Shown: in pieces, positions 1 through 64,000 of the stretch
How positions within the stretch are numbered: position 1 is the first letter of the stretch
Layout of the letters: each line of letters starts with the position of its first letter
Virus record (IMG/VR): IMGVR_UViG_3300010938_000012
Coordinates: 1 to 64,000 of that record
Length of the DNA stretch: 64,000 nt
Reading direction: 5' to 3' (one strand)
Source of the DNA: a virus
Notes under the pieces: model-generated
The model's input: only the letters and a program-made list of their open reading frames with translations
Databases searched by the model: none
Told to the model about the DNA's origin: nothing
Made by a program: the position numbers and the translations under genes

Positions 1-163
1 GTTTGACCCAACCAGCGAACAAAGATACGCAGATGAAAAAGGAATCGCCCTCCCAGATGGGTATGTTGCACACTCTGCACGGGCTGATGCACAACTAACC
101 AGACTGGTTTGGCTATCCCTTAACCAATGACCAAACGCAACCCGGCTGACTCGCCTGTTCTAC

Positions 164-1801
164 TTAACTGTGGGACAGGTTTTTTTGTGCAATCTCCCAA
201 CCTTCATCTAAATATTTTTGGGCTTCTGAATCTTTTACAGTAACAGTGATTTCCTCATACTCTTGTACGGTTTGCGAAAGGTGAATATCTCCGAGCATCA
301 CTATATCGAACCCGTCGAACACTGATGGGTGTACACCATGTTGAATAGTTATGAGGTCTGTCCTCGAACCTATTAAAGGGCCATGATGCAGCGCTATTTT
401 AAACTCACCTTCAATGTCTTTTGCATAGACCCACTTATCTGGGCTATCAGTTATTCCAAAATGAGAAAAGACAGTTCCATTTAGTTCGTAAACTCCACTT
501 GCTTTCCAATAGTGAAGATTTGGATGGTTCATAGCATCTACAACAGGAGTTAAAGCATCTAACCTGTTTTGGTTAGATATGTTACAGTTCCCGGAAATGA
601 ATATAGTATCACTATTCCTTATGAGCAAGTTACTATTGGGGACTTCAAGACAATAAACATAGTCATCGAATGGCACACTTTGGACTGTACTAATACTTGA
701 TGTATTTACTCTATTATTCAAATTTACATAAAGTACTAATTGTTTTTTTCCCGATTTATACCCACTTCTAAGATGCTCTGATTCTGAATAAACTGCTTTA
801 CCTCCACACAAATGCACAATAGTCTGTAACATTTTAACAGAAAATTGCGAAACTCCCACACATCTATACCCTCCACTACTATTCTTAGAACCACCACCAT
901 TTAAATACCCTATCAAAAAATTATTTAGAAAATAAAAATCATGTGTTAATATACTATTAGGAATTTCCTTAACTCCACTAAAAAATTCGTATATTCTTTT
1001 TGCTAACTGTCCATAGATGCAAATCGTTGTAACTCCGCTGTAAACCTTTACATTATACTCATAGTTTAAGTCTGTTAGTAAATTACACAGGTAAGTTATC
1101 TTTCTTTCTTTTTTAAACCTATATTGAATCCTTACTGTGCCAGTTTTAGCATTCTTTAAGACAAAAGTAGCATCAGCAAAACTAAACCCCAATAAAGCAG
1201 CAAAAGAGTCAACACTGTTTTTAGATATTACCCCATTCAAAGGTATCTTTGCTTTTTTTGGTAATATTAAAGCACTTTTTTTATAATATTTGTTAGGTTC
1301 ATTAAATTTATAAAGCATTTGGTGTGTGGGGGTTACTAACATATCAACATATTTCCCTTTGATGTGTATCATATCCCCTAAATACTTTCTTTTGATGTAG
1401 GATATAGGTTTTTGAAACTCCACTCTGCCTGTAGTTTCATTAAAGGTGGCTACTTCAAAATCATAGTTTTCATCAACAAAGTACTTCAAACTAACCCATC
1501 CGGCTTTCGTTAAAACTTCGTGGAAACCCTCAAAGCAATCATGGTTTCCGGGGATTATAACTGTTGTACAAGTATCAGCACAGTCCTTTAAGAACCTCGA
1601 AACTACTTGGAAAAGTTCTGGGGACATCTCTGTTTTAGAGTGCACAACGTCACCTCCTATGAATATTACCGAATTTTCGTCTTTGTGTTTTTGTACATAG
1701 AGTATAAAATTTCTAAGTACACTGTTAAATTCTTTGTGCCTTTGGTATAGCCGGAAGTGGATGTCACTAATGTGAAAGATTTGCGAAATTCTTGAACCCA
1801 T
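164..1801 (-). CDS. Mre11/SbcD (T4 gp47-like) metallophosphoesterase, intein-containing; C-terminal part apparently missing or split off
   Basis: Motifs DIH, GGDVVH, GNHD, HHG and MLGDIH. No YxGS motif follows before the stop. Confidence 0.85.
   Translation of the reverse strand: MGSRISQIFHISDIHFRLYQRHKEFNSVLRNFILYVQKHKDENSVIFIGGDVVHSKTEMSPELFQVVSRFLKDCADTCTTVIIPGNHDCFEGFHEVLTKAGWVSLKYFVDENYDFEVATFNETTGRVEFQKPISYIKRKYLGDMIHIKGKYVDMLVTPTHQMLYKFNEPNKYYKKSALILPKKAKIPLNGVISKNSVDSFAALLGFSFADATFVLKNAKTGTVRIQYRFKKERKITYLCNLLTDLNYEYNVKVYSGVTTICIYGQLAKRIYEFFSGVKEIPNSILTHDFYFLNNFLIGYLNGGGSKNSSGGYRCVGVSQFSVKMLQTIVHLCGGKAVYSESEHLRSGYKSGKKQLVLYVNLNNRVNTSSISTVQSVPFDDYVYCLEVPNSNLLIRNSDTIFISGNCNISNQNRLDALTPVVDAMNHPNLHYWKASGVYELNGTVFSHFGITDSPDKWVYAKDIEGEFKIALHHGPLIGSRTDLITIQHGVHPSVFDGFDIVMLGDIHLSQTVQEYEEITVTVKDSEAQKYLDEGWEIAQKNLSHS
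587..1537 (-). mobile_element. Intein (317 aa) with a LAGLIDADG-type endonuclease domain
   Basis: Starts CFEGFHEVLT directly after GNHD. Block B reads VTPTHQM. Ends VYCLEVP...ISGN followed by Cys+1. Internal motifs LLGFSFADA and FLIGYLNGGG. Confidence 0.9.
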
Positions 1802-2774
1802 TTTTATCTTTTTGAAAGATTATTTTGTAAGTGTATTTGTTTTGATTGCAGTAGTTTTCTCCCGCAATTATTTTTGCATTTAATTTGTCAACATCCTCTT
1901 CATACCCTTTAAGTTCTATTAACAATATTATGCCATCAACAAGGTTTATCAGGAAGTCAGGCCAATACTCGTGAACAACTCCATTAAACTCGTATTTTAT
2001 GAATATTTTATGTCTCTTAGTCCAAAATATCACATTCTCTTGTTTATCTAAAAACTTCATAAACCTAAGTTCGTAACCATAATGGTGGTACTCATTATCC
2101 TCTATATACTTGTTGAAATAGTTACCAACTTTAAACCTTTTATGGCTTTTGACACAGTCTGGATTTTCTTTTACATAGTTTGCTAATCTATTTTTATACT
2201 CTTCTGTGCTACATATAGGATTTAAACTTCTCGTATGTAAAATCTTAGCGATAGTTTCTTCCTTTGTAGTATCCTTTAGAGTCCAGTGGTTTTCTTTCAT
2301 TTTATTTTTTGTTTTGGCACTCTTAGGCTTTTTTGCCCTCTCGGATAATGCGTCCTTAAACTCTTGTGTATACTTTCCTTTTGGCATTTTGTAACTCTTG
2401 CCGTTTTTGTGCATATTTTCAAACTGCTTCTTACCATTTGAAGACAGTTCATCCTTTAGGTTGGGATTGTTTACATATTTAAACAGTTGGCCGCACTCAT
2501 AACTGCAACTTTTTTGAGTTTTGTATTTGCTTTCAAACGTACTATTACACACAGGACATACCCTACAATACATTGTTATACCCGTTCTTCTGTTTAACCT
2601 TGACTCTTTCTTTGCACACCCACAACTTTTTCTCCTTTTCAACTGTCCTGCTGTCTCGTAGACAATATTCCCACAATCACACAAACACTTCCACTTTTTG
2701 ATGTCATTAACGTATTCAACTTCTATGGTAGTTAATTTACCGAATCTAAGTCCTTCCGAAATTACTTCTTTCAT
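1767..2774 (-). CDS. Free-standing endonuclease: Zn-finger repeats plus a TnsA-like PD-(D/E)XK domain
   Basis: FGKLT..WKCLCDCG, CPVC..CSYECG, and C-terminal YELRFMKFLD..YWPDF..IELKG. Confidence 0.7.
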   Translation of the reverse strand: MKEVISEGLRFGKLTTIEVEYVNDIKKWKCLCDCGNIVYETAGQLKRRKSCGCAKKESRLNRRTGITMYCRVCPVCNSTFESKYKTQKSCSYECGQLFKYVNNPNLKDELSSNGKKQFENMHKNGKSYKMPKGKYTQEFKDALSERAKKPKSAKTKNKMKENHWTLKDTTKEETIAKILHTRSLNPICSTEEYKNRLANYVKENPDCVKSHKRFKVGNYFNKYIEDNEYHHYGYELRFMKFLDKQENVIFWTKRHKIFIKYEFNGVVHEYWPDFLINLVDGIILLIELKGYEEDVDKLNAKIIAGENYCNQNKYTYKIIFQKDKNGFKNFANLSH

Positions 2775-2777
2775 ACG

Positions 2778-3185
2778 TTAATAATCTATTACTTTATATA
2801 TTAAATTATGTTTCTTTGCGTTGTCTATCATATTCTTTGAACCTGACGATTTTCCGTCCCAAAAAACTATGCAGTGGCTTGCTATTTTTGCCATCTCTTC
2901 GCTTCTAAGTGTCCCTGCTGCCGAGTTATATGGCTTTCCTTGTTTGTTATACTTTATCCAAACTTGAGGACAATCTAAGTTATCCCAGTCTGCTAGCATT
3001 TCTACCACTGGAAAATCCCATTCATGGGCGAACCTTTCTCCGAGGGTATCTGCGCCACTGGCTTTACCTGATATTATGGCTATTTGTCCGGGTTGACCAT
3101 CGTTTTCGAGGATAAACTTCATTACCTCTTCCTTTAAGAGGTCGTAGTCATTAAATTCCCTGCCCCCCGCTATTATTAGTTTCAT
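2778..3185 (-). CDS. SLOG/DUF2493 (YspA-like) protein
   Basis: MKLIIAGGREFNDY, ISGKASGADTLGE, FWDGKSSGSKNMI. Confidence 0.85.
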   Translation of the reverse strand: MKLIIAGGREFNDYDLLKEEVMKFILENDGQPGQIAIISGKASGADTLGERFAHEWDFPVVEMLADWDNLDCPQVWIKYNKQGKPYNSAAGTLRSEEMAKIASHCIVFWDGKSSGSKNMIDNAKKHNLIYKVIDY

Positions 3186-3348
3186 GTCTGTAAAAGATTA
3201 AAAGCAACAATACGAATATTGAGTATGAATAAAAGTTTGGAGGCAAGTAACCCCCTGAAAATAGCATTATAATACCAAGAAGTGCTGCTGTTACTAATCC
3301 AGCCGAAAAAGCAAGGGAAAAGTAAAACATCAGAGAGTTTTGTCTCAT
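3151..3348 (-). CDS. Small membrane protein
   Basis: ATG immediately follows the upstream stop; two hydrophobic segments. Confidence 0.45.
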   Translation of the reverse strand: MRQNSLMFYFSLAFSAGLVTAALLGIIMLFSGGYLPPNFYSYSIFVLLLLIFYRHETNNSGGQGI

Positions 3349-3600
3349 TTAAAATGGTTTGTAGTTGTTTATATGTAATGGGTCTGGGTTTAGCAACATC
3401 AAGTCGCAAACCTTAGCCCGGATTATTTTTTTCGTTTTATGTGTCTTCAAAAAACAATGAATCCCATCTGTATCAAAGCACTCAAGTACCCAAACACAAC
3501 CAGCATTAGCCCAAGATAGATGATACTTGTTCCCTATCGTAGGCTTTGTGATTTTTTCAAACTTGTCTCCGAGATTTTTGATTTTAATCAGTTGTCGCAA
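3349..3600 (-). CDS. Hypothetical protein
   Basis: ORF fits the operon packing. Confidence 0.55.
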   Translation of the reverse strand: MRQLIKIKNLGDKFEKITKPTIGNKYHLSWANAGCVWVLECFDTDGIHCFLKTHKTKKIIRAKVCDLMLLNPDPLHINNYKPF

Positions 3601-3806
3601 ATGTCTTTTGTGAGTAGTTTGGAAATGTTTGAGTTTCCAGAACTCGAACCTTGGTGCGTTGCGTCAGTTTTTCCCTTTACTGCCGCTTTTCCAGTTTTAA
3701 CGTTTAAACCCCTTTCATACCCGATACAGTGAGGACATCGCCAAACAATCCAATCTCCGTCACGGTGACTGGTGCAACGGTGTGATTTTCCGTTGATGGG
3801 TGTTAT
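3588..3806 (-). CDS. Small Cys/His (Zn-ribbon-like) protein with a probable ATA start; absent from the ORF track
   Basis: 72-codon frame ITPINGKSHRCTSHRDGDWIVWRCPHCIG...DN* fills the gap and overlaps the primase stop. Confidence 0.45.
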   Translation of the reverse strand: MTPINGKSHRCTSHRDGDWIVWRCPHCIGYERGLNVKTGKAAVKGKTDATHQGSSSGNSNISKLLTKDICDN

Positions 3807-4759
3807 TTACACAACCTGCTCAATATGTTGAATTTGAAACTATCTGTTTCGGTTACCTTCTTTGCAGAATTTATGTGCTCCCATACCCTGTTGTGTCCGA
3901 GGCTGGTCGGGTCGTGGTACACGGGACGCCCTTCTTTTTTTGTCGCCCCCTCATCTAAAGGAAATTCTGTAATGAAAACCTCTATGCCGTGTTCTGCAAA
4001 CCATTTACTATATTTCATTATCTCTTTTACAGCATCACCGTCAAGACATAGGTAGATTACACTTACATTTTCGTCAAGTATCTTGTTAAAGAGCGACTTG
4101 CTTATCTGCTTGCCGTTCAACGGTACAGCGTTTCTCCTCACAACAATTGCATCCAGCCTTGACTCGACAAGCACAATAGGTTCAGACCAGTTAACCAACC
4201 CTTCGTCGTACACATGGTCTTTATCTACGCCTGTCGGCGCGGAGAAGGCGAACATTGGATTTTTAAGGTAACTTCTGGCCGTGAAATACACCAACGAACC
4301 GTTAACGTCATAAAACGGAAAAATTACCATGTCACGGTACTTCCCGGTCTCACAGTAGCCTATTCGATACTTGTAAAAGTCGAGGTCTGTCAAACCCCTT
4401 CCAAGCAGGTAATTTTTAGCCTTATCATAAAACAATCCTGCCCCCCCCTTCCAAAGAGGCTTATACTCTGGTGGAAGCGATAGGGCTGTTTTAGCGGACT
4501 GAAACTTTGAACTTGATTCCACGAACAGAGACTTGGCCTTAGATATGGCCGTGTTGGGGGCAGACAGTTTGTTTAGCAACACTGTGACCTTGCTCCCGTT
4601 TACCCCACAGACCCAACACTTCCATTTCCCGGTGCCAATGCTGACTCCGAGTTTTGGTTTGTGGTGATTGCAGAACGGACATTGAAATTGGTAATAGTCC
4701 CTGTTCGCTTTATGGCCTTGGCCAAGAAGCGACTCAAGTAGGATTAGTTTTTCGGGCAT
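3803..4759 (-). CDS. DNA primase (Zn finger + Toprim)
   Basis: CPFCNHH..CWVC Zn finger, YLLGRGL, YFTARS, LVESRLDA, LCLDGDA. Confidence 0.9.
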   Translation of the reverse strand: MPEKLILLESLLGQGHKANRDYYQFQCPFCNHHKPKLGVSIGTGKWKCWVCGVNGSKVTVLLNKLSAPNTAISKAKSLFVESSSKFQSAKTALSLPPEYKPLWKGGAGLFYDKAKNYLLGRGLTDLDFYKYRIGYCETGKYRDMVIFPFYDVNGSLVYFTARSYLKNPMFAFSAPTGVDKDHVYDEGLVNWSEPIVLVESRLDAIVVRRNAVPLNGKQISKSLFNKILDENVSVIYLCLDGDAVKEIMKYSKWFAEHGIEVFITEFPLDEGATKKEGRPVYHDPTSLGHNRVWEHINSAKKVTETDSFKFNILSRLCK

Positions 4760-4775
4760 GAAACGTCTTTTACCG

Positions 4776-4806
4776 CAAAAGTATAAACCTTCTGTTAAAA
4801 AACCAA
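4776..4806 (-). promoter_or_regulatory. Bacteroidota-type housekeeping promoter
   Basis: TTG-N20-TACTTTTG just upstream of the primase ATG. Confidence 0.7.
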
Positions 4807-4941
4807 GCCATTAACAAATCTTTTGCAATCCCATAAGAATTTGTTCTCGACTCCCACACTCAATCAAAAAAACTTTCATATAACTTTAAACTGTCTAAAT
4901 CATGCCCCTTTCAAAAAATCACCTAAAATCACAGTAATATC

Positions 4942-5403
4942 CTATTTTAACATTGATATAATTAATTCTTTAAACTCGCTTGTAATTTTTACATTTCTAA
5001 ACTGGCCACTACCAATGGAATTGTTGTAGTAAGTGTCATCTGTTAGGACATCACATTTTATTTGATATATTATTTCGCACAGATTTGTCTGTCCCTTTGT
5101 TGGACAAAAGCAAATTATCTCAAATTCAAAGTTCTCCTTCCCAAACCTTTTAATGTCCTCAAGCAGCGGTTTACAACTGCCCATGTAATCGCGCCAGTTG
5201 CTCTCTGCGCGACTTTTTTTCTTTTGAGTCTTCTTTATCCCACTCTTCAGCGTTACGCGCTTGGTGGTCGTTTTAGCGGATGTTAGGTACTTCCTTCCGA
5301 TATATCTTTTTCCGTCCAGTTTTGAAGTTATTTTGTAGACAAACCCGAACGAACCTTCCGGTATCTCGAAGTCGTCAACCCCTTTGTAAGTCCAATTACT
5401 CAT
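4942..5403 (-). CDS. GIY-YIG family nuclease
   Basis: GFVYKIT..KRYIGRK, YMGS, FEFEII, YYN. Confidence 0.8.
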   Translation of the reverse strand: MSNWTYKGVDDFEIPEGSFGFVYKITSKLDGKRYIGRKYLTSAKTTTKRVTLKSGIKKTQKKKSRAESNWRDYMGSCKPLLEDIKRFGKENFEFEIICFCPTKGQTNLCEIIYQIKCDVLTDDTYYNNSIGSGQFRNVKITSEFKELIISMLK

Positions 5404-5426
5404 TGTTGCTTTTTTGGTGTTTAATT

Positions 5427-5978
5427 TTATTCTGGCAGCGCTATTCCCGCAAACCCTGTCAATACCCTTCTAACGTGTAGAGGGTATTTGTAAACTGTAA
5501 ATGTTCCGGGGATGTTGTCAAGCACGACCCCCCTATGCGATGCTTCTTTAGTTGGGGAAGATAATGCCCTTGCGTCGAGGGAAGCCAACAGGTTGTGCGT
5601 GTCTGTGCCCCAAATACTGCCACCCCCTTTGAATAAAACTTGTTCAGGTGTTTTTGACACGGGGGTGAGTATTGTGTTTGTAAACTTTTGATTGACCCAC
5701 ACAAAATTTCCATTCAAATCTGTGTGCCACATAGCAAACGGTATATCTTCGGTAGAGCCTTCTAAGATTTTTACACGATTTTCAAGTTCTTTGTTCTCTT
5801 TCTCAAGGTCATCTATCTTTTTGTACAACCTTTGTATTTCTTCGTTCAATCTCTGGTTTATTGTGTCGAAGTCTGTCCTCTTCTCTTTTTTTACGTTTGT
5901 GTAATAATCAAGTACTTTAAAGACAGCTCCACCGCCCAATGCAGTTGCTCCATACTCAAGCATAGTTTGTATATCCAA
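5427..5978 (-). CDS. Holin-like N-terminus + coiled coil + PAS-like domain
   Basis: ATALGGGAVF hydrophobic segment, heptad repeats, then PFAMWHTDLNGNFVWVN...KYP..GFAGIA. SD GGAGG upstream. Confidence 0.6.
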   Translation of the reverse strand: MDIQTMLEYGATALGGGAVFKVLDYYTNVKKEKRTDFDTINQRLNEEIQRLYKKIDDLEKENKELENRVKILEGSTEDIPFAMWHTDLNGNFVWVNQKFTNTILTPVSKTPEQVLFKGGGSIWGTDTHNLLASLDARALSSPTKEASHRGVVLDNIPGTFTVYKYPLHVRRVLTGFAGIALPE

Positions 5979-6013
5979 AACCTTCCTCCTTTTAACTTTT
6001 TTACAAAGTCTTG

Positions 6014-6022
6014 TATAAATAT
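6014..6022 (-). promoter_or_regulatory. Putative late promoter ATATTTAT
   Basis: The same motif recurs upstream of late genes at 18997, 30079 and 39996, with a variant at 17123. Confidence 0.5.
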
Positions 6023-6099
6023 GTTAAAAAGAAGCCACTGCTCAACAATTTTAAATAAACAAACAAGTTAAAACATTGTTCACAATTAAGCATCCCATT

Positions 6100-6885
6100 T
6101 TACAGATATATAAATCTGCCCTTTTCTAATCTTGTTCTTATGTAAGTTATACTTTTTTTAAAATGAGTTGCTGCAACTTTTATAGACTCAAAAACTTCAC
6201 CAGTTTCTAAGTTTTTAATTTTTCTACTCCTTGCTTTACTTATTTTAAGTCTTGCTTCTTCTGAGTGTGTTTTTCCAAATAAAGGATGATTTATACCGGA
6301 TGTTAATCCCTTTCTATTTTTACTCATTTTTAAAATCGACTCTTCTTTATGATTCTTTCCAAACATTCCATTGTCAATACCTGTATTTGCTTTTGATATT
6401 TTTTGTTTAGTTGACTCTGACACTTCTTTTCCGTACATCGGATTTTTACTACCAATATTACTGCCTTTTCTAAGGTCGCTCATTTTTAATTTAGTTTTTT
6501 CGCTATGTTTATTGGTTCCATTTTTTATTTTTGTGGTTTTCATTTTATCAATAGATTCTGGTGTGAAAACTCTGCCTTTCATTGCTTTAGATAGTTTTTC
6601 TCTTAAATCAACAGGAGAATCTAACCACCTTTTTATATGATTTGCGGCATATATATTTCGTTTATATTCTATCGTGTTTTCTGAAAAACATTCAGCCAAT
6701 ATCAAATGAGCATCAAAATGGTCTTGATATGATAGTAGTATTATATTTTCTGCTTCATTACTTCCGCCCATGAATTTTGGTATTATATGGTGTCTGTGAG
6801 TATTAATGTTTGAATAATCTTTTAATGAGCATTCAGTCATAAAGCGACTATACTTTGTTATGTTAAATTCTTTGTATGTAATCAT
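6100..6885 (-). CDS. HNH homing endonuclease with NUMOD3 repeats
   Basis: HRHHIIPKFMGGSN..H..AH; repeated HSEETKxKMS / NPMYGK units. Confidence 0.85.
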   Translation of the reverse strand: MITYKEFNITKYSRFMTECSLKDYSNINTHRHHIIPKFMGGSNEAENIILLSYQDHFDAHLILAECFSENTIEYKRNIYAANHIKRWLDSPVDLREKLSKAMKGRVFTPESIDKMKTTKIKNGTNKHSEKTKLKMSDLRKGSNIGSKNPMYGKEVSESTKQKISKANTGIDNGMFGKNHKEESILKMSKNRKGLTSGINHPLFGKTHSEEARLKISKARSRKIKNLETGEVFESIKVAATHFKKSITYIRTRLEKGRFIYL

Positions 6886-6891
6886 GGTTAG

Positions 6892-8568
6892 TCAAGAGTC
6901 AAATTTTACTGTTATTGAAATATCCACGTCATCGCGCATTTGCAAAGGTTGACTCAATTTTGCTATGGCAACAAGTTCTCTCTTTTCGTTGTACAGCCCT
7001 ATCGCGGTCGCATAGGGAAATAGAGCGCCTTCGGCAAGGGAGCCTGTCATTTGGTCAATGATAAGGTCCGTGTACGGGTTTTTCAATGTGCTTGGGTTTT
7101 GAGACAGGTTAAAACTTCCGGCCGGTATCCTAACCAAACACTCATACGAGTAGATGACGTGTGTTGACCTAAATCTCAACGTCCAATCGCTCTCCATTAA
7201 ATCGCTGTAAGTTTTTGATGGAGAAGTCAGCACAATGTTGCCTGATTTATAGAACACGTTCCCAACTACGGCTGTCTGATACATGCCCATAGAAGAAGAG
7301 TCCGCCAAAGTTGTTACAGTAGACGGGGAAAGGCCTTTGTTGTATATCCTTATCTCGTCTAAGTGTCCAAAATACGCAGCGGTCTGGTCGAAATCGTCAG
7401 AGCCAAAAATCAGAGAGTGCTTATTGACCGGGTGCCCCTTTACCTCTTGTCCGCTCTGTACCGCAGCGCCGTCCTGATACATAGTAATCATAGAACCTGA
7501 CTTTACCGTGGCATAATGATGCCACCTGCCGTCACCTAAGTCAACAGAGCCGGACAATGTGAGCGTATTTATGCCATCGCTTCTGCTAAATCTTAGTATA
7601 TTTGAAATACCCTGTACTTCAAACCTGTATGGATATACTGGCGTAGTTAGCGCCTCTGTTGAAGAAGATACGTGGTATTGCTGTTGAACCAAATCATTTT
7701 GGTTGTATTTGTCAAGCAATCCATATACTTGTTTCTTTATTACGGTGTTCTTTGAAATAACGGTAGCGCTGTCGTTTCCGTGAGGCTCGTACTTCAACCA
7801 AAATGATATTGTAAAGTCATCATCTTTTGTAAAGTTAAAGTCATCTCTGTTGTCGGTGACAATGCTGCCCCCTCCATCAAAATAGGCGCAGAAACCGCTT
7901 GACGTGTTGTTCAAGGGCACTCCCGTACTGATACGTAAGCCCCTCGCCACCGAAGGCTCGTCCGGGGAAAACGTGTTTGACTTATATGGTATGGCCCTTT
8001 TTTCAAAAACAGCCCCCTCAATACTCTTTGCGCCCCTGAAAGAGTCGTTAAAGCCCCAGTACGCGACAAGGTTATAGTTGTCCGAATAAGACCCCGTACT
8101 TAAACCGGTGTCATATATGTTTCCGTTCTTGTCGTCTGTAAGATAGTATCCAGAGGCCGTAAACTCTACCGAACCCGGCTTAATCGATTCTCCGTAGTCG
8201 AGATACGGAACAGATATGATGGAAGCGCTCACTCCAAGATATTTGTACGTAAATCTTGGATTGGCGTGTTCAAGTGTCCTATATTTGTCGTATGGAAACC
8301 TGTAATACTGCGAATCTATGCTACTCCATACCACAGCCTTGTAAGAGCCGTCGAATGAGTTAGTCTGGTAAAGCTTTTGTGAGTCAGTTCCGAGTTTTAG
8401 TTTCCCCGATGGGTATGTCGCGCTCAAGAGTTTGTACCCACTTCCTGTTTGTGGCATTGAACCTGAATAGAACTGCGACCTACGCCACAAAAACTTCTTG
8501 TGAACTTTCACAGGGGTTAGCGTGAAGTCCTGTGGGTAAACAGTGCTATAAACGTGCGGTATTGCCAT
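6892..8568 (-). CDS. Virion structural protein with a LamG/ConA-like domain
   Basis: LVAYWGFND, FTISFW, WHH, GHLDEIRIYNK; C-terminal IGLYN..ELVAIAKLSQP shared with paralogs. Confidence 0.75.
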   Translation of the reverse strand: MAIPHVYSTVYPQDFTLTPVKVHKKFLWRRSQFYSGSMPQTGSGYKLLSATYPSGKLKLGTDSQKLYQTNSFDGSYKAVVWSSIDSQYYRFPYDKYRTLEHANPRFTYKYLGVSASIISVPYLDYGESIKPGSVEFTASGYYLTDDKNGNIYDTGLSTGSYSDNYNLVAYWGFNDSFRGAKSIEGAVFEKRAIPYKSNTFSPDEPSVARGLRISTGVPLNNTSSGFCAYFDGGGSIVTDNRDDFNFTKDDDFTISFWLKYEPHGNDSATVISKNTVIKKQVYGLLDKYNQNDLVQQQYHVSSSTEALTTPVYPYRFEVQGISNILRFSRSDGINTLTLSGSVDLGDGRWHHYATVKSGSMITMYQDGAAVQSGQEVKGHPVNKHSLIFGSDDFDQTAAYFGHLDEIRIYNKGLSPSTVTTLADSSSMGMYQTAVVGNVFYKSGNIVLTSPSKTYSDLMESDWTLRFRSTHVIYSYECLVRIPAGSFNLSQNPSTLKNPYTDLIIDQMTGSLAEGALFPYATAIGLYNEKRELVAIAKLSQPLQMRDDVDISITVKFDS

Positions 8569-8571
8569 ACA

Positions 8572-9867
8572 TTATACTTCGGTCGATAATTCTCTTTCAA
8601 GGTCGGAAATACCGGCATCTATCTTTTTTCCTTTTGACTGGATATGTGGTATAAACTTCCCAAAGAAGTTAACAATTTTGCCCCAAACACCGCCCACCCC
8701 TTCTGTGGTGAAGGACACGCTCGCTTTGACTTTTCCTATTTTTTCAACGGCTTTGAGCTCTGCTAAAATCTTGGCCTTAACGTCTTGGTTTACCCATTCC
8801 ATTATTTTATCAATAACTTGTTCGTATTGGTAAGTTATTGGAGATGCCTGATGTCTGTTTATCTTCATCACAAGCCTTTCCAACTTCAATATCCTCGTCC
8901 CGTCTTTTTTCAACTCCTCTAAGAAATCCCACAACTGCTCTTTAAGGATTTCATCGGCCCTTCTTTGAATTGTGTCGAAATTAGTATTTTTCTTTATAGC
9001 CTCTATTTGTGCTTGGGCTGCTGCGAGTTGCTTTTGGAGTTCGCTTAGTTCCGTCAAGGCATCATTAATCTTTTTAGTGATCTTTGGGGCTTCGGTCAAG
9101 CTTGTCTTTTTCTTTTTAAACGACTCTTGTTTCGGCGCAAACTCTCTGACATAAGCCATATCGCCTATGACAACCACATGTCCGTCTTTTTGTAGATTTT
9201 CGAGCGCTGCTTCTACCATATTGCCGCCGCCTTGTGCTTGTAAAGTCCTCTTCAGCGCATCAACCTTTGCCCCCCTATACTTACAACCATATAGGTAGTT
9301 TATGACTGACGACCTTGTGTCGTCGCTGTCGTAATCGGAAAAATCCTCGCCAACCCTCTTAATCTCTTTCCTTATAAGCCTTTTTATCGTTTCTTCGAGT
9401 TTTATTGTCTTTTCCTTTCCAAGGTCAATTTCCTTTGGCTTTTCAGTATCCGGCGTTTTCTCCCTTTTATTTGGTTTTGGAGGAGTTGCTGCATCTGGAA
9501 GTTTGGTTAATTGGCCGTCCTTATCTCCAACAACAGTAAACCCTTTCATCATAGCAGCGTGTTTGGCAAGCTCTATGGTCTCGAACCCTACATTGGTAAT
9601 ACACTCTTCCTTATTGTTGTCGAGTTGTAAATATAACCAGTAGGTGCCGCCCTCTTTCTTTATTTTTACATCAATGCTCCTGTTGTCAACACCCTCTGAA
9701 ATACGCCTTTTCAGCACTTTCTTTATAGAATTTAATTCTCTCTTTGTTAGTTTCATGGTTGATTCCATTGTAGTTTGCTTGTCCCATGACTCGTTATCGT
9801 CTGGGTTCGTTCCATTTTGTGCGCAATATGACTTTGTTAGAACATTTACCACTGCACTGCTATCCAA
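8572..9867 (-). CDS. Hypothetical multi-module (probable internal head) protein; true start probably 10003 across an A8 frameshift
   Basis: The frame stays open upstream (KDYKLYLVKNGKIIEGFEY). The ATG at 10003 joins it if the A8 run is read as A7. Confidence 0.65.
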   Translation of the reverse strand: MDSSAVVNVLTKSYCAQNGTNPDDNESWDKQTTMESTMKLTKRELNSIKKVLKRRISEGVDNRSIDVKIKKEGGTYWLYLQLDNNKEECITNVGFETIELAKHAAMMKGFTVVGDKDGQLTKLPDAATPPKPNKREKTPDTEKPKEIDLGKEKTIKLEETIKRLIRKEIKRVGEDFSDYDSDDTRSSVINYLYGCKYRGAKVDALKRTLQAQGGGNMVEAALENLQKDGHVVVIGDMAYVREFAPKQESFKKKKTSLTEAPKITKKINDALTELSELQKQLAAAQAQIEAIKKNTNFDTIQRRADEILKEQLWDFLEELKKDGTRILKLERLVMKINRHQASPITYQYEQVIDKIMEWVNQDVKAKILAELKAVEKIGKVKASVSFTTEGVGGVWGKIVNFFGKFIPHIQSKGKKIDAGISDLERELSTEV

Positions 9868-10057
9868 TTCGTTATTTTTTCTGTCAACGGCATCTTCCCT
9901 ATATTCAAACCCTTCTATTATTTTTCCGTTCTTAACAAGGTATAATTTATAATCTTTTTGGTTTATTTTTCTGATTGGCGCTTCCTTAACTTTTTTTTGG
10001 CATTAACTTTTCGACTCGTATTTTAACAATACCCCACTCTCTAAACTTAGCATTTTT

Positions 10058-10337
10058 TTATTTTAAACTATATTTTAAAGTGCTCATATCTATACCAAGT
10101 TGTCTCGATGCTAAGGTCACAATTCTTTTTTCGCGGTCATGGGCTTCCTTTCGATTTTGGCAATCTGCAATTATTTCTTTGGTAAAATTGTTTTTACCAT
10201 ACTTTTTAACCGCTTTCACAATGAGTGTCCCCTCCCATATAACCACCATTCAAGGTATTCGTCGAATGGATGCCTTAGTAGCATTTTCCGTTTACAAGAT
10301 TTGTTATCTTGTAGAAACAATTGTACTTCTTTTTCAT
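10058..10337 (-). pseudogene. Decayed GIY-YIG (Seg-like) homing endonuclease
   Basis: MKKKYNCFYKITNLVNGKCY*GIHST..YMG, then a frameshift into KAVKKYGKNNFTKEII. Confidence 0.8.
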
Positions 10338-10338
10338 G

Positions 10339-11946
10339 TTATTCGTATTTTAAATCTATTTGGATCAAAGCCTCGTCAACATAACTTTTTAAAATAGGCT
10401 TACTGATTTTACCGACTGCGAGCAATTCTTTGTTTTCGTTATATAAGCCTACTTGCGTGATGTAGACTTTTGGGTTTCCGTAGAAGTCATCAACAATTTG
10501 GCCTTCACTTCCCGTTCGGTAACTTGGATTGTTTGTGAAGTTGTATTCTCCGTTCTTAACCCGTATGAAGTATTGCTCTATATACTCGTATTTGACCTTT
10601 CTGGCTTGAAATCCGAGGTAATCGCCGCTTGCGTCTGTGTACAGGGCTGAACCTGACAATGAAGTGAACAATTTCATGGCATTGTCCCCAGCCACATCAC
10701 TTCCCGTCACTGTCAAGAAACTGGATGACATGTCAAGCAGGTCTGCATCGAGCAATATTACTCCGAGCCTTGGGTATGACAGGCCATAAACATGGGGTTG
10801 GGATTTGTTGTAAACACCGTCCTCAAGCGTACCGGACACTATGTAGTAAATCTCCCCCCCACGACCCACAAGACGGGCCTTTGATTCGCTTACGGTCTGA
10901 TAGAACCCCGCGTATGCTTCTGCTGACAATTCTGTCTCTACGTTCAGTTTGGAGTCGTCTATCAACCTTAAGATATTCCCCGCTGCTCCGAGCCTTACAT
11001 TAGAACCGGTGTGAGCGTTCCTGTTTCCGTTGCCGGCAAGGAATTGTGAGCCGGACAGCGCGTGAAGGTTTAACTCCAAGTTCCCCTCATCCAATCTGTC
11101 TCCGAACCTGTCTCTGTTTACGTCAATGGCATAGAAGTGGTTTATTATCTTAGAGCCTATCCTGAAATGTCTTTCAGTTGGGCTTAGACACAGGCTTCTG
11201 TATTGTCCATAAACTGCATTACTTGGGGACATCCAATCATATCCGCCCAAGTCCCTGCTTCCGCTTCCATCAATGTGCCCGTATGCAATGGAAAAGTGTT
11301 TATTTGGCGCGCAGTGAGAGTTGCATGGCGTTTGATAAACAGTCCTTCTATAGCTTTCGCTTGTTTCCGTACTGCAAGTGAAGTAAGTGACCATATTTCC
11401 TACCGCACCTCCGGTTGCGTCCTGCCAAATGCCATAGTAAACCTTGTTTACCTGTGTCGGCAGTTTGTCCCCTGTCGTTAGCCTCGTGTAGACTTTACCA
11501 GAAGCAATCTCGACAGGAGGCGCCGGTGGCGTTGGTATTATTGGCGGAACTGGCGCTGATGGCGGTGGAGGCGGCGGTGTTGGCGGGATTATCACAGGCG
11601 GCTCTGGCTGTGTTGGTGGCGGAGGTACTGGAGCTGTCAATTCCAACATTAAATCGTCATAGTTAACCCCTCCCCTATAATCGTCAGCCTGTACTTGAAA
11701 GACATATTGCCCATTTATGGTTTCTATATCTGTTCTTCTTATATTATTAGAACTTACCCACTGTATTCCGTCATATTCCTGAACATTTATAGCCCAACTT
11801 GTCCCCTGTACAAATATAGGAGCTGTGTAAGTATCCGGGTATGTGCCGTTACCTGTTATCGCACCCGTTATCACAAACCTCTGTGGCTGGTCAATCGGTT
11901 GCGTAATCAACCTTACTGTCCAATTACCCTGTATGCTTATTGGCAT
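10339..11946 (-). CDS. Virion structural protein: N-terminal beta domain, Pro-rich stalk, conserved C-terminal domain
   Basis: Paralog of 12474-14033 (PSxAxYGQY, DEGNLE, YITxVGLYN..LLAVGK). Confidence 0.7.
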   Translation of the reverse strand: MPISIQGNWTVRLITQPIDQPQRFVITGAITGNGTYPDTYTAPIFVQGTSWAINVQEYDGIQWVSSNNIRRTDIETINGQYVFQVQADDYRGGVNYDDLMLELTAPVPPPPTQPEPPVIIPPTPPPPPPSAPVPPIIPTPPAPPVEIASGKVYTRLTTGDKLPTQVNKVYYGIWQDATGGAVGNMVTYFTCSTETSESYRRTVYQTPCNSHCAPNKHFSIAYGHIDGSGSRDLGGYDWMSPSNAVYGQYRSLCLSPTERHFRIGSKIINHFYAIDVNRDRFGDRLDEGNLELNLHALSGSQFLAGNGNRNAHTGSNVRLGAAGNILRLIDDSKLNVETELSAEAYAGFYQTVSESKARLVGRGGEIYYIVSGTLEDGVYNKSQPHVYGLSYPRLGVILLDADLLDMSSSFLTVTGSDVAGDNAMKLFTSLSGSALYTDASGDYLGFQARKVKYEYIEQYFIRVKNGEYNFTNNPSYRTGSEGQIVDDFYGNPKVYITQVGLYNENKELLAVGKISKPILKSYVDEALIQIDLKYE

Positions 11947-11960
11947 TTATGTTCTCTTAT

Positions 11961-12246
11961 TTAATATGACCAAGAATCAACTTTAGCACCTTTTAGCCCG
12001 CTTGCCCCACATCTATTGGCAGTATTAGCCCCTAAAGTGTTTCCATAATTTCCTGAATATGTTACGCTCTTTCCGCTCTCGTCGTAATTGCCCACCTTAT
12101 ATTCAACCCATCTGACTACAACATTGTTGGGCAGTTCTTTTGGCCCCTTACCTGCCCCTCGAACCATTCATCTGATTTAAAGGACTGGGCAGGCTATTTT
12201 ATAGTGCGTTTTTTGTCATTGGTCTTACAACTTCAACTAGTTTCAT
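11961..12246 (-). pseudogene. Disrupted small gene with an MKLVE leader
   Basis: MKLVEVVRPMTKNAL*, then stops and a frameshift before the 68-aa ORF. Confidence 0.4.
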
Positions 12247-12450
12247 GTATTTACAGAAGGGTTTGATTGAAATCTAAGAACACGCCCACATTTCCTTGAG
12301 CAGGCGTTTTTGTTAGTTACATTTTCATTACATGTTGGACACAGTTTCCATAAAGGAGCGAAATCTGATACATTATTTTTTTAGATGTAGAGAAAATCCC
12401 CTTACTCCGAGATTTTCATCACATATTCTGCAAAGATGTTTTCCTGTTGG
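12243..12450 (-). pseudogene. Zn-finger relic of a homing endonuclease
   Basis: Startless frame HLCRICDE..LHLK..CPTC..CSRKCG. Confidence 0.5.
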
Positions 12451-12473
12451 TTATTTTTTATAGTTTTTCGTGT

Positions 12474-14033
12474 TTAAAACATTAACATTGAGGACAATAT
12501 AAATCCGATCCAAACAAATTCGAGTTTAAGCTTAATCAACGCCTCTTTTGTGAATTTCTTCTGTAATGGCTTGGACAACTTGCCCACTGCAAGCAAGTCC
12601 TTGTTGTCGTTGTACAACCCTACTGTTGTTATGTATGTTGTGGGGTCTCCGATCATAGTAGGTTCAGCCAAATCCCCCTCGCTTCCTGTGACAAATGTTG
12701 GGTTGTTTGTGAAGTTGTATTCTTGGTTTTTTACCCTCACGAAATAGTGAGTGGACTTGACCTTTTCACCACTCCTTCCTTGGAATCCAAGCCTGTCTCC
12801 GCTTGCGTCTGTGTACAAGGCTGAACCTGACAATGACAGGAATAGTTTATATGCGTTGTTTCCGGGGATTTCCGAACCTGTGACAGTCAGGAAGCTCGCG
12901 CTCATGTCCAACCTGTTTCCGTCGAGCACAATGACACCTAACCTTCTGTAAAGTTTGCCATAATAATGCGGCGCTGAACTGTTGTAAACACCGTCCTCAA
13001 GTGTGCCGGACACTATATTATAGACCTCTCCGGCTGTTGTCACATCTGCCGAAGCAATTCTACTGTCATCAATTAATCGGGTTACTGCTTGTGTCGGGAA
13101 CACTCTTACATTTGAACCTGTCCACGCATTTTGCGCCCCGCCGCCAGCAAGCCACTGTGAGCCGCTCAATCTCTGTAAGTTTATCTCAAGGTTTCCCTCA
13201 TCAATAAACTCCCGCATACGCGCCCTATTTACGTTTATCACATAGATAGAATCCGTCGCTTTTCCGCCAATTGTGAACCTTTGTTCGTCCGCCTCAAGGC
13301 ACAGTTGCTTGTACTGCCCATAAATTGCACGGCTTGGGGTATCGTTTATCTGCCCCCCCTCATCTGCTGAACCAGACCCCTGTTTGTGCCCCCACGCTAC
13401 GGAAAACTGCGGCTCACTTCCACACTCACCACTACCAGAGTTGTATATTTCGTAATAATACCTCTGCTGTGTGGCATTTTGTCCAGAAGACGTGTGGAAC
13501 GTCAACAAGTTGGATACGTTACCTGACCACAATGCGCGAGTAATTGTTTCCTGCTGGTTTGGGACAATGTCCCCTGCCTCGAACCTTGTCCATATCCTGC
13601 CCGACCCAAGATTGTTTGGCGGCAACGGGGCTGGGTACGTTGGGCTTGTTGGGACGATTGGCGGCACTGCCCCGCCTCCGCCCGTATCCCTTGGAGGAGG
13701 CGCAAAATCTCTTATAGGGGGAAACAAACCCCCACCTGTCTGCGGCTTTACTCCGCCTGTATCAATAGATGGGCCCGTTGGTACAACGTTGTGTACAACA
13801 TTGTTCTCGTCCAGCACCAAAAAATTACCTTTTGGGGTTTCAAATCCCGCAACAGAAACTCCGGGCATTATTTGCTTATTTACTGGTTGGGTGTTTTGCA
13901 ACACAGACGGGTCGTTAGACACGGGTACAAGCGTTATTCCCGCCTCCTCTATTTTAGCCTTTTGAGACTCGTCTACCTTTTGAACAGTTCCGCTCGACCC
14001 GGCTGCTGCCATCCCTTTTTGTATAAATGCCAT
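12474..14033 (-). CDS. Virion structural protein (paralog of 10339-11946)
   Basis: Pro/Gly-rich linker; YFVRVKNQEYNFTNNP..YITTVGLYN..LLAVGKLSKP. Confidence 0.75.
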   Translation of the reverse strand: MAFIQKGMAAAGSSGTVQKVDESQKAKIEEAGITLVPVSNDPSVLQNTQPVNKQIMPGVSVAGFETPKGNFLVLDENNVVHNVVPTGPSIDTGGVKPQTGGGLFPPIRDFAPPPRDTGGGGAVPPIVPTSPTYPAPLPPNNLGSGRIWTRFEAGDIVPNQQETITRALWSGNVSNLLTFHTSSGQNATQQRYYYEIYNSGSGECGSEPQFSVAWGHKQGSGSADEGGQINDTPSRAIYGQYKQLCLEADEQRFTIGGKATDSIYVINVNRARMREFIDEGNLEINLQRLSGSQWLAGGGAQNAWTGSNVRVFPTQAVTRLIDDSRIASADVTTAGEVYNIVSGTLEDGVYNSSAPHYYGKLYRRLGVIVLDGNRLDMSASFLTVTGSEIPGNNAYKLFLSLSGSALYTDASGDRLGFQGRSGEKVKSTHYFVRVKNQEYNFTNNPTFVTGSEGDLAEPTMIGDPTTYITTVGLYNDNKDLLAVGKLSKPLQKKFTKEALIKLKLEFVWIGFILSSMLMF

Positions 14034-14058
14034 TTATTTTTCCTATTTTGTGTTGATA

Positions 14059-14719
14059 TTAAGGAAGTTTTATAGGCGCATTGCCTGTCAACGGAATGTT
14101 GGGAGTTGTGTTTGTTGTCACTTTCCTTACAGTTATGTTGATGACCGTGCTGCCGCCCGTCTCATTACCTACGATTGTCAGGGTAGTTGACCTCGCTGCA
14201 AGGTTCAACATGTTTGCAGTAATAACAACACTCTTACCCGAAACCGTTATCGATGCTCCGATCTCGCTTTCTGTCAATGGAGCAGGAACAAGGTTTCCGG
14301 TTCCGCCAAATTGCTGTCCCGGTGCTGCTTGGTCAACATACATAGAACATACGTCACTGTCAGCCAGCGTAAACGAATACCCAAACGTCGTGTTTCCGTC
14401 CGTGTAATTTATTGTCTGCGGCGTAATAGTGATTGACTGTCCCGGACTTAACGTGAACGAGGATTGTGGCACAGACACAACAGGTATCCTTACGGTCTTG
14501 CGAGGCAGTGTCACAAGTTTGTACTTCATATTTTGTGTTTCGTCGGGCACAGCCTCGGTTATGGGCATACTTTCGAGGACAATGCCGTAGTATGCGCTTC
14601 CGAGTGGGTGGTCTGGATTCCACAGCGAATAATCAATTTCATCGTCAGCAAGTGCGAAGTAAGTCACATTGAACTCATTACGTCCACGGCTGAGTAGTTC
14701 CCTGCCTTTACGAGTTAAT
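14059..14719 (-). CDS. Virion (tail-collar/baseplate-like) protein, exon 2
   Basis: The spliced product reads MGYLSNQSITVDAI-LTRKGRELLSRG..FALADDEIDY (233 aa). Confidence 0.85.
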
Positions 14720-14971
14720 CATTTTGTTATCCAAGAGGCTTTTTATCCTCTTGTTCTTACAATTTATTTCTTGTAAGGTCGGCGTACATTTTCAACCAAT
14801 TCATAATTTTGGTTGTCGGAGACTCTTGGAAGTTTTCTTGCTCTCTTATCGCTCAACTTCTACGCTCTACAAGGAATTTTGATTTAAACCCCTCTCGGTA
14901 TTGCCATTTCAGGTTTCACCGATTTTCCCCAATTTTTACCCTATCATTACTGATCGGGGCGACATTAACCT
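14720..14971 (-). ncRNA. Group I self-splicing intron, 252 nt, no ORF
   Basis: Exon 1 ends in U paired with G (GCGAU/GUCGC, P1). GUUAAU pairs with exon-2 AUUAAC (P10). P3 UUGGGGA/UCUCCGA, P7 GCGUA/UACGC, terminal G. Removing it restores the frame. Confidence 0.92.
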
Positions 14972-15012
14972 ATCGCATCGACAGTTATACTTTGGTTAGA
15001 AAGATAACCCAT
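14972..15012 (-). CDS. Virion protein, exon 1
   Basis: 41 nt: ATG GGT TAT CTT TCT AAC CAA AGT ATA ACT GTC GAT GCG AT. Confidence 0.85.
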
Positions 15013-15015
15013 ATT

Positions 15016-15966
15016 TTATTTGTCCTTTTCTATTTTATTTAAAATAATATTCTGTTTAAACACTTCAACTTCCTTGTTAAACGAATACATTGTTTCTTTG
15101 TTATTGTGTATTTTTGAATGACATGACCTGCATACAAATATTAAATTCTCAAAACTATCATTCTTTTTGTTTTCGTCTACATGATGAAGGCATAGAGTAT
15201 TGGTATCGTCTTTACATCTAAAACATTTTCCATCTTGCTGCTCTCTTAAAAAATACCTATACTGTTTATTATAGAATTTTTCAGTATATGGAACATCTTT
15301 ATTTGGATTAAACTTGTAGTGATTTTCACCCGCTATTTTTTCAATTCTATCATCAGTGAACTTATCTTTACCTCTATTCCACGGAACCAATACTCCTGAT
15401 GCAAACCTTTCTATTTTTGTTTTAGAAGCCCTACTTCCTATTCTACTATAAATATAACTAACGTCTTCTTTTGTCTTGTTGTTTGTAAAATGTCTTTTAC
15501 TCAAAGTACCATCTTCTGATTGTCTTATCTTTGTTTCTTGCATCTTTGCCCTACGCCTTTCCTTTTCCTCTGGGTTAGATAGTAACTCCTTCATGTATTT
15601 TGAACGCTTCTTCTTAGTTTCCTCTGAAAAAGTTGGTGGGTTATCTACCCTATATTCTTTTACAGATTTAGATATTTTAGAAACAGCAGTTTTATACTCT
15701 TCTGAGTCTTTGTCGTATTTTGTCTGCCAGTTCCCCCCACCAGAATGTCCAACATAGCATTCGTTAATTTTGTAACCGTTTACTTTTACTTCCTTTCCAC
15801 ATCCGCAAACACAAGTTGGCATTATTCCTTTGAGTATATGTGTTTTAGTATACGCTGTCTTATCAATTCCATGTTCGTCATGTATATGCTTTGTGAAACT
15901 TCCGACTGTTCGGTACTCTCTTTCGCATATTTTACATACTAAATCTGTTAATAAATTTTTTGCCAT
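15016..15966 (-). CDS. Free-standing HNH homing endonuclease with Zn fingers
   Basis: CKIC..H..H, CVCGCG, and C-terminal CFRC..LHHVDENKKNDSFENLIFVCRSCHSKIH. Confidence 0.85.
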   Translation of the reverse strand: MAKNLLTDLVCKICEREYRTVGSFTKHIHDEHGIDKTAYTKTHILKGIMPTCVCGCGKEVKVNGYKINECYVGHSGGGNWQTKYDKDSEEYKTAVSKISKSVKEYRVDNPPTFSEETKKKRSKYMKELLSNPEEKERRRAKMQETKIRQSEDGTLSKRHFTNNKTKEDVSYIYSRIGSRASKTKIERFASGVLVPWNRGKDKFTDDRIEKIAGENHYKFNPNKDVPYTEKFYNKQYRYFLREQQDGKCFRCKDDTNTLCLHHVDENKKNDSFENLIFVCRSCHSKIHNNKETMYSFNKEVEVFKQNIILNKIEKDK

Positions 15967-16188
15967 CTTTCTTTAATTGTGAATTTACTGCTGTGTTTTA
16001 ATAAAGTTTATAAAAAGCTCTATACTTCCTTCTTTACTACATTTATAAACAAGTGTACTATTTAGTGTATCATCATAATTATCATAAAGCCCTTTCAACC
16101 TACTAAGCATATCTTCTAAGTCTTCGTAGGAACCAATAAAGTATTGTTTATTATTTTGTTGCGATAATTTTTTTATAAGTGCAGGGAG

Positions 16189-16872
16189 TTAGTAATCATA
16201 CTCTTCCTTATTTAGTTGATAAGATTTATCTCCATACATATCCTTCAAAGCCCTTCTAACTATCGGCCTGATAACCGCTCTAAGCCTGTTCTCAAGCATG
16301 ATTCTTCTATTGCTTTTTTTGCTTTCTCTCATACGTCTGTTTTCTTCCATGTCATCTTCTTCATCCTCTTGTTTTTCATCATCAATGGTGCTACCCTTTG
16401 GTATTACCCCTAAATCTCCAAGGTACTCTGCCAGACGGTCTAAATCTTGGTCTGGCTTGTACTTCAAGAACCCGCCCTCAATCATATCTTCAACCTGTTC
16501 GGTATCACAATCCCAAACCACATTGTCGTCATAGTCGTACAATGTAGCAGCGTACTCTCCCCTTTCGTCGAGGTCAACATTTAAGTAATAGTTTTGGTCA
16601 GCGTTGACATCTTCTTTTACATTAGACCTTTTTTTATTGTAAGTAGGGTCTATTATGTTCAAATCTATCATCTCATCCCGTATCAACTCCCTATCAAAAG
16701 AGTCGCCATAAAACTTATGGTTTGGGTTCTTTTTTAAGACGGCATCACACCCTTTTTTAATTTCTTGCCAAGTAATATCCTTCTTGTGCTTTTTGCAGGG
16801 ATAGATGCCGTTTGGGCCATAAAATTTATTGAAATATTTTACAAAATTTAAAGTTTTAGAGTTCATTTTCAA
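16189..16872 (-). CDS. Hypothetical (probable internal virion) protein
   Basis: Modular; acidic tract; LENRLRAVIRPIVRR helix. Confidence 0.6.
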   Translation of the reverse strand: MKMNSKTLNFVKYFNKFYGPNGIYPCKKHKKDITWQEIKKGCDAVLKKNPNHKFYGDSFDRELIRDEMIDLNIIDPTYNKKRSNVKEDVNADQNYYLNVDLDERGEYAATLYDYDDNVVWDCDTEQVEDMIEGGFLKYKPDQDLDRLAEYLGDLGVIPKGSTIDDEKQEDEEDDMEENRRMRESKKSNRRIMLENRLRAVIRPIVRRALKDMYGDKSYQLNKEEYDY

Positions 16873-16883
16873 ATCCTTTATTT

Positions 16884-17102
16884 TTAATCATAATCATTCT
16901 CATACTTAACAGTGTCTATGACATCACTCGGACTGTTCTTGCTTAAAATATCTCGAACTTCTTTCCACAATTTCTCTATTTGAGGCTTTTTGTTCCTTAT
17001 TTTAAAGTCATAGTCGTGTAGTTCGTGTGCTAGTTGACTTAGTTTGTTTGCCACAAAAGCAGCAGTTACCTTATTCCCAAAAACGGCTTCTTTAAGTTTC
17101 AT
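16884..17102 (-). CDS. Small protein with an MKLKE leader
   Basis: SD AGGAG and a late-motif variant upstream. Confidence 0.6.
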   Translation of the reverse strand: MKLKEAVFGNKVTAAFVANKLSQLAHELHDYDFKIRNKKPQIEKLWKEVRDILSKNSPSDVIDTVKYENDYD

Positions 17103-17130
17103 TTAAAAATTCTCCTAACCTTTATAATTA

Positions 17131-18021
17131 TCATCTCCTAATCGTTTTCCGAAGTTGAGACAGTTCTTCTTTTATGGTGTCTTTGTTTTGTGTTGTTATG
17201 TCAAGGCGATTGTTTCGTGTTGGGTATTCGTCGGTCGCATCAAAGATGACTTTCTCCGAACCTTCTTCCAAGAACCTTACAGTTTTTATAGAATGCTGCT
17301 TCTGGACCTTGTTGGTCTGGTACTTGTATTCAGACCTCAAATAACCGTCTACTTGCAAAGTTATAGTGGTCTTAATAAGCCTATCTTCTCCCGGCACATT
17401 TACATTATCGTGCGTAACGTCTTGAATATTTGTCCTGAACGTATTAACATCCCCCCAAACATGGTCATTGGTGTTGTTTATGGAGTGAACTATGTGGTTC
17501 ATCTGCTCCTGCAAGTCAGTCCATATCATAAGCTCATAAGACACTCTAACATAGTCGGGAAAGTCAACGAGATAATATTCTACCGAATCTTTCTTTAGGT
17601 ACTGTCCCTCGGTTCTGTCCCATTGCATGCTCCTCGTTTTTTGAGGGAATAGTTTATAGGTCGGCTTGCCTTGGTTTGAATTATACATCGGAATCCTGCC
17701 GTCCGCCGCCATAGAAGTTCTACGAATAGTTATGACCGGTGATAACAACTTCCTTGCGCTGTCCCTTAAATACCCGTGTTGTCTAATTTGAGACCACTTC
17801 TCCCCGGTAGCGAACATGACAGGTACCGGTATTGAGGTGTCATTTTCTACAACCTGTAATTTAAGGCTGTTCACAAGGTGGTGATAAACTGCATAGTCGA
17901 TATCGTATAATGTCACCTTTGGTACAGTCACTTCGTCCACATCACGCCTGATCATGTCTGCTCGACTGTAATTAGGAGACGTTTTGCCTTCTTGATATGG
18001 TGTTATTGTTGGGTTTGCCAT
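17131..18021 (-). CDS. Tail terminator/sheath stabiliser (T4 gp15-like)
   Basis: VPVMFATGEKW, PVITIRR, P.YV.VSYEL.IWT..QEQMN.IV; adjacent to the neck gene. Confidence 0.6.
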   Translation of the reverse strand: MANPTITPYQEGKTSPNYSRADMIRRDVDEVTVPKVTLYDIDYAVYHHLVNSLKLQVVENDTSIPVPVMFATGEKWSQIRQHGYLRDSARKLLSPVITIRRTSMAADGRIPMYNSNQGKPTYKLFPQKTRSMQWDRTEGQYLKKDSVEYYLVDFPDYVRVSYELMIWTDLQEQMNHIVHSINNTNDHVWGDVNTFRTNIQDVTHDNVNVPGEDRLIKTTITLQVDGYLRSEYKYQTNKVQKQHSIKTVRFLEEGSEKVIFDATDEYPTRNNRLDITTQNKDTIKEELSQLRKTIRR

Positions 18022-18029
18022 TCATGTCC

Positions 18030-18578
18030 TTATAGGTTTTTTGGGAAACTTTTTACGGTGCTTATCGTGTTGACTCCCGACCTCGTTTCTACAAGATTTA
18101 GTTGCGATATTCTCGTCAAATGCGCCTGTGCGATCAGAGATATGTTGAACCCGAAACTGCTGTTACTCCTGCCCTCTACCTCTATGGGCAAAGTTTCGTT
18201 ATTCCTGCCCATCCAATACTGCTGGTCAACCACACTGTCTATTTCGTAATAATCTTCGTCAAATTTGATTATATCGCCCTCTGTCAACACTACATCAATG
18301 TCTTTTAAGTCGTCCCTAAGAAATTTGAACTGTATAGTTTGGGCAAAGTCCATTCCGGCATCCGTATCAGCGCTTGTTACTGGGTCTTTGTTCACCCAAC
18401 AGAACAATCGAACAGGGTTGTAGTAAACCTTTTTGCTACTTTCGTTGTAAAGGTTTATTTCCATTTCGGGCAATGCGAGTTTGTACAGGGCGCACTCTAT
18501 TGAAACGAACCTGTGCAACAGTTCCCTGTTCAGATGCCTCATCAACATCCTGTCTCTCTTACCTGCGAACAATGGCAC
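18030..18578 (-). CDS. Neck/head-closure protein (T4 gp14-like)
   Basis: NLYNES.KK.Y..PV, FLRDDL, EGDII..YYEI. Confidence 0.6.
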   Translation of the reverse strand: MPLFAGKRDRMLMRHLNRELLHRFVSIECALYKLALPEMEINLYNESSKKVYYNPVRLFCWVNKDPVTSADTDAGMDFAQTIQFKFLRDDLKDIDVVLTEGDIIKFDEDYYEIDSVVDQQYWMGRNNETLPIEVEGRSNSSFGFNISLIAQAHLTRISQLNLVETRSGVNTISTVKSFPKNL

Positions 18579-18979
18579 TATTGATAAGACCTTATGCTTT
18601 TTGCTCTTTGGCTTAAAAAGCCAGCAACTTTTTCGTAAACCTCTGCCTGTTCGGTCAGGCCAAGCGCATCTGTTTGTTCTTCGCAGTAGTTGTTTATGGC
18701 ACTTGTCAACTCCATAATTTTTTGTCGGTCTCTACCTTCATTAAGGACACTTTCAACCATATCTCTTATTTTAGACCTAAGCCTGTCTTTTGCTGACGAT
18801 TTTTTCACCTTTTCGAGTTTCCTTATCTCTTCGTCAGTATACCCGAATTTCTTTTTAAGTATTTTTTTGGCCTCGTCTGCTGATAGGCCTCCTAAAAACA
18901 TGCCCTTTCTTGGATTTTTAACGGTATCAACAGCAATGTCGTGCTGTCTCTTGTCAACCGGGTTCGTGGGTCTCTTCAT
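18578..18979 (-). CDS. Hypothetical protein
   Basis: SD and late motif upstream; LRSKIRDMVESVLNE helix. Confidence 0.6.
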   Translation of the reverse strand: MKRPTNPVDKRQHDIAVDTVKNPRKGMFLGGLSADEAKKILKKKFGYTDEEIRKLEKVKKSSAKDRLRSKIRDMVESVLNEGRDRQKIMELTSAINNYCEEQTDALGLTEQAEVYEKVAGFLSQRAKSIRSYQ

Positions 18980-19006
18980 TCCGTAACTCCTTTTTTCATA
19001 AATATC

Positions 19007-22000
19007 TTAGTTTACAATTAAATTGCCTTCAACTACATTATCACCAACCTGCAACCTCTCTGGGGTCGTGTTCCAAACAGTTACGACCGGGCCTCCGTCT
19101 ATTGTGTTTGGAGAGTTTACGTTGAAATCTGGCCCTTCCAGTTTTGAGCCTCGGTATCTGTGGTTGTTTGAAACAAAGCATTCGTTGTTTTGATAATTCC
19201 CACAAGCAAGGCTTCGGCTGTAATACATTCCGTAACTCATTGAAACGGCGGTGTGCCATTGCTTCAAGTACCTGCTCCCATATTCGCCAGAAGACGAATA
19301 GTGGTATATCACCCTGCTGTAACAACAGTTCGGTGTTGGGTTTTCATAGTAACTTTGGGTTTCGCACCGGCTTCCGCTATACTCGTTCGGAACAATGTCC
19401 AACAGCCCGCAAAGAGATGATGTAGAATTTGTGTTAAAGTGGCTCACAATAGAGCCTGTTACCCTTGTTGGGCCTGCTATCGACCCAGTAGTATAGACGT
19501 ACCTTGACAAAACATTAACTGGGCCTACTATTGAACCTGTTATGTAGCTGTATCTCGATTGAAGCGTAATTTGAACAGACGCGCTTGATTCGAGGCCTGT
19601 GTATTCTCCGCTGCTTGTCGGAACATAACTTGGTATCGTTTTTTCGAGTTGAGATGCTTCCACCTCTGGCCTCTTAGCCACTATTACCTTGTTCCTGTGC
19701 AACACCGGGTCTTCTATGAGGATACCAGAAATAAGGTCTGCTCTTCCGGGAACTAACTGCTTTATTTGCTCAAAAAAGGTATAGTCGTACAAGGCGAGCA
19801 AACGGATCAGTGTGTTCACATCGTTGTTCCTTGCATACTTCTGAAAGTATTCGTACCTGAACCTTCGCAGTTCGTCATACCCCTCTTTAAACTGATATTC
19901 TGGGTCTCCTATCCAAGTGTCAAGTTCTGCATATCCGGTGTGGTTGTATATCTCGTTGTTTACTTGGTCGTTGGGCGCAAATACGATAGCAAGCCTGTTT
20001 GAGTCAAACCCCGCTTTGTCAAATGCGCTTTTCTCGGCGCGGTTTGTTGGGCTCAGGTCTCGCGCGAGTGTCGAATCTTCAAGGCGTATTTTTTCAGACC
20101 TTAAAAGATTTCCCCCCAGACTTGGAGTGTATATGTAGAACGTCTCGTTGTCAGACGGATATTGAAGCGATTCAGGATATGCTGTAAACCCTTTGAAAGA
20201 TGCAGTGGTGTCAAAACTTGCCCTTCTGTTTGGCTGGCTGCTCGATACCTGCGTGTACGATCCGTGATCCCACCTTTGGGTGTCTATGCCAAGCGGGTAA
20301 TATTTGTGCAGCGTATAGAAACTGGAAGTCTCGGTATTTCCGTTATATGCTGCCGGGTTTAAAACGTGACTGTCAAATACAGAACCGGATATTACTTCAA
20401 AATACTCTTTGTATGCCTGTATGTTTCCTATAAACCTCGTGCTAAGCCCTGTCCCTGTTGCGCTTCCTGTAGTACCGCCGAGCAAAACAATGCTTTGCGA
20501 AGGCCTAAACCCGTAATACTGTCCCCACGACCTGTAAAAGCCCCTCGATGCCGTTGGAGGTGTGAGCTGTATAGATGAGGTGTGAGAAATCCTACCATAT
20601 AAACAATCGTTGACCTGTGATACCGATAAGCGTATAGGAGAAGTCAGGTTAGAGCCTGTCAAAACAGAATCCACCCCTATTGCGACTGTCCAAAAGTCGT
20701 CATTGTATAGTGGGAGATATGAAGACGAAGCGACCACATTTGTAAAAGCAGAACCGCTGCTGTCATAAGCCAGCGCGCTCAATTTCAAATACCCGTATTG
20801 GTTTGAACCAGAATACGACTCCGAAAAAGGGGGCTTCGTCCTGATGTGCGCCAATTCAAGATTCATGTTGGTTTCGCCACTAATGCCGTCCTTTACAGCC
20901 CAGAGCGACATAGAAGCAGACGACGATATTTCGGTCTTAAATCTAAACTCTATCGTATCAGTAACGCGCTCGCTTCCTCCCCACGACCCAGAAGTGACAG
21001 AAACAGGCCTTCTCGGTATTTCTATGTACTGGCTGCCGCTAACCTTTAGGCTGTAATAATACCTGTCTTCTATAAGGGTCGGCCTATCTAATATAGGACT
21101 CGGCCCTCCGTACTCTTTTATCCCTATCAAGGTTTGGGGTATGCCATAAATTGACATCAACGCCTTGATTGAACGGGCCGTGCCTTTTGTTTTGAGCAAG
21201 TAGGGAAGGTTGTTGACAATCCTTCTCCAAATCATGTGGGTCTGGTCTTCGTGAGACAGAGAAAACATAGACCCGGTGGAAGCAAACTGTCCTTGGTCGT
21301 TAGTTCCGAGCTTGTACTTCCACAAGTCGGCCAATTGTCGGGTATTCTGCAACTCCCAGCCGAAACTGGATGCGATTGAAGACAACAGGCCGTTGCTCAC
21401 GCCTCGTTTGGGGTGTTCCTCCTTGGTGTGGATTTGTGGCAGCGCGTTGATGTAGGCATACAGCAGATCGAAGTGCTCCCCTATCATTTCTACAAAAAGA
21501 ACATAATCACTGTTGCCGGGATCCATATAAACGTGTTCTGGTATTGACCAATACAACCTGTTTACATTATCCTCGTCAAATCTGCTGGCAGATGTTAATA
21601 GGTTCTGATACCACGTGTTTGTTATAGAAGAAGACACAGACCAGTTTACCCAAGAGCCTGATATTAACCTTTTAGGCCACGGCGTTATTGAGCCACTGAT
21701 ATCGTGGCTGAACAGGCTTGATGTCGGCTCGTAATAAGACCACCTCTCAAAAGGAGTAAAATTGGTTGTGATCTGGTCTATGCGCCTTCTGTTGAGGTCT
21801 ATTGCCCCAGAGATATAATAAGTGTTGCTTGCCGTTGAATTTAACAGCACTGCGATTGAGGACGAATATTCTTCAATCTTGCTTACTTTGTAGTGGAAGT
21901 TCCTCAACCTCTCCTCGGCAGAGGAGTAGAACACAAAGTTGTCAAAAGAAGTATAGTCTATGTTCAGGACAACTCCCGAACCTGACAGTGTCTTGTCTAT

Positions 22001-22801
22001 AATCCTCTGTGAGGTGCTAAGGTTTGCGTCAAGCAGTTCATCCCAACTTTTGTATGTTGTAGAATTAGACGAATACAGTGACGTATCTATATCGAAATTA
22101 GGGCCGCGCAGTTGGTTGACCTTGCCCGCTGCCGTTGGGTTTACGAGCAGAATAGTGTCAAGATACGGGTCTATGACCTCGAAGTCGAACCACGCTCGGT
22201 CTTTTTCCCCAATCTCATCAAATATTGGACGGTAAAGTTTTAAGTAAAACACACCGCCTTCTTCTTCATCGAACCAAACGTTTACAACCTTTTGTATTCT
22301 GTTGAAACCAAAGTTTATAACAAGGTTGTTTAGTATGTTGTTGTCGGAAAGCGATCGAACATAAGCCTTAAAAAAAGGAAACTCGGATAAATGTTTCTTA
22401 TCCACAGAAACCTTTATCTCCGTCCTGTCAGGGCTGATCTCCTTTACAAAAACCTTCCTATTGTCGAAGTCTCCCCATACGGCTTTGAAGCAGTTAACTG
22501 CAATGATATAAGAGCCTCGGCTTATACCCGCTTCTGAAAAAGTAGTGCGAATATCAACAAGCAGACTATTACTTACAGGTTCTAAAAAAGAATACTGTGC
22601 TGAGTGGTTTCCGATGAGATAATCACCATAAAAAGAATACACATGAAGTTCAGAACGCTGATTGTTAACGATATTAGGATCGTGTGGGATTAGCACCACA
22701 TCGTCAAGTATAGACAAATCTTGGTCAGACCACAACTGTCCGTACTGGACTTGTAGTTCTGATAAAATCTTTTCCTTGTTGATATACCTCTCTAAACTCA
22801 C
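19007..22801 (-). CDS. Large baseplate/virion structural protein (1264 aa)
   Basis: FVEMIGEHFD and IWRRIVNNLPYLLKTKGT..IKALMSIYG (wedge/tail-protein-like); Cys-rich C-terminus. Confidence 0.7.
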   Translation of the reverse strand: MSLERYINKEKILSELQVQYGQLWSDQDLSILDDVVLIPHDPNIVNNQRSELHVYSFYGDYLIGNHSAQYSFLEPVSNSLLVDIRTTFSEAGISRGSYIIAVNCFKAVWGDFDNRKVFVKEISPDRTEIKVSVDKKHLSEFPFFKAYVRSLSDNNILNNLVINFGFNRIQKVVNVWFDEEEGGVFYLKLYRPIFDEIGEKDRAWFDFEVIDPYLDTILLVNPTAAGKVNQLRGPNFDIDTSLYSSNSTTYKSWDELLDANLSTSQRIIDKTLSGSGVVLNIDYTSFDNFVFYSSAEERLRNFHYKVSKIEEYSSSIAVLLNSTASNTYYISGAIDLNRRRIDQITTNFTPFERWSYYEPTSSLFSHDISGSITPWPKRLISGSWVNWSVSSSITNTWYQNLLTSASRFDEDNVNRLYWSIPEHVYMDPGNSDYVLFVEMIGEHFDLLYAYINALPQIHTKEEHPKRGVSNGLLSSIASSFGWELQNTRQLADLWKYKLGTNDQGQFASTGSMFSLSHEDQTHMIWRRIVNNLPYLLKTKGTARSIKALMSIYGIPQTLIGIKEYGGPSPILDRPTLIEDRYYYSLKVSGSQYIEIPRRPVSVTSGSWGGSERVTDTIEFRFKTEISSSASMSLWAVKDGISGETNMNLELAHIRTKPPFSESYSGSNQYGYLKLSALAYDSSGSAFTNVVASSSYLPLYNDDFWTVAIGVDSVLTGSNLTSPIRLSVSQVNDCLYGRISHTSSIQLTPPTASRGFYRSWGQYYGFRPSQSIVLLGGTTGSATGTGLSTRFIGNIQAYKEYFEVISGSVFDSHVLNPAAYNGNTETSSFYTLHKYYPLGIDTQRWDHGSYTQVSSSQPNRRASFDTTASFKGFTAYPESLQYPSDNETFYIYTPSLGGNLLRSEKIRLEDSTLARDLSPTNRAEKSAFDKAGFDSNRLAIVFAPNDQVNNEIYNHTGYAELDTWIGDPEYQFKEGYDELRRFRYEYFQKYARNNDVNTLIRLLALYDYTFFEQIKQLVPGRADLISGILIEDPVLHRNKVIVAKRPEVEASQLEKTIPSYVPTSSGEYTGLESSASVQITLQSRYSYITGSIVGPVNVLSRYVYTTGSIAGPTRVTGSIVSHFNTNSTSSLCGLLDIVPNEYSGSRCETQSYYENPTPNCCYSRVIYHYSSSGEYGSRYLKQWHTAVSMSYGMYYSRSLACGNYQNNECFVSNNHRYRGSKLEGPDFNVNSPNTIDGGPVVTVWNTTPERLQVGDNVVEGNLIVN

Positions 22802-22815
22802 TCATTTCTCCTAAT

Positions 22816-23484
22816 TTATAATGTTGTACTCCTCATATCATCCCCCCCATCTATCAACTCTCCGTTATAATACCCAACCTTTTCAAAATCAAAACCATGA
22901 AGAACGGCTATCTTCTGTTCAGGGAAATTGCCGTATGTCATGTAAACGGCTGCCTGACCTACCACTTCCGTAAATATAGCAGGAATTGCTTCTTTAGGAA
23001 GCAGTTTTGCGTGTAGATTATAAGCATTTAGTTCGCCTTTTCCAAAAGGAAAGCCCCCTTTTATGTGAATCAGATAGTCGTGTACAAACCTGAACACTAT
23101 GTTATCTTCCACAGAAAATAAAGGGTGGTCTGAATAATCTATTGAAACGTACAGCCTTCAGTTTTTTGAGTAGTCCTCTTTCATCTTTGCCTGATTGGGA
23201 TATGGCTCGGATGTTAAGTGAACGAGTTTGAAAGTTTTTGAACCTATCTTTATCTCGTCTTTTGAAACTGCGTTCTCTGAATAGAATATAAGTTCAACTT
23301 CGTTGCAAATCCTGTTAAACCACTGATAATTTGATTTGTTTAGAGCAACCCAATGCTTAGACACGCCCGGCTCTTTTAAGGGAGCAGCATTCTATGCGTC
23401 TGCTACGGCTTTAAGATAGTTTTATGGCTTTTTCACTACCACCTTTTCAAAAACTATCTCACTCAACAACTTCTTTAGTTTCAT
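22816..23484 (-). pseudogene. Gene broken by three in-frame stops (TAA, TAG, TGA)
   Basis: One frame: MKLKKLLSE..KP*NY..DA*NAAP..KN*RLYV..HPLFS..FRFVHD..FTEVVGQ..QK. SD retained. Confidence 0.8.
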
Positions 23485-23492
23485 TAAACTCC

Positions 23493-23879
23493 TCACTCTT
23501 CTTGATATGGCTGATAATTCGGGTGTTTATATAAAAACCTGTTGCCTGAAGATGTTTTGATAGCGATTATATTCGCTGTCGAAATGCCAACTCCTCCCAT
23601 ACTACTTGAGTTGTGTACAAGGATTGGTATTTTTATCTGGCCAGAAGAGCGTCCCACTCTGCCGGTAATATCGTAACGGTCTCCCCAACTCTTGCCTGTC
23701 TTCGGGTCCCCAAGGTCAAGCGTAATCCTTCGTCCGCTCTGCCTAACTGCCTCAAGCACATCAATAACTGCTTGTGGCGTTTTTTTATCGTATGCTGTGC
23801 CGTTTACAAAGGTGTATTTGTCTTCTTCGGCTTCTTTGATTATTTGTTCGACAATGGCTTTTAATTTACTCATGGTCAA
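23493..23879 (-). CDS. Hypothetical protein with a KLKAIVEQIIKE leader
   Basis: ORF with SD AGGAG. Confidence 0.7.
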   Translation of the reverse strand: MTMSKLKAIVEQIIKEAEEDKYTFVNGTAYDKKTPQAVIDVLEAVRQSGRRITLDLGDPKTGKSWGDRYDITGRVGRSSGQIKIPILVHNSSSMGGVGISTANIIAIKTSSGNRFLYKHPNYQPYQEE

Positions 23880-23969
23880 CTCCTTTAATAGTGTATTTTA
23901 TTTTTGTCATTTTTAATTCCTTGCATGGGTATTTCTAATATTATTATAATCTACTCAGTTATCGCCTTA

Positions 23970-24821
23970 TTAACTGCTTAATTCTGCAAGTTTTGCGTCC
24001 GCCTGCGCTTTGGCGGCTTCTGCTGCTGCTTGTGCTGCGTTTGCTTCTGCTATTGCTGCTTGGCTTGCGGCTTCTGCTGCTTTTGCCTTTGCCTCCGATG
24101 CCTGTGCCTCTGCTTTTGCTTTCTCTTCTGCTGCTTTAACTGCGGCGATTTGTTCTGCTGCTGCGGCTTTCGCCCCTTCTGCTATTGCTGCACCGGACTT
24201 TGTGTTTGCGTCAAGTTTCTTGAGCAGTTCAGCATTTGTCTTGTCACTAAAATCTTCTGTCCAAGCCCCAGACTTGTCTGGTATCTCTCCGTCCGCGTCT
24301 GTTGCCTCTTCTATCTGAATGCACTGCGATTCTGGTATAACCCTGACAGACAGCAACGTTATTCCGCGCTGTGCCATCATAACTTCGAGTGTTTTGTAGT
24401 TTGGTATCTTTCTCTTTTTCCCATCTTCGATAATCCAGTATGTATAGTCCTCCTTTGGCAGTGGGAGGGAGGTCTTGTCAAAACACCTGAATATCTGTCC
24501 CTCTATAAGGGTGAACCTGTCCGGTTCAACAACTGCTGGTGGGACAAAATACCCAAAACTTGTATCCGTGTAATCTTTAAGGTTTTGGTCAGTTACAAAC
24601 ACTTTCTTTGGGATGTAGTTAAGATAGACTTTTTCTTTGTCGGTAGGGAGTTCGTATGCCCCAGCCCCATTTCTCTTAGATAAGGTGTAGTTCCTTGCGC
24701 TTATTCCATCTTGCGCAACAAAGTCATAGGTCTGGCCTTCCTGCGGTATCAAATACTGCAAGAGTTTAGAGTTTGAGGTAAACTGGTCTAAGTATGTTAT
24801 TTCATTTATTGATAATGTCAT
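23970..24821 (-). CDS. Protein with an Ala/Glu/Lys-rich coiled-coil C-terminus
   Basis: AEAKAKAAEAASQAA repeats. Confidence 0.75.
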   Translation of the reverse strand: MTLSINEITYLDQFTSNSKLLQYLIPQEGQTYDFVAQDGISARNYTLSKRNGAGAYELPTDKEKVYLNYIPKKVFVTDQNLKDYTDTSFGYFVPPAVVEPDRFTLIEGQIFRCFDKTSLPLPKEDYTYWIIEDGKKRKIPNYKTLEVMMAQRGITLLSVRVIPESQCIQIEEATDADGEIPDKSGAWTEDFSDKTNAELLKKLDANTKSGAAIAEGAKAAAAEQIAAVKAAEEKAKAEAQASEAKAKAAEAASQAAIAEANAAQAAAEAAKAQADAKLAELSS

Positions 24822-25366
24822 GCCTTAAATTCCTTCTCCTTCGTGCTGTTTGTCATATCCTTGCCATCAACAGTATGATTTGTCAATCCTGTGTTTGCTC
24901 CTTTTTTCAACCTTATTTCCTATCATCTGCTTGGTCTGTTTCAAGTTTAATTGTAAACGTTTTTACCTAATCTATGCCACTATTAGGCACTGTACACTGC
25001 ATTAACACTTCTATGTTTCCAGAATCTCCGAAATACTGCTGGGCTGCTTCTTTCTCATAAGCCCAAAATATGCCAAGATTAGTATTACCATTTAAGCCCA
25101 GATTCGTCAACAGACATAAATCTACATAAAACAATCTCATTACTCTTTATATAGTCATATAATCTTCCATATAACTCTTCAAATAATCCGCTCACATATT
25201 ATTTAAACTCTTCGGAGGATTTGTCAGGAATACTTTCGTCTTCAAAACCATCTGAAAACCCTCTTTGTGGGCTGTCCAAATCATTATCATTTCCCAACTC
25301 TTCGTACACCTCTTCAAAAGAAACGTCTTCTTTTAGTATCGTCTTTAAGGCTGTTTTTAACTTCAT
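24818..25366 (-). pseudogene. Decayed gene with an MKLKTALKTILKE leader
   Basis: In-frame TAA at about 25200, two frameshifts and a TAG; remnants LGIFWAY, GID*VKT, EIRLKKG; last stop overlaps the next ATG. Confidence 0.7.
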
Positions 25367-25367
25367 A

Positions 25368-26492
25368 TTACTTCCTTACAATGAAAATGTAATTGTCATC
25401 GGTAATCCTTACCGTATCTCCACCATCAAACTCCGATTTGAATACGAACTTATAATATCTCTCCGGCATGAGGCTACTAATGTCGGCCTGAAACCAGTTT
25501 CCATTACTGTCACAGTTTATCTTTGTACCTAAATCGTCAAATGGAACAATGACCTCGCTCGTATCAACATCTTGTATTTGGTAGTACGAACTTGTTGGCA
25601 ATCTTTTGCTGTTCAGATATACGCTCGATGTTGCATACGCTTGGGCTGGGTATCGCTCCCTAACCCCAAGTCGAACCTTTGGCTTTTCTTCCTGCTTATA
25701 TGCGTCTCTTAGGTTCTTCGTGTACAAGACAAAATCATCAGTCCCTATCTCTGTGAATGAGCCTGTTCCTGATAAATTTGAACTGTCCCACACGACATCT
25801 AACCTTGGTGTAAATATTGTATGGCTTTCGACGCTAAAGAACTTTATGCTTCCAAATATTGTAGTGTCCTGTTCGAGCGTATCGCTAAGTTTGACAATAA
25901 ATCCGTTGTTTTGTATCGAGCCTGAAAGCCATCTTCGCACTATATCTGTCACATCCATCCTTACATCTGGAGACTCGTGATTAAAACTTTGACTGCAAAC
26001 AGAACTTGTGTACCAGTTACCGCCTCCCGGTACAGTGTTATAAGACCCCGTTGCTGTCGTGTTATATGAACCTGTTGACCACTGTATCGCACCGTTCTTG
26101 GAATCTCTATACTTCCAAGAAACCCCATCTGTGATAATAGGGTTGTTGTTGAAAAACCCCCTGCCGTCCGTCCAAGAGCCGGACACAGGATATGCGTACA
26201 GCGTATAGGCAATAGGCAGAGTTCTTGCCTCTGTTGCCCTCAAGTTCAAGTAGAACCTTGCGCTTGAGTTTATCTTTCCGCTAACAATTGAAGAGGAAAT
26301 GTCCGTAATATCGAATTGTATTAATAACCTGCTGTTGTATGTAGCGGAGTAATATACCGTGTCATCCCCTTCCAGCGAAGGCGCGCCGAGGGTGTTCTTA
26401 GAAACCTCTAAGATTTGGTCTTGAGAGGTGTTTTGCTCTGGACTTTTTGAGTATAGTGTGCTATCCTTAGTGGGGTACAAAATCTTATACAT
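25368..26492 (-). CDS. Virion structural protein (DNRLRE-like N-terminal domain)
   Basis: DSTLYS..NT..DQILEV, SRLLIQFD, MDVTDIV..W, PRLDVVW. Confidence 0.65.
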   Translation of the reverse strand: MYKILYPTKDSTLYSKSPEQNTSQDQILEVSKNTLGAPSLEGDDTVYYSATYNSRLLIQFDITDISSSIVSGKINSSARFYLNLRATEARTLPIAYTLYAYPVSGSWTDGRGFFNNNPIITDGVSWKYRDSKNGAIQWSTGSYNTTATGSYNTVPGGGNWYTSSVCSQSFNHESPDVRMDVTDIVRRWLSGSIQNNGFIVKLSDTLEQDTTIFGSIKFFSVESHTIFTPRLDVVWDSSNLSGTGSFTEIGTDDFVLYTKNLRDAYKQEEKPKVRLGVRERYPAQAYATSSVYLNSKRLPTSSYYQIQDVDTSEVIVPFDDLGTKINCDSNGNWFQADISSLMPERYYKFVFKSEFDGGDTVRITDDNYIFIVRK

Positions 26493-26556
26493 GTTTCCAA
26501 CTCTCCCATTCTATATCAGTTGAGTTAATTCTCTTTTTACAAATTCTTGTAGCACC

Positions 26557-26943
26557 TTACTTTTCCATGTATTTTTCTACTTGTTTGTACGCTTTTATTG
26601 CCTCGTCCCTCGGCAGCCCAATCTTAATAACCGGTATCTCTGTGTCAGGGTCTATAACCTGATAAGCAAGTTGTCTGTGGTGTCCGTCAACTATATAATT
26701 ATCCTCCGAAATTACTATTGGAGGGGTGCTTAAACCTTTGCTAATTCTTCTCGTCAAGGCCATGACCTTCTTTTTTTCCACACTCTTCTGGGAATGTCTC
26801 AACCTTTGCGGAAGCATGTTAACAACCTCTACCGGTATCCCTGCCCCCTTCAAAATAGAAAAAGCATCCTTTAGGTCTGAACCTTGGATTTGAGGCATAT
26901 CTGCTCGGTTATATATTGACTCCAAAATGTTTTTTAGTTTCAT
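26557..26943 (-). CDS. ParB/Srx-like domain protein with an MKLKNILE leader
   Basis: PPIVISEDNYIVDGHHR. Confidence 0.8.
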   Translation of the reverse strand: MKLKNILESIYNRADMPQIQGSDLKDAFSILKGAGIPVEVVNMLPQRLRHSQKSVEKKKVMALTRRISKGLSTPPIVISEDNYIVDGHHRQLAYQVIDPDTEIPVIKIGLPRDEAIKAYKQVEKYMEK

Positions 26944-27752
26944 CAGTTGCCTTTCATTTTATCAATAAACAAATTAACCTTGTCGGCTAAGTTTGGAAAC
27001 TCTTGAGTGCCAAAGAAACTTAAAGCAAAGACCTCGGCAAACTGCTCACCATCGTGCATAGTGTCAGCCGTAGAGTATTTAGTAGTCGCCCACTGACTGT
27101 AAACAAACCAACTTGGGACTTTAACCTTGTATTCAAATCTGTGTCCAAGTTCGTGGATGATAATGTAAGGTAGACTCGCATATTTAGTAGAGTTTACCTC
27201 TCTCGTGTAAGTTTCCGAAATCCAAATTTCGTCCAATTGAGATTTGTAAGCGGCTTTTGCCCTAAGTTTATCAGCCTTAACAAATCGTACAACTAAATCC
27301 CCAACAAGAGCCTTTTTGTGAAAGCCGGACAACCTTGAAAGTAGGTTGTCTATTATGTTGGCAGTTTCTTTGAACCTCTTCTCTGCCATAAGTGATTCGT
27401 TCACAAAAGTCGCAGACTTTAACTTCAACTCGGACACTGTATTAGCAGCATCCTTCTTTGAAAATATGTTATCAACGATACTATCTATATCTTTTTCCTT
27501 CCAGTAATAAAAAGTTGCGTATACAGGCTGTGGCAATTTATTGTAATCTTTGTAAAACTTAACCGAGTCTTTTAAATACTTTATCCTATCGAACAGGTCT
27601 TTGAACCCTCTCGGTGCTTTGCCAGTAGTATTGAAGTTTGAAATCCAATCAACAAACAAATCTGCCTTCGAGTCGTCGAAAGGTATTAGTTTATATCCTA
27701 TCTTTTTCATCTCATCAGAAGTTATTTCCGACAACAAGGCTTTTAGTTTCAT
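26943..27752 (-). CDS. Zincin-like metallopeptidase with an MKLKALLSE leader
   Basis: IIHELGH ... EQFAEVF. Start placed at ATG 27752. Confidence 0.7.
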   Translation of the reverse strand: MKLKALLSEITSDEMKKIGYKLIPFDDSKADLFVDWISNFNTTGKAPRGFKDLFDRIKYLKDSVKFYKDYNKLPQPVYATFYYWKEKDIDSIVDNIFSKKDAANTVSELKLKSATFVNESLMAEKRFKETANIIDNLLSRLSGFHKKALVGDLVVRFVKADKLRAKAAYKSQLDEIWISETYTREVNSTKYASLPYIIIHELGHRFEYKVKVPSWFVYSQWATTKYSTADTMHDGEQFAEVFALSFFGTQEFPNLADKVNLFIDKMKGN

Positions 27753-28096
27753 ATCATCTCCAATTCGATGAAGTAAGAAAACATATCCCAACCATCATCG
27801 TTTAATTTTGCTGACTTTTTGATATTCTCTTCCCACGGAATAAATCTCAAGTTTCTTATATCTCCTACCACACTTGCAGGTATCCCATTTATAAACCCTT
27901 GTTTTATTGAATAAACATGGTCTAAGTGATATGCTCCTGCTACACCCGCTAATCCTCTTTTTTCGTAATTTTCCAAAAGTGTTATAGGTTGTTGGTTGGT
28001 GTGTTTATTTACTTCAATTCTATACTTCTTAAACTCTGATTTAGTGCTTAAATACTCCTCGTAAGTTATCCCATATTCTCTTAAAATACCTAACAC
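27749..28096 (-). pseudogene. Truncated HNH endonuclease
   Basis: YHLDHVYSI..GF..NLRFIPWEENIKK; N-terminus lost. Confidence 0.6.
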
Positions 28097-28157
28097 TTTT
28101 CCATTTAACTCCCCAAATCTCCCAAGACCTGTTTTTGCGTTTTTTTCTCATAGGTTA

Positions 28158-30044
28158 TTAAATTTCAACACTTCTTATCAAAATGTCACGTTTTGGGTAG
28201 GGTATCCTGAACATACTTGGGTCGAGGCTTGGGTACAATATGTCTCCCCTTATTGCTGCCTTTATGTCGTACTGGTTTCCCGCATACCCCTCGTTTGTGT
28301 TTACCTTGTTTACAAACTCTATCTTTTGAATGGACTGTACACCATCTATTTTGTCAAGTTCGTTCCTTATGGCAGACAACAGTATCGGCTGGTTTATTTG
28401 CAACCTCTCAGGCTTGAACAGTTCTATCAGTTTTTCGCTGCATTTGAGCAAAACCTCGTTACTGTTTTCGTTTGGCCTGACAATCACATCTACATTTATC
28501 CCAAGGTCAATGAGGAACGGGTCTTTGATGTTAACTGCGTCGGTCATAAGCCTATACTGTCGCAAGTACTGCCTCAAGTTCTCTTTTATTGCTTCGTTTG
28601 CTGGAATTGGGTTTCCAAGGTTGTCGGCGGCAAGGATATATAGATTTAGCGCGAACGGGTTTGGTGTCCTCTCCTCGTTCCATTGTCCGAGTTGAAAGTC
28701 TTGTTCGACGTATGCTTTCGATATTCCGCCATATTTTGCTGGCATGGCAAAGCACCGTAGTATGTAGTCTTCTTTTGTCACGGCGCGGTTCTGTGCGGCA
28801 AAATTGGCCATAGCCTCTTGACGTATGCTGTCAAGCGGTTTCCTGTTCTGGCCGCCAAATGCGGGGTACGGGTTGTTCACAGAAAGAGATCCCCTTATTG
28901 TATTCAAAACCGTGGGGTCTGTGGTATCGATCGGGTCTACAATTTCACTGGACACTATCTCTGTGATTAGGTTAGAACCAACGTTGTCAAGTACGCCGTT
29001 TGCTGTGGCATATTGTACTGTCAATAGCGTGTTTGCTGGCGCGCTTCCGTATGTGCGAGTATATAAGAAGTTCATAGGGTCTATGCTCACATCTGCCACC
29101 CTTTCAAAATAATCAAGACCTAACCCGACGTTCATGGGATTTGGCACGATTTCTTCGTCCGCTTCGCTGCTCAACCCGGAACCGAATTGCAGCTCAAACA
29201 AATCGTCTTTTCTTAGCCTCGTGACAAACCTTCTCTCTGTTTGTTTGTAACACAACATATACGGCACAGAACTTCTGTACTGTGCCAGTTTTGGGTCGTT
29301 GTACGGTGTGTTTCTCACGGAAATTGGTACAAGGTCTTGAGAAAGGTACGGCACTTCGTACCAAATGTTGTTGTCACTGTCCGTAACTTTTATCACCTCG
29401 GTAACATTGTTCTCCGGGATAACTATTTTATCGTAAATCTTAGGGTCTGTAAATTGAAAAGTTCTCGTATTGATTTCCCCACTAACCGCTCTAACTTTTT
29501 TCTTTAGTAGATAATATTCGATAGAGCCGTCCCCGGTAACACTGTACACAGTGATAGTGGTAGGGTCAAAGCTTGAGGAAAACCTAAAGTCTACTGCTTC
29601 TTTTGTGTAGAACGGTATTGCGTCTTTGTCCGAGGTTTGAACCCGCATCCCCTCTTTTACATAAAGGCCGTACCTAAAGTCTGGTCTTGTGTTTGCTCCA
29701 GAGCCTACTGACGGTATCAATTGGAATATGTCGAGGTCAACCGATGCCGGTACAACAGTCTTGGCCTTGTACCCCATGCCCTGTGACAAGTTGTACAAGT
29801 TGATTCGCTCTTCTACATTTGAAAGGAAGGACTCTTGCAGGTTTACGTCTGCAAAAAAGGCGAGCGCGTCTCCTACATAACTCGCCATCTCGATCATCAT
29901 TGTCCCGGGGCTCGCTTCCGAAAAATCATTATATGTATTTGGGAAGTATTGCTTTGCGTGGTTTATCAAAGCTATCCTAAACTCGGCAAAATCTTTGTTG
30001 ACGTAACTAACATTACGTTTGTACCTGCTATTCAACATAGCCAT
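28158..30044 (-). CDS. Baseplate wedge subunit (T4 gp6 / baseplate J-like)
   Basis: KDFAEFR, YNDFSEASPG, ELQFGSG, QNRAVTKEDY. Confidence 0.85.
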   Translation of the reverse strand: MAMLNSRYKRNVSYVNKDFAEFRIALINHAKQYFPNTYNDFSEASPGTMMIEMASYVGDALAFFADVNLQESFLSNVEERINLYNLSQGMGYKAKTVVPASVDLDIFQLIPSVGSGANTRPDFRYGLYVKEGMRVQTSDKDAIPFYTKEAVDFRFSSSFDPTTITVYSVTGDGSIEYYLLKKKVRAVSGEINTRTFQFTDPKIYDKIVIPENNVTEVIKVTDSDNNIWYEVPYLSQDLVPISVRNTPYNDPKLAQYRSSVPYMLCYKQTERRFVTRLRKDDLFELQFGSGLSSEADEEIVPNPMNVGLGLDYFERVADVSIDPMNFLYTRTYGSAPANTLLTVQYATANGVLDNVGSNLITEIVSSEIVDPIDTTDPTVLNTIRGSLSVNNPYPAFGGQNRKPLDSIRQEAMANFAAQNRAVTKEDYILRCFAMPAKYGGISKAYVEQDFQLGQWNEERTPNPFALNLYILAADNLGNPIPANEAIKENLRQYLRQYRLMTDAVNIKDPFLIDLGINVDVIVRPNENSNEVLLKCSEKLIELFKPERLQINQPILLSAIRNELDKIDGVQSIQKIEFVNKVNTNEGYAGNQYDIKAAIRGDILYPSLDPSMFRIPYPKRDILIRSVEI

Positions 30045-30315
30045 CTGTCGTATCCTCCAATTTCCATACTAATTTCCTAATAAATATCGGAATTTTCAAG
30101 TCGAACTCTTTTTCTATTTGTCGCCTGTTCTTTGGATATGGCAGGTACTTGTATTTGTTTTCCTTTACATGTTCAAAAGGGCTTTCGGACTCAAACTCGA
30201 AACTGTGCAATTCTCTGTATTCAATGTTTGGCTTTTTTACAGACGTATGGAAAAACTTTTGTGGCTCGAACCTTTGTTGGGGGGTACCATAAAGCGTAGC
30301 CTTTATTTTTGTCAT
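30028..30315 (-). CDS. Hypothetical protein
   Basis: ATG at 30315 overlaps the gp25-like stop. Confidence 0.5.
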   Translation of the reverse strand: MTKIKATLYGTPQQRFEPQKFFHTSVKKPNIEYRELHSFEFESESPFEHVKENKYKYLPYPKNRRQIEKEFDLKIPIFIRKLVWKLEDTTDGYVE

Positions 30316-30776
30316 GTTATGTCGTAACTTATCCTTCCACCTTTTTGAAAGAGCGTTATTGTTTTGTTTGCTCCGGCTTCTGTAACAGAAAAGGTTATCA
30401 CTATTTGAAGTGCGTTTTCTGGGTCTCCCGCAAGGCCGGGAACATCGGCCTTTGGCCTTACTTCTATGTTGTGGTTTATTATGTGTGGAAGCCAAATACT
30501 CGCCTGTCTGTATATTTCAGATTCAAGTCCCAGCCTCAAAGAATCTACATTTTGCTCAAACAGGTAAAACTGTATCCCTATCCCGAACTCTGGCTGCATA
30601 TACCTCTCCCCCTTCTTTGTTAAGAGGAGGTTTATATAATTTGAAACAGCCTGTTCCTCGGTTGTTTTTGACATAGCAAAAAAGCCGTCAGATGCACGGT
30701 CTGGTCGGCCATTCATAGGTAGCAAAATCCCAAGAGTGTTGTTTAAATCATCCTCTGGGTAATACTTCACAGGCAT
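30312..30776 (-). CDS. Baseplate protein, gp25/GPW-like
   Basis: NLLLTKKGERYMQPEFGIGI..YLFE. Confidence 0.85.
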   Translation of the reverse strand: MPVKYYPEDDLNNTLGILLPMNGRPDRASDGFFAMSKTTEEQAVSNYINLLLTKKGERYMQPEFGIGIQFYLFEQNVDSLRLGLESEIYRQASIWLPHIINHNIEVRPKADVPGLAGDPENALQIVITFSVTEAGANKTITLFQKGGRISYDIT

Positions 30777-31375
30777 TATTGAACCTCATTTAACCAAGTC
30801 ATGTCTTCCTCTTCACCGGAGAAAGGCTCTACTGCTGGGAAACCTGTCATTGATTTTGAGGGTTGATTTTGTGTCGGCATATGATCATCACGCTCCATCA
30901 TGGCGACTACACTTTCTCTAAACTGACTTCTTGTGTTCGTTGTTGGGGCTTTTCTCTTGTTTTGTGCGAACATACCAGAGTAGTCTCTGTTCATCGCTTC
31001 GATAACGTGATCCACATTTGCGTTACTGAAAATTATCCTCCCATTTGCGTCAACTGGTAGGTTGATGTTATCCAACAGCCCAGCCTGTTCTGCTCCTCTC
31101 TCAGCCTCTTCTATGGATACGGTTTCTTGTAGTATAGAGTTTAGTAATGGGTCTCTACTCAACCTTCTGTTCTGGGCTTGATTTGTTGGCTTGAAACTAT
31201 TCCTAAAATTCTTATGCACCTCAGTTAACCTATCGGTGGGCTGAGGTGCAACTTGTTTTCTAACTGGTTGTGGTGAGTAACCTTCTTGGAGCAGCTGTTT
31301 CTTGAATGCTCCAAGTTCTTTGCGGACTACTTTTGTGATTATCTCCACGAGTATCGTGGCTTCTTTTTGGGTCAT
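30776..31375 (-). CDS. Hypothetical protein
   Basis: SD present; DPLLNSILQET and MNRDYS motifs. Confidence 0.7.
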   Translation of the reverse strand: MTQKEATILVEIITKVVRKELGAFKKQLLQEGYSPQPVRKQVAPQPTDRLTEVHKNFRNSFKPTNQAQNRRLSRDPLLNSILQETVSIEEAERGAEQAGLLDNINLPVDANGRIIFSNANVDHVIEAMNRDYSGMFAQNKRKAPTTNTRSQFRESVVAMMERDDHMPTQNQPSKSMTGFPAVEPFSGEEEDMTWLNEVQ

Positions 31376-31387
31376 TTTCCATTCTCC

Positions 31388-31567
31388 TTATTTCATTACA
31401 ACAGAGCCTTCTATGGCTTTTATGTCTGCGGGAGAGATTCCGAACTGTGTCAACAAACCGCGATACACCTGTGCTGTCTTAAGACAGTACTTGTCTTTAT
31501 CTTCGGCATAGGCCATTTTCTTATGTCTTTCTTTAGCCTTTTTCAAGGCTTCTGTCAGTTTGCTCAT
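31388..31567 (-). CDS. 59-aa hypothetical protein (below the ORF-track cutoff)
   Basis: MSKLTEALKKAKER...; ATGA-coupled to the upstream gene. Confidence 0.55.
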   Translation of the reverse strand: MSKLTEALKKAKERHKKMAYAEDKDKYCLKTAQVYRGLLTQFGISPADIKAIEGSVVMK

Positions 31568-32589
31568 GGCATCTTAAATTTTTGGAAGTCTGCTTGTTGT
31601 AGTTGCGTGTACTGCGCTACCGAGGTGGCGGTCGCAGTTGGCCCTGCTGCTGTGCTGTATTGAGAGCTTCCCTGTGCCAGTTTAACATCTTCTCCGAGCC
31701 ATTTCTTTAACCATTCCATCAATTCGTCGAGGTCAACCTTATATTTGTCGCTTTGCAGCAAAACCTTCTTCCCCGTTAATATTGCTTTGTTTTTTCCGAT
31801 TAAAAATAGGGTGTCGTCGTATGCGTTTACAACTACTCTCTTTGAGTTCACGACAATCTGGGCTATTGACTTTTGTCCAAGTTGTTTTACGTCCGTGTTT
31901 TTATCAAAACCTCCCTTCAACTTTGATAGACTTTGAAGAGATGTCATATAAATACTCGACTCGTCCTTCCCGATATCCTCTATGGCGTACTTCTTTCCGT
32001 CTCCTGACGGTTTGGCTACTCGAAGTATAAGTATCGGGTCGCCATTACCTGAGCCTTTCCAAGTGGGCTTCTTGTCGTAAGAACTTTCCCCACCTTGTAA
32101 GGTAGTTCCAAACCTTATTGATTGGCCCCCTCTCCCTTCCCACAAATCGTCTCCCTCGAACGGCTGCAATCGGTCAATCGGTTTTGGGTTCTTTAGCCAA
32201 GAATATACGGGGTCTTCTTTGTCGCTTTTTCTCTCTGCTCCGCCAAGTGAAATAGACGCTTTTCTTTTCCATATTCGAGGAAATTGATGAGAAGCAAGGT
32301 CGTCAACAGTGTTAAGCGGACTAAAATATAGAAAACCGGCGTTTTTAACCTTACTCGTGCTAAAATCGTTTGTAGGGGCTGGTATAACCCACACAATGTC
32401 TCCGATATGGGGGACGCGCCTCTGAAAAACGGCAGGCCTTGCAAAAACAGTCCTAACTTGTCCTAAATTATTTTCGTGCGAGCCTATGCGCAACTGTATA
32501 GAGCCTATCGGAAGAAGGTCTCCCGTGTCCGGGTCTTTTTGTCCTGTTTTAAAAGAAAATTTCGTCTCTACAACCTCTGCTACAAACAT
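31564..32589 (-). CDS. Baseplate hub/central spike-like protein (gp5/Vgr-like)
   Basis: OB-fold-like N-terminus with P..GD.V, FEGDDLWEGRGGQSIRFG, beta-rich C-terminus; next to gp25. Confidence 0.55.
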   Translation of the reverse strand: MFVAEVVETKFSFKTGQKDPDTGDLLPIGSIQLRIGSHENNLGQVRTVFARPAVFQRRVPHIGDIVWVIPAPTNDFSTSKVKNAGFLYFSPLNTVDDLASHQFPRIWKRKASISLGGAERKSDKEDPVYSWLKNPKPIDRLQPFEGDDLWEGRGGQSIRFGTTLQGGESSYDKKPTWKGSGNGDPILILRVAKPSGDGKKYAIEDIGKDESSIYMTSLQSLSKLKGGFDKNTDVKQLGQKSIAQIVVNSKRVVVNAYDDTLFLIGKNKAILTGKKVLLQSDKYKVDLDELMEWLKKWLGEDVKLAQGSSQYSTAAGPTATATSVAQYTQLQQADFQKFKMP

Positions 32590-32667
32590 AAAAAACCTCC
32601 TACATATTTCCAGTTTAAAAACTTTGGACTAATATTTAAAATTCTTTCAGAAACTAACTTCATCGTA

Positions 32668-32751
32668 TTATTTAAACACGCGGATGCCATAGTAATACTT
32701 GCCGTTTACAAGATTAGTTGTCTTGTAGAATCGGTTGTGTTTCTTTTCCAT
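32668..32751 (-). pseudogene. GIY-YIG endonuclease 5' relic
   Basis: MEKKHNRFYKTTNLVNGKYYYGI; closely similar to the 10337 relic. Confidence 0.7.
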
Positions 32752-32752
32752 G

Positions 32753-33151
32753 TCATTCATCTGACACAGGGCTGCCGTGAACCTCTCTCGCTTGTCGGGC
32801 CTGTTCCATGAGCATCTTTCTTTCATCTACTGAAATTAAACTATCATCGAGGCCGGAATCTTTAGCCTTTGCGTTTTTAATTCTTTGTACGATAGCGGCC
32901 ATCTTCACCAACATGTCGTCATTAGCAATAGCGGCCTTATGCATATCAACCAATATGGGCATCATAACTACCATGTCATTAAGTGTCTTTGTTAAAGACA
33001 TTATCCTCTCCGCTGTGGCAGCTATGTTATGGTTCTTCTCTTCCGCATTTACATAAATCTTCTTTAAGAGGTCTTCAAACCCCACTTCCTGCCCGTCATC
33101 CAGCGTAAACAAGGGAGTCGAACTGTTCTGCGATTTCTTCGTGTATTTCAT
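32753..33151 (-). CDS. Hypothetical helical protein
   Basis: FEDLLKKIY..NDDMLVKMAAIVQR; start uncertain. Confidence 0.6.
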   Translation of the reverse strand: MKYTKKSQNSSTPLFTLDDGQEVGFEDLLKKIYVNAEEKNHNIAATAERIMSLTKTLNDMVVMMPILVDMHKAAIANDDMLVKMAAIVQRIKNAKAKDSGLDDSLISVDERKMLMEQARQAREVHGSPVSDE

Positions 33152-33857
33152 CTGCTTCTGTCTCCTCATGGAAATGCAACAGAAAATTGTTCCAGTTGTA
33201 TGTACCTGTTTTTTGATATTCGGCAAACATCGCCCGTTGCAAAGGCTTCATGATCTTTATTACATCGGTTATGTGCTGTGTCTTTACGTCAACTTGCTCT
33301 CTGACCATGATGTACAATGCCTTCTTGTTGTAAATATCAAGTCTTTTCACATTTTTGAAGAGGTTGAAAATAGCCTCTCCTACCTGCTTTTCCCGATTTG
33401 ACAAAAACAAGTGGTCTAAGTGGGCGATACCCCACCCGGACCACTTGATACAGAAATCCTCCAGATCCTCAACATGGCTCTCATTTGAGAGTTCAGTCAA
33501 AACGTTCCTGCGGAGGTCTATTTCTTCGATATCTCCGTGAAACTGTCGTTCTTCTTTAATCTTTTTCATTTCAGCCCAAACCCAGTTAATAGAGATTCGG
33601 TTGAAATAGGAAAAAGCACTTCCTTTGCTGCGGTTATACTTTTCTAACCTTGAGTGAAGGTGTATGACGCACTCGTGCTTCTTGTCTTCATAAGAATTAT
33701 ACCCGTATTCTTGAAACTTCTTGGCGTAGATTTGATTCTCTGCCAATTTATTCAGTGCCGGGTATATTGTCTTAGTGAATATCCTTTCTTTGTGTTTCGG
33801 ATTATCGGATGTATTATATTCGACTATCGCCTCTTCCACTAGCTTGCCGAAATACAT
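33096..33857 (-). CDS. Putative phage sigma factor (gp55-like late sigma)
   Basis: YF..EEAIVEYN, KLAEN, KYNRSKGSAFSYF resemble sigma region 2. Confidence 0.6.
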   Translation of the reverse strand: MYFGKLVEEAIVEYNTSDNPKHKERIFTKTIYPALNKLAENQIYAKKFQEYGYNSYEDKKHECVIHLHSRLEKYNRSKGSAFSYFNRISINWVWAEMKKIKEERQFHGDIEEIDLRRNVLTELSNESHVEDLEDFCIKWSGWGIAHLDHLFLSNREKQVGEAIFNLFKNVKRLDIYNKKALYIMVREQVDVKTQHITDVIKIMKPLQRAMFAEYQKTGTYNWNNFLLHFHEETEADEIHEEIAEQFDSLVYAG

Positions 33858-33864
33858 CTCTTCG

Positions 33865-34212
33865 TTATTTTTCAGTTTTTACCTCCTGTTCGATTTCAAC
33901 CGAACCAAGCCTTTCCTTTAAGGAAGCAATTGCGGCTAATATTACTCTGAAAGCGAAACCAACTTCGTCATCAGAGCTAAAACTTCCGCGCTTGTCAACT
34001 CTTTGGAGCTCTTGGTAGGTTTGCGTTAACAATTCGAGAAAGTATTTGTGGTACTTTATCGCTTCATCTTCTACTGACTCTATCTTGTTTGAGTAAATCT
34101 CTAAATTTTCATTCAGAGTGTCGTTTTGTTTGAGCAGGTTTCTTATCGCAACCCCCATAACAATAACTAAGATTGTCAGAACGGACACGATTGCTGCCAG
34201 TAACGTTACCAT
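33865..34212 (-). CDS. Membrane-anchored coiled-coil protein
   Basis: N-terminal TM segment; SD AGGAGG. Confidence 0.7.
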   Translation of the reverse strand: MVTLLAAIVSVLTILVIVMGVAIRNLLKQNDTLNENLEIYSNKIESVEDEAIKYHKYFLELLTQTYQELQRVDKRGSFSSDDEVGFAFRVILAAIASLKERLGSVEIEQEVKTEK

Positions 34213-34221
34213 TAAACCTCC

Positions 34222-35001
34222 TTATTCCATTTCTTTGAAGACCTTTGCAAACAGGTCGAGATGTTGTTTGTTTGCTGTTGCGACCGGTGCGGCGACCGTT
34301 TTGTGTCGTGGATCAGCAGAACCGTTATACAAGTCAAACTTACCTGTTGCTATAGCCCACTTTTCAAACTCACAGCGCGCTGCCATCAAATCGGCGTGGT
34401 GTAGTATCATTCCGATAGTGTTCCTCAACTTCTTTTCGAGTTCGTATGAAATAAGATAAGTTTTGTTGTTCTCATTGTACAGCCCATCAGTCAACTGAAT
34501 AGCAATTTGTTCATTTTCGGAGTACGGAATCCTATAATGGTTAAGCAAATATAATGTCCTGTCTGTGGTCTCCATGTGTACAAGGTTAGGGTTTATTTGG
34601 TAAACCTTGCCTTGGTTCTTTCTGTGCCACTCGCTGTTGTTCTTTTGGTACAACTCCCTGTTGTCTCCCGGCATACCTAACTTTCCGAGGTCGTGGTGTA
34701 TTGCGGCGAACGAGAGTTCTTCAAGTGTGAAGTTGTCGACCACCATGCCAGAAGACTTCCATAATTCGTAGTGAGCAAGTGCGTTTTTATAAACCCTCAA
34801 AACGTGGTCTATGTATCCGCCGGGAATTGCATTGTGGAAGTAATCGATTGTAGATGCGGGGGCCATAACAATCCTTGGCTCAAGTTCATCGTACATCCTG
34901 TTCATTTCTACTTTGCGGCTGGGCGATATTTCGTTTACAATATCTCTGAAAGTTTCCCAGTTGCGTTTGATCTGTTGTGCGGTAAGCAAATAATCTGCCA
35001 T
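34222..35001 (-). CDS. HD-domain phosphohydrolase
   Basis: HNAIPGGYIDHV, HHDLGK, LHHAD. Confidence 0.85.
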   Translation of the reverse strand: MADYLLTAQQIKRNWETFRDIVNEISPSRKVEMNRMYDELEPRIVMAPASTIDYFHNAIPGGYIDHVLRVYKNALAHYELWKSSGMVVDNFTLEELSFAAIHHDLGKLGMPGDNRELYQKNNSEWHRKNQGKVYQINPNLVHMETTDRTLYLLNHYRIPYSENEQIAIQLTDGLYNENNKTYLISYELEKKLRNTIGMILHHADLMAARCEFEKWAIATGKFDLYNGSADPRHKTVAAPVATANKQHLDLFAKVFKEME

Positions 35002-35079
35002 TATAATGTAATGTTGTGGTTTAGTTCAATTTTGTTTCTTTTGAAAGGGTTTTGTTCGTTCTTTTTTGGTGCTGTCATT

Positions 35080-35613
35080 TTATAATTGTTCTATTTTTAT
35101 CCCAAGTTTTTCAAGTTCTGCGAGCGGTAGAAGGTTTCCTTCGTTCAGTTTCCAATAATCGTCAACAAACCTTTGCATAAACCTTTTATAAGAGTCTGGT
35201 TTTTCAAGTAGGTTATTCAAAGTGTCGTGAAGTTTTGTTTTTGAATACTGTACTTGGCAGGACTTATTTACGTAAACCATGTTCTGAATGAACAAGTGGA
35301 TGAAGTCAAAGTGAATTATGCCCCTAAAAACTATCGTAGTTCGTTGTGTGAGGTCTTTTATGTAGTCGGCGAGCAAACCCGCGTCTTTTGACGGGACGTT
35401 GCCACAGACCAAATATAGCGTAAATTCAAAGTCATCAGGTTTGTCCTTCAAAAACTCTCGAACCCTTGAGGTCATAGAGTATAAAGTCTCTGGCTCTGAC
35501 AGGTTCAACTCAAGTACATTTCCGTATTCTTCTTGGTCTGGATTTATGTATTTGGTTGAAGTACCTGTTGTTGTGCGCCTGTCCTCCTCTTCGTATAAGT
35601 TAAACGGCTTCAT
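35080..35613 (-). CDS. Hypothetical protein, possibly a degenerate ClpP fold
   Basis: Pattern-level resemblance only (FTLYL..G, LADYIK, LPLAELEKLGI). Confidence 0.4.
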   Translation of the reverse strand: MKPFNLYEEEDRRTTTGTSTKYINPDQEEYGNVLELNLSEPETLYSMTSRVREFLKDKPDDFEFTLYLVCGNVPSKDAGLLADYIKDLTQRTTIVFRGIIHFDFIHLFIQNMVYVNKSCQVQYSKTKLHDTLNNLLEKPDSYKRFMQRFVDDYWKLNEGNLLPLAELEKLGIKIEQL

Positions 35614-35674
35614 AGATTATCCCTTTCCCATGCTCTTATTTCTTGATGGGACATTATTTTCCTTTGAGAATCGG

Positions 35675-36835
35675 TTAGTCTTTTTTTTTACTGAGGCTGT
35701 CTGACAGATGTGCTGCTAAATCTTCTGGGAGGCCCATTTCGACCACTTTTCTTTTCCTTGGCTTCTTAGGGTTTTCTGGTTTTTGCTCTTCGATAGGCGC
35801 AACTTCGACAGGTGTTTCGATAGTGGCGAAGTTATCACCGGGTTCGAGCCCTTCTATTTGAATGTCGAAGGTTTTTGGATAGCCCATTTCTGTGTCATCC
35901 GGTACTTTCTTCTCTCGCTTTCTCTTCTGCTTTCGTACCTTTGCGAACTCTTCTGCTCCATTAGCCTCATTAACTGATATAGGCTCTGTTTGAACTATTG
36001 GTTCTTGTGTATCCTCTGGTCTTACACCATCCTTCCTGCCAAATGCGAACAATGCAGCAAGTATTAAGGCAACAGCAAGCGGTTGAAATACTACCATAAT
36101 CAAGAGTAAAAACACATTGACCACGACATCCATCCCATACCCAGTTAAATTGGAGACGTATTTCAAAGCACCAAGTTCAACCGCTACATCATTGTTAGCC
36201 TGAACTTCTATTATTTTTATCTCGTATGTCGAAACGGAATCATTAAGCCTGTCTATCTTTTCAGACAGTTCATCGCTTTTTAAAGTCGAAACATCAAGTT
36301 GCGCCTTTACGCCTTTCTTTGGAGTAGAATGGATCTGGGTGAGAACGTTTCCGTTTCTATCAACTGTCTGATATTGGTTGTCAGTTGACAATGATTTTCT
36401 CAATGCAGAGATGGAAGTATTAATTTCGTCCCTTTCCTTCTTTAAATCTAAAACTTGTAACTCAAACCTCTCTTTCTTCTTCTTGAGAAGGTCTGATTTG
36501 GCTTGAACAACCTTGTCTTTGTTGTTGGTCATTTGGTAACCGTCAGACAAAAAGCCATAAATACCAATGGAAGTGATGATAGAAAGTATAACAACTGCAG
36601 AGCACAGGTAGTTTCTGAGCGATTTTGGCAAATCGTCCCAATAAAGTTTAAGAGACGACGCAGTGACGATGTTACCAAATTCCAATGCAAATGCCATAAC
36701 GATAGCGCCGATGTGGTGCCCTGCAAAGATTTTACCGATTCCGTAAATTGAATAGTAAGAGCCCGTAACAGACACAAGTATGGCTGAAAACGCAATGACG
36801 TATGGAAAAACCTTGCGGAGTTGGTTCATGGGCAT
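35675..36835 (-). CDS. Multi-pass membrane protein with a long coiled coil
   Basis: Three N-terminal TMs, TSIGIYGFLS, coiled coil, VFQPLAVAL TM, charged tail. Confidence 0.75.
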   Translation of the reverse strand: MPMNQLRKVFPYVIAFSAILVSVTGSYYSIYGIGKIFAGHHIGAIVMAFALEFGNIVTASSLKLYWDDLPKSLRNYLCSAVVILSIITSIGIYGFLSDGYQMTNNKDKVVQAKSDLLKKKKERFELQVLDLKKERDEINTSISALRKSLSTDNQYQTVDRNGNVLTQIHSTPKKGVKAQLDVSTLKSDELSEKIDRLNDSVSTYEIKIIEVQANNDVAVELGALKYVSNLTGYGMDVVVNVFLLLIMVVFQPLAVALILAALFAFGRKDGVRPEDTQEPIVQTEPISVNEANGAEEFAKVRKQKRKREKKVPDDTEMGYPKTFDIQIEGLEPGDNFATIETPVEVAPIEEQKPENPKKPRKRKVVEMGLPEDLAAHLSDSLSKKKD

Positions 36836-36993
36836 AGAATGGGGAATATTAACAATACTATATTAAACTTAATATTGTTAATTGTAGTTACAAAACACAT
36901 TTTCGAGCAGTAGCCTGCTCTCAATGGAGCGAAATTAAAAATTTCGCTCGTACCTTGGTTCTTGTTATTTTTTTATAAAATTAATAATAAGCG

Positions 36994-37024
36994 CAAAGTT
37001 ACAAGAAATTTTTGACATCTGCAA
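36994..37024 (-). promoter_or_regulatory. Bacteroidota-type promoter
   Basis: TTG-N20-TAACTTTG. Confidence 0.7.
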
Positions 37025-37098
37025 GCTTTTGTCAAGTAAATACGAGTTAACGATGTGTTAAAGATTGTAAGTGTGGTGTTTTTTGGCCATATTAAAGC

Positions 37099-37150
37099 AA
37101 AAAAGCCGCTTATGCGCGGTTGCACAAGCGGCTTGGTTTGTTTTTTGTTT
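37099..37150. terminator. Probable intrinsic terminator (possibly bidirectional)
   Basis: AAGCCGCTT..AAGCGGCTT stem flanked by A and T runs. Confidence 0.55.
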
Positions 37151-37155
37151 TTGGT

Positions 37156-37410
37156 TTAAAGCCCGAATCGGTACTTTTGGTAGAATATCACCTTTGCGTT
37201 TTGGCAGGTTTCGATGATCCTATCCAACTCTGCCAACGTGCATTCAAACTCCTTTCCTCCGATTAGGAGTTTTCCTGCCCTTGTATCCATCCTCTTTGCT
37301 TCGAGGACTGCTTGGGAGATTGAGTTTACTTCAAAATCTATTGACCCAAAATAGTTTCCAAATTTCTTTACTTTGTTTTGGTCAATCGCGTGCCGATTAT
37401 TAACGCTCAT
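37156..37410 (-). CDS. Hypothetical protein
   Basis: ORF in operon. Confidence 0.65.
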   Translation of the reverse strand: MSVNNRHAIDQNKVKKFGNYFGSIDFEVNSISQAVLEAKRMDTRAGKLLIGGKEFECTLAELDRIIETCQNAKVIFYQKYRFGL

Positions 37411-37421
37411 ATAAGATTAGT

Positions 37422-38117
37422 TTAGTTGTAACCGCCAATATGGACAGTCAACTTGTAAATATCTTGAAGCCTTGTATAATCTACTGTAAACCTTGTGTTG
37501 TCGGGCACATTTTGGAACAACTCGCTGAACGGATAATCTAAAAAACCTTCCATCGAGTCCATATTTGACGCTAATACGAAAATAATCGCTCGTTTTGTGG
37601 TGTTTATTGCGTGGTTTAAAGTTTTGTTAAAAACTTCCCACTTATCTTGTCCGTGGTCTTCGTTCAATGTCCCTATGCAGATTGTGTAGTCTGTAACCAA
37701 GTCGGAAGTGAGGTAGTCTTGTTGTATTAGATTCAGGTTTTCATATTTCTGTTTTCCTGCCAACACCAGACTATCCTTTGCTTCAAATCCCGTGTATGTG
37801 GGGATGGGGGATGTGGCAAGTGGTCTTCTGAAAACTAAATGTCCGTAAAAATCGCCCCTCCCTGCGCCGAGGTCTTTTATTGAATATATGCCTCCCATAG
37901 GCAAATCTTCTGCAACCCAGTTGTATATCAACTGTTGCATTTCTGCGGACGGGTATCCCACAACCTCCGGGTCGTTGACCAGATAGTCTGGTAGTTTTAA
38001 ATCCAACGTCCCCTCTTCTCTGTCCTGAACAGTTTCCTTCAACCCTTTGCTTGTATGTTGTGTTGGCGCGTCGTTTGTTGGTGAAGTTTTCTTATTCAGC
38101 AGGTCTTCTAATTTCAT
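37422..38117 (-). CDS. Class I SAM-dependent methyltransferase
   Basis: IKDLGAGRGDFY, YTGFE, DYTICIGTLN. Confidence 0.7.
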   Translation of the reverse strand: MKLEDLLNKKTSPTNDAPTQHTSKGLKETVQDREEGTLDLKLPDYLVNDPEVVGYPSAEMQQLIYNWVAEDLPMGGIYSIKDLGAGRGDFYGHLVFRRPLATSPIPTYTGFEAKDSLVLAGKQKYENLNLIQQDYLTSDLVTDYTICIGTLNEDHGQDKWEVFNKTLNHAINTTKRAIIFVLASNMDSMEGFLDYPFSELFQNVPDNTRFTVDYTRLQDIYKLTVHIGGYN

Positions 38118-38322
38118 TCTTTCGCTTGTTTAGTTTTTCGGACAGTTCTATGAGTATGTGAAAAGGTTTTTCTATGTCCTCGGTTACATTTTCCATCAAG
38201 TGCCCCCTTTCAAGATATATGTTGTAGTAAACTACTCCTTTTCTCTTAAATCTTTTTTGAACTACTCCAACTTCCTTGCGCCCTCTATTGGACACGACGG
38301 CTATCATGTTTGCTTTTATCAT
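38092..38322 (-). CDS. Small hypothetical (SH3-like) protein
   Basis: ORF in operon. Confidence 0.55.
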   Translation of the reverse strand: MIKANMIAVVSNRGRKEVGVVQKRFKRKGVVYYNIYLERGHLMENVTEDIEKPFHILIELSEKLNKRKNEIRRPAE

Positions 38323-38350
38323 TTTGTTATTTTTTGTTATTTTTTTGTTA

Positions 38351-39304
38351 TTACAGGGAAAGTATTAAATCAATAACGCCGGGCTGGGGGGTTATGTCCC
38401 ATTTTTCATAATCTCCATACTTGTTTTTTGGTGAAACGTTTGTATGTGCAAACAGTCCCTTTGCTTTTCCGGACACAATGTTCGGGTCATAGTCAAAAGC
38501 GGCAAATGGGCCTGTCTTTTTTATTCGTTCTTTCAACCCTTGAGTGATGTCTATTCCGGTTTCCGTTGAGATTTTTACAATTAAAAACTTCAAAGAATTT
38601 AACTGGGATTCCGTGTATTTGTGGAAGTATCTAAATCCCCTAAACTCTTTGCCCAAGTCGCAAACCTCGGAAGGGTTTACGATCGGGCCTTTGCCCGGAA
38701 CGATTTTACCTTTTGAGTCAAGGCTAACGTAAGTCTTGAAATCGTTGCCATCTTTTAAAAGCCACCCAAAGTTGCAGACCTCTATACCTATGCTTGCCCT
38801 GTGAACAACCGTATTTCCAATGCCCAAGTGCCAGCCATAATTTTTATGGCTGGGGTAGCATTGGACAATCTTACCGTCATGTTTTGAATCCAATGTTTGA
38901 AGGTGCCTGCCGCCTATGACATATTGTGCGCCCACTTTTCCCCTTGTGTCTGACTCCCACGAATCGACCACAGCAAAAGGATTGTTCCACCCGGCTGTGT
39001 GGTGTAAAAACAACCACTCTTTCTTTTCACCTGTCGTATAATATTCGTCAGGTTTTAATAAGTATTTGCTTATTGTATGAGATACTTCGCTTAAATCGGT
39101 AGTGATTAGCCCTTCTTTGCTGTTTTTAAATAACAGTTCTTTCGTAGCGTTATCAACTGCCCCTGTAACCGGTATCTTGTTCTTCTGCTGGAAGTTTCTT
39201 ATAGCCGCTTCCGTAAACTCGTCATACTCTCCAGTTAGCGGTACGTTCAACGCTTGCTGAACTTCTTTTGTTTCTGCCGTTGTCATCCATATCTCCTTAT
39301 ACAA
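38351..39304 (-). CDS. Endolysin: peptidoglycan-binding domain + amidase_2
   Basis: VQQAL..G.YDEFTEAAIRNFQ..TG.VD; LHHTAG, SIGIEVCN, HTNV, KWD. Confidence 0.85.
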   Translation of the reverse strand: MYKEIWMTTAETKEVQQALNVPLTGEYDEFTEAAIRNFQQKNKIPVTGAVDNATKELLFKNSKEGLITTDLSEVSHTISKYLLKPDEYYTTGEKKEWLFLHHTAGWNNPFAVVDSWESDTRGKVGAQYVIGGRHLQTLDSKHDGKIVQCYPSHKNYGWHLGIGNTVVHRASIGIEVCNFGWLLKDGNDFKTYVSLDSKGKIVPGKGPIVNPSEVCDLGKEFRGFRYFHKYTESQLNSLKFLIVKISTETGIDITQGLKERIKKTGPFAAFDYDPNIVSGKAKGLFAHTNVSPKNKYGDYEKWDITPQPGVIDLILSL

Positions 39305-39977
39305 GATATTTTATATTTCTAACCTTGAAAGCCTGTTTGCTTATGTTGTTAGTCGGTTTAAGGACACCTTCAAACACAAAAGGGACGCTTTTTTTGCTTC
39401 TCATCTGTGAATACGCTTGCGATACTTTCCCTATCGTAAGGCTGTTTCCTATCTTGTCCATACTTCCATCTTTGTATACAAGGTATATGCCCGGTTGTGG
39501 GTCTTTTGTGTCGTCTTCTTTTGCTCCGCCAGCAAATGTAAACCCTTTGCTGTTGAATTTGACATCATCAGAAACGAGACCGACTAAAACAGCGTCTTGG
39601 TTGAACTTCCGACCTATGTCGCCGCAAAAGCCTATAAAATCTCTCTTTGACATATCCTCTGGCCTTGTGAACAATACTGATTCCTCCACAGAGTCTTGCA
39701 AAGTTTCCGGGTCTGCATCTTTATATTCTACTCCGTCAGGCGCTTCCTGCCAGTGCCCGATCAAAGAGTACCCTCCCATCTTTTTTGAGGCAAGGGTAGA
39801 ATTAAGTTCTTTGTTTAACTGTCTATTTTGTTGCAAGGTGTTTCCATATCTGAAACCGGTGGCTATGCAAAAGTCTCTTTTACTTGCCATGTTTAAAAGC
39901 CTTGACAAACTGGCCTCACATATAGCCCCTATCCTGCCTGTCGTAATTTCTTGATAAACGTCTTTTAGTCTTAACAT
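39297..39977 (-). CDS. Hypothetical (probable internal virion) protein
   Basis: RLKDVYQE leader, EASLSRL, EES, KFNQDAVL; late motif and SD upstream. Confidence 0.65.
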   Translation of the reverse strand: MLRLKDVYQEITTGRIGAICEASLSRLLNMASKRDFCIATGFRYGNTLQQNRQLNKELNSTLASKKMGGYSLIGHWQEAPDGVEYKDADPETLQDSVEESVLFTRPEDMSKRDFIGFCGDIGRKFNQDAVLVGLVSDDVKFNSKGFTFAGGAKEDDTKDPQPGIYLVYKDGSMDKIGNSLTIGKVSQAYSQMRSKKSVPFVFEGVLKPTNNISKQAFKVRNIKYLV

Positions 39978-40017
39978 AATCTCTCCGTATTTTTATATAA
40001 ATATCTGTAAAAAATAA

Positions 40018-40515
40018 TTAAGGAAGCGCTTGTAGCAGCGCGCCGCTCCAAGGAGAAACAACTCCGGGAACAACGCTCGAAACATATTGACCTGTCAAAG
40101 TCATAATATGGGTTCTGAAACAAGTTACCATCATGTTTAGCATGATGTTGAAATCAAGGTTCTGAACCACGGGTACGCCTACCCATGTGCCCGGACTTAG
40201 CACTGTCACGACCCCAGTAGGCCCGGTGATGACAATCCCTGTCCAATACGAGAGTATGAAAGGCCCAATTTGATTCAGTATGTGCACTTCGCTTTGAGAC
40301 GCAAGGTTGGCGTTACATTGTGCCAGTATCTGTTGATTCAGTATGGGAAACTTGGGAGCGTTGTTAATTATAGTGCCGCCCGCTGTCATGGTGTCAAAAT
40401 GTAACGATACGGCCTGATGGTAGGCATCAGAGATAGTCTGGGCAAACTGTGGCACTGATATGTGCTGTTGCCCAGTTAATACCATACATTTTGTCTTAAA
40501 CAGACTCCAAGACAT
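40018..40515 (-). CDS. Hypothetical virion-associated protein
   Basis: ORF in late module. Confidence 0.6.
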   Translation of the reverse strand: MSWSLFKTKCMVLTGQQHISVPQFAQTISDAYHQAVSLHFDTMTAGGTIINNAPKFPILNQQILAQCNANLASQSEVHILNQIGPFILSYWTGIVITGPTGVVTVLSPGTWVGVPVVQNLDFNIMLNMMVTCFRTHIMTLTGQYVSSVVPGVVSPWSGALLQALP

Positions 40516-40569
40516 TATTTATTCCCTCGGATAAACCGCTTGGTTTTGGTATTTTTACTTTTGTCGTTG

Positions 40570-41256
40570 TTAAAAGTCTTTGCGGTTAGGGTCTGCCACA
40601 GAAATTACGTCAAGTTTAATTTCGTGAGTTAGCGTTTCGTTTAGGTGTACCCCTCCCTTTATGAACATTTGACCCGAATACTCACAGTTTGTGCATTGGG
40701 CGTTTTGTGTAACCTCTGCTTGGTCTTTAAGTACGCAGTTGTCTATTATAGACTCTTTGTTTACACGAGAGCCGTGAAACATTTTAGAGTTCGTTACTGT
40801 CGATTTTCCATTTACGCGCGCTGCGTTATGGAGATATGAGCTGTTTACGACCGAAAAGCCAGATACGTCAACATTATCTCCGACAAAGCTGTCCCTGACA
40901 ATTGAAGAGCCAAAAACCCTTGCCCGTCCGGCAACGGTAGAGTTTGTTACAGTAGCATTGTCACACACCTTTGCGCCCTCAAGAACAACCGAGTCGTGCA
41001 GCACTGCGTTCTCAAACACGTGCGCTGTGTTGAATACCCAACTATTGTCATCTTGAGGAAGGTTCGCCTCTGATTGAACGAACCCCCCAATCTCCCCTTC
41101 CTTTACGATTATCTTCCTGTCCACATATCCGTTCCTCTCCGACCCTTTTATAACCACCTCGAATGTTTTCAAGGCGTAAATTTTAAATACTTTAACGGGC
41201 AACCCTTTTGTTCCCGTAATCTGGCTGTATTCCCCTGTCAGTAGCTTATACTTCAT
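40570..41256 (-). CDS. Left-handed beta-helix (hexapeptide repeat) protein
   Basis: GGFVQSEANL..WVFNTAHVFENA repeats. Confidence 0.75.
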   Translation of the reverse strand: MKYKLLTGEYSQITGTKGLPVKVFKIYALKTFEVVIKGSERNGYVDRKIIVKEGEIGGFVQSEANLPQDDNSWVFNTAHVFENAVLHDSVVLEGAKVCDNATVTNSTVAGRARVFGSSIVRDSFVGDNVDVSGFSVVNSSYLHNAARVNGKSTVTNSKMFHGSRVNKESIIDNCVLKDQAEVTQNAQCTNCEYSGQMFIKGGVHLNETLTHEIKLDVISVADPNRKDF

Positions 41257-41501
41257 TCACATCTCCTAAATGAGTGTTATTTGTGCCAACACATAAGCCA
41301 ACTATATGTTGAGCATAGGCACTGTTGACAATATTATCAGCACCGTTATGGCTGTTGCTGAATATTTAACTCAAAAATCCCTACTGTTGACCAGCCTACA
41401 ATCGTCTATGTTTGGGTACGTTTTAACAAGGCAAGTCAACAGCAAGGATATGAAAGGTGGCGCAAGGTGCGTCGAGCACATTGTCACCTGTGGTGTGTGC
41501 A

Positions 41502-42137
41502 TCACAACCCTCGGCACAGGTGGTCAGCATATCGGCAAGACCTCTGTATGTCCGTCCAGTCTTCTGGGTGGACTGGCCGCCCATGTGCGTCTAATTCTGG
41601 GTTTCCAAGACATACCATGTCTTCAACAGGTGTCTTTTTGGGCTTAACATGGCTGTGCGGTATTTTGCACAAGTGCTGGTATCCAGAGTAGTCTGCCCAG
41701 CCCTTGGCCATACCAATCAATTTGTTCGATAGCTCCTTCGGCACTTCGTTGTAGTCGAACTCAACTATAACGTCCTCTATGTCGAACACTTTGTTTTGAA
41801 CAAGGTAGTCCGCCAAGGCCATTGTCATCTCACACTCCCTGTGCAGTTTTTTGAATATTGAGTCGAGTTTCTGGCCTTTGTCTCTGGATGCAGTGCCTTT
41901 TATAGAATCTTTGGCGTAAATACAGTGAACACCTCTCCTACCATTACAGAATGAGATAACCACAAAGTAGTGTATCGTACCTGCTGTTGCAATGGAGTCA
42001 CAGCCTATGAAAGCCTTTAAATTGGCGTGCCTTGACTTTATTTCAAGGCAGTGCTGGACCAAGTCAACAGGTACATTGTTGTGCTTGAATACTTGGTTCT
42101 CAACAATAAACTTGTTTTCCATTGCAGAAAATTTCAT
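41502..42137 (-). CDS. RNase H-like YkuK family protein
   Basis: FIGCDS, GRRGVHCIY, LHRECEMT, EFDYN, YADH. Confidence 0.7.
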   Translation of the reverse strand: MKFSAMENKFIVENQVFKHNNVPVDLVQHCLEIKSRHANLKAFIGCDSIATAGTIHYFVVISFCNGRRGVHCIYAKDSIKGTASRDKGQKLDSIFKKLHRECEMTMALADYLVQNKVFDIEDVIVEFDYNEVPKELSNKLIGMAKGWADYSGYQHLCKIPHSHVKPKKTPVEDMVCLGNPELDAHGRPVHPEDWTDIQRSCRYADHLCRGL

Positions 42138-42147
42138 GGTTGTCTAA

Positions 42148-42582
42148 TCATGCTTCGTCTTCTTCGTTTTTCTCCTCTGTGATTATGACTGTATTCAATG
42201 TTTCGTCGCGCTCAAACTCGTACTGTGGCTCTGTCAACAGGAACTTGTGTATCCTAGCCATAAGTTTGCGATGGGGCATGTCCACTATTATGCTCTCGCC
42301 GCTGGTGAGGAGAATCATGGACATGTTGTTGTTCTCAGGGTACTCCATTATCCTGAAAATATCCATTATGTCGTCCCTCTTTACCCACTCCCAGAGTATT
42401 ACTCCGGGCTTTACGCCCTCGTTTTGGGCGATAATTTCTACTGGCGACCCCACTCTGTCCGCTATGTCCCTTATGTTCTTTGGGTACATGCTTTCTTGGT
42501 AGGTCGGCAAGTCCAACCACTCGTTGTTTTTCAACCAAATTCCTCCGTCATTTGTAGATTGATGCGGTATCTTTAGGGACAA
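42148..42582 (-). CDS. Hypothetical protein
   Basis: ORF in operon. Confidence 0.6.
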   Translation of the reverse strand: MSLKIPHQSTNDGGIWLKNNEWLDLPTYQESMYPKNIRDIADRVGSPVEIIAQNEGVKPGVILWEWVKRDDIMDIFRIMEYPENNNMSMILLTSGESIIVDMPHRKLMARIHKFLLTEPQYEFERDETLNTVIITEEKNEEDEA

Positions 42583-42882
42583 TTATCGACATGACAGTAT
42601 AATATGCCTTTGTAAAAAGCCTCATTTTCTCGATATAGCCTTTTAGTACGCTGAACCTGATACAATGCCGCTCTCAAACACTTCCTTGCTTGGTGGGTGT
42701 CCCAAGCCATATACACACGGCATTGGGCAGTGCTAAACGCACGTCCAAATAACGAATACAAGTGTGCAATGCGCAGTGTTAACGTTGGCTGGCCGTTACA
42801 CTATTGACTGTTGTTTAGACCCTTCTGGGTCATCACATAGGTTACTTTGGCAATTTTTTTGATTGCCAAGGCAATCTTCTTC

Positions 42883-43197
42883 TTAATGGTGTTCGTCATC
42901 ATCATGTCCGTATCTGTCGCTTGGGTCTATGTGAAAATTACCCGCACGGGATATAATCACAAACACAGCAGCGAGTATTATAAAAATAAGCCCACACTTA
43001 CCGTTAAAGTTATTTATGTCTAAGAATTTTTTAGGAAGTTCAAATACACAGAACCCCGCCAACATCATGCAGATGATCGATAAAAGCGGAGAAGAGGTTA
43101 CAGTGACGTTTTCGTCAACTGCCCTTTGTGCCCTGAACTCTTGGTAATCTTCCCAATCTCGGTGGGAAAGGGTTATTTTTTTTCTTGTTCTAAACAT
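42883..43197 (-). CDS. Two-TM membrane protein
   Basis: ATG 43197 lies downstream of the 43228 promoter. Confidence 0.6.
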   Translation of the reverse strand: MFRTRKKITLSHRDWEDYQEFRAQRAVDENVTVTSSPLLSIICMMLAGFCVFELPKKFLDINNFNGKCGLIFIILAAVFVIISRAGNFHIDPSDRYGHDDDEHH

Positions 43198-43227
43198 GAT
43201 AATTTTGTTTTGCGTTAAAAGGTGGCC

Positions 43228-43259
43228 CAAAGGTACATCAGTAAATATCAATTCTCCAA
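43228..43259 (-). promoter_or_regulatory. Bacteroidota-type promoter
   Basis: TTG-N21-TACCTTTG. Confidence 0.7.
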
Positions 43260-43699
43260 ATTTTTTCGGAGTTTACTTGTTAATATTTTCCCAACGGGTG
43301 CATCAGGCTGCTCCAGTGGGCTGTCCCATTTGAACTCGAACCAGTCAATTCCAAAGTAATCCGCTAAAAATGAACCAATTGCACCGCTTCTTGATACTCC
43401 CATTGTAAAGTGTAGTACCAAAGCCTTAGCACCTTTGTTCGCTTCTACGAACTTAATAACAGCATCTGCTGTTGCTTCGTCGAACAGAACAGGCTCTGTT
43501 TGTGGGTTGTACCCCCTTCTTCATCGAATCAAAGGTTCAGGACATTGGGGGCGTATTCCAGTATGTTCGGCACAACCCCCTAAAATTTTATTACGAGGTT
43601 CGCGGACGGGTATCGCTGCGCATTGGTCTTTTAGACCTTTAGCACCATCAAACATCTCTATAAGGCTGCCCTTGGCATTACTTTAATGTGATTTTTCAT
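43248..43699 (-). pseudogene. Decayed protein-tyrosine/dual-specificity phosphatase
   Basis: NVLNL*FD, FDEATADAVIKFV, LHFTMGVSRSGAIG (HCx5R with C to F); several stops and frameshifts. Confidence 0.7.
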
Positions 43700-44283
43700 A
43701 GGCAGTACAAAATGGTTGATGCGTTCTTCTTTATCTCAATGTTCTCAGCAAACTCTCCGGCAAGGGAAAGTTGTCGGGTGTCGAACGGTACGGTTATCAG
43801 ATGTGTGCCGGACTTGGATTCGAGAGTGGCAACCACGTTATTCTCGTAGCCGGACTGACATTGGTTTATTTTTCCTGTGAGAGCGGCCACGTCCACCTTC
43901 TCCAAGTCATCAACGTCAACGACCCAGTACTTTACTCCATTGCCTTGAACAGAGTCGTGAGCATGGCTCAATATAGATATTGGGTTGCTCGCGCTTGTCT
44001 CAAGCCTTTCCAACATGCTCCTAGCGACTTTCCAAGACACGTCCCTGTCTGACTTTGGGTTCAGGTTTATGTAGCACCTAGCGTTGTACGCTTGGCAGAG
44101 AACCTTTATCCCCTCCATGATAAATTCTAGTTTATCCTCAGAAGATACAAACCATTCAGCAACCTTTCTGGTAGCACGTTCATGTCCGTCCTTGGAGCGT
44201 TGCAGAACCTGAACGTGGTAGGAGCCGAGGTCAAACCTCAACAGTGGCAGTATCAGGCTTAGGTTGTTTTTCATGGTTGTCAA
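43696..44283 (-). CDS. Hypothetical phage protein
   Basis: QRSKDG, NARCYINLN, WVVDVD, SKSGTHLIT.PFD. Confidence 0.7.
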   Translation of the reverse strand: MTTMKNNLSLILPLLRFDLGSYHVQVLQRSKDGHERATRKVAEWFVSSEDKLEFIMEGIKVLCQAYNARCYINLNPKSDRDVSWKVARSMLERLETSASNPISILSHAHDSVQGNGVKYWVVDVDDLEKVDVAALTGKINQCQSGYENNVVATLESKSGTHLITVPFDTRQLSLAGEFAENIEIKKNASTILYCL

Positions 44284-44468
44284 TTATTTCGTGCATTTCG
44301 CCAAGTAATCTCAGCATGTTGTCCACAGACTCTTCGATTTTATCGGCCTGTTTCAATCGTTCAAGATTCCCTCCCTCGATGTTGTCGAGCAGGGTGTCCA
44401 GTTTGCTTTGCGCGGGGTCTCCCCCATCTGGGACGTTAACTCAGCAACGAGCTTTTCAATCTTACTTC

Positions 44469-45212
44469 TCATACTTTTTGAGCAGTTGGCTTCAACCACA
44501 ACTTGTCGAAGATGTAGTTGAAGAGTGGCGGGTTCATCTCCCGGAAGGCATACAGCCTGTCCAGAGTCCTGCTCGTACTGAACCTGAACATCTTGTCCAG
44601 TTCTTCCCGGACGCGCTCCGTAGGTACTGTTTCCTTGAACCTCTCAACGTCAAGGCCCTCTATCCCAGAAACTATGTCGCTTGAAAGGTTGAACCCTTTC
44701 GTGATGGAAAACCTCAACGCCCTAAGAACTCGCAGCGGGTCATCGTTAAAGGAAGTGGCTGCATCAACAGGGCAAGTAAGCAACCTCCTCCTCAAAGCAG
44801 TCTGTCCGTCGAATGGGTCAATGATAGTCCCATCAATGTCACGGGCGATTGCGTTTAGAGTGAAGTCTCTACTTCTCAAATCATCTTCCAATGTGCCCAG
44901 TTCGATGTTCAGTGGCCGACGAGCGCCTTCTATAAAACCAGACTCCTTACGAGCCAGCACAAAGTCCGCCACAAGTCCTTGGTGCTGGTGTCCCTTTGGG
45001 AATTTTGCCCTGATAGTAAACACATCGGGCGCGCACAAGAACACCTCGTACCCTTCTCGGACTATTTCTGCACGAAACCAGTTGAATGCAGTTACAGCAT
45101 CAACGGTAGGGTCATCAGAAGACACGACCACAGTGTAGTCGGTGTCCTTAGACCTCAAGCCCAACAGCGAGTCCCGCACCGCTCCGCCTACTTCGTACAG
45201 TCCGTATGTCAT
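44469..45212 (-). CDS. tRNA nucleotidyltransferase (CCA-adding / poly(A) polymerase family)
   Basis: VGGAVRD..DTD, DL..RDFTLNAIA, DDPLRVLRALRF, ERVREEL. Confidence 0.9.
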   Translation of the reverse strand: MTYGLYEVGGAVRDSLLGLRSKDTDYTVVVSSDDPTVDAVTAFNWFRAEIVREGYEVFLCAPDVFTIRAKFPKGHQHQGLVADFVLARKESGFIEGARRPLNIELGTLEDDLRSRDFTLNAIARDIDGTIIDPFDGQTALRRRLLTCPVDAATSFNDDPLRVLRALRFSITKGFNLSSDIVSGIEGLDVERFKETVPTERVREELDKMFRFSTSRTLDRLYAFREMNPPLFNYIFDKLWLKPTAQKV

Positions 45213-45456
45213 GGCCTATCCTTCTTTGAAATCGTTAGAAAACGTGTAGCCAAGTTCAATTAAGCGAAGGTAGTAGCGAGTTTTACCAAACCCTGACCAC
45301 ACAACAACAACATGTCGTACTTGTATCCGACTTCGTTGAAGGCTATTTCGTTGACATCGCGCGGTTTGCGGATTTTTAATCTCATGCCCCTAACCTCGTA
45401 TGCTTATTATCCATCAGGGTGGGAAAACTTGTGGCTTAAAACCTGTGCTATGTGTT

Positions 45457-46533
45457 TCATAATCGTTCGCATTCGGGTTCGATCTGTTTCCAAATGTGTT
45501 TAGAGCAATCCTTGTCGTTAAACATAGAAAACACAGCGCTGCGATGAGGATATTTGGAGATACGCTCTGCAAATGCTTTCCTCGCGTCGTGTTCTGACAA
45601 CCCGTGCAAGTTTATCATATTGTCGTAGAAACGTTTTTCTATTAAATATCTTGAACGAATATCGGCCTCAAGGTCGGCATACTCTTTTCTCAAGGACTCT
45701 TCGTATTCGTGAACCTTTTCATAGAACTCGTCAGGCACGTCGCCGAGTATAGATGAAACCGGTTCGCCGTTGGCCAATGCTTGCCATATTGAGCGAGTAG
45801 AAAGGTTCGTCATTTGACGGTGCAGTTTGATATACTCCTCAAACTTTATCTTACAACGCTGTCCGTTAGAAAACCTGACCACAAACCCTTCTGCGTTTTT
45901 CCAGTTCAGTTCCTTGATTTTTTTCCAGTCGAGGCCGTCAAACTTTTTGACAATTGGAACGGAGTCAAACAGCAGGCCGTCAGTCGCATAGTTTAAAGAA
46001 AGTTCTTTTCCGTCTTGGAAACAGCCAGTAGCCACTAAATCACATACTGGGTACGAAACTACAATCTGCTCAAATCCGATCAACTCAAAGCAAAAAGTAA
46101 CATTTTTGAGTTGCAGATGGCGCAGGTATTTCTCAAACTTTGGATACTTTTCATCCAACAGTCTCTTGGCCTCAAGTGCATGAGGAGAGGTAAACGAGCC
46201 GCGAGACGCAACAATCATTTGACCACCATACCAGAACACGAGTATGAGCGAACCGTCCAACTTCTCGAATACTTCAAAGTCGTCAGTTGCTTCGTGCTTC
46301 TCCTCTTCCATGTTGAAGAATCGGTCAAAAGATTTAGCTACAACTTCATAATTGGAGTTGTAAACTAAGGCTCTGTATTTAAGCAAATTTTCATCCCACA
46401 GATTTTCATAAGTTACTTTTTCAGAGTAATTTATGATTTTCAAGTCCAGTGTTGGATGAGTTTGTATTCTTACTAACCCTTGTTCTTGATACTTTTGCTC
46501 AAGTTCTTTTGTGATAAGTTTATTCGCATCCAT
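45457..46533 (-). CDS. RNA ligase 1 (T4 RnlA-like)
   Basis: KSFDRFFN, EKLDGSL, SRGSF, FELI, EGFVV, KIKFEEY. Confidence 0.85.
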   Translation of the reverse strand: MDANKLITKELEQKYQEQGLVRIQTHPTLDLKIINYSEKVTYENLWDENLLKYRALVYNSNYEVVAKSFDRFFNMEEEKHEATDDFEVFEKLDGSLILVFWYGGQMIVASRGSFTSPHALEAKRLLDEKYPKFEKYLRHLQLKNVTFCFELIGFEQIVVSYPVCDLVATGCFQDGKELSLNYATDGLLFDSVPIVKKFDGLDWKKIKELNWKNAEGFVVRFSNGQRCKIKFEEYIKLHRQMTNLSTRSIWQALANGEPVSSILGDVPDEFYEKVHEYEESLRKEYADLEADIRSRYLIEKRFYDNMINLHGLSEHDARKAFAERISKYPHRSAVFSMFNDKDCSKHIWKQIEPECERL

Positions 46534-46990
46534 TTTAAATTGTATAGTAGTTGAACTGGAAGGTTGAACTTCTTACTTAACTCAGACAGTGAGTATGTAC
46601 TTGAGACATCTAATTTCAGAACTCTGTCATAAACTTTTTTAGTAGAAAGTTGTGTTTTATAGAGTAGGTACGATTTAGCAATATGTCTGTATTTCCCACG
46701 AGGGTATATTGGATTTTTGTAAATCATATTGGACACTTTAAAAGCCTTGACTCCACTGAATGTAAGTTGGTGTAACTTATTTTTAATGTTGCTTATGTGT
46801 CCTTTTATAGGAAGCCTGTCGTTGACAGCACAAATAAACTCCATAGTTCCAACTACTGACAAGTGTAAGCAATAAGTTCCATTACCATTGTTGTATATCC
46901 CTATACGTCCATCCCCTTCAATATACCCTTGCAAAAAAGAAAAGAACTGTTCATCTGATGCAAATGTAGGAAGTGTGTATGTATAGGTCT
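46473..46990 (-). pseudogene. Truncated LAGLIDADG endonuclease (second half only)
   Basis: KTYTYTLP..FLQGYIEGDG; no first motif and no proper start. Confidence 0.65.
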
Positions 46991-46991
46991 T

Positions 46992-47201
46992 TCATGTTGT
47001 ATCTGTATTTTGTCTTGTTTTGAGCGGGAAGTTAGTCAGCTCAAAGAGGTAAACATCGCCAGAGTATGTTCGCCCATTGCTCGTGTGCGCCGCTTCGCAC
47101 ATCTTCTGGATGCTACCTCCAAAGAACAGTTTGTCGCCGATTTCCGCAAAGGCAACAAAGTGCTTACCGAAGGTTCGGTTTTTAGTGGTTGACGGTTTCA
47201 T
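46992..47201 (-). CDS. Hypothetical protein
   Basis: A-rich leader and ATG. Confidence 0.5.
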   Translation of the reverse strand: MKPSTTKNRTFGKHFVAFAEIGDKLFFGGSIQKMCEAAHTSNGRTYSGDVYLFELTNFPLKTRQNTDTT

Positions 47202-47478
47202 TTTTTAAAGATTTGAAGGGGCCAAGTAAGTGCTTTTATAAAAATTCCATCAAACTCGCCGTAGTCTGACATCATTGCTTGTATTGGTAGTGAGACAATG
47301 AACCCAGCGAACCAGACATACGCTGCTATTGTTAGGATGTTCATATTTCTGATTTAGGACGTGCAACAATTGTGAATGATGGAAAAAAGATAAGGTCTCA
47401 GTCCATACGAACCAAGCCCTACCATACGAATATAACCCCCAAAAACGGAATAAAATATTTAAAATTTTTCATAACTGT

Positions 47479-48324
47479 TTAGATATGGAAGTCGATTGCG
47501 GTAATAAGAGAGTTGTAGTGAATTTTGTCCCAGATTGCGTAAAAGGTTTCCGTCCAATTTTCGTCCTCGTCCTTTGAAATACCGAACCAGCCCATTCGAC
47601 CTTTTTGAATCCACTCCCCGTTGATGACAATAACATGCGGAACAAAAGATTCACGTGCGCGAATTTCCGCATACTGTTCAGCCGTCAGGTCGTTGAAATC
47701 TTCAAGGTCAAACTCCCAAGTATTTAAGAGGTCTCGCTGAAATTGCGTCAATTCTTTGTTTGACTGAGCCTTTTGTAAGGCGAGCAGTGCTGGCTGGTTG
47801 TGGTACACTTTTCCTCTTTCGCCGAGGTTATCGATGTGAAACAAGTCTTTCCACAAGGTTTCTACCTTTGGGATTTTACCATCAGGGAAGCAATTAGCAA
47901 CAGTGTTGTAGTAATTGATAGCCTTTTCGTAAGATTTCGTTGTCATGGCCTTTAAGTCAATGTCGCGCTTGCGACACACGTTTGCTTTCTTTCCGTTTTT
48001 GAGCGTAAAGTAGCCGTCCCATCGTCCGCCAACTTCGTACCAGTCCCATTTTGAATCCGGGTTATAAGTTGACCAATTCTCCCAAACACCTTGTTCATTG
48101 GGCTTCCAATCATTTCCGTTCCAGTCTTCGCCGTGTTCGGCGTAAAGTTGCTCAAATGTTTGGTTTGAGAGTCCGTACTCTTCTTGGTAGTGTTTTACGA
48201 ACATGGCCTTTTCTTCTTCGGAAACAGTGCCAGTGATGTAAGGTTCAACACCAATACGTTCATCGTACTTTTCAAGTTGGCTTTGTACGTTTGCGCCAAC
48301 AACAAGTCCTACAAAGTGAGACAT
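47479..48324 (-). CDS. Conserved phage hypothetical protein
   Basis: MSHFVGLVVG, NPDSKWDWYEVGGRW, GRMGWFG, DFHI. Confidence 0.75.
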   Translation of the reverse strand: MSHFVGLVVGANVQSQLEKYDERIGVEPYITGTVSEEEKAMFVKHYQEEYGLSNQTFEQLYAEHGEDWNGNDWKPNEQGVWENWSTYNPDSKWDWYEVGGRWDGYFTLKNGKKANVCRKRDIDLKAMTTKSYEKAINYYNTVANCFPDGKIPKVETLWKDLFHIDNLGERGKVYHNQPALLALQKAQSNKELTQFQRDLLNTWEFDLEDFNDLTAEQYAEIRARESFVPHVIVINGEWIQKGRMGWFGISKDEDENWTETFYAIWDKIHYNSLITAIDFHI

Positions 48325-48921
48325 AGCTTTAATTGTTCGATTCGTTATAGTTTTCCCAGTCACTTTTCGCAGCTTTGCGAAGGATTGAGGGTTTCATTGT
48401 TTTAACAACTGTTTACGCCTTTCTCCGAAAAGCCCCTTATAGAGAGGAATTTGAATTTCCAGATGTTCGCTTTATTTTCGGAGACTTGCCTCAAGGTTCT
48501 CTCTGACCACTAATCCGCAAAAATGTGACATATTACAGCGGTTAACAGCTAAGAGTTCATGTCTTCATACCACTCTCTGTCGTATCTGGCAGATTGGCGA
48601 AGGTTTTCGCGTTTTACCATTTTTTTGAAGAGGGCCGGGCCAAGAGAGCTGGCAGCAATGATAAATATTCCTGTTAATAACATGGTGTTGGTGTGGTTTA
48701 AGTTTAGTCCGCTTTGCGGACTTTTTTTGTTGAATTAATTCCGCTGTTGAAGGCGTGATTAAGCATCTGCTTCAACTTTGGGTTTGCGTTACAGCATTTC
48801 TGACAGTCGTGGGACAGGGTGAGGAAATGCTGTTCAAGAGTCATCGGTTTTTACTTTTTTTTTGAAAAACGGCTTGACCTGCTGACCTTACGTTTTCGGC
48901 CAAGCACATAAACATCATTAA

Positions 48922-49740
48922 TCAATTCAAGACCTCAAATTCAGCGTCTTGAACTGTTGCGTATGAGAGTGCCAACTGGAACAACTCTTGGTTGAACTCT
49001 ATGTCGCGCACCGCAGATGCCATCGGACGGCCTTTGCGCTTCATCCCGTCCACTTTGAACCCGCCTATGGTACAGGCTTCTTGTACCCTGTTATAGACAA
49101 CCCACAGGTTGTTCCCCTCGTCTTCTGGGCGAAGGACTTGCGCCACACCAGAAACATCGGCAGCGGGCGAAACGGTCTTCCAGCGCAGGGCAATTGCTTG
49201 GCGGGTAAATCTCTGGACCTGCTCATCGGACAAGGTTACAGAAGCCATTTCTTTCTGCCTGTCCACGGCAATTTTCAAGTTGTCAAGGAAGCCCATGGCA
49301 ACCTCGAACGCCGCGCTTTCTGGTGTACCCATGTGACGTACAGAGAATTGACCAAACTCTTTGGTCGCAATGACCAAACCGTTTGAGCAAATCAAGCGGT
49401 AAATGCCGACATAAACCTGCAATCGGCTCGAACCGTCGTATGAGTTGACGATAACGACTTCTGGCTTCAACAGGTCGCCGCCGATTTCTACGGCTTCGAG
49501 CGCCCTGAGCTTTACAACGTGCTTTCCGCGGCCTTTGTTGTCGGCCTTTGCAGCACGAGCTTTGCGAACGCTGACGGAAACCAACTCAAACATCCCCAAC
49601 CGCAGGATGTTGTCCACCAAGGTACGGGTGTCCATTGTTTGATAGTGTTTGGACATTGCCTTGGAAGTTTGGAGTTCCGGGTTCAGCAGAGATACGTCTG
49701 TGGTTGCAAAAACATTGGTCATATGTTCAACAATTAACAA
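48922..49740 (-). CDS. DUF932/DUF945 family protein
   Basis: NSYDGSS..GIYRLICSNGL, RH, NLWVVYNRVQE. Confidence 0.8.
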   Translation of the reverse strand: MLIVEHMTNVFATTDVSLLNPELQTSKAMSKHYQTMDTRTLVDNILRLGMFELVSVSVRKARAAKADNKGRGKHVVKLRALEAVEIGGDLLKPEVVIVNSYDGSSRLQVYVGIYRLICSNGLVIATKEFGQFSVRHMGTPESAAFEVAMGFLDNLKIAVDRQKEMASVTLSDEQVQRFTRQAIALRWKTVSPAADVSGVAQVLRPEDEGNNLWVVYNRVQEACTIGGFKVDGMKRKGRPMASAVRDIEFNQELFQLALSYATVQDAEFEVLN

Positions 49741-50096
49741 TTAGAAATAAACAATTCGAGACGTTTCAGCACGTCGGCCCCCGTATGCCCGTCGAAATAC
49801 GGGTTTACGTCGTGCGTTTCGATGCCGTCCAAACTCGCCCAAAACTTTTCAGGCAAATGGAACGTGATCTGTCTCCCTGCTTGCGGCTGGATTCCGCAGA
49901 CAAACCAGCCTTCCCATTTTTGCCCGTCCGCGTTTCGGGAAGCCCGCCAAGACTTCGACTTGTGCGCCTGAATTAAGGCGACGAAAAGCAGACACCTTGC
50001 CTCGTACAACTCTCCAAAGGTGTGGTAGCCGTCCGAAATCATGTTTCGGTCAATTTCGGCGGCGGCGATCGCGGCGTTGATTTCGGCTACCGTCAT
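49734..50096 (-). CDS. Conserved phage hypothetical protein (WDGH-like)
   Basis: ISDGYHTFGELY, QITFHLP, FDGHT. Confidence 0.7.
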   Translation of the reverse strand: MTVAEINAAIAAAEIDRNMISDGYHTFGELYEARCLLFVALIQAHKSKSWRASRNADGQKWEGWFVCGIQPQAGRQITFHLPEKFWASLDGIETHDVNPYFDGHTGADVLKRLELFISNC

Positions 50097-50311
50097 TTCG
50101 TTTCTTCGGCCACTACCCGCCCGCCAACGGATTCCCAATCAAAGTCCGGGCGGCGGCTCTCCCAAACTTCGTAACCGCCTTGGTTCCAGCGGTTGTACCG
50201 TATTTTTTGCCACTCGCCGCCGCGCAAACGGCGGTAGATGTAGCCTTTTGTTGATACCTGTTGTGCGGCTATAATCGCAACCGCAAAAACTGCAACAATA
50301 ATGTAGGTCAT
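50093..50311 (-). CDS. Small membrane/secreted protein
   Basis: N-terminal hydrophobic segment; A-rich leader. Confidence 0.55.
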   Translation of the reverse strand: MTYIIVAVFAVAIIAAQQVSTKGYIYRRLRGGEWQKIRYNRWNQGGYEVWESRRPDFDWESVGGRVVAEETK

Positions 50312-50423
50312 TTTTTTAAAGTTTAGTTGTTAAAAAATTGACAACCCCGCTTCGTCGGCTGTGCCTCGAAAACCTCGCACAGCGTCGAAGCGCCGAGTTG
50401 TCGTTTGGTTGTGAACGATGGGG

Positions 50424-50454
50424 CAAAGGTACAGACAAGTTAAATAAGTTGCAA
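50424..50454 (-). promoter_or_regulatory. Bacteroidota-type promoter
   Basis: TTG-N20-TACCTTTG. Confidence 0.75.
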
Positions 50455-50533
50455 GATCGTTAACACTTTATTTGAAATTATCCGCCATACCGAGCAGTCC
50501 CGGCGTTTACAACAGCATCAGGAAACTTTTCAA

Positions 50534-50950
50534 TCAGTTCCGAAAAAAATCTTTGAATTGTTCTTTGATTCGGTTGTGTGTGCTAAGAGTATCGACCCAG
50601 TTTACGGGAATAGCAAGGTGTCCTAGGTAATCATCACACCAGAACCCTTTATCAAAGTCAATTTTATCCACTTTGTAGTCATATGTGGAGATGTTGATAA
50701 ACCCCTCGTCAACGCCTATGTGACACATATCTTCATTCTCGACGTGTTCAACAACAAGTTTCTCAACAAAAGTCAGGTCTGAATCAAATGTGAATTTTTC
50801 CAGTTTTTTGCCGCAATCAGTGCAGTATTTTGCACCTACTCGCACATCGTTGTCTGGGTGATTTTCACATCCGAATTTTAAGGTTTGTGACTATGTATGG
50901 ACTGGTATCTGAACCAGAGCGCATTTTTAGAGTGATGTTGATACTGACAT
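50534..50950 (-). pseudogene. Zn-ribbon protein with two in-frame stops near its 5' end
   Basis: MSVSTSL*KC..HT*SQ..GCENH..YCTDCG, all in one frame. Confidence 0.6.
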
Positions 50951-50959
50951 AGTTTTTAT

Positions 50960-51484
50960 TTAAGAGATGAGATAGCGGTAGTGTGGGGCGATAACTGGCA
51001 CTTCTGCTACGATGGTATATGCCCTAACGGTTTTAGTCCCGTCAGTTATTGTCGTGTTGATGTTGACACCGATACTGGAATCTGTCACCGTGATGTTGTG
51101 TAGGTTAAGTCCCTTGCGGATGATTCGGTCAGCCAGTTTTTTGATTGAGTTTTCGTAGTGCGTGATGGCGCGTTTCTCTGACTTTGCGATGTGTTTTTCC
51201 AATCCACCACAAACCGCAGAGCGCGCACCCTCCCTCAAACGACGGTAAGTTCTCGACTCTTTGGTATTGTAGAAATTTTTCGGAAAAGACAAGAACTCGC
51301 TACGAGTGCCGACGTTTACAGGACGAGGTTCAAGCCCAAAATATTTGCACCAATCAACTTCCTTCCACTTCACCATCTGTTCCATACGAGCAAATTCCCG
51401 AACAGCATACTGCCTTGTTTTTTCAAGGTAGATGGATTTTAGGCTTTGTGTGGCCTCGGATAGCTGTTTAACAAGGTTCTTCAT
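50960..51484 (-). CDS. Hypothetical early protein
   Basis: Promoter variant TTG-N20-TACTATTG at 51511-51541. Confidence 0.7.
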   Translation of the reverse strand: MKNLVKQLSEATQSLKSIYLEKTRQYAVREFARMEQMVKWKEVDWCKYFGLEPRPVNVGTRSEFLSFPKNFYNTKESRTYRRLREGARSAVCGGLEKHIAKSEKRAITHYENSIKKLADRIIRKGLNLHNITVTDSSIGVNINTTITDGTKTVRAYTIVAEVPVIAPHYRYLIS

Positions 51485-51564
51485 ATTAATTTGATTTGCG
51501 AGTGGTGGTACAATAGTAAGGGAGTGTTATACGCTATGCAAGTCCCTTGCCAGATGTTAACAAA

Positions 51565-51786
51565 TTATTCACAATTGTGTACAACCTCGCCGTTGTACGA
51601 TTCTACCCATGCTTGGGTCCCGTTGTTTATGAACAGGCTGTCTCCCAACTCATCTACTGTAAGGGTGTGGTTTTCGTCTGCAAACTGGATAGCGTCTTCC
51701 AATATATCGAAATGGTATTCGATAACCGGGTCAGACCAGTTGTTGTGCCAATTCTTGAGATATACCGTGAACATGGTGTGTAACAT
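51565..51786 (-). CDS. Small hypothetical protein
   Basis: Non-overlapping 3' part of the 161-aa ORF. Confidence 0.45.
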   Translation of the reverse strand: MLHTMFTVYLKNWHNNWSDPVIEYHFDILEDAIQFADENHTLTVDELGDSLFINNGTQAWVESYNGEVVHNCE

Positions 51787-51839
51787 GGTGTGTTGTTTTA
51801 TGAATGATAGGACAAAAGCGCATTCAAGCACAATACCGC

Positions 51840-52694
51840 TCAATAGTTGAAATTCTTGATTTGGAGGTTGGTGTTTAGGAACGCTCCAAAGTCTCTCTTG
51901 TGGTCGAAGTTGAAGTCCATTGCGAACATCAACTCGTCTGTGATTCCGTTGATTTTCTCCTTCCAAATTTGGAAAGCAGAGTAAACTGCGGGGGAAAACA
52001 GGCTGCTGTCGGAGAATCTGGTGTCGAGTTGTCCTGACAGTTCGTTCCAAGACTTCAAAGACGGGTTGTTGAAAAATGTTTGAACGCTTTCGTCCAGAGG
52101 TACGGTGTTGTTAACCTTGCTTTGGTATTCGCCAATCTTCTCCATGATGCGGTCTTTGTAGCGGAGAAGGTTTTTGAGGGCTGTCTCAACCCGTTTGCGT
52201 TGTTCGGCGGAGTTGAGCGCATTCCATTCCGACCCGTTCAAAGTGTCGAGGAATGCGCCGTATGCGTTTGACTCGAACGCCTCGTTCAACGATGCCACAT
52301 ACTTCTCTACCATGTTCTTGTCGAAAGATTGGTCTGCAAGGTCGTTTTCTACTGAAAGGAAAACCTTGCGAACCAAAGCAACCTTGTTGGCAGTGGGCTG
52401 TTCCTCGGAGGGGGCAGCTACAACTTCCGGCCATTTTCGCACACCTTTTGCGATTTCTGTCATGCCGTATTTTATATTGGCGAGGGACAGGTCATAATAT
52501 TTGTCCCCAACAGATGTAAGTCCTCTTCTTACACTCTGTTTTAAAGCATTCCATTGTGAGATGGACAGTACATACTCTTGTCGGTTTACGTCCGACCCTT
52601 CGAGGAGCGCGTAAGCAGCATCAAGGTCGTTTGCTGCGAGGAGATCTTCAAACTGTTGCATAATGGTCTGTAAGTTATTGGGCGACGTATTCAA
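51840..52694 (-). CDS. Protein with an N-terminal EAD11-like (effector-associated) domain
   Basis: LLAANDLDAAYALL..VLSISQWNALKQSVRRG....SLANIKYGMTEI pattern; likely ATG at 52661. Confidence 0.55.
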   Translation of the reverse strand: MNTSPNNLQTIMQQFEDLLAANDLDAAYALLEGSDVNRQEYVLSISQWNALKQSVRRGLTSVGDKYYDLSLANIKYGMTEIAKGVRKWPEVVAAPSEEQPTANKVALVRKVFLSVENDLADQSFDKNMVEKYVASLNEAFESNAYGAFLDTLNGSEWNALNSAEQRKRVETALKNLLRYKDRIMEKIGEYQSKVNNTVPLDESVQTFFNNPSLKSWNELSGQLDTRFSDSSLFSPAVYSAFQIWKEKINGITDELMFAMDFNFDHKRDFGAFLNTNLQIKNFNY

Positions 52695-53301
52695 ATTGAT
52701 ATTGACAACCTGCCGGCAAGTAATAAGCGTATGCGCGGCAAAATTCCGGGTATCTTTGTTTCAATAGAACAGTCGCCTCTCTTGCTTCTGACTTGCCTGT
52801 GTACTTTCCGTAGTGGACTACCCAGTAGTCCTTAATCTCTTGTGCGTTGTTTTGTGCCATTGCCCCATCTGGGAGCTTTGATACAAGACACCCGGCTGGC
52901 CGAGAGTTCGGGGGATATACCATTAGCTCCATTCGCACTGTCCAATACCCCTCGGTCGGAGCAGCGCTTGCGACGTACACCCTCTTTTGACTTGCTACGA
53001 CCGTGTCGCGCGACAACTCCCTTACCTGTGCAGAACAGTTGTCCGGGTCAATGAGGGTTTCTACGACGACCCTTATCTGTTTTTTAATTTCCAGATACTC
53101 CGGTGTTGCAGAGATTGTTGGCCGCTTCTCCGTCCCGTAGTATGGTAGGGCATCGCAGGGGTCTGGCGCGAGCGGAATGTTGAAAGAATGCTCTGCCGGG
53201 ATTGGGACTCTTTCTGTGATCGCCCCACAGGGAGCAGATGTCTGTTGTGCTGAAAGCAAGGTGCTGCTAAACAGCAATAAAATCGTCAGCGGTTTGTTCA
53301 T
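52675..53301 (-). CDS. Secreted protein with a C-terminal SPOR-like domain
   Basis: Signal peptide (LLSA/Q); YWVVHYGKY..KSEA....LKQRYPEF..AY. Confidence 0.55.
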   Translation of the reverse strand: MNKPLTILLLFSSTLLSAQQTSAPCGAITERVPIPAEHSFNIPLAPDPCDALPYYGTEKRPTISATPEYLEIKKQIRVVVETLIDPDNCSAQVRELSRDTVVASQKRVYVASAAPTEGYWTVRMELMVYPPNSRPAGCLVSKLPDGAMAQNNAQEIKDYWVVHYGKYTGKSEAREATVLLKQRYPEFCRAYAYYLPAGCQYQFEYVAQ

Positions 53302-53521
53302 TTTTCTTGAACACGTTGTAAACTGTTTTACCTTTTTGTGGGATGTTGTTTATGCTGTGGATTGTTCCCCTTCCGATAAAAGTATGCCCGTGATAAACAT
53401 CGGATGTTTCTGATATCAGGTCATACTCGACAATCCTGCCATCTTCGAGCAGTGCTTTGCGGGATGTTATTTTAACACGGCCCCATTCCCACAGAAGGCC
53501 TTTTTCATCTTTGTGAATCAT
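53267..53521 (-). CDS. Hypothetical protein
   Basis: ORF. Confidence 0.5.
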   Translation of the reverse strand: MIHKDEKGLLWEWGRVKITSRKALLEDGRIVEYDLISETSDVYHGHTFIGRGTIHSINNIPQKGKTVYNVFKKNEQTADDFIAV

Positions 53522-53674
53522 ATTGTGAGTGCTTTTTTAAGTGAAAATTAAAGTGTTAGTACCGGTGGTGCTATTTAGGCCGCGACAACAAACCACATTG
53601 GGGGTTTTCGTGAGCGCCTGCCGTATGCGCTGTTGTAAACAGGTGGGCTCAAGTCCAAAAGTCAGTTGTCACTG

Positions 53675-53926
53675 TCATCTGAATATAGGGTGAATTTTTG
53701 AAAAAAGGTCGTATGCGATACAACCTCTCCAATTCTCTTTTATCCAACTGTCGCCCGTGAGTTTTATGTGCACGAAACGCTCTACATGGGAAAGCGAACA
53801 ATATCCGCCAAAGAACCACCAGTGAACAACTACCAAAGCAATACCAATGTTGCCAGTAAGGTTCATAAACGTTACAGCAATTGTCCAGTGCAGTGCCAGC
53901 GTAAAAGCGTACAAAAGGTATCTCAT
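53675..53926 (-). CDS. Small membrane protein
   Basis: Two TMs followed by C.LSHVE. Confidence 0.55.
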   Translation of the reverse strand: MRYLLYAFTLALHWTIAVTFMNLTGNIGIALVVVHWWFFGGYCSLSHVERFVHIKLTGDSWIKENWRGCIAYDLFSKIHPIFR

Positions 53927-54268
53927 ATATTGTTAAATCTATTTTAGTTCAGAGGGGATAGGCACATTGTGAGCGCGGTGTCAAGTCGTGCCCCGTGTCT
54001 GTTGCCCTTCGTCTGAATAGGCAACGTCATATACCCTGCCCTTTCTGTTTAGAAAAGGGCGAAAGACTAAACCTCGGTTGCCTTTTCTAAAGTTTTGTTG
54101 TCAGTGTTGCGTACATTACCCAAATCAAAAACAGTGTGTATAGCGCATCAAAGACCCCATCAGTCCAATCTGTCCTTCTTTTGGGCGGTTCTGTGCCATC
54201 CAGTTCGCAATGGTTGTTCTAACGATCTGAGTTGCCGCAAATACAATTACAGCATAAGTATCATGTCT

Positions 54269-54517
54269 TTATTTTTTCTTGAAGGTGTATTCGTTGAGGT
54301 TCGGTTCGCACGAGTCGAAGTAGAATCCCTCATCAAATAGAAGCCTGTTTATTTTCTGCATAGACGATTTATACGCGCCCCCTTCGTATCTAATGGTTAC
54401 TTCGGTGATGCCTATGTCTTCCCGAAAAACCGCCGAATGGCCAGAAGTGGCGCTGACAAACACGCGACAGTTGTTGGTGTTTTGATGGGACAGTATCTTT
54501 AAGATAATGTTAGTCAT
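54269..54517 (-). CDS. Hypothetical protein
   Basis: ORF with an A-rich leader. Confidence 0.5.
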   Translation of the reverse strand: MTNIILKILSHQNTNNCRVFVSATSGHSAVFREDIGITEVTIRYEGGAYKSSMQKINRLLFDEGFYFDSCEPNLNEYTFKKK

Positions 54518-54871
54518 TGCTTTAAGTTTGCCATGAGGTTGTTGTTACAAAGGTTCTCAAACCACTTCTCACATTCCAGTATGGTGTGGCAATATTTTAC
54601 CTCGACAGATTCTTGCTTAGGCTGTATCTGGGACATGTGGTATGTGTTTAATGGGTGCCATAGAAAGGACTTTTTGGGCAAAAAAATTGTCCGCGAGTAG
54701 AGAACAGGTATTAGCGGGGAGCGCAGGACGCAAAAACACGCAAAATGACCCTAAATTAGGGGGGGTCTAACCCCCCTTTGACCCCCGGCACAGCCCCCCC
54801 CCTGTTTTTGACACAATTTGTGTCGGGAAAGTGGGGGTATGGTCGCTTCGCGACGATCGCGCCCAGCAAGA

Positions 54872-55198
54872 TTACTCGCACCCGCAAGAGTTTGGGTACT
54901 GTGCTTGAAAGAATATCCAGTATTCATCACCATCTGTTTTCCAGCGCGTATCTAAGGCACGAGCCTCGGCTAACCATGCTGTTGTGTCACATGATGACAT
55001 GAATGTTGTGTCTGTTGTGCCATTGTACGACAACACTACAAGGGAACTGTCTGTGGGCGATTTAACGCATACTACACAGGAGTTATTGATTGTGTGCCAG
55101 CACTTGCTGGTCGTTCCTTCGCAAGGTTCGACCTTGTTGCACGACGAACTGGCCCAAATGGCCGTGATGGTGATGGTTGCAATTATTAGTTTTTTCAT
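54872..55198 (-). CDS. Cys-rich putative lipoprotein
   Basis: MKK-hydrophobic-SSC signal, eight Cys; directly behind a promoter. Confidence 0.6.
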   Translation of the reverse strand: MKKLIIATITITAIWASSSCNKVEPCEGTTSKCWHTINNSCVVCVKSPTDSSLVVLSYNGTTDTTFMSSCDTTAWLAEARALDTRWKTDGDEYWIFFQAQYPNSCGCE

Positions 55199-55225
55199 TG
55201 TCAGTGTTTTTTAAATTTTACGGCA

Positions 55226-55257
55226 CAAAGGTACGTACCTCTACAAAACAATGCCAA
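55226..55257 (-). promoter_or_regulatory. Bacteroidota-type promoter
   Basis: TTG-N21-TACCTTTG. Confidence 0.75.
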
Positions 55258-55665
55258 AAAATTAACAACCGTTAACATATTATTATCAATCGCCTGTCTC
55301 GATAGAGGTAAACACGAAGATGGCTGTAAGCTCGCCAGTGGCGCAAATAATCTTCTGTGCGGTATTCATTGTTGTTGAGTTCCTATTTGTATTTCGTCCA
55401 GAACCTTCACACGGTCGATCAGGTCTGTGATCGCCGCAGGCGATAGCAAGTCAGCAAGGTAGTCGAGCGGCATCCACAGACAGCCTTCAAAATCCTCCTC
55501 GAAGGCCGCCATCGGGAAAGGTTCGTCACAGTATTTTAACAACCAACTTACGAACGCAGGTATTGATACAAACTCTCTCATTGCTTGGGCAGTTGTCGAG
55601 GTACGCCACGGCCAAGGGGTCGAACCTTGATTCCCTTGACGTGCCCCCATTTTTGAAGGTTGCAA

Positions 55666-56136
55666 TTAATAGCTTCGTTTTGCTTCGTAAGACAACGTCC
55701 TTGCCTTGGTGGACTCAAACTTCCACTCTTTGGCGGCACAGTCATACCACACATGACCAAACGGCATACCGTTGGACCCCCCGTCCCAAGAACGGTAGCA
55801 CAGGTACAAAGACCCCCAAAACCTTTCAGGGCTTCCAGAGAAACCAAAGAAAGAGACAACGGCCTCGCGGACAACGGCCTCAAAAATACCGGACTGTCCT
55901 ACGAGGTTGGGGCATACTATAATGGGGCGCTCCTCCGAGAAATCGATAGAAAACTCAACAGAAGTCCCCAATACTTTGTTTATGAAATCGAACATGGGAG
56001 TCCAATCGATGAACAAATATTCCGTGTTGTTCTCGTGGAACTTTTTGTACCCCAATTCTTCGCACTTCGAGACATCAGTCCCAGCGGGAAAAGTAACCAC
56101 ACTTGATGTGGCCTTGTTGAACATATTAATTTTCAT
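55666..56136 (-). CDS. Hypothetical early protein
   Basis: ATG 56136 lies just behind the 56154 promoter. Confidence 0.65.
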   Translation of the reverse strand: MKINMFNKATSSVVTFPAGTDVSKCEELGYKKFHENNTEYLFIDWTPMFDFINKVLGTSVEFSIDFSEERPIIVCPNLVGQSGIFEAVVREAVVSFFGFSGSPERFWGSLYLCYRSWDGGSNGMPFGHVWYDCAAKEWKFESTKARTLSYEAKRSY

Positions 56137-56153
56137 GTAATTGTTGTTTGGCA

Positions 56154-56184
56154 CAAAGGTATGGCAGCCCCAAACAATCCACAA
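56154..56184 (-). promoter_or_regulatory. Bacteroidota-type promoter
   Basis: TTG-N20-TACCTTTG. Confidence 0.75.
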
Positions 56185-56539
56185 GCCCGTTAACATTTTA
56201 TTGTGGATTTTAACAGCGGTAAACTTTTTGTTTCAAAAGACTGTCCCCGTGAAACGGATTGTTTCAACGCTATTATTCGCAGGAAAATTACATTCTGCGA
56301 AGGAGGGGCGCATTATACGTACTGAACTCTCAAAAAAACTTGTGTTGGCCGTATTTTCACGAATCTTTTTTAGTTACAAAGCACAATCGCTGTTCAAAGC
56401 GCTTTGTTTCGCAAAGTAACCACACTGGCTGTTTATGTTCGCTCACATCTGGGTCATTTGCTTCCCAGCAGGACACTCCCCGACATCCGTACAGCGAGTT
56501 GTCCCTCTGTGGCAATGTCTGACAACATTTTGGCGGGGT

Positions 56540-57085
56540 TCACTTGTCTAGTTCTGTTAGGTTGTACCGTTTTATTATGTCCAACGGCTGTCTTGGGTCG
56601 CACAGGTTGTAGTTTGACAGCAGTTGTACCCATTGTTCCGTGTCGAGGTTTGACGTTTCGTGGCTGATGGTCGATACGGTTTTTGAGAAGTCTCTGAAAC
56701 TTTCCCATGCCGTACCGTACTTTTTGATGGGCAATTCTCCCCTATATTCTATTGCTTGACCTTCCCACCCTTCGTCTGGTTGTAGTTTGAACAGGTTGTG
56801 GTGGCTTGGGTGGTCGTACCATTCGGAGTTGCTCGCTGCAACGGACAGGATGACCGATGCCGGTATCTTGAATTTCTTTGATTCAGATACTGCGATCGGC
56901 GCGAACCTTTTGATAAACTGTTCGCGCCATTCGCTGTCTGTCAACTGTACTGTGTTTGGCGGCGCCGTGTTTACCTTTACATTTGGCTCAGGTTGGGCTT
57001 TCTCTGTTTTGGGCATGTCCCACAGCATGAGAGATATTCCCAGCGACAGGAGGGACATTAGGAGTATCTTTGCTTTGTTTGACAT
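56540..57085 (-). CDS. Membrane-anchored GH73/FlgJ glucosaminidase-like protein, catalytic Glu apparently lost
   Basis: FIKRFAPIA..KIPASVILSVAASNS, HNLF, KYGTAWESFRD, IIKRYNL. Confidence 0.7.
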   Translation of the reverse strand: MSNKAKILLMSLLSLGISLMLWDMPKTEKAQPEPNVKVNTAPPNTVQLTDSEWREQFIKRFAPIAVSESKKFKIPASVILSVAASNSEWYDHPSHHNLFKLQPDEGWEGQAIEYRGELPIKKYGTAWESFRDFSKTVSTISHETSNLDTEQWVQLLSNYNLCDPRQPLDIIKRYNLTELDK

Positions 57086-58241
57086 GTCTCTGTTTAGCGG
57101 GCGATTTGAGTATCGGGGGTTGTCGTTTCCTTTTTTTGCTGTCTGGCACAGAACAGCAAACCCATGCCTGTTATAAAACAGGCCAGCAACATTATTTTAA
57201 GTTTATTGCTCATAGTCTTTACGTTTGTTCCAATGGACGACCCATTTGGTGGGACATGGTTGTCTATCATCATCGTTCCAATGTCCTTTTGGGCAATATG
57301 GAATGACTTTTAGTTGAGATGGGACAGCGTTGCCTCTGTAACAAGGACGAACCTTGGGGTGTCAATGCCCTTAGAATCTTTAAGATAGTTGAGGTATCTC
57401 TTCGCTGTCTGCTGTGGGCACTGTTGCCGGTGTCTGGCGCACCCTTACTGTGGTAAAAAACTCGCTCATAAGTTAAAAACGGGCTCGTCAGCGCCTGTTT
57501 CGTAGTTAGAGGTTAGCCTGCCCTCGGCGAACCCTTTGTAAATGTTCTCCATCTGCTCTCTAAACCAGTCCATTTCCTCGGCATCGCAGTGCTGTTCGTC
57601 GAAAGGGCTGTCAACTGTGTAGGTGCGGGGCGATATTCCCGCACTTGGGTCTCCTTGGTCGGTGATGTGCAACTTGATCATGGTTTGTATTTTTTTGAGT
57701 TGAGCATATTGTCTGATAGGGCAAAGTTTGCTTATGGCGCTATTGCCCAATCGTCGTCTTTTGGCCTATCTTATGGGCTTTTGTGCGCCTTTACGTTCTT
57801 TAGGCCGAACCTTTCTGTCAAATAACCCCGCCCCCCCCCCACAGGATGCCGTCAGAATCAAATTAACGGGCACAGAATCAATTCTATTTGCCCAGCAGCC
57901 CAAACTCTTCGTATAAGCCCAAAAGTTCTCTGTGGGATCGTTGCGGGCTATCTCAAGCCACATATCAATCCAAGCCTTATTGAGGGCGTATTCTTGCGTT
58001 TTACAGCCTTTTGGCGGTATTGGCACGTTCTCGGCTTTGGCGTGTTCAAAGTTTTTCCGCCTATGTTCTCTAACGGCAGGAAACCTTTCAGGGCTTGCTG
58101 CGCAGCGCTTGTGCCGCCCTTTATAATCATCAAACCTTCCTGACAGTAACCATACGCTCTAATGCAAACGGGAAAGTTGTGCCAGCAGGTAAATTCCGCC
58201 CGTACACTGTGCCCGTGCAATCAAGGTCAATCCTCCAAGTT

Positions 58242-58589
58242 TTAATAACCGCCCCCATCGTCAAGGACACCATAATCTTCAAGTTCCTCCGGGTCTTCTA
58301 CTTCAGATAGGCCGAGGTTCACGAGTGCTTCGGGAGATAGGTCTTCGAGAAACCCCTCTTCGCCCGTATCTGGGTCGGTGTAAAACATCTCAAGGGCAGT
58401 ACCGTTCATCATTGCTACTTGGTACTCTGAATTGGTGAGAAAGACGTGACCGGAGTTTAAGTTCATCATAATTTCAACCCCGTCATCTTCAAACCCTTCT
58501 GGTAAACCGTCTTCGTTCCAAGCGCGCAGCAGTTCCCCTGCCATCTCGCGCTCTCTGCGCCCAAACTTTGTTAAATCAGTTGTGGTCAT
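58242..58589 (-). CDS. Hypothetical acidic protein
   Basis: DL.KFG.RE, MNLNSGHVFLTN. Confidence 0.7.
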   Translation of the reverse strand: MTTTDLTKFGRREREMAGELLRAWNEDGLPEGFEDDGVEIMMNLNSGHVFLTNSEYQVAMMNGTALEMFYTDPDTGEEGFLEDLSPEALVNLGLSEVEDPEELEDYGVLDDGGGY

Positions 58590-58842
58590 TTTAATTGTTG
58601 TTTTTCTCTTGTACTATTTGTTATATCCGTCCCATAACTTGTCCCGCAAGTCACCCCCGTACAAAACGTCTTCTTGATCGCAGAATACAGTTCCGTGCTT
58701 GCGGACATAATCAGTTCGGCCTCTGGGCATGTTCTCAACAATCAGAAAACTGTGACCACATAACCTCAATGTCCAGCTTAATATATCTCCGCCTGTCGTT
58801 TATGTATTTCAACCACATTCCCTCGTATAGTGTTGGAAACAT

Positions 58843-59175
58843 TTAGTTGTTCGACTCCCCCGAATAAGGGGATTTTGATTTTAACTTTTTAACGAGTTTG
58901 AATATGGCCTCGTCGTTTTCTTTTACAATTTTCAAGTCTTGGCTGTACACCGGCACCCTTTGCCCATCTTCCCATTGAACTACTGACATCGGTATCTGGA
59001 CACCGAGCATTTGTTCAAGGCCGTAACTGTGCGTCTGCACTTCGATGATACCCACTGTGCCTTTCTCTGGGACTTTGTAGGAATATAGCTCTCCACCATT
59101 CTCTACAGAGAACCTTACCACGTCTCCGACATTGAACCTTCCCATCATGTCATCATCTGCTACTTGTACTGTCAT
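58843..59175 (-). CDS. SH3-like hypothetical protein
   Basis: FNVGDVV..G..G.I..VQW. Confidence 0.55.
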   Translation of the reverse strand: MTVQVADDDMMGRFNVGDVVRFSVENGGELYSYKVPEKGTVGIIEVQTHSYGLEQMLGVQIPMSVVQWEDGQRVPVYSQDLKIVKENDEAIFKLVKKLKSKSPYSGESNN

Positions 59176-59185
59176 GCCATCTCCT

Positions 59186-59500
59186 TTAGTGCGGGTTTCC
59201 TATGGACAGGCTTGCTGGCCCAAGAGTTATTTGAATATAAAACAAACCGAAATGTGCCAACATAAGCAGCACCCCCGCTATGCCAACGTAGCAAGCGAGT
59301 CGGCTATTTTTCCAATATCTTTTCAGCGCATTCAGCATAGCCTGTTTCAACAATTCAAACCAATTATTAAAGTATTTGTACAATTCTCCGCTTCTTTCAT
59401 GTTTGCCACAGTGGTGGAGCATAAAGTCTTTGTAGTTTTGCGCCCTGTCCGCAATCAACATCTGTTTCACCTCTTCGCAAGAAAATCCAACAACTTTCAC
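59186..59500 (-). CDS. Hypothetical protein
   Basis: ORF in operon. Confidence 0.4.
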   Translation of the reverse strand: MKVVGFSCEEVKQMLIADRAQNYKDFMLHHCGKHERSGELYKYFNNWFELLKQAMLNALKRYWKNSRLACYVGIAGVLLMLAHFGLFYIQITLGPASLSIGNPH

Positions 59501-59865
59501 TGGATGAGCATATAGACCTTTTTGCAGTCCTCTTTGTACCTTAATAATAAATATCTTACTGTTTTGTTTATATTGAATTTCTGCTCTTCTAAATCTAAGC
59601 TAACCCACTCCCCATTTTCATATATTGACAGGGAAATTTCATCAATATTTCTGTCAAGTTCTACTGACTTGACGAAAGTATCCTCCTTCAATTCTATGAT
59701 ATATGTGATCGTAAACGGCAGAGGATATAAAACAACTATATTTGAACCTTCCTTGGCAATCTTACACGGGTCGAACTCGGTGATTGAATAGATGTCACCG
59801 ATAACCTGTGACTGTGCAGGTGTCAGGAAGGCTGCAAAAAGCAGGAGTAAAAGAAATTTCATCAA
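59497..59865 (-). CDS. Secreted hypothetical protein
   Basis: Signal peptide MKFLLLLLFAAFLTPAQS. Confidence 0.6.
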   Translation of the reverse strand: MMKFLLLLLFAAFLTPAQSQVIGDIYSITEFDPCKIAKEGSNIVVLYPLPFTITYIIELKEDTFVKSVELDRNIDEISLSIYENGEWVSLDLEEQKFNINKTVRYLLLRYKEDCKKVYMLIQ

Positions 59866-60030
59866 GGTTTCAGTATTTGGAGCAACCTGTCTATGTTGCT
59901 TATTATCTTGTCAAATTGTTTGTTGAAAACTTCGCCTGTCTCTTGTGGGGTTGGCATTTTTACCCCTTTCTTCGACTTTTCAAATTCCCTTGCTTGCTTT
60001 TCAAATTCCCTGTCTTTCATTGTATTTTTT

Positions 60031-60369
60031 TTAATTACAGTATAATTGAACAACATCTCTTTCAGAAGGCTCTTCCCATAGCAAGTTATTGACGGTGTCG
60101 CGGTGCTGTATTGTGGCTATTGTGACAACTTCCCACATCTTAGGGCCATTCCTCCAACTATTACAGCGCTTTCTTCTTCCAATGTTGTGGTATATTCGAC
60201 CAGTTCTCAAATTTTGTACAGACACGTGGAAATGTCTTGGCGGGTCAACACCGATAATTTTATATTTGTCTTCCGCCCAACCAACTATGACAGAGCGGCT
60301 CTCACGATATGTACCTTCCCCGGCGCATGAAAATAGGGCAAGTGCGCCCAAGAAAATTATAAATTTCAT
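60031..60369 (-). CDS. Putative lipoprotein
   Basis: LFSC lipobox. Confidence 0.6.
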   Translation of the reverse strand: MKFIIFLGALALFSCAGEGTYRESRSVIVGWAEDKYKIIGVDPPRHFHVSVQNLRTGRIYHNIGRRKRCNSWRNGPKMWEVVTIATIQHRDTVNNLLWEEPSERDVVQLYCN

Positions 60370-60382
60370 TTTTTTGTTTTAG

Positions 60383-60453
60383 TACCCCCGGCAGGACTCG
60401 AACCTGCGCTCCTGCGTCCGTAGCGCAGAGGTCTTCCATTAGCCTACGGGAAT
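60383..60453 (-). tRNA. tRNA-Arg(ACG)
   Basis: CTGCG-CTACGGA-CGCAG anticodon arm; GGTTCGAGTCC. Confidence 0.8.
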
Positions 60454-60865
60454 AGGTGAGGCCTAAGCCTCTTTTTACTTTCTTATCACAACATAAATCG
60501 TGTCTCTCACGACCCCACCAGTATGCTCCACCTCCCTGACTCGTCCTGTCCAACCTCTTTCGTGTTGAACGATGTCCCCTGCTTTAAGACCTTTAGAGTT
60601 GTTTGGCTTGATGTCGCTCATACAGTTAGTTTCTGGAATCCGTGTGTGAATGAAATACAAACTACCTCTGCTTCCTTTATGTCCCCAAGGGATACGTTTT
60701 TACACAGCGTAGCGTCACTTTTTCGGTTCCATTTGCGGGCTTTTTGAAGGGATTTATCCCAGCCAAAGCGGGCAAGATAACCGAGGGTAGGATGCTTTAT
60801 CACCCACATCTTTAATACCTCTGGGAGAGGTTCAGATTCACTTATTTTCATATTAATTTGCTTTG

Positions 60866-60938
60866 TGCTCCGTGAGGGACTCGAACCCACGGATGCTGGT
60901 ATGTAAAACCAATGCAATAGCCGCTATGCGAACGGAGC
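60866..60938 (-). tRNA. tRNA-Val(TAC)
   Basis: TTGGT-TTTACAT-ACCAG; full cloverleaf. Confidence 0.85.
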
Positions 60939-61131
60939 AAAAATGGGGCGATTGAGGTTCGCCCCCGACCTGAATCCCGAACCTGCTCAACACAATTTCA
61001 ACCGTTTCACGGATACCGAAATAAAAGGTACGCGCACCTATTAACCACAGACAATCTCCATTGCCGCCTCTATCCGTTCCCGGTGTGCGGCCTGCCCCAA
61101 TAGCGCCGAGCGATTGCGGTTGGGTTTTTCG

Positions 61132-61208
61132 TGGACTATGTGGGCATCGAACCCACCTGTTGTTCCTCTGTGCAAGAGAGGCGACCACTCCGAGCAGTCC
61201 CACAGCCC
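61132..61208 (-). tRNA. tRNA-Ala(TGC)
   Basis: CCTCT-CTTGCAC-AGAGG; G3:U70 pair. Confidence 0.85.
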
Positions 61209-61219
61209 ATTATATTTAG

Positions 61220-61293
61220 TAACTCTGACGGGAGTCGAACCCGTAGTTTATGGGGCTTAAACCCATTGTGTCTGCCAATTCCACCACAGAGCC
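61220..61293 (-). tRNA. tRNA-Leu(TAA) with a short variable loop
   Basis: ATGGG-TTTAAGC-CCCAT; Leu-type D loop; 5-nt variable region. Confidence 0.8.
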
Positions 61294-61357
61294 AAAATAA
61301 ACTCACACCCCTTATCCCCCAACAGTCCGCCAAATACACTGTTTTTATGTGAGTTTG

Positions 61358-61430
61358 TAGGGAAAACGCGACTCGAACGCGCATTCTCTTGCTCCCAAAG
61401 CAAGCGGACTGACCATTCTCCCATTTCCCT
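61358..61430 (-). tRNA. tRNA-Pro(TGG)
   Basis: CTTGC-TTTGGGA-GCAAG. Confidence 0.8.
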
Positions 61431-61991
61431 GTTTGGCGAACTTTATCTGGGATACAACTTACCAGAAAGGTGTTTCTCATTATAGTCGCCAATGCCATGC
61501 TGCCCACCCCAAACAAGTTTCCGCACCGCAATAGGTCGAGCCTTGTAAAAGCTGTCGTTTCGGGTTAGCTCCGAATATGGCATTGCCTTTGAAAAATTTT
61601 TGAAGTATAGGCACATCGTTGTCAGCAAGAACTGCTGGTTAAAACCCAAGGAGACCTGATATATCAAGAGCATTGTGTGCCCCACCGCTTGTATCGTTTG
61701 TCAACCCACCACAAACTCACCTTCCCAAGTCAACAGCCGTATCCGACTTCAAACCTCTAAAGGTATGGTCTTTCCTTCATTGCACAACCTACCGCCTTAT
61801 AAGTTCCCGGCAAAGAGAGGAAGAACGAGAACAGCAACAGTCCCCAGCCCTCCGCTCCTTTGAGCATGATGTATATTGCGCCACCTAACTGGACAATAGA
61901 AAATATCACTGCCAATATTGCTAAAAGTACTCTCATTCGTCGTTTTTGTTGAGGGGGCAGTCCAAGCACACTAACATGCCTCTGCATATCC

Positions 61992-62245
61992 CTAAATTAC
62001 ATGTGATAGAGGTTTGAAGTCCTTTTCCCGTCTGGTTAAACCTCGAAGCAAAGGTTCACACTCTGCTTGTGTCTGGAATAGCCCAAACCAAGAACAATAG
62101 TGCGGCGGTGCAACTCTTTCGTACAGTTTTTTGTCCCCACTGTCTCTCCGACCAATTGGCAAAACAACCTTGTAAAAAGTGGCTGTGTGAATACCTAAAA
62201 TTAGGGATTTTAACCACAAACCTATCGAACACAAGCACTATCGTG
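61992..62245 (-). pseudogene. Frameshifted hypothetical gene
   Basis: FVVKIPNF..GCFANWSER continues in another frame as YCSWFGLF. Confidence 0.5.
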
Positions 62246-62271
62246 TCACTCCTTTTTCAATCCTCATCTTG

Positions 62272-62341
62272 AGCGGAATCTCGGAATCGAACCGGGTTCT
62301 TAGACTTGGCAAGCCCACACATTACCTTTTGCCTATCCAGC
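62272..62341 (-). tRNA. Degenerate tRNA-Gly(GCC)
   Basis: TGGGC-TTGCCAA-GTCTA; mismatches in acceptor, D and T stems. Confidence 0.55.
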
Positions 62342-62349
62342 AAGTTTTG

Positions 62350-62430
62350 TACTGGCGGAGGGACTCGAACCCCCGTTTTCAACTTACCGCTACGAGTATA
62401 GATGATATAAGCATCCATCGGTACGCCAGC
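62350..62430 (-). ncRNA. Non-canonical tRNA-like RNA, UAU anticodon-like loop, no D arm in the usual place
   Basis: Acceptor GCTGGCG/CGCCAGT, T arm intact, ATGGATG-CTTATAT-CATCTAT starts 5 nt after the acceptor. Confidence 0.65.
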
Positions 62431-62632
62431 ATTTTATACTGCACTGAACTTATGTTCCCTTTTCTATGCTTTGTATATTTTGTTTTTTTAAAACAATATG
62501 ATCATCAACAGCTCCCCGCGTAAAACTCATTTTGATATAAGTACCAAAAGTTTTACAAAAAAAGAATCGGTTGCACTGACCAATTGTGATAATGGCCCAT
62601 GTCTGCACAAATATTTTAATGCTTTATTTTTG

Positions 62633-62703
62633 CATACCCCAAGAGACTCGAACTCTCAACGTTAGTTTTGGAGACTAAAATGTTACCATTACACCAAGGG
62701 TAT
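62633..62703 (-). tRNA. tRNA-Trp(CCA)
   Basis: TTAGT-CTCCAAA-ACTAA. Confidence 0.85.
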
Positions 62704-62776
62704 GTAAAATTTACTGACATATATTTGCCAGTTTGTTTTCAACCACCACACCCGCCGCCAGTTAAGTTATAATTTG

Positions 62777-62862
62777 AGCCGAGTGTCAGACTCGAACTGA
62801 CGCGGAGAACATTATCTCGACGGATTACAAATCCGCTGCCTTCGCCACTTGGCTAACTCGGC
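62777..62862 (-). tRNA. tRNA-Thr(TGT) with a long variable arm
   Basis: GCGGA-TTTGTAA-TCCGT; extra arm GAGA-TAATGT-TCTC; G1-C72, C2-G71. Confidence 0.75.
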
Positions 62863-63178
62863 ATAAACGGAATAAAGGCTCTGCCTGTTAAAAAATCACA
62901 AAAAACCAGTGCAGCCTCATTCCGGCAAGTGTCGTTTTTATCTTTGTGTTTACCTGTTCGTGACTTCTTTTACCCAAGCCACGATTTGAGGTTGAAACTT
63001 TGCAATAAGGTAGCCTGATGCTATCCCAATAAGTAATACCATAGTGCTTGTTTTTAGTGGTTTAATTGAATCCTACATCCCTTGAACACCGTTGTTGGTG
63101 ATTCCCAGAGTGTAAGAAATTCTTTAAAAAAAGTTATCCTAAGAGGCCATCCTGCCCCGATTTCATTGAACATTCTTG

Positions 63179-63252
63179 AGCGTCTCACGGGAATCGAACC
63201 CGCACCTAAAGTTTGGAAGACTATCATGCTGACCGTTGAACACCAAAGACGC
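63179..63252 (-). tRNA. tRNA-Gly(TCC)
   Basis: TAGT-CTTCCAA-ACT; GCG start, U73. Confidence 0.85.
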
Positions 63253-63367
63253 GCTAAATTCGGCAGTGCTGATGACTATTACCCCACTTGTTAACCCGGC
63301 CACTTGCCAGCCAGTAGTGCTTTCTCTCTTGATTACCTTGTAGTACAGTCCTTCGTCAAGAGTTTTG

Positions 63368-63439
63368 AGGGAAGGCTGGGACTCGAACCCAGACCTCGCA
63401 AATTAACAGTTTGCCGCTCTACCATTATGCTACCTTCCC
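63368..63439 (-). tRNA. tRNA-Asn(GTT)
   Basis: GCAAA-CTGTTAA-TTTGC. Confidence 0.85.
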
Positions 63440-63447
63440 AAAAATTT

Positions 63448-63500
63448 GCCGAGACTGGGGGACTCGAACCCCGACCTAACCATTATACGACAGCCTCGGC
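63448..63500 (-). pseudogene. tRNA remnant lacking the anticodon arm
   Basis: Acceptor GAGGCTG/CAGTCTC; D loop TAATGGTTAG joined directly to the T arm. Confidence 0.6.
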
Positions 63501-63742
63501 ACTAATCTACTTAGTAAATCCAGTTTTCGACCATTTGATGTAGTCTTGCACCCACATCTCAAGTATTGGTGCAAGGACTTCGGAAGAATATGAGTCCACA
63601 AACTCGTGATATGACTCCTCATTTCCTTGAAACCTAAAGCGCACTACAAATTTTACAAAGTTCATTTTTTTACGTTTTGCGGTTTTTAACTTTCTTGAGC
63701 GACAGGCAAGTGTCCATCCAGACAGACCATGAACCGTCTTTG

Positions 63743-63958
63743 TTAATACTTCTTAAAGAACCCAGCAATCCACTTATTTAAACTATATCCGTTGAACCAC
63801 ATTATAGTGGCTACGCCAGCATAGATCGGAAGCAACAACACAACCGCTGCAAGCCACTTCCCAACTATCAGACACATTACGAGCATAATAACCAACATCA
63901 ATGTTGGGAAACCTAAAATAAGGTTTATGGCCAAGTCAAAAAAATTGTTGCTGTTCAT
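63743..63958 (-). CDS. Small membrane protein
   Basis: Two TMs; A-rich leader. Confidence 0.55.
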   Translation of the reverse strand: MNSNNFFDLAINLILGFPTLMLVIMLVMCLIVGKWLAAVVLLLPIYAGVATIMWFNGYSLNKWIAGFFKKY

Positions 63959-64000
63959 TTTATTTTTCTACCTTTAACCCAACCTTTTTCAAATTCATTC

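Follow-up and report, generated by a model that had tools for sequence, protein, structure and literature searches.

What use would Shine-Dalgarno (SD) motifs be to a phage whose host ribosomes may hide the anti-SD? The question is raised by a 99-kb contig of a large myophage (G000; IMG/VR record IMGVR_UViG_3300010938_000012), which covers ~54% of the genome and carries ~139 genes, all on the minus strand. Its first 64 kb (64,000 nt) are referred to here as the window. To our knowledge, Bacteroidota ribosomes are the sole well-studied case of a structurally hidden anti-SD. The anti-SD is sequestered by bS21, bS18 and bS6, and F. johnsoniae ribosomes lacking bS21 translate the SD-led rpsU mRNA at a higher rate (PMC7797042, PMC9976891). 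A preliminary description of the window had proposed a translational switch in a Bacteroidota phage, with SD-led late genes, A-rich SD-less leaders on early genes, and an anti-SD that is freed late in infection.

SD motifs are concentrated between 16 and 41.3 kb

We scored an SD core (GGAG, GAGG or AGGA) 4-13 nt upstream of starts that a home-made caller had placed blind to the SD, and used shifted positions as control. Between 16 and 41.3 kb the core precedes 55% of the genes versus 12% at control positions, and the duplex dG is -6 kcal/mol or lower at 48% of the starts. The range of 5.4-41.3 kb, which had been described as late, has an SD core on 19/44 genes (43%; control 10%), as compared with 3/37 (8%; control 7%) at 41.3-64 kb (Fisher p = 4e-4); the late range also differs from all remaining genes (p = 0.004). 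The split in translation signals is real. Pairing energies, proposed as a check, agree with it: the mean anti-SD pairing dG at 41.3-64 kb is -1.5, weaker than the -2.75 at control positions, and the SD-poor gene classes as such pair more weakly than their controls.

Before 13 gene starts at 16-41.3 kb we found AGGAG, GGAGG or AGGAGG, matching the CCUCC core of the 16S 3' tail. The spacers measure 4-14 nt, mostly 5-9, and the GGAG offsets from the start cluster at -16 to -9. With motif, spacing and enrichment over local background all in place, this block carries SD sites of the canonical type, whose role in initiation is predicted. All 13 leader strings quoted in the preliminary description, with and without SD, are present on the minus strand, at or beside the places where it had put them. 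The start at 23484, however, opens an ORF of only 20 aa, and the AGGAG assigned to 39304 belongs to the ATG at 39286.

That the pattern arose by chance or from composition, through a purine-rich coding strand and uncertain start calls, is hardly credible. Overall, the sense strand does have 2.8 times as many GGAG as the antisense strand, and the start caller is home-made, but shifted positions in the same regions yield only 7-12%, GGAG forms a sharp positional peak, and >120 related loci with similar GC show the pattern again. A count that does not depend on start calls, taking each AGGAG or GGAGG that leads into a start codon at a gene 5' end, also agrees, giving 0.38 per gene at 16-41.3 kb, 0.08 at 41.3-64 kb and 0.19 at 64-99 kb; the antisense strand, as a null, gives 1-3 per region.

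The genes at 41.3-64 kb appear to fit SD-independent initiation of the Bacteroidia type, with no SD above background, weak pairing and an A-rich leader. The A-rich leaders described for early genes are there (A = 0.46 in the last 15 nt), but they are not specific to them, as late leaders are nearly equal (0.43) and leaders everywhere reach 0.43-0.46 versus 0.33 strand-wide.

The division into an SD-rich part at 16-41.3 kb and an SD-less part at 41.3-64 kb does not run cleanly along early versus late, classes that were assigned from gene function and promoter type only. The fibre genes at 5.4-16 kb have an SD core in 9% of cases, lysis and enzyme genes carry SDs, and the off-window genes at 64-99 kb are intermediate (28%; control 10%). 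With fibre genes lacking SDs and ~28% of the 64-99 kb genes having one, the SDs do not form a clean temporal code, which counts against a switch in favour of late mRNAs.

Table 1. Positions in the window of SD sites, promoter-like boxes and the genes and blocks they belong to
Feature	Position	Strand	Remarks
SD-rich block	16189..41267	-	Baseplate, amidase/endolysin and many genes without family match (PHROGs); SD core at 4-13 nt in 55% of genes
SD-poor small-gene block	41300..60369	-	SD core in 8% of genes, equal to background; A-rich leaders; host-type promoters
SD-poor stretch within the range described as late	6100..15966	-	Fibre and wedge-like genes, one HNH gene; SD core in 9%
gp6-like baseplate gene	28158-30044	-	PHROGs
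gp25-like baseplate gene	30312-30776	-	PHROGs
Amidase/endolysin gene	38351-39286	-	PHROGs
Last gene at contig end	164..1801	-	Partial counterpart of the ~1040-aa gene preceding the TerL-portal-bS21-MCP block in relatives
AGGAG	41263..41267	-	ATG 41256, spacer 6 nt
AGGAG	39293..39297	-	ATG 39286 of amidase/endolysin, spacer 6 nt
AGGAGG	34217..34222	-	ATG 34212, spacer 4 nt
AGGAGG	32596..32601	-	ATG 32589, spacer 6 nt; orthologue in G005, G002 and Mel-JY01 also with SD
GGAGG	30054..30058	-	ATG 30044 (gp6-like baseplate wedge), spacer 9 nt
AGGAG	22808..22812	-	GTG 22801 of 1264-aa protein, spacer 6 nt
AGGAG	18987..18991	-	ATG 18979, spacer 7 nt
AGGAG	17112..17116	-	ATG 17102, spacer 9 nt
AGGAGG	5985..5990	-	TTG 5978, spacer 6 nt
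ATATTTAT, late-promoter-like box	39997..40004	-	19 nt before ATG 39977
Further ATATTTAT copies	30080-30087, 18998-19005, 6015-6022	-	
TACCTTTG, Bacteroidota-type -7 box, TTTG upstream	43228..43235	-	Before SD-less ATG 43197
Boxes resembling TACCTTTG	46961-46968, 4776-4783	-	

SD motifs and promoter types

Two kinds of promoter-like boxes were seen (Table 1), and all 16 copies of ATATTTA[TC] in the contig are in the sense orientation. When genes of the contig are labelled by promoter, an SD is present in 3/3 genes behind ATATTTAT versus 0/8 behind TAnnTTTG. The same comparison in seven genomes of bS21-bearing lineages gave 37/73 versus 14/74 (p = 6e-5), and in three bS21-less genomes 0/30 and 0/33, respectively.

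In phage T4, late promoters have TATAAATA, RegB cleaves early mRNAs at GGAG, and all gene classes use SDs. The present phage resembles T4 in having an AT-rich late box (ATATTTAT) near late-gene starts and in the SD as a temporal discriminator. The SD-based step of T4 removes early mRNAs, whereas in the present phage what separates the classes is whether they have an SD in the first place. The RegB precedent, together with the observation that in G002 the motif is often found a short, constant distance after ATATTTAT, would suit GGAG-type motifs that are not ribosome-binding sites but belong to the late promoter or the initial transcribed region, mark RNA-processing sites, or are relics of a module from a phage of an SD-using host. 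We consider this very unlikely, as the motif keeps a fixed spacing to the start codon (4-13 nt) and also turns up inside operons, at genes lacking a promoter box, while bS21-less relatives retain the ATATTTAT box but not the motif. Relics in particular are improbable, because the motifs persist at orthologues in G000 and G005 despite a GC3 of 0.46 versus 0.23.

A bS21 gene is predicted beyond the left end of the contig

The preliminary description had named no effector. Our search for bS21, bS18 and bS6 in the 99-kb contig, which covers ~54% of the genome without the head module, found none of the three. The lone PF01165 match (at 88.7 kb, 13.9 bits) contains 4 stops and was treated as noise.

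A candidate is nevertheless seen in the head module of relatives: G001, a complete genome, as well as G002, G006, G007 and Microcystis phage Mel-JY01, has a bS21 match that exceeds the Pfam cut-off. The nearest contig spanning the junction is G006. Its genes corresponding to the left end of G000 are 60-79% identical, and it continues into TerL-portal-bS21-MCP, with bS21 between the portal and the major capsid protein (MCP). By synteny, the head module would lie just beyond the left end of G000 (window position 1), and we infer that the phage carries bS21 ~15 kb beyond this position. That the contig itself has no bS21, and that its presence is predicted from relatives only 60-79% identical, counts against an explanation through bS21, and with the candidate effector off the contig the window alone is of lower value.

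In 56/80 MCP loci of the relatives, the bS21 gene precedes MCP by ~1.1-2.8 kb, in the same orientation. The leader of the bS21 gene itself is SD-less in 50/59 cases, and all these phage bS21 proteins have an N-terminal extension of 15-46 residues. Myovirus genes are represented by the gp6-like and gp25-like wedge genes in the window and by sheath, portal, MCP and TerL in the syntenic G001.

bS21 and SD use go together in related phages

We compared 127 related head-module loci, 55 with and 72 without bS21. With bS21, SDs are found on 12-70% of genes (mean 48%); without it, on 0-20% (mean 6.5%, which is background), so that the two sets show almost no overlap. As judged from these sequences, bS21 presence tracks SD use almost perfectly. 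On the MCP tree the bS21-less state involves at least 3 changes, each concordant with SD loss, and one bS21-less, SD-less clade is nested inside a well-supported clade with bS21. The independent contrasts are only 3 (sign test p = 0.25), and this counts against the bS21 explanation. At the level of a single leader, the gp6-like wedge gene has kept its SD in 5/5 relatives of the bS21 lineage that were compared, and the SD is missing in 2 relatives without bS21.

Two cultured phages show the same association. Flavobacterium phage vB_FspM_immuto (MW353176; complete, without bS21) has SDs on 3-5% of its genes, and Mel-JY01 (PP395634; with bS21) on 55% of structural genes and ~25% of others. These relatives were recognised by the baseplate protein (39% identity for immuto, 46.5% for Mel-JY01), and their capsid proteins are 51-54% identical to that of G001; a 12-kb megablast query had no match among cultured phage genomes. 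In immuto, the bS21 slot is taken by an acidic 75-aa ORF without a match to the bS21 profile, which was not counted as bS21.

The host

The Bacteroidota host proposed for the phage is plausible, given TTG/TAnnTTTG promoters before SD-less genes, which are strongly enriched in the closest relative, and a cultured Flavobacterium phage, immuto, among the relatives. This -7 box, TAnnTTTG, is over-represented ahead of genes in G005 (40% vs 8%), in Mel-JY01 (23% vs 5%) and in G008, a sister without bS21 (41% vs 3%), and also in G006 and G007, which like G005 belong to the bS21-bearing lineage; Bacteroidota-type promoters are thus common to sister clades with and without bS21. The box was counted in upstream windows, as the composite TTTG-N17-22-TAnnTTTG proved uninformative and was dropped: immuto, a genuine Flavobacterium phage, scores zero. 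For the same reason, G001, G002, G003 and immuto, in which the box is absent, provide no argument against a Bacteroidota host. Searching genome contigs with an epimerase query and a bS21 alignment for host assignment returned no relative.

The host proposal is weakened by the closest cultured relative with bS21, Mel-JY01, whose recorded host is Microcystis and not a member of the Bacteroidota, which also counts against the bS21 explanation. SD use could simply track the host, with the bS21-bearing phages living on SD-reading bacteria (non-Bacteroidota or atypical Bacteroidota) and SD strength scaling with expression need. Phages commonly have stronger SDs on abundant virion proteins, and the SD-less immuto, which lacks bS21, has a proven Flavobacterium host while the SD-rich Mel-JY01 is recorded on Microcystis. 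Still, we find this explanation unlikely. SD frequency does not exceed background either behind host-type promoters or in the small-gene block, unlike in phages of SD-using hosts. TAnnTTTG is enriched on both sides of the bS21 divide (G005, G007 and Mel-JY01, and G008), the bS21-less, SD-less clade is nested among phages with bS21 on the capsid tree, and the best solved match of the phage bS21 profile is, by a narrow margin, the bS21 of Porphyromonas gingivalis.

A possible role of phage bS21 on the ribosome

The reading we tentatively favour is a myophage of the bS21 lineage, most likely on a Bacteroidota host, whose off-contig bS21 would make the anti-SD usable for SD-led late mRNAs. Early genes and the bS21 gene, having SD-less leaders, would be readable by unmodified ribosomes. 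Phage bS21, by itself or together with a linked factor, would then enter host 30S subunits during infection, the normally sequestered anti-SD would become usable through it, and SD-led late mRNAs would gain over host and early mRNAs.

Such re-tuning of the ribosome, inferred from comparative data, would need more than a defective bS21. The preliminary description had supposed that the phage may free the anti-SD; a phage bS21 that lacks Tyr54, the residue masking the anti-SD, would be one means. The bS21 of G006, G001 and G002 retains Tyr54, however, and an aromatic residue is kept at position 54 in 25/55 loci, the G000 lineage included, with SD use equal for Tyr and Arg/Lys types (0.46 vs 0.49). 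Loss of Tyr54 was therefore rejected as a general explanation, and simple unmasking by a defective bS21 does not fit as the mechanism. With Tyr54 retained, the change would need another feature, such as the N-terminal extension. With somewhat less confidence still, we suggest that phage bS21 is the trans half and the late-gene SD the cis half of a temporal switch, which would turn an SD-blind Bacteroidota 30S subunit into an SD-reading one, with Tyr54 kept and perhaps via this extension.

Alternatively, the SDs may be functional with bS21 not the enabler: infection would free the anti-SD by shut-off of host rpsU or by another phage factor, and bS21 would have a different or even opposing role, the two traits being co-inherited. 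F. johnsoniae ribosomes without bS21 do translate SD-led mRNA better (PMC9976891), and a phage bS21 with Tyr54 is by its sequence a masking rather than an unmasking protein. Host shut-off alone would, however, favour SDs in bS21-less relatives too, and these have none in 72 loci and one complete cultured genome; nor did searches of G000 and its relatives yield homologues of bS18 or bS6, which form the pocket together with bS21. We regard this alternative as improbable.

Comparison with known bS21 systems

In the autoregulation of F. johnsoniae bS21 (Jha et al., 2020, PMC7797042; McNutt et al., 2023, PMC9976891), ribosomes likewise exist in states with masked and free anti-SD, mRNA preference depends on the SD, and bS21 is a switch component. 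There, absence of bS21 frees the anti-SD, for essentially one gene with a strong SD (rpsU), whereas an added phage bS21 would need to free it for dozens of genes. Work on Francisella tularensis bS21 paralogues (PMC9578407) describes a similar principle, in that exchange of bS21 homologues on the ribosome alters which mRNAs are translated; this is a cellular paralogue system of a Gammaproteobacterium, not known to be tied to phage timing or anti-SD sequestration.

The role of phage-encoded bS21 has been a question since its recognition as the most widespread viral ribosomal protein. If late-gene SDs do occur only where the phage brings bS21, this would give phage bS21 a testable job, and a rare case of a virus changing the mRNA selection of the ribosome by swapping one ribosomal protein. 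Our literature search found no paper reporting SD use linked to phage bS21.

Close counterparts are the freshwater Bacteroidetes myophages that encode bS21 (Chen et al., 2022, ISME Commun 2:31, PMC9723584). They too are large myophages with a proposed Bacteroidota host, bS21 inside the TerL-portal-MCP block, mostly aromatic at Tyr54, and sugar-chemistry genes, and their bS21 was proposed to give late structural mRNAs an advantage. That study did not analyse how phage genes use SDs, and what is new here is the cis-element side, with late genes having SDs that early genes lack. Unlike those phages, the G000 contig itself shows no bS21, and bS21 lies opposite to the head genes in their genomes and on the same strand in the relatives of G000.

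Gene content of the contig

The window covers the first 64 kb of G000, a linear IMG/VR contig of 99,024 bp with a GC content of 42.5%, in which the minus strand carries all of the ~139 called genes. The range at 5.4–41.3 kb, which the preliminary description had assigned to late genes, holds matches to tail and lysis genes together with an HD hydrolase, a ParB-like nuclease and an HNH endonuclease. Judged by these matches it contains some enzymes besides genes for tail, baseplate and lysis functions, and is thus not made up of virion genes alone.

Regions and features of the G000 contig, with the share of genes led by a Shine-Dalgarno (SD) motif
Region or feature	Position	SD share	Control	Remark
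Left end	0–5.4 kb	0/5 genes		
Late range of the preliminary description	5.4–41.3 kb	43%	10%	
Fibre genes	5.4–16 kb	9%	6%	
Remainder of the late range	16–41.3 kb	55%	12%	
Right part of the window	41.3–64 kb	8%	7%	
Off window	64–99 kb	28%	10%	
Contig-end gene	164–2774			partial
Wedge-like fibre protein	6892–8568			PHROG match
gp6-like baseplate wedge protein	28158–30044			PHROG match
gp25-like baseplate wedge protein	30312–30776			PHROG match
Amidase/endolysin	38351–39286			PHROG match
HD hydrolase, ParB-like nuclease, HNH endonuclease	all within 5.4–41.3 kb			PHROG matches
Ten tRNA genes	60.4–63.4 kb			
Sugar-nucleotide enzymes	off-window part			PHROG matches
Early promoter architecture	4776–4820, 43228–43270			conserved with G005
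Gene-free stretch, off window	73148–74071			0.9 kb
Gene-free stretch, off window	75806–77825			2.0 kb
Run of 20 N, off window	~83.4 kb			breaks an ORF

SD motifs in G000

Start calls relied solely on coding potential, the type of start codon and overlap, and SD motifs were never used. A start was scored as SD-led if GGAG, GAGG or AGGA ended 4–13 nt before it; for every gene, six shifted pseudo-starts served as the control. The SD enrichment claimed for the late range was confirmed, as its share exceeds both that at 41.3–64 kb (Fisher p = 4e-4) and that of all other genes (Fisher p = 0.004). The proposed split into SD-led late and SD-less early genes held only in part: the difference in signal is real, but the line does not run simply between early and late genes, given the shares of the fibre genes (9%) and of 64–99 kb (28%). 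Counting start codons at gene 5′ ends that are preceded by AGGAG or GGAGG, which does not depend on start calls, gave 0.38 sites per gene at 16–41.3 kb, 0.08 at 41.3–64 kb and 0.19 at 64–99 kb. Offsets of GGAG from the starts cluster at −16 to −9. The suggested check of anti-SD pairing energy by gene class gave dG ≤ −6 kcal/mol at 48% of starts in 16–41.3 kb, and in the SD-poor classes pairing was weaker than at control positions.

All leader strings quoted in the preliminary description are present. The one at 23484, however, opens an ORF of merely 20 aa, and the AGGAG quoted for 39304 belongs to the ATG at 39286. Several short or neighbouring ORFs behind an SD open with MKLK (starts 23484, 26943, 27752 and 25366).

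In the related phage G001, a UvsX-like recombinase gene (L087:15618–16802) is preceded by TAGGAGG (dG −10.2), which is among the strongest SD sites of that genome. Thus, SD use is not limited to structural genes.

Search for the effector

The ribosomal proteins bS21, bS18 and bS6 form the pocket that sequesters the anti-SD in Bacteroidota. A search for them beyond the window, as had been proposed, found none in the 99-kb G000 contig, which is ~54% complete (CheckV), but did find bS21 in the relatives G001, G002 and G006. In IMG/VR, 80 relatives of the gp6-like protein were found, and bS21 scored above the Pfam cut-off in the complete G001 (171.9 kb, terminal repeats) and in G002 (153 kb). In G001, bS21 sits between the portal and the major capsid protein (MCP). 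G000 is syntenic at 41–6 kb with G001 at 136–160 kb, and its last gene matches G001 at 165–168 kb; because of this synteny, the G000 head block should begin just past window position 1. The 28-kb contig G006, whose genes share 60–79% identity with those at the left end of G000, continues into TerL, portal, bS21 (78 aa, 35.6 bits), scaffold and MCP. Its bS21 leader is A-rich without an SD, and AGGAG is found on scaffold and MCP. Neither bS18 nor bS6 was found in the relatives searched.

G001, G005 and G006 carry an intact 1023–1054-aa gene, of which the contig-end gene of G000 matches just part; in locus L192 an ORF on the reverse strand has been inserted into this gene and splits it. This suggests a mobile insertion or rearrangement at the G000 contig end.

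SD use co-occurs with bS21 across relatives

We compared 160 head-module loci from two capsid-gene-centred scans, counting bS21-less loci only if 3.5 kb or more of sequence preceded MCP. The 55 loci with bS21 had an SD on 12–70% of genes (mean 48%, control ~6%), and the 72 bS21-less loci on 0–20% (mean 6.5%, equal to control). SD use was 0–4% in every module of the whole records G003 and G008, which have no bS21, and 3–5% in the cultured, complete Flavobacterium phage vB_FspM_immuto, likewise without bS21; it was 31–55% in the structural modules of G002, G005, G007 and the cultured phage Mel-JY01. The same is seen in single genes. MCP leaders contain AGGAG or GGAG in G006, G007 and Mel-JY01 and A/T only in G008, G003 and immuto, and an SD precedes the gp6-like gene in G000, G005, G001, G002 and Mel-JY01 but not in G003 or immuto.

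On the MCP tree, the absence of bS21 requires at least three changes. A well-supported clade with G001 and G006 encloses an SD-less, bS21-less one (L116–L119 and G008). All independent bS21/SD contrasts have the same direction, with three pairs being too few for significance (p = 0.25). GC content was rejected as the cause of the SD difference because backgrounds are similar and the GC values of bS21-less and other loci overlap.

Promoter boxes and host

Many structural-gene starts in the relatives have a promoter-like ATATTTAT box 13–22 nt upstream. In G000, ATATTTA[TC] is strand-specific, with 16 sense and 0 antisense copies. The Bacteroidota sigma-A pattern is reportedly TAnnTTTG with TTG or TTTG ~20 nt upstream. 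Used as a timing label, the two boxes separate SD use: in G000 an SD is present on 3/3 genes behind ATATTTAT versus 0/8 behind TAnnTTTG, and in seven pooled genomes of bS21-bearing lineages on 37/73 versus 14/74 (p = 6e-5). Three bS21-less genomes gave 0/30 and 0/33, respectively. The TAnnTTTG promoters of G000 and G005 have an additional GTTAATGG box in common. In the early architecture, conserved between G000 and the G005 early region, the GTTAATGG box is combined with cTTG(ACA) near −33 and with TAnnTTTG at −7.

SD use could simply follow the host phylum. TAnnTTTG was enriched upstream of genes, at 40% vs. 8% in G005, 41% vs. 3% in G008, 15% vs. 4% in G007, 10% vs. 4% in G000 and 23% (16/70) vs. 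5% in Mel-JY01, and TTTG at −33 was twice as frequent with upstream −7 boxes as with other motif copies (p = 7e-4). Judged by these motifs, sister clades with and without bS21 use the same Bacteroidota-type promoters, which weakens the explanation by host phylum alone.

The Mel-JY01 record (PP395634.1; loci L202–L211) gives Microcystis as host, and the phage encodes bS21. As it belongs to this Bacteroidota-phage-like family and has Bacteroidota-like promoter boxes, the host assignment may be worth a second look. G000 and its closest relative G005 (the record of L004) have 76–94% amino-acid identity in tail/baseplate genes (window 12474–33857), with GC3 of 0.46 versus 0.23 and whole-contig GC of 42.5% versus 33.2%. 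This large synonymous shift between close relatives may reflect hosts of different GC.

Mechanism and bS21 sequence

In F. johnsoniae, bS21, bS18 and bS6 hold the 16S 3′ tail, with A1534 stacked by Tyr54 of bS21 (PMC7797042), and the SD-led rpsU is translated at a higher rate by ribosomes without bS21 (PMC9976891). The preliminary interpretation, that the phage frees the anti-SD late in infection, is supported in part: the SD observation stands and SD use co-occurs with bS21 across loci, from which we infer that phage bS21 could free the anti-SD. Phage bS21 has been proposed to favour late structural mRNAs (Chen et al., 2022). That study did not analyze SD use, unlike the present comparison, and its phages carry bS21 on the strand opposite the head genes, which is not so in the G000 relatives. 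Later F. johnsoniae papers make no mention of phages, and no publication that connects phage bS21 to SD-led late genes turned up in full-text literature searches. We regard the pattern as unpublished; it builds on the known ideas of phage bS21 and anti-SD sequestration, and G000 is an incomplete member.

We aligned 59 phage bS21s with P. gingivalis bS21 (9I5V). Tyr54 is kept in G006, G001 and G002, and Arg or Lys is found there in 30/55 loci. As SD use is equal in both groups (0.46 for the Tyr and 0.49 for the Arg/Lys type), loss of Tyr54 was rejected as the switch. Two C-terminal types are seen, one with Tyr/Phe at the Tyr54 position and one with Arg/Lys and a basic tail. All phage bS21s have an N-terminal extension of 15–46 residues that is absent from both aligned cellular bS21s; it often has a KKF...G..G.KV pattern (59 genes, including the G006 bS21, L197:5907–6143).

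Follow-up and report, generated by a model that had tools for sequence, protein, structure and literature searches.

An uncultured phage encodes a protein, P0001, in which a diverged copy of the bacterial immune adaptor domain EAD11 is joined to a conserved helical domain without enzymatic features. Proteins of the same family carry EAD11 modules closely resembling those of Saprospiraceae effectors, and the two halves of the family have different histories. By analogy with phage and viral adaptor-domain inhibitors, P0001 may be an adaptor mimic with an inhibitory outcome on the EAD11 immune wiring of the host, a reading that we consider quite possible, at a little under an even chance.

EAD11 is one of the effector-associated domains (EADs) of Kaur, Burroughs, Iyer and Aravind, which, on predictions from comparative genomics, recruit effectors to a hub through homotypic contact (PMC7159879; PMC8195603). 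In Bacteroidota it is fused to TIR, CHAT/caspase, SIR2, trypsin and kinase effectors and to iSTAND hubs. In the literature searched we found no description of phage EAD proteins and no experiment on EAD11.

The window analysed here comprises the first 64 kb of a 99,024-bp IMG/VR virus record with a CheckV completeness of 54%. Every gene-like open reading frame (ORF) of at least 150 aa in the window lies on the minus strand, and the window encodes a baseplate wedge protein, an RNA ligase and an array of 10 tRNA genes (60.3–63.4 kb). The closest cultured relatives of the baseplate wedge protein are found in Microcystis phage Mel-JY01 (46% identity) and Flavobacterium phage vB_FspM_immuto (39% identity), placing the nearest cultured relatives on Flavobacterium and, as reported, Microcystis. 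The phage looks T4-like and lytic, with no integrase seen in the searches made. Scanning for promoters and terminators gave signals at the level of shuffled sequence. Genes encoding a DUF932 protein (92 bits) and a WDGH-domain protein (100 bits) neighbour the EAD11 gene region at 48922–50138 on the minus strand; DUF932 is also conserved in two related loci described below (L002 and L003) and in Flavobacterium immuto phages.

Two minus-strand genes lie within positions 51840–53301 (Table 1). The longest ORF of the EAD11 gene begins at a TTG codon (52694), whereas the database gene call and the homologues, whose starts share an M-x-Q-F/I motif in the alignment, point to the ATG. The initial annotation had described the gene as overlapping its upstream neighbour, a secreted SPOR-like gene. 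The overlap arises from choosing the TTG as start; with the ATG, a gap of 13 nt separates the gene from the upstream stop codon (52675–52677).

Table 1 Features of the EAD11 gene region on the minus strand of the window.
Feature	Coordinates	Strand	Evidence
EAD11 + helical-domain protein gene (P0001, 273 aa); ATG 52661, stop 51840–51842	51840..52661	(-)	ORF list, database gene call, homologue starts
Diverged EAD11 adaptor domain, four helices, residues 1–75	52437..52661	(-)	Pfam, homologues, profile-profile comparison, structure match
Variable linker, residues 76–92, P/S/T/E-rich	52386..52436	(-)	Low model confidence; length and sequence vary in alignment
Conserved family-specific helical domain, residues 93–273, with K-N-F-N-Y tail	51843..52385	(-)	AF2 model, alignment
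208-aa orphan, upstream neighbour, signal-peptide-like N-terminus	52675..53301	(-)	ORF list; absent from syntenic loci
73-aa gene, downstream neighbour, no family match	51565..51786	(-)	BLASTP synteny with L003

The upstream gene keeps only part of its earlier description. Its 208-aa product has a start that resembles a signal peptide, as judged by inspection only, and contains several cysteines. The SPOR-like reading was rejected, as PF05036 was unmatched at E ≤ 10 in all six frames of the phage record, under settings in which controls matched. Apart from a weak match to DUF716, the protein matched nothing in Pfam at E ≤ 1, and it had no match in NCBIfam, PHROGs, PDB sequences or GenBank phages. 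A single-sequence AF2 model was unusable (pLDDT 35.6), and the gene is missing from both L002 and L003. Downstream, the 73-aa product matches no known family; by BLASTP it is 46% identical over 71 aa to the product of L003:10817-11038, which adjoins the EAD11-family orthologue of that locus (10001–10813). Judged from this sequence synteny, the small gene may be a functional partner of the EAD11 gene. A longer ORF of 161 aa (51565–52050), overlapping the 3′ end of the EAD11 gene, is an artefact, with conservation limited to its last 73 codons.

The N-terminal domain of about 75 aa had been likened by eye to EAD11. EAD11 (PF19964) was indeed the top Pfam match of the protein read from the TTG start, spanning profile positions 2–74 of 80, with a score (15.6 bits, E 0.015) that lies under the Pfam gathering cut-off of 26 bits for this family. 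The ATG-start protein scored 14.7 bits; when the phage record was searched in all six frames, the match reached 18.4 bits (E 1.8e-4). The Pfam search leaves the window protein below the family threshold on its own sequence, while placing most of its relatives inside it: all 14 homologues that have the N-terminal segment matched EAD11 (best E 4.7e-17), nine of the ten scored singly exceeded the cut-off at 35–52 bits, and the orthologues at three loci, L002, L003 and L004, reached 54, 49 and 54 bits, respectively.

Profile and structure comparisons gave the same assignment. A profile of the close group of homologues matched a profile of bacterial EAD11-TIR proteins in hhalign with a probability of 98% (E 1.9e-13), the match being driven by the N-terminal 75 columns. 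With P0001 as a single sequence, the comparison with the full-length profile of bacterial EAD11-TIR proteins yielded a probability of 10%, a low value because the unrelated C-terminal domains dilute the alignment, which makes the profile-profile comparison the better test. Residues 1–78 of the ESM Atlas model of the window protein superposed on the N-terminal EAD11 of Bacteroidota proteins with TM-scores of 0.80–0.84. The Atlas EAD11 clusters matched, mostly from Bacteroidota, carry SIR2, TIR, iSTAND, trypsin, kinase or NARF domains. Language-model features from the Atlas scored 0.90 against EAD11 clusters, and the ten best feature matches that bear a family assignment all belong to one family or clan. 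In the AF2 model the domain consists of four helices (residues 2–9, 13–21, 27–45 and 54–72; pLDDT 86–95), and like EAD11 it is small, all-alpha, non-enzymatic and terminal. A PDB sequence search found no solved EAD11 structure.

On the strength of the homologues, the profile-profile comparison and the structure match, we assign the N-terminal domain to EAD11 as a diverged copy. That the likeness is a chance resemblance of a helical segment, as the Pfam score under the cut-off and the low single-sequence hhalign probability might suggest, seems very improbable to us: P0001 shares full-length homology with proteins that score 35–54 bits at their N-termini, and the profile, superposition and Atlas feature matches above argue against it.

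The AF2 model of P0001 has an overall pLDDT of 86. A disordered linker (pLDDT below 50 at residues 82–90) separates EAD11 from the C-terminal domain, which comprises ten helices, mostly at pLDDT 84–94, divided by VIA-align into a pair of four-helix bundles (about residues 91–186 and 187–268, or 187–273 with the tail included). A wide VIA-align search returned only generic bundles, namely vinculin, talin, the FAT domain, HPt domains and designed proteins, with Z-scores of at most 8.2. Foldseek found no match at E ≤ 0.001 in PDB or BFVD, the ESM Atlas held none, a PDB sequence search gave no meaningful match and the domain belongs to no Pfam, PHROG, NCBIfam or PADLOC family. Three of its residues, P200, W205 and K236, are invariant in the family alignment and form no catalytic pattern. 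On these family and fold searches, the domain is non-enzymatic and has no detected relative outside the family, in agreement with the earlier description of a helical remainder lacking a recognisable enzyme.

The same description had called the protein effector-less. This holds in that no enzyme is present, but the protein is not an adaptor-only protein, because it also carries a conserved domain of ~180 aa. A domain of this size and conservation exceeds the needs of a simple plug, which suggests that it has an activity of its own. At its extreme C-terminus, 13 of 17 family members end in K-N-F-N-Y (51843–51857, minus strand, in the window). The tail is exposed and of low pLDDT in the model and, on that model, might serve for docking or act as a degron.

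Among 1.8e9 representative proteins, an exhaustive phmmer search recovered 16 family proteins of 97–297 aa. Genomic context was retrievable for three family loci, and all are phage or phage-syntenic. Two of them, the 66.7-kb IMG/VR contig L002 and the TARA scaffold L003, are syntenic with the window: in both, the gene sits between homologues of a small gene (54514–54681 in the window) and the DUF932 and RNA-ligase genes, with the local order rearranged. Neither of the cultured relatives, Mel-JY01 and immuto, has a family member or any EAD11. Searches of GenBank phages (tblastn with P0001, P0006 and P0014) and a pattern scan of 185,579 species genomes found no family member. A pattern scan of species genomes with P0018 and scans of IMG/VR with P0006, P0079, P0078 and P0020 likewise gave no match. 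Since it is absent from both cultured relatives, the gene is accessory within a clade of uncultured phages.

The phage record contains a single EAD11 over its 99 kb, as does the record of L002. Any EAD11 partner must therefore be supplied by the host or encoded in the portion of the genome that the record lacks. Under the ‘EAD principle’, a further copy of an EAD is expected in the operon or genome, on a core component (iSTAND, VMAP or GAP1) or on effectors (PMC7159879). No such second copy was found within the phage record, which is 54% complete, or within that of L002.

The initial annotation also took EAD11 as a hint of a Saprospiraceae-like host. The link of the domain itself to Bacteroidota and Saprospiraceae was borne out, both by the Atlas clusters and by the ~95 bacterial EAD11-TIR and EAD11-CHAT proteins described below. 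The step to the host was not: among the 1.8e9 representatives and the bacterial EAD11 proteins collected here, the best bacterial match of the window's EAD11 reached 29% identity (E 0.025), and the nearest cultured relatives infect Flavobacterium and, as reported, Microcystis. With no close bacterial counterpart of its EAD11, a Saprospiraceae host for this phage is not established.

This divergence would also fit a role within the phage, apart from host immunity, in which the EAD11-like domain serves as a self-association or partner-binding module of a regulatory or assembly protein. Small helical bundles are common interaction modules, the structural matches of P0001 are generic, and the gene lies among uncharacterised small genes. 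Its accessory nature and its lack in Mel-JY01 and immuto weigh the other way, and so does the kinship of other family members with bacterial effectors, which is hard to reconcile with a purely internal task; we regard such a role as unlikely.

That kinship is clearest for P0006, a 275-aa family member from a 139-kb JGI contig. Its EAD11 is 64–89% identical to that of ~95 bacterial proteins of 264–349 aa, all of which carry TIR or CHAT behind an N-terminal EAD11; several of them are named as proteins of Saprospiraceae metagenome-assembled genomes (MAGs). These bacterial EAD11-TIR and EAD11-CHAT proteins match the PADLOC TIR and CHAT models. Identity of the P0006 domain is 87–89% to bacterial EAD11-TIR proteins and 84–89% to the EAD11 of three of the Saprospiraceae effectors, P0020, P0029 and P0049. 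The EAD11 domains of P0011 and P0012 are 59–63% identical to those of bacterial EAD11-TIR proteins, and overall some family members have an EAD11 that is 58–89% identical to that of Saprospiraceae TIR/CHAT effectors. The six members with a host-like EAD11 (P0006, P0011, P0012, P0078, P0079 and P0099) were compared at the protein level. The EAD11 domains of the window protein and of P0002 form a separate long branch with no close bacterial match.

The two domains of the family differ in their conservation and in their trees. Mean pairwise identity is 23% in the N-terminal domain versus 33% in the C-terminal domain; within the close group, the values are 7–33% (47% for the P0001/P0002 pair) versus 41–59%. 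By these identities, the EAD11 module is the faster-evolving part of the protein. In the C-domain tree P0006 falls in the clade of the window protein, while in the EAD11 tree it groups with P0011, P0012, P0078, P0079, P0099 and the bacterial effectors. Approximately unbiased (AU) tests were run on clade groups defined with the identity matrix already in view and on bacterial rows chosen for their likeness to P0006. In these tests the C-domain data rejected the N-type grouping (p 0.0096), and the N-domain data rejected both the C-type grouping (p 0.0068) and the family's EAD11 as a monophyletic group apart from bacterial EAD11 (p 0.00014). The discordant trees indicate repeated exchange of the adaptor module with bacterial effector genes, the C-terminal domain being retained. 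It is this interleaving of the N-domain trees, together with the high identities to TIR/CHAT effectors, that fits poorly with a task confined to the phage.

Further bacterial-type EAD11 architectures were seen. P0018, an NCBI protein of 1481 aa, carries REC, Trypsin_2, TPR, EAD11 and TIR_2 domains, with an internal EAD11 directly before the TIR that is 73% identical to the EAD11 of P0006. P0045 and P0057 (265–266 aa) join a Saprospiraceae-type EAD11 to a different helical C-terminal domain of ~190 aa, unrelated to that of the phage family, and may represent a second class of enzyme-less EAD11 proteins.

The proposed inhibition starts from four points that the data support directly: the identity of the two domains, the phage setting of the gene, the presence of one EAD11 in the phage record and the exchange of EAD11 modules with bacterial effector genes. 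From these we infer, as the likeliest mechanism, that the phage protein would bind host EAD11 proteins and inhibit them. During infection, it would dock through its EAD11 onto EAD11-tagged immune proteins of the host. It would deliver to them a bulky inert or blocking domain in place of an enzyme, and for this reason host EAD11 proteins would be capped or sequestered. The hub would then be unable to assemble with its effectors or to fire them. An extension of this scheme, which we put forward tentatively and hold to be doubtful on balance, treats the whole family as a modular anti-immune cap: a conserved, phage-specific blocker that would be retargeted by swapping in EAD11 modules captured from host TIR/CHAT effectors.

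The same docking might instead serve to use the host machinery and not to block it. The C-terminal domain would then be cargo, a target-binding module or an effector module, and either the host's TIR, CHAT or kinase enzymes would be redirected, or a non-enzymatic phage effector would join the hub and so exclude competing phages. EAD-tagged bacterial proteins are by definition cargo delivered to the hub (PMC7159879). A C-terminal domain better conserved than EAD11, with a conserved and exposed K-N-F-N-Y tail, is what a binding function of its own would be expected to leave, and P0045 and P0057 illustrate that bacterial-type EAD11 does occur with other non-enzymatic helical domains. Against such a use, the pattern scan of species genomes did not recover the C-terminal domain, which also matched no defence model, and the phage appears T4-like and lytic, with no integrase in the searches made. 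We therefore think this reading improbable, to about the same degree as a phage-internal role. Roles beyond the readings weighed here, of which chance likeness is one, retain only a small share of our expectation.

Compared with bacterial EAD11, the phage N-terminal domain is likewise small, all-helical, non-enzymatic and terminal, its homology resting on transitivity through the homologues and on structure. It differs in being phage-encoded, in being the sole EAD11 of its record and in being fused to a helical domain and not to an enzyme or hub. The layout of the whole protein is that of the Saprospiraceae MAG effectors P0020, P0029 and P0049, which at ~270–290 aa also consist of an N-terminal EAD11, a linker and a C-terminal module; in those proteins the module is a TIR or CHAT enzyme, whereas in the phage protein it is the non-enzymatic helical domain.

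The initial annotation had regarded decoy action by an adaptor domain as an undescribed mode of anti-defence. A precedent exists in pCARD, a CARD-only protein of Acinetobacter phage 133, which was found experimentally to inhibit a CARD-gasdermin defence (Wein et al., PMC10312443). In both cases a phage, T4-like in the case of pCARD, carries a copy of the domain that connects sensor and effector in a host defence, without the effector enzyme. The two differ in that pCARD has 141 aa and consists of a CARD-like domain only, with inhibition established by experiment, whereas the phage EAD11 protein adds a domain of ~180 aa and is known from sequence and models. Among animal viruses, herpesviral vFLIPs are adaptor-domain proteins that compete in homotypic assemblies. 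Poxviral pyrin-only proteins, as cited by Wein et al. (PMC10312443), are dominant negatives of host adaptor domains in such assemblies. The parallel with these two groups is one of mechanism only; their folds and hosts are unrelated to those considered here and we claim no homology.

The EAD11 domain and the principle of a phage adaptor decoy, with pCARD as its one experimental precedent, are thus already known. New are the architecture of EAD11 plus a conserved helical domain, its location in phages and the evidence that modules were exchanged with those of host effectors. Given the pCARD precedent, the gain lies in breadth and in a new architecture and not in a new concept. Knowledge of EAD-coupled conflict systems comes almost solely from comparative genomics (Kaur et al. 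2020, 2021; PMC7159879; PMC8195603). Phage proteins with a host-type EAD11 and no enzyme provide an independent line of evidence, from evolution, that phages are targets of these systems and that their vulnerable link is the adaptor. If the family is a modular cap, its members would be the first proteins to inhibit EAD-coupled conflict systems, which multicellular Bacteroidota carry and which still await validation, and would provide direct evidence for homotypic docking of EADs. A phage EAD11 protein paired with a near-identical host EAD11-TIR or EAD11-CHAT protein, such as P0006 with P0020 or P0049, supplies reagents for studying homotypic docking and its inhibition.

Conservation within the bacterial effectors themselves is uneven. 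In an alignment of 34 bacterial EAD11-TIR proteins, the EAD11 part has more invariant columns than the TIR part. The EAD11 domains of these proteins are 64–89% identical to that of P0006, and whole-protein identity to P0020 ranges from 36 to 73%. Such high conservation of EAD11 fits a docking partner that these proteins may share.
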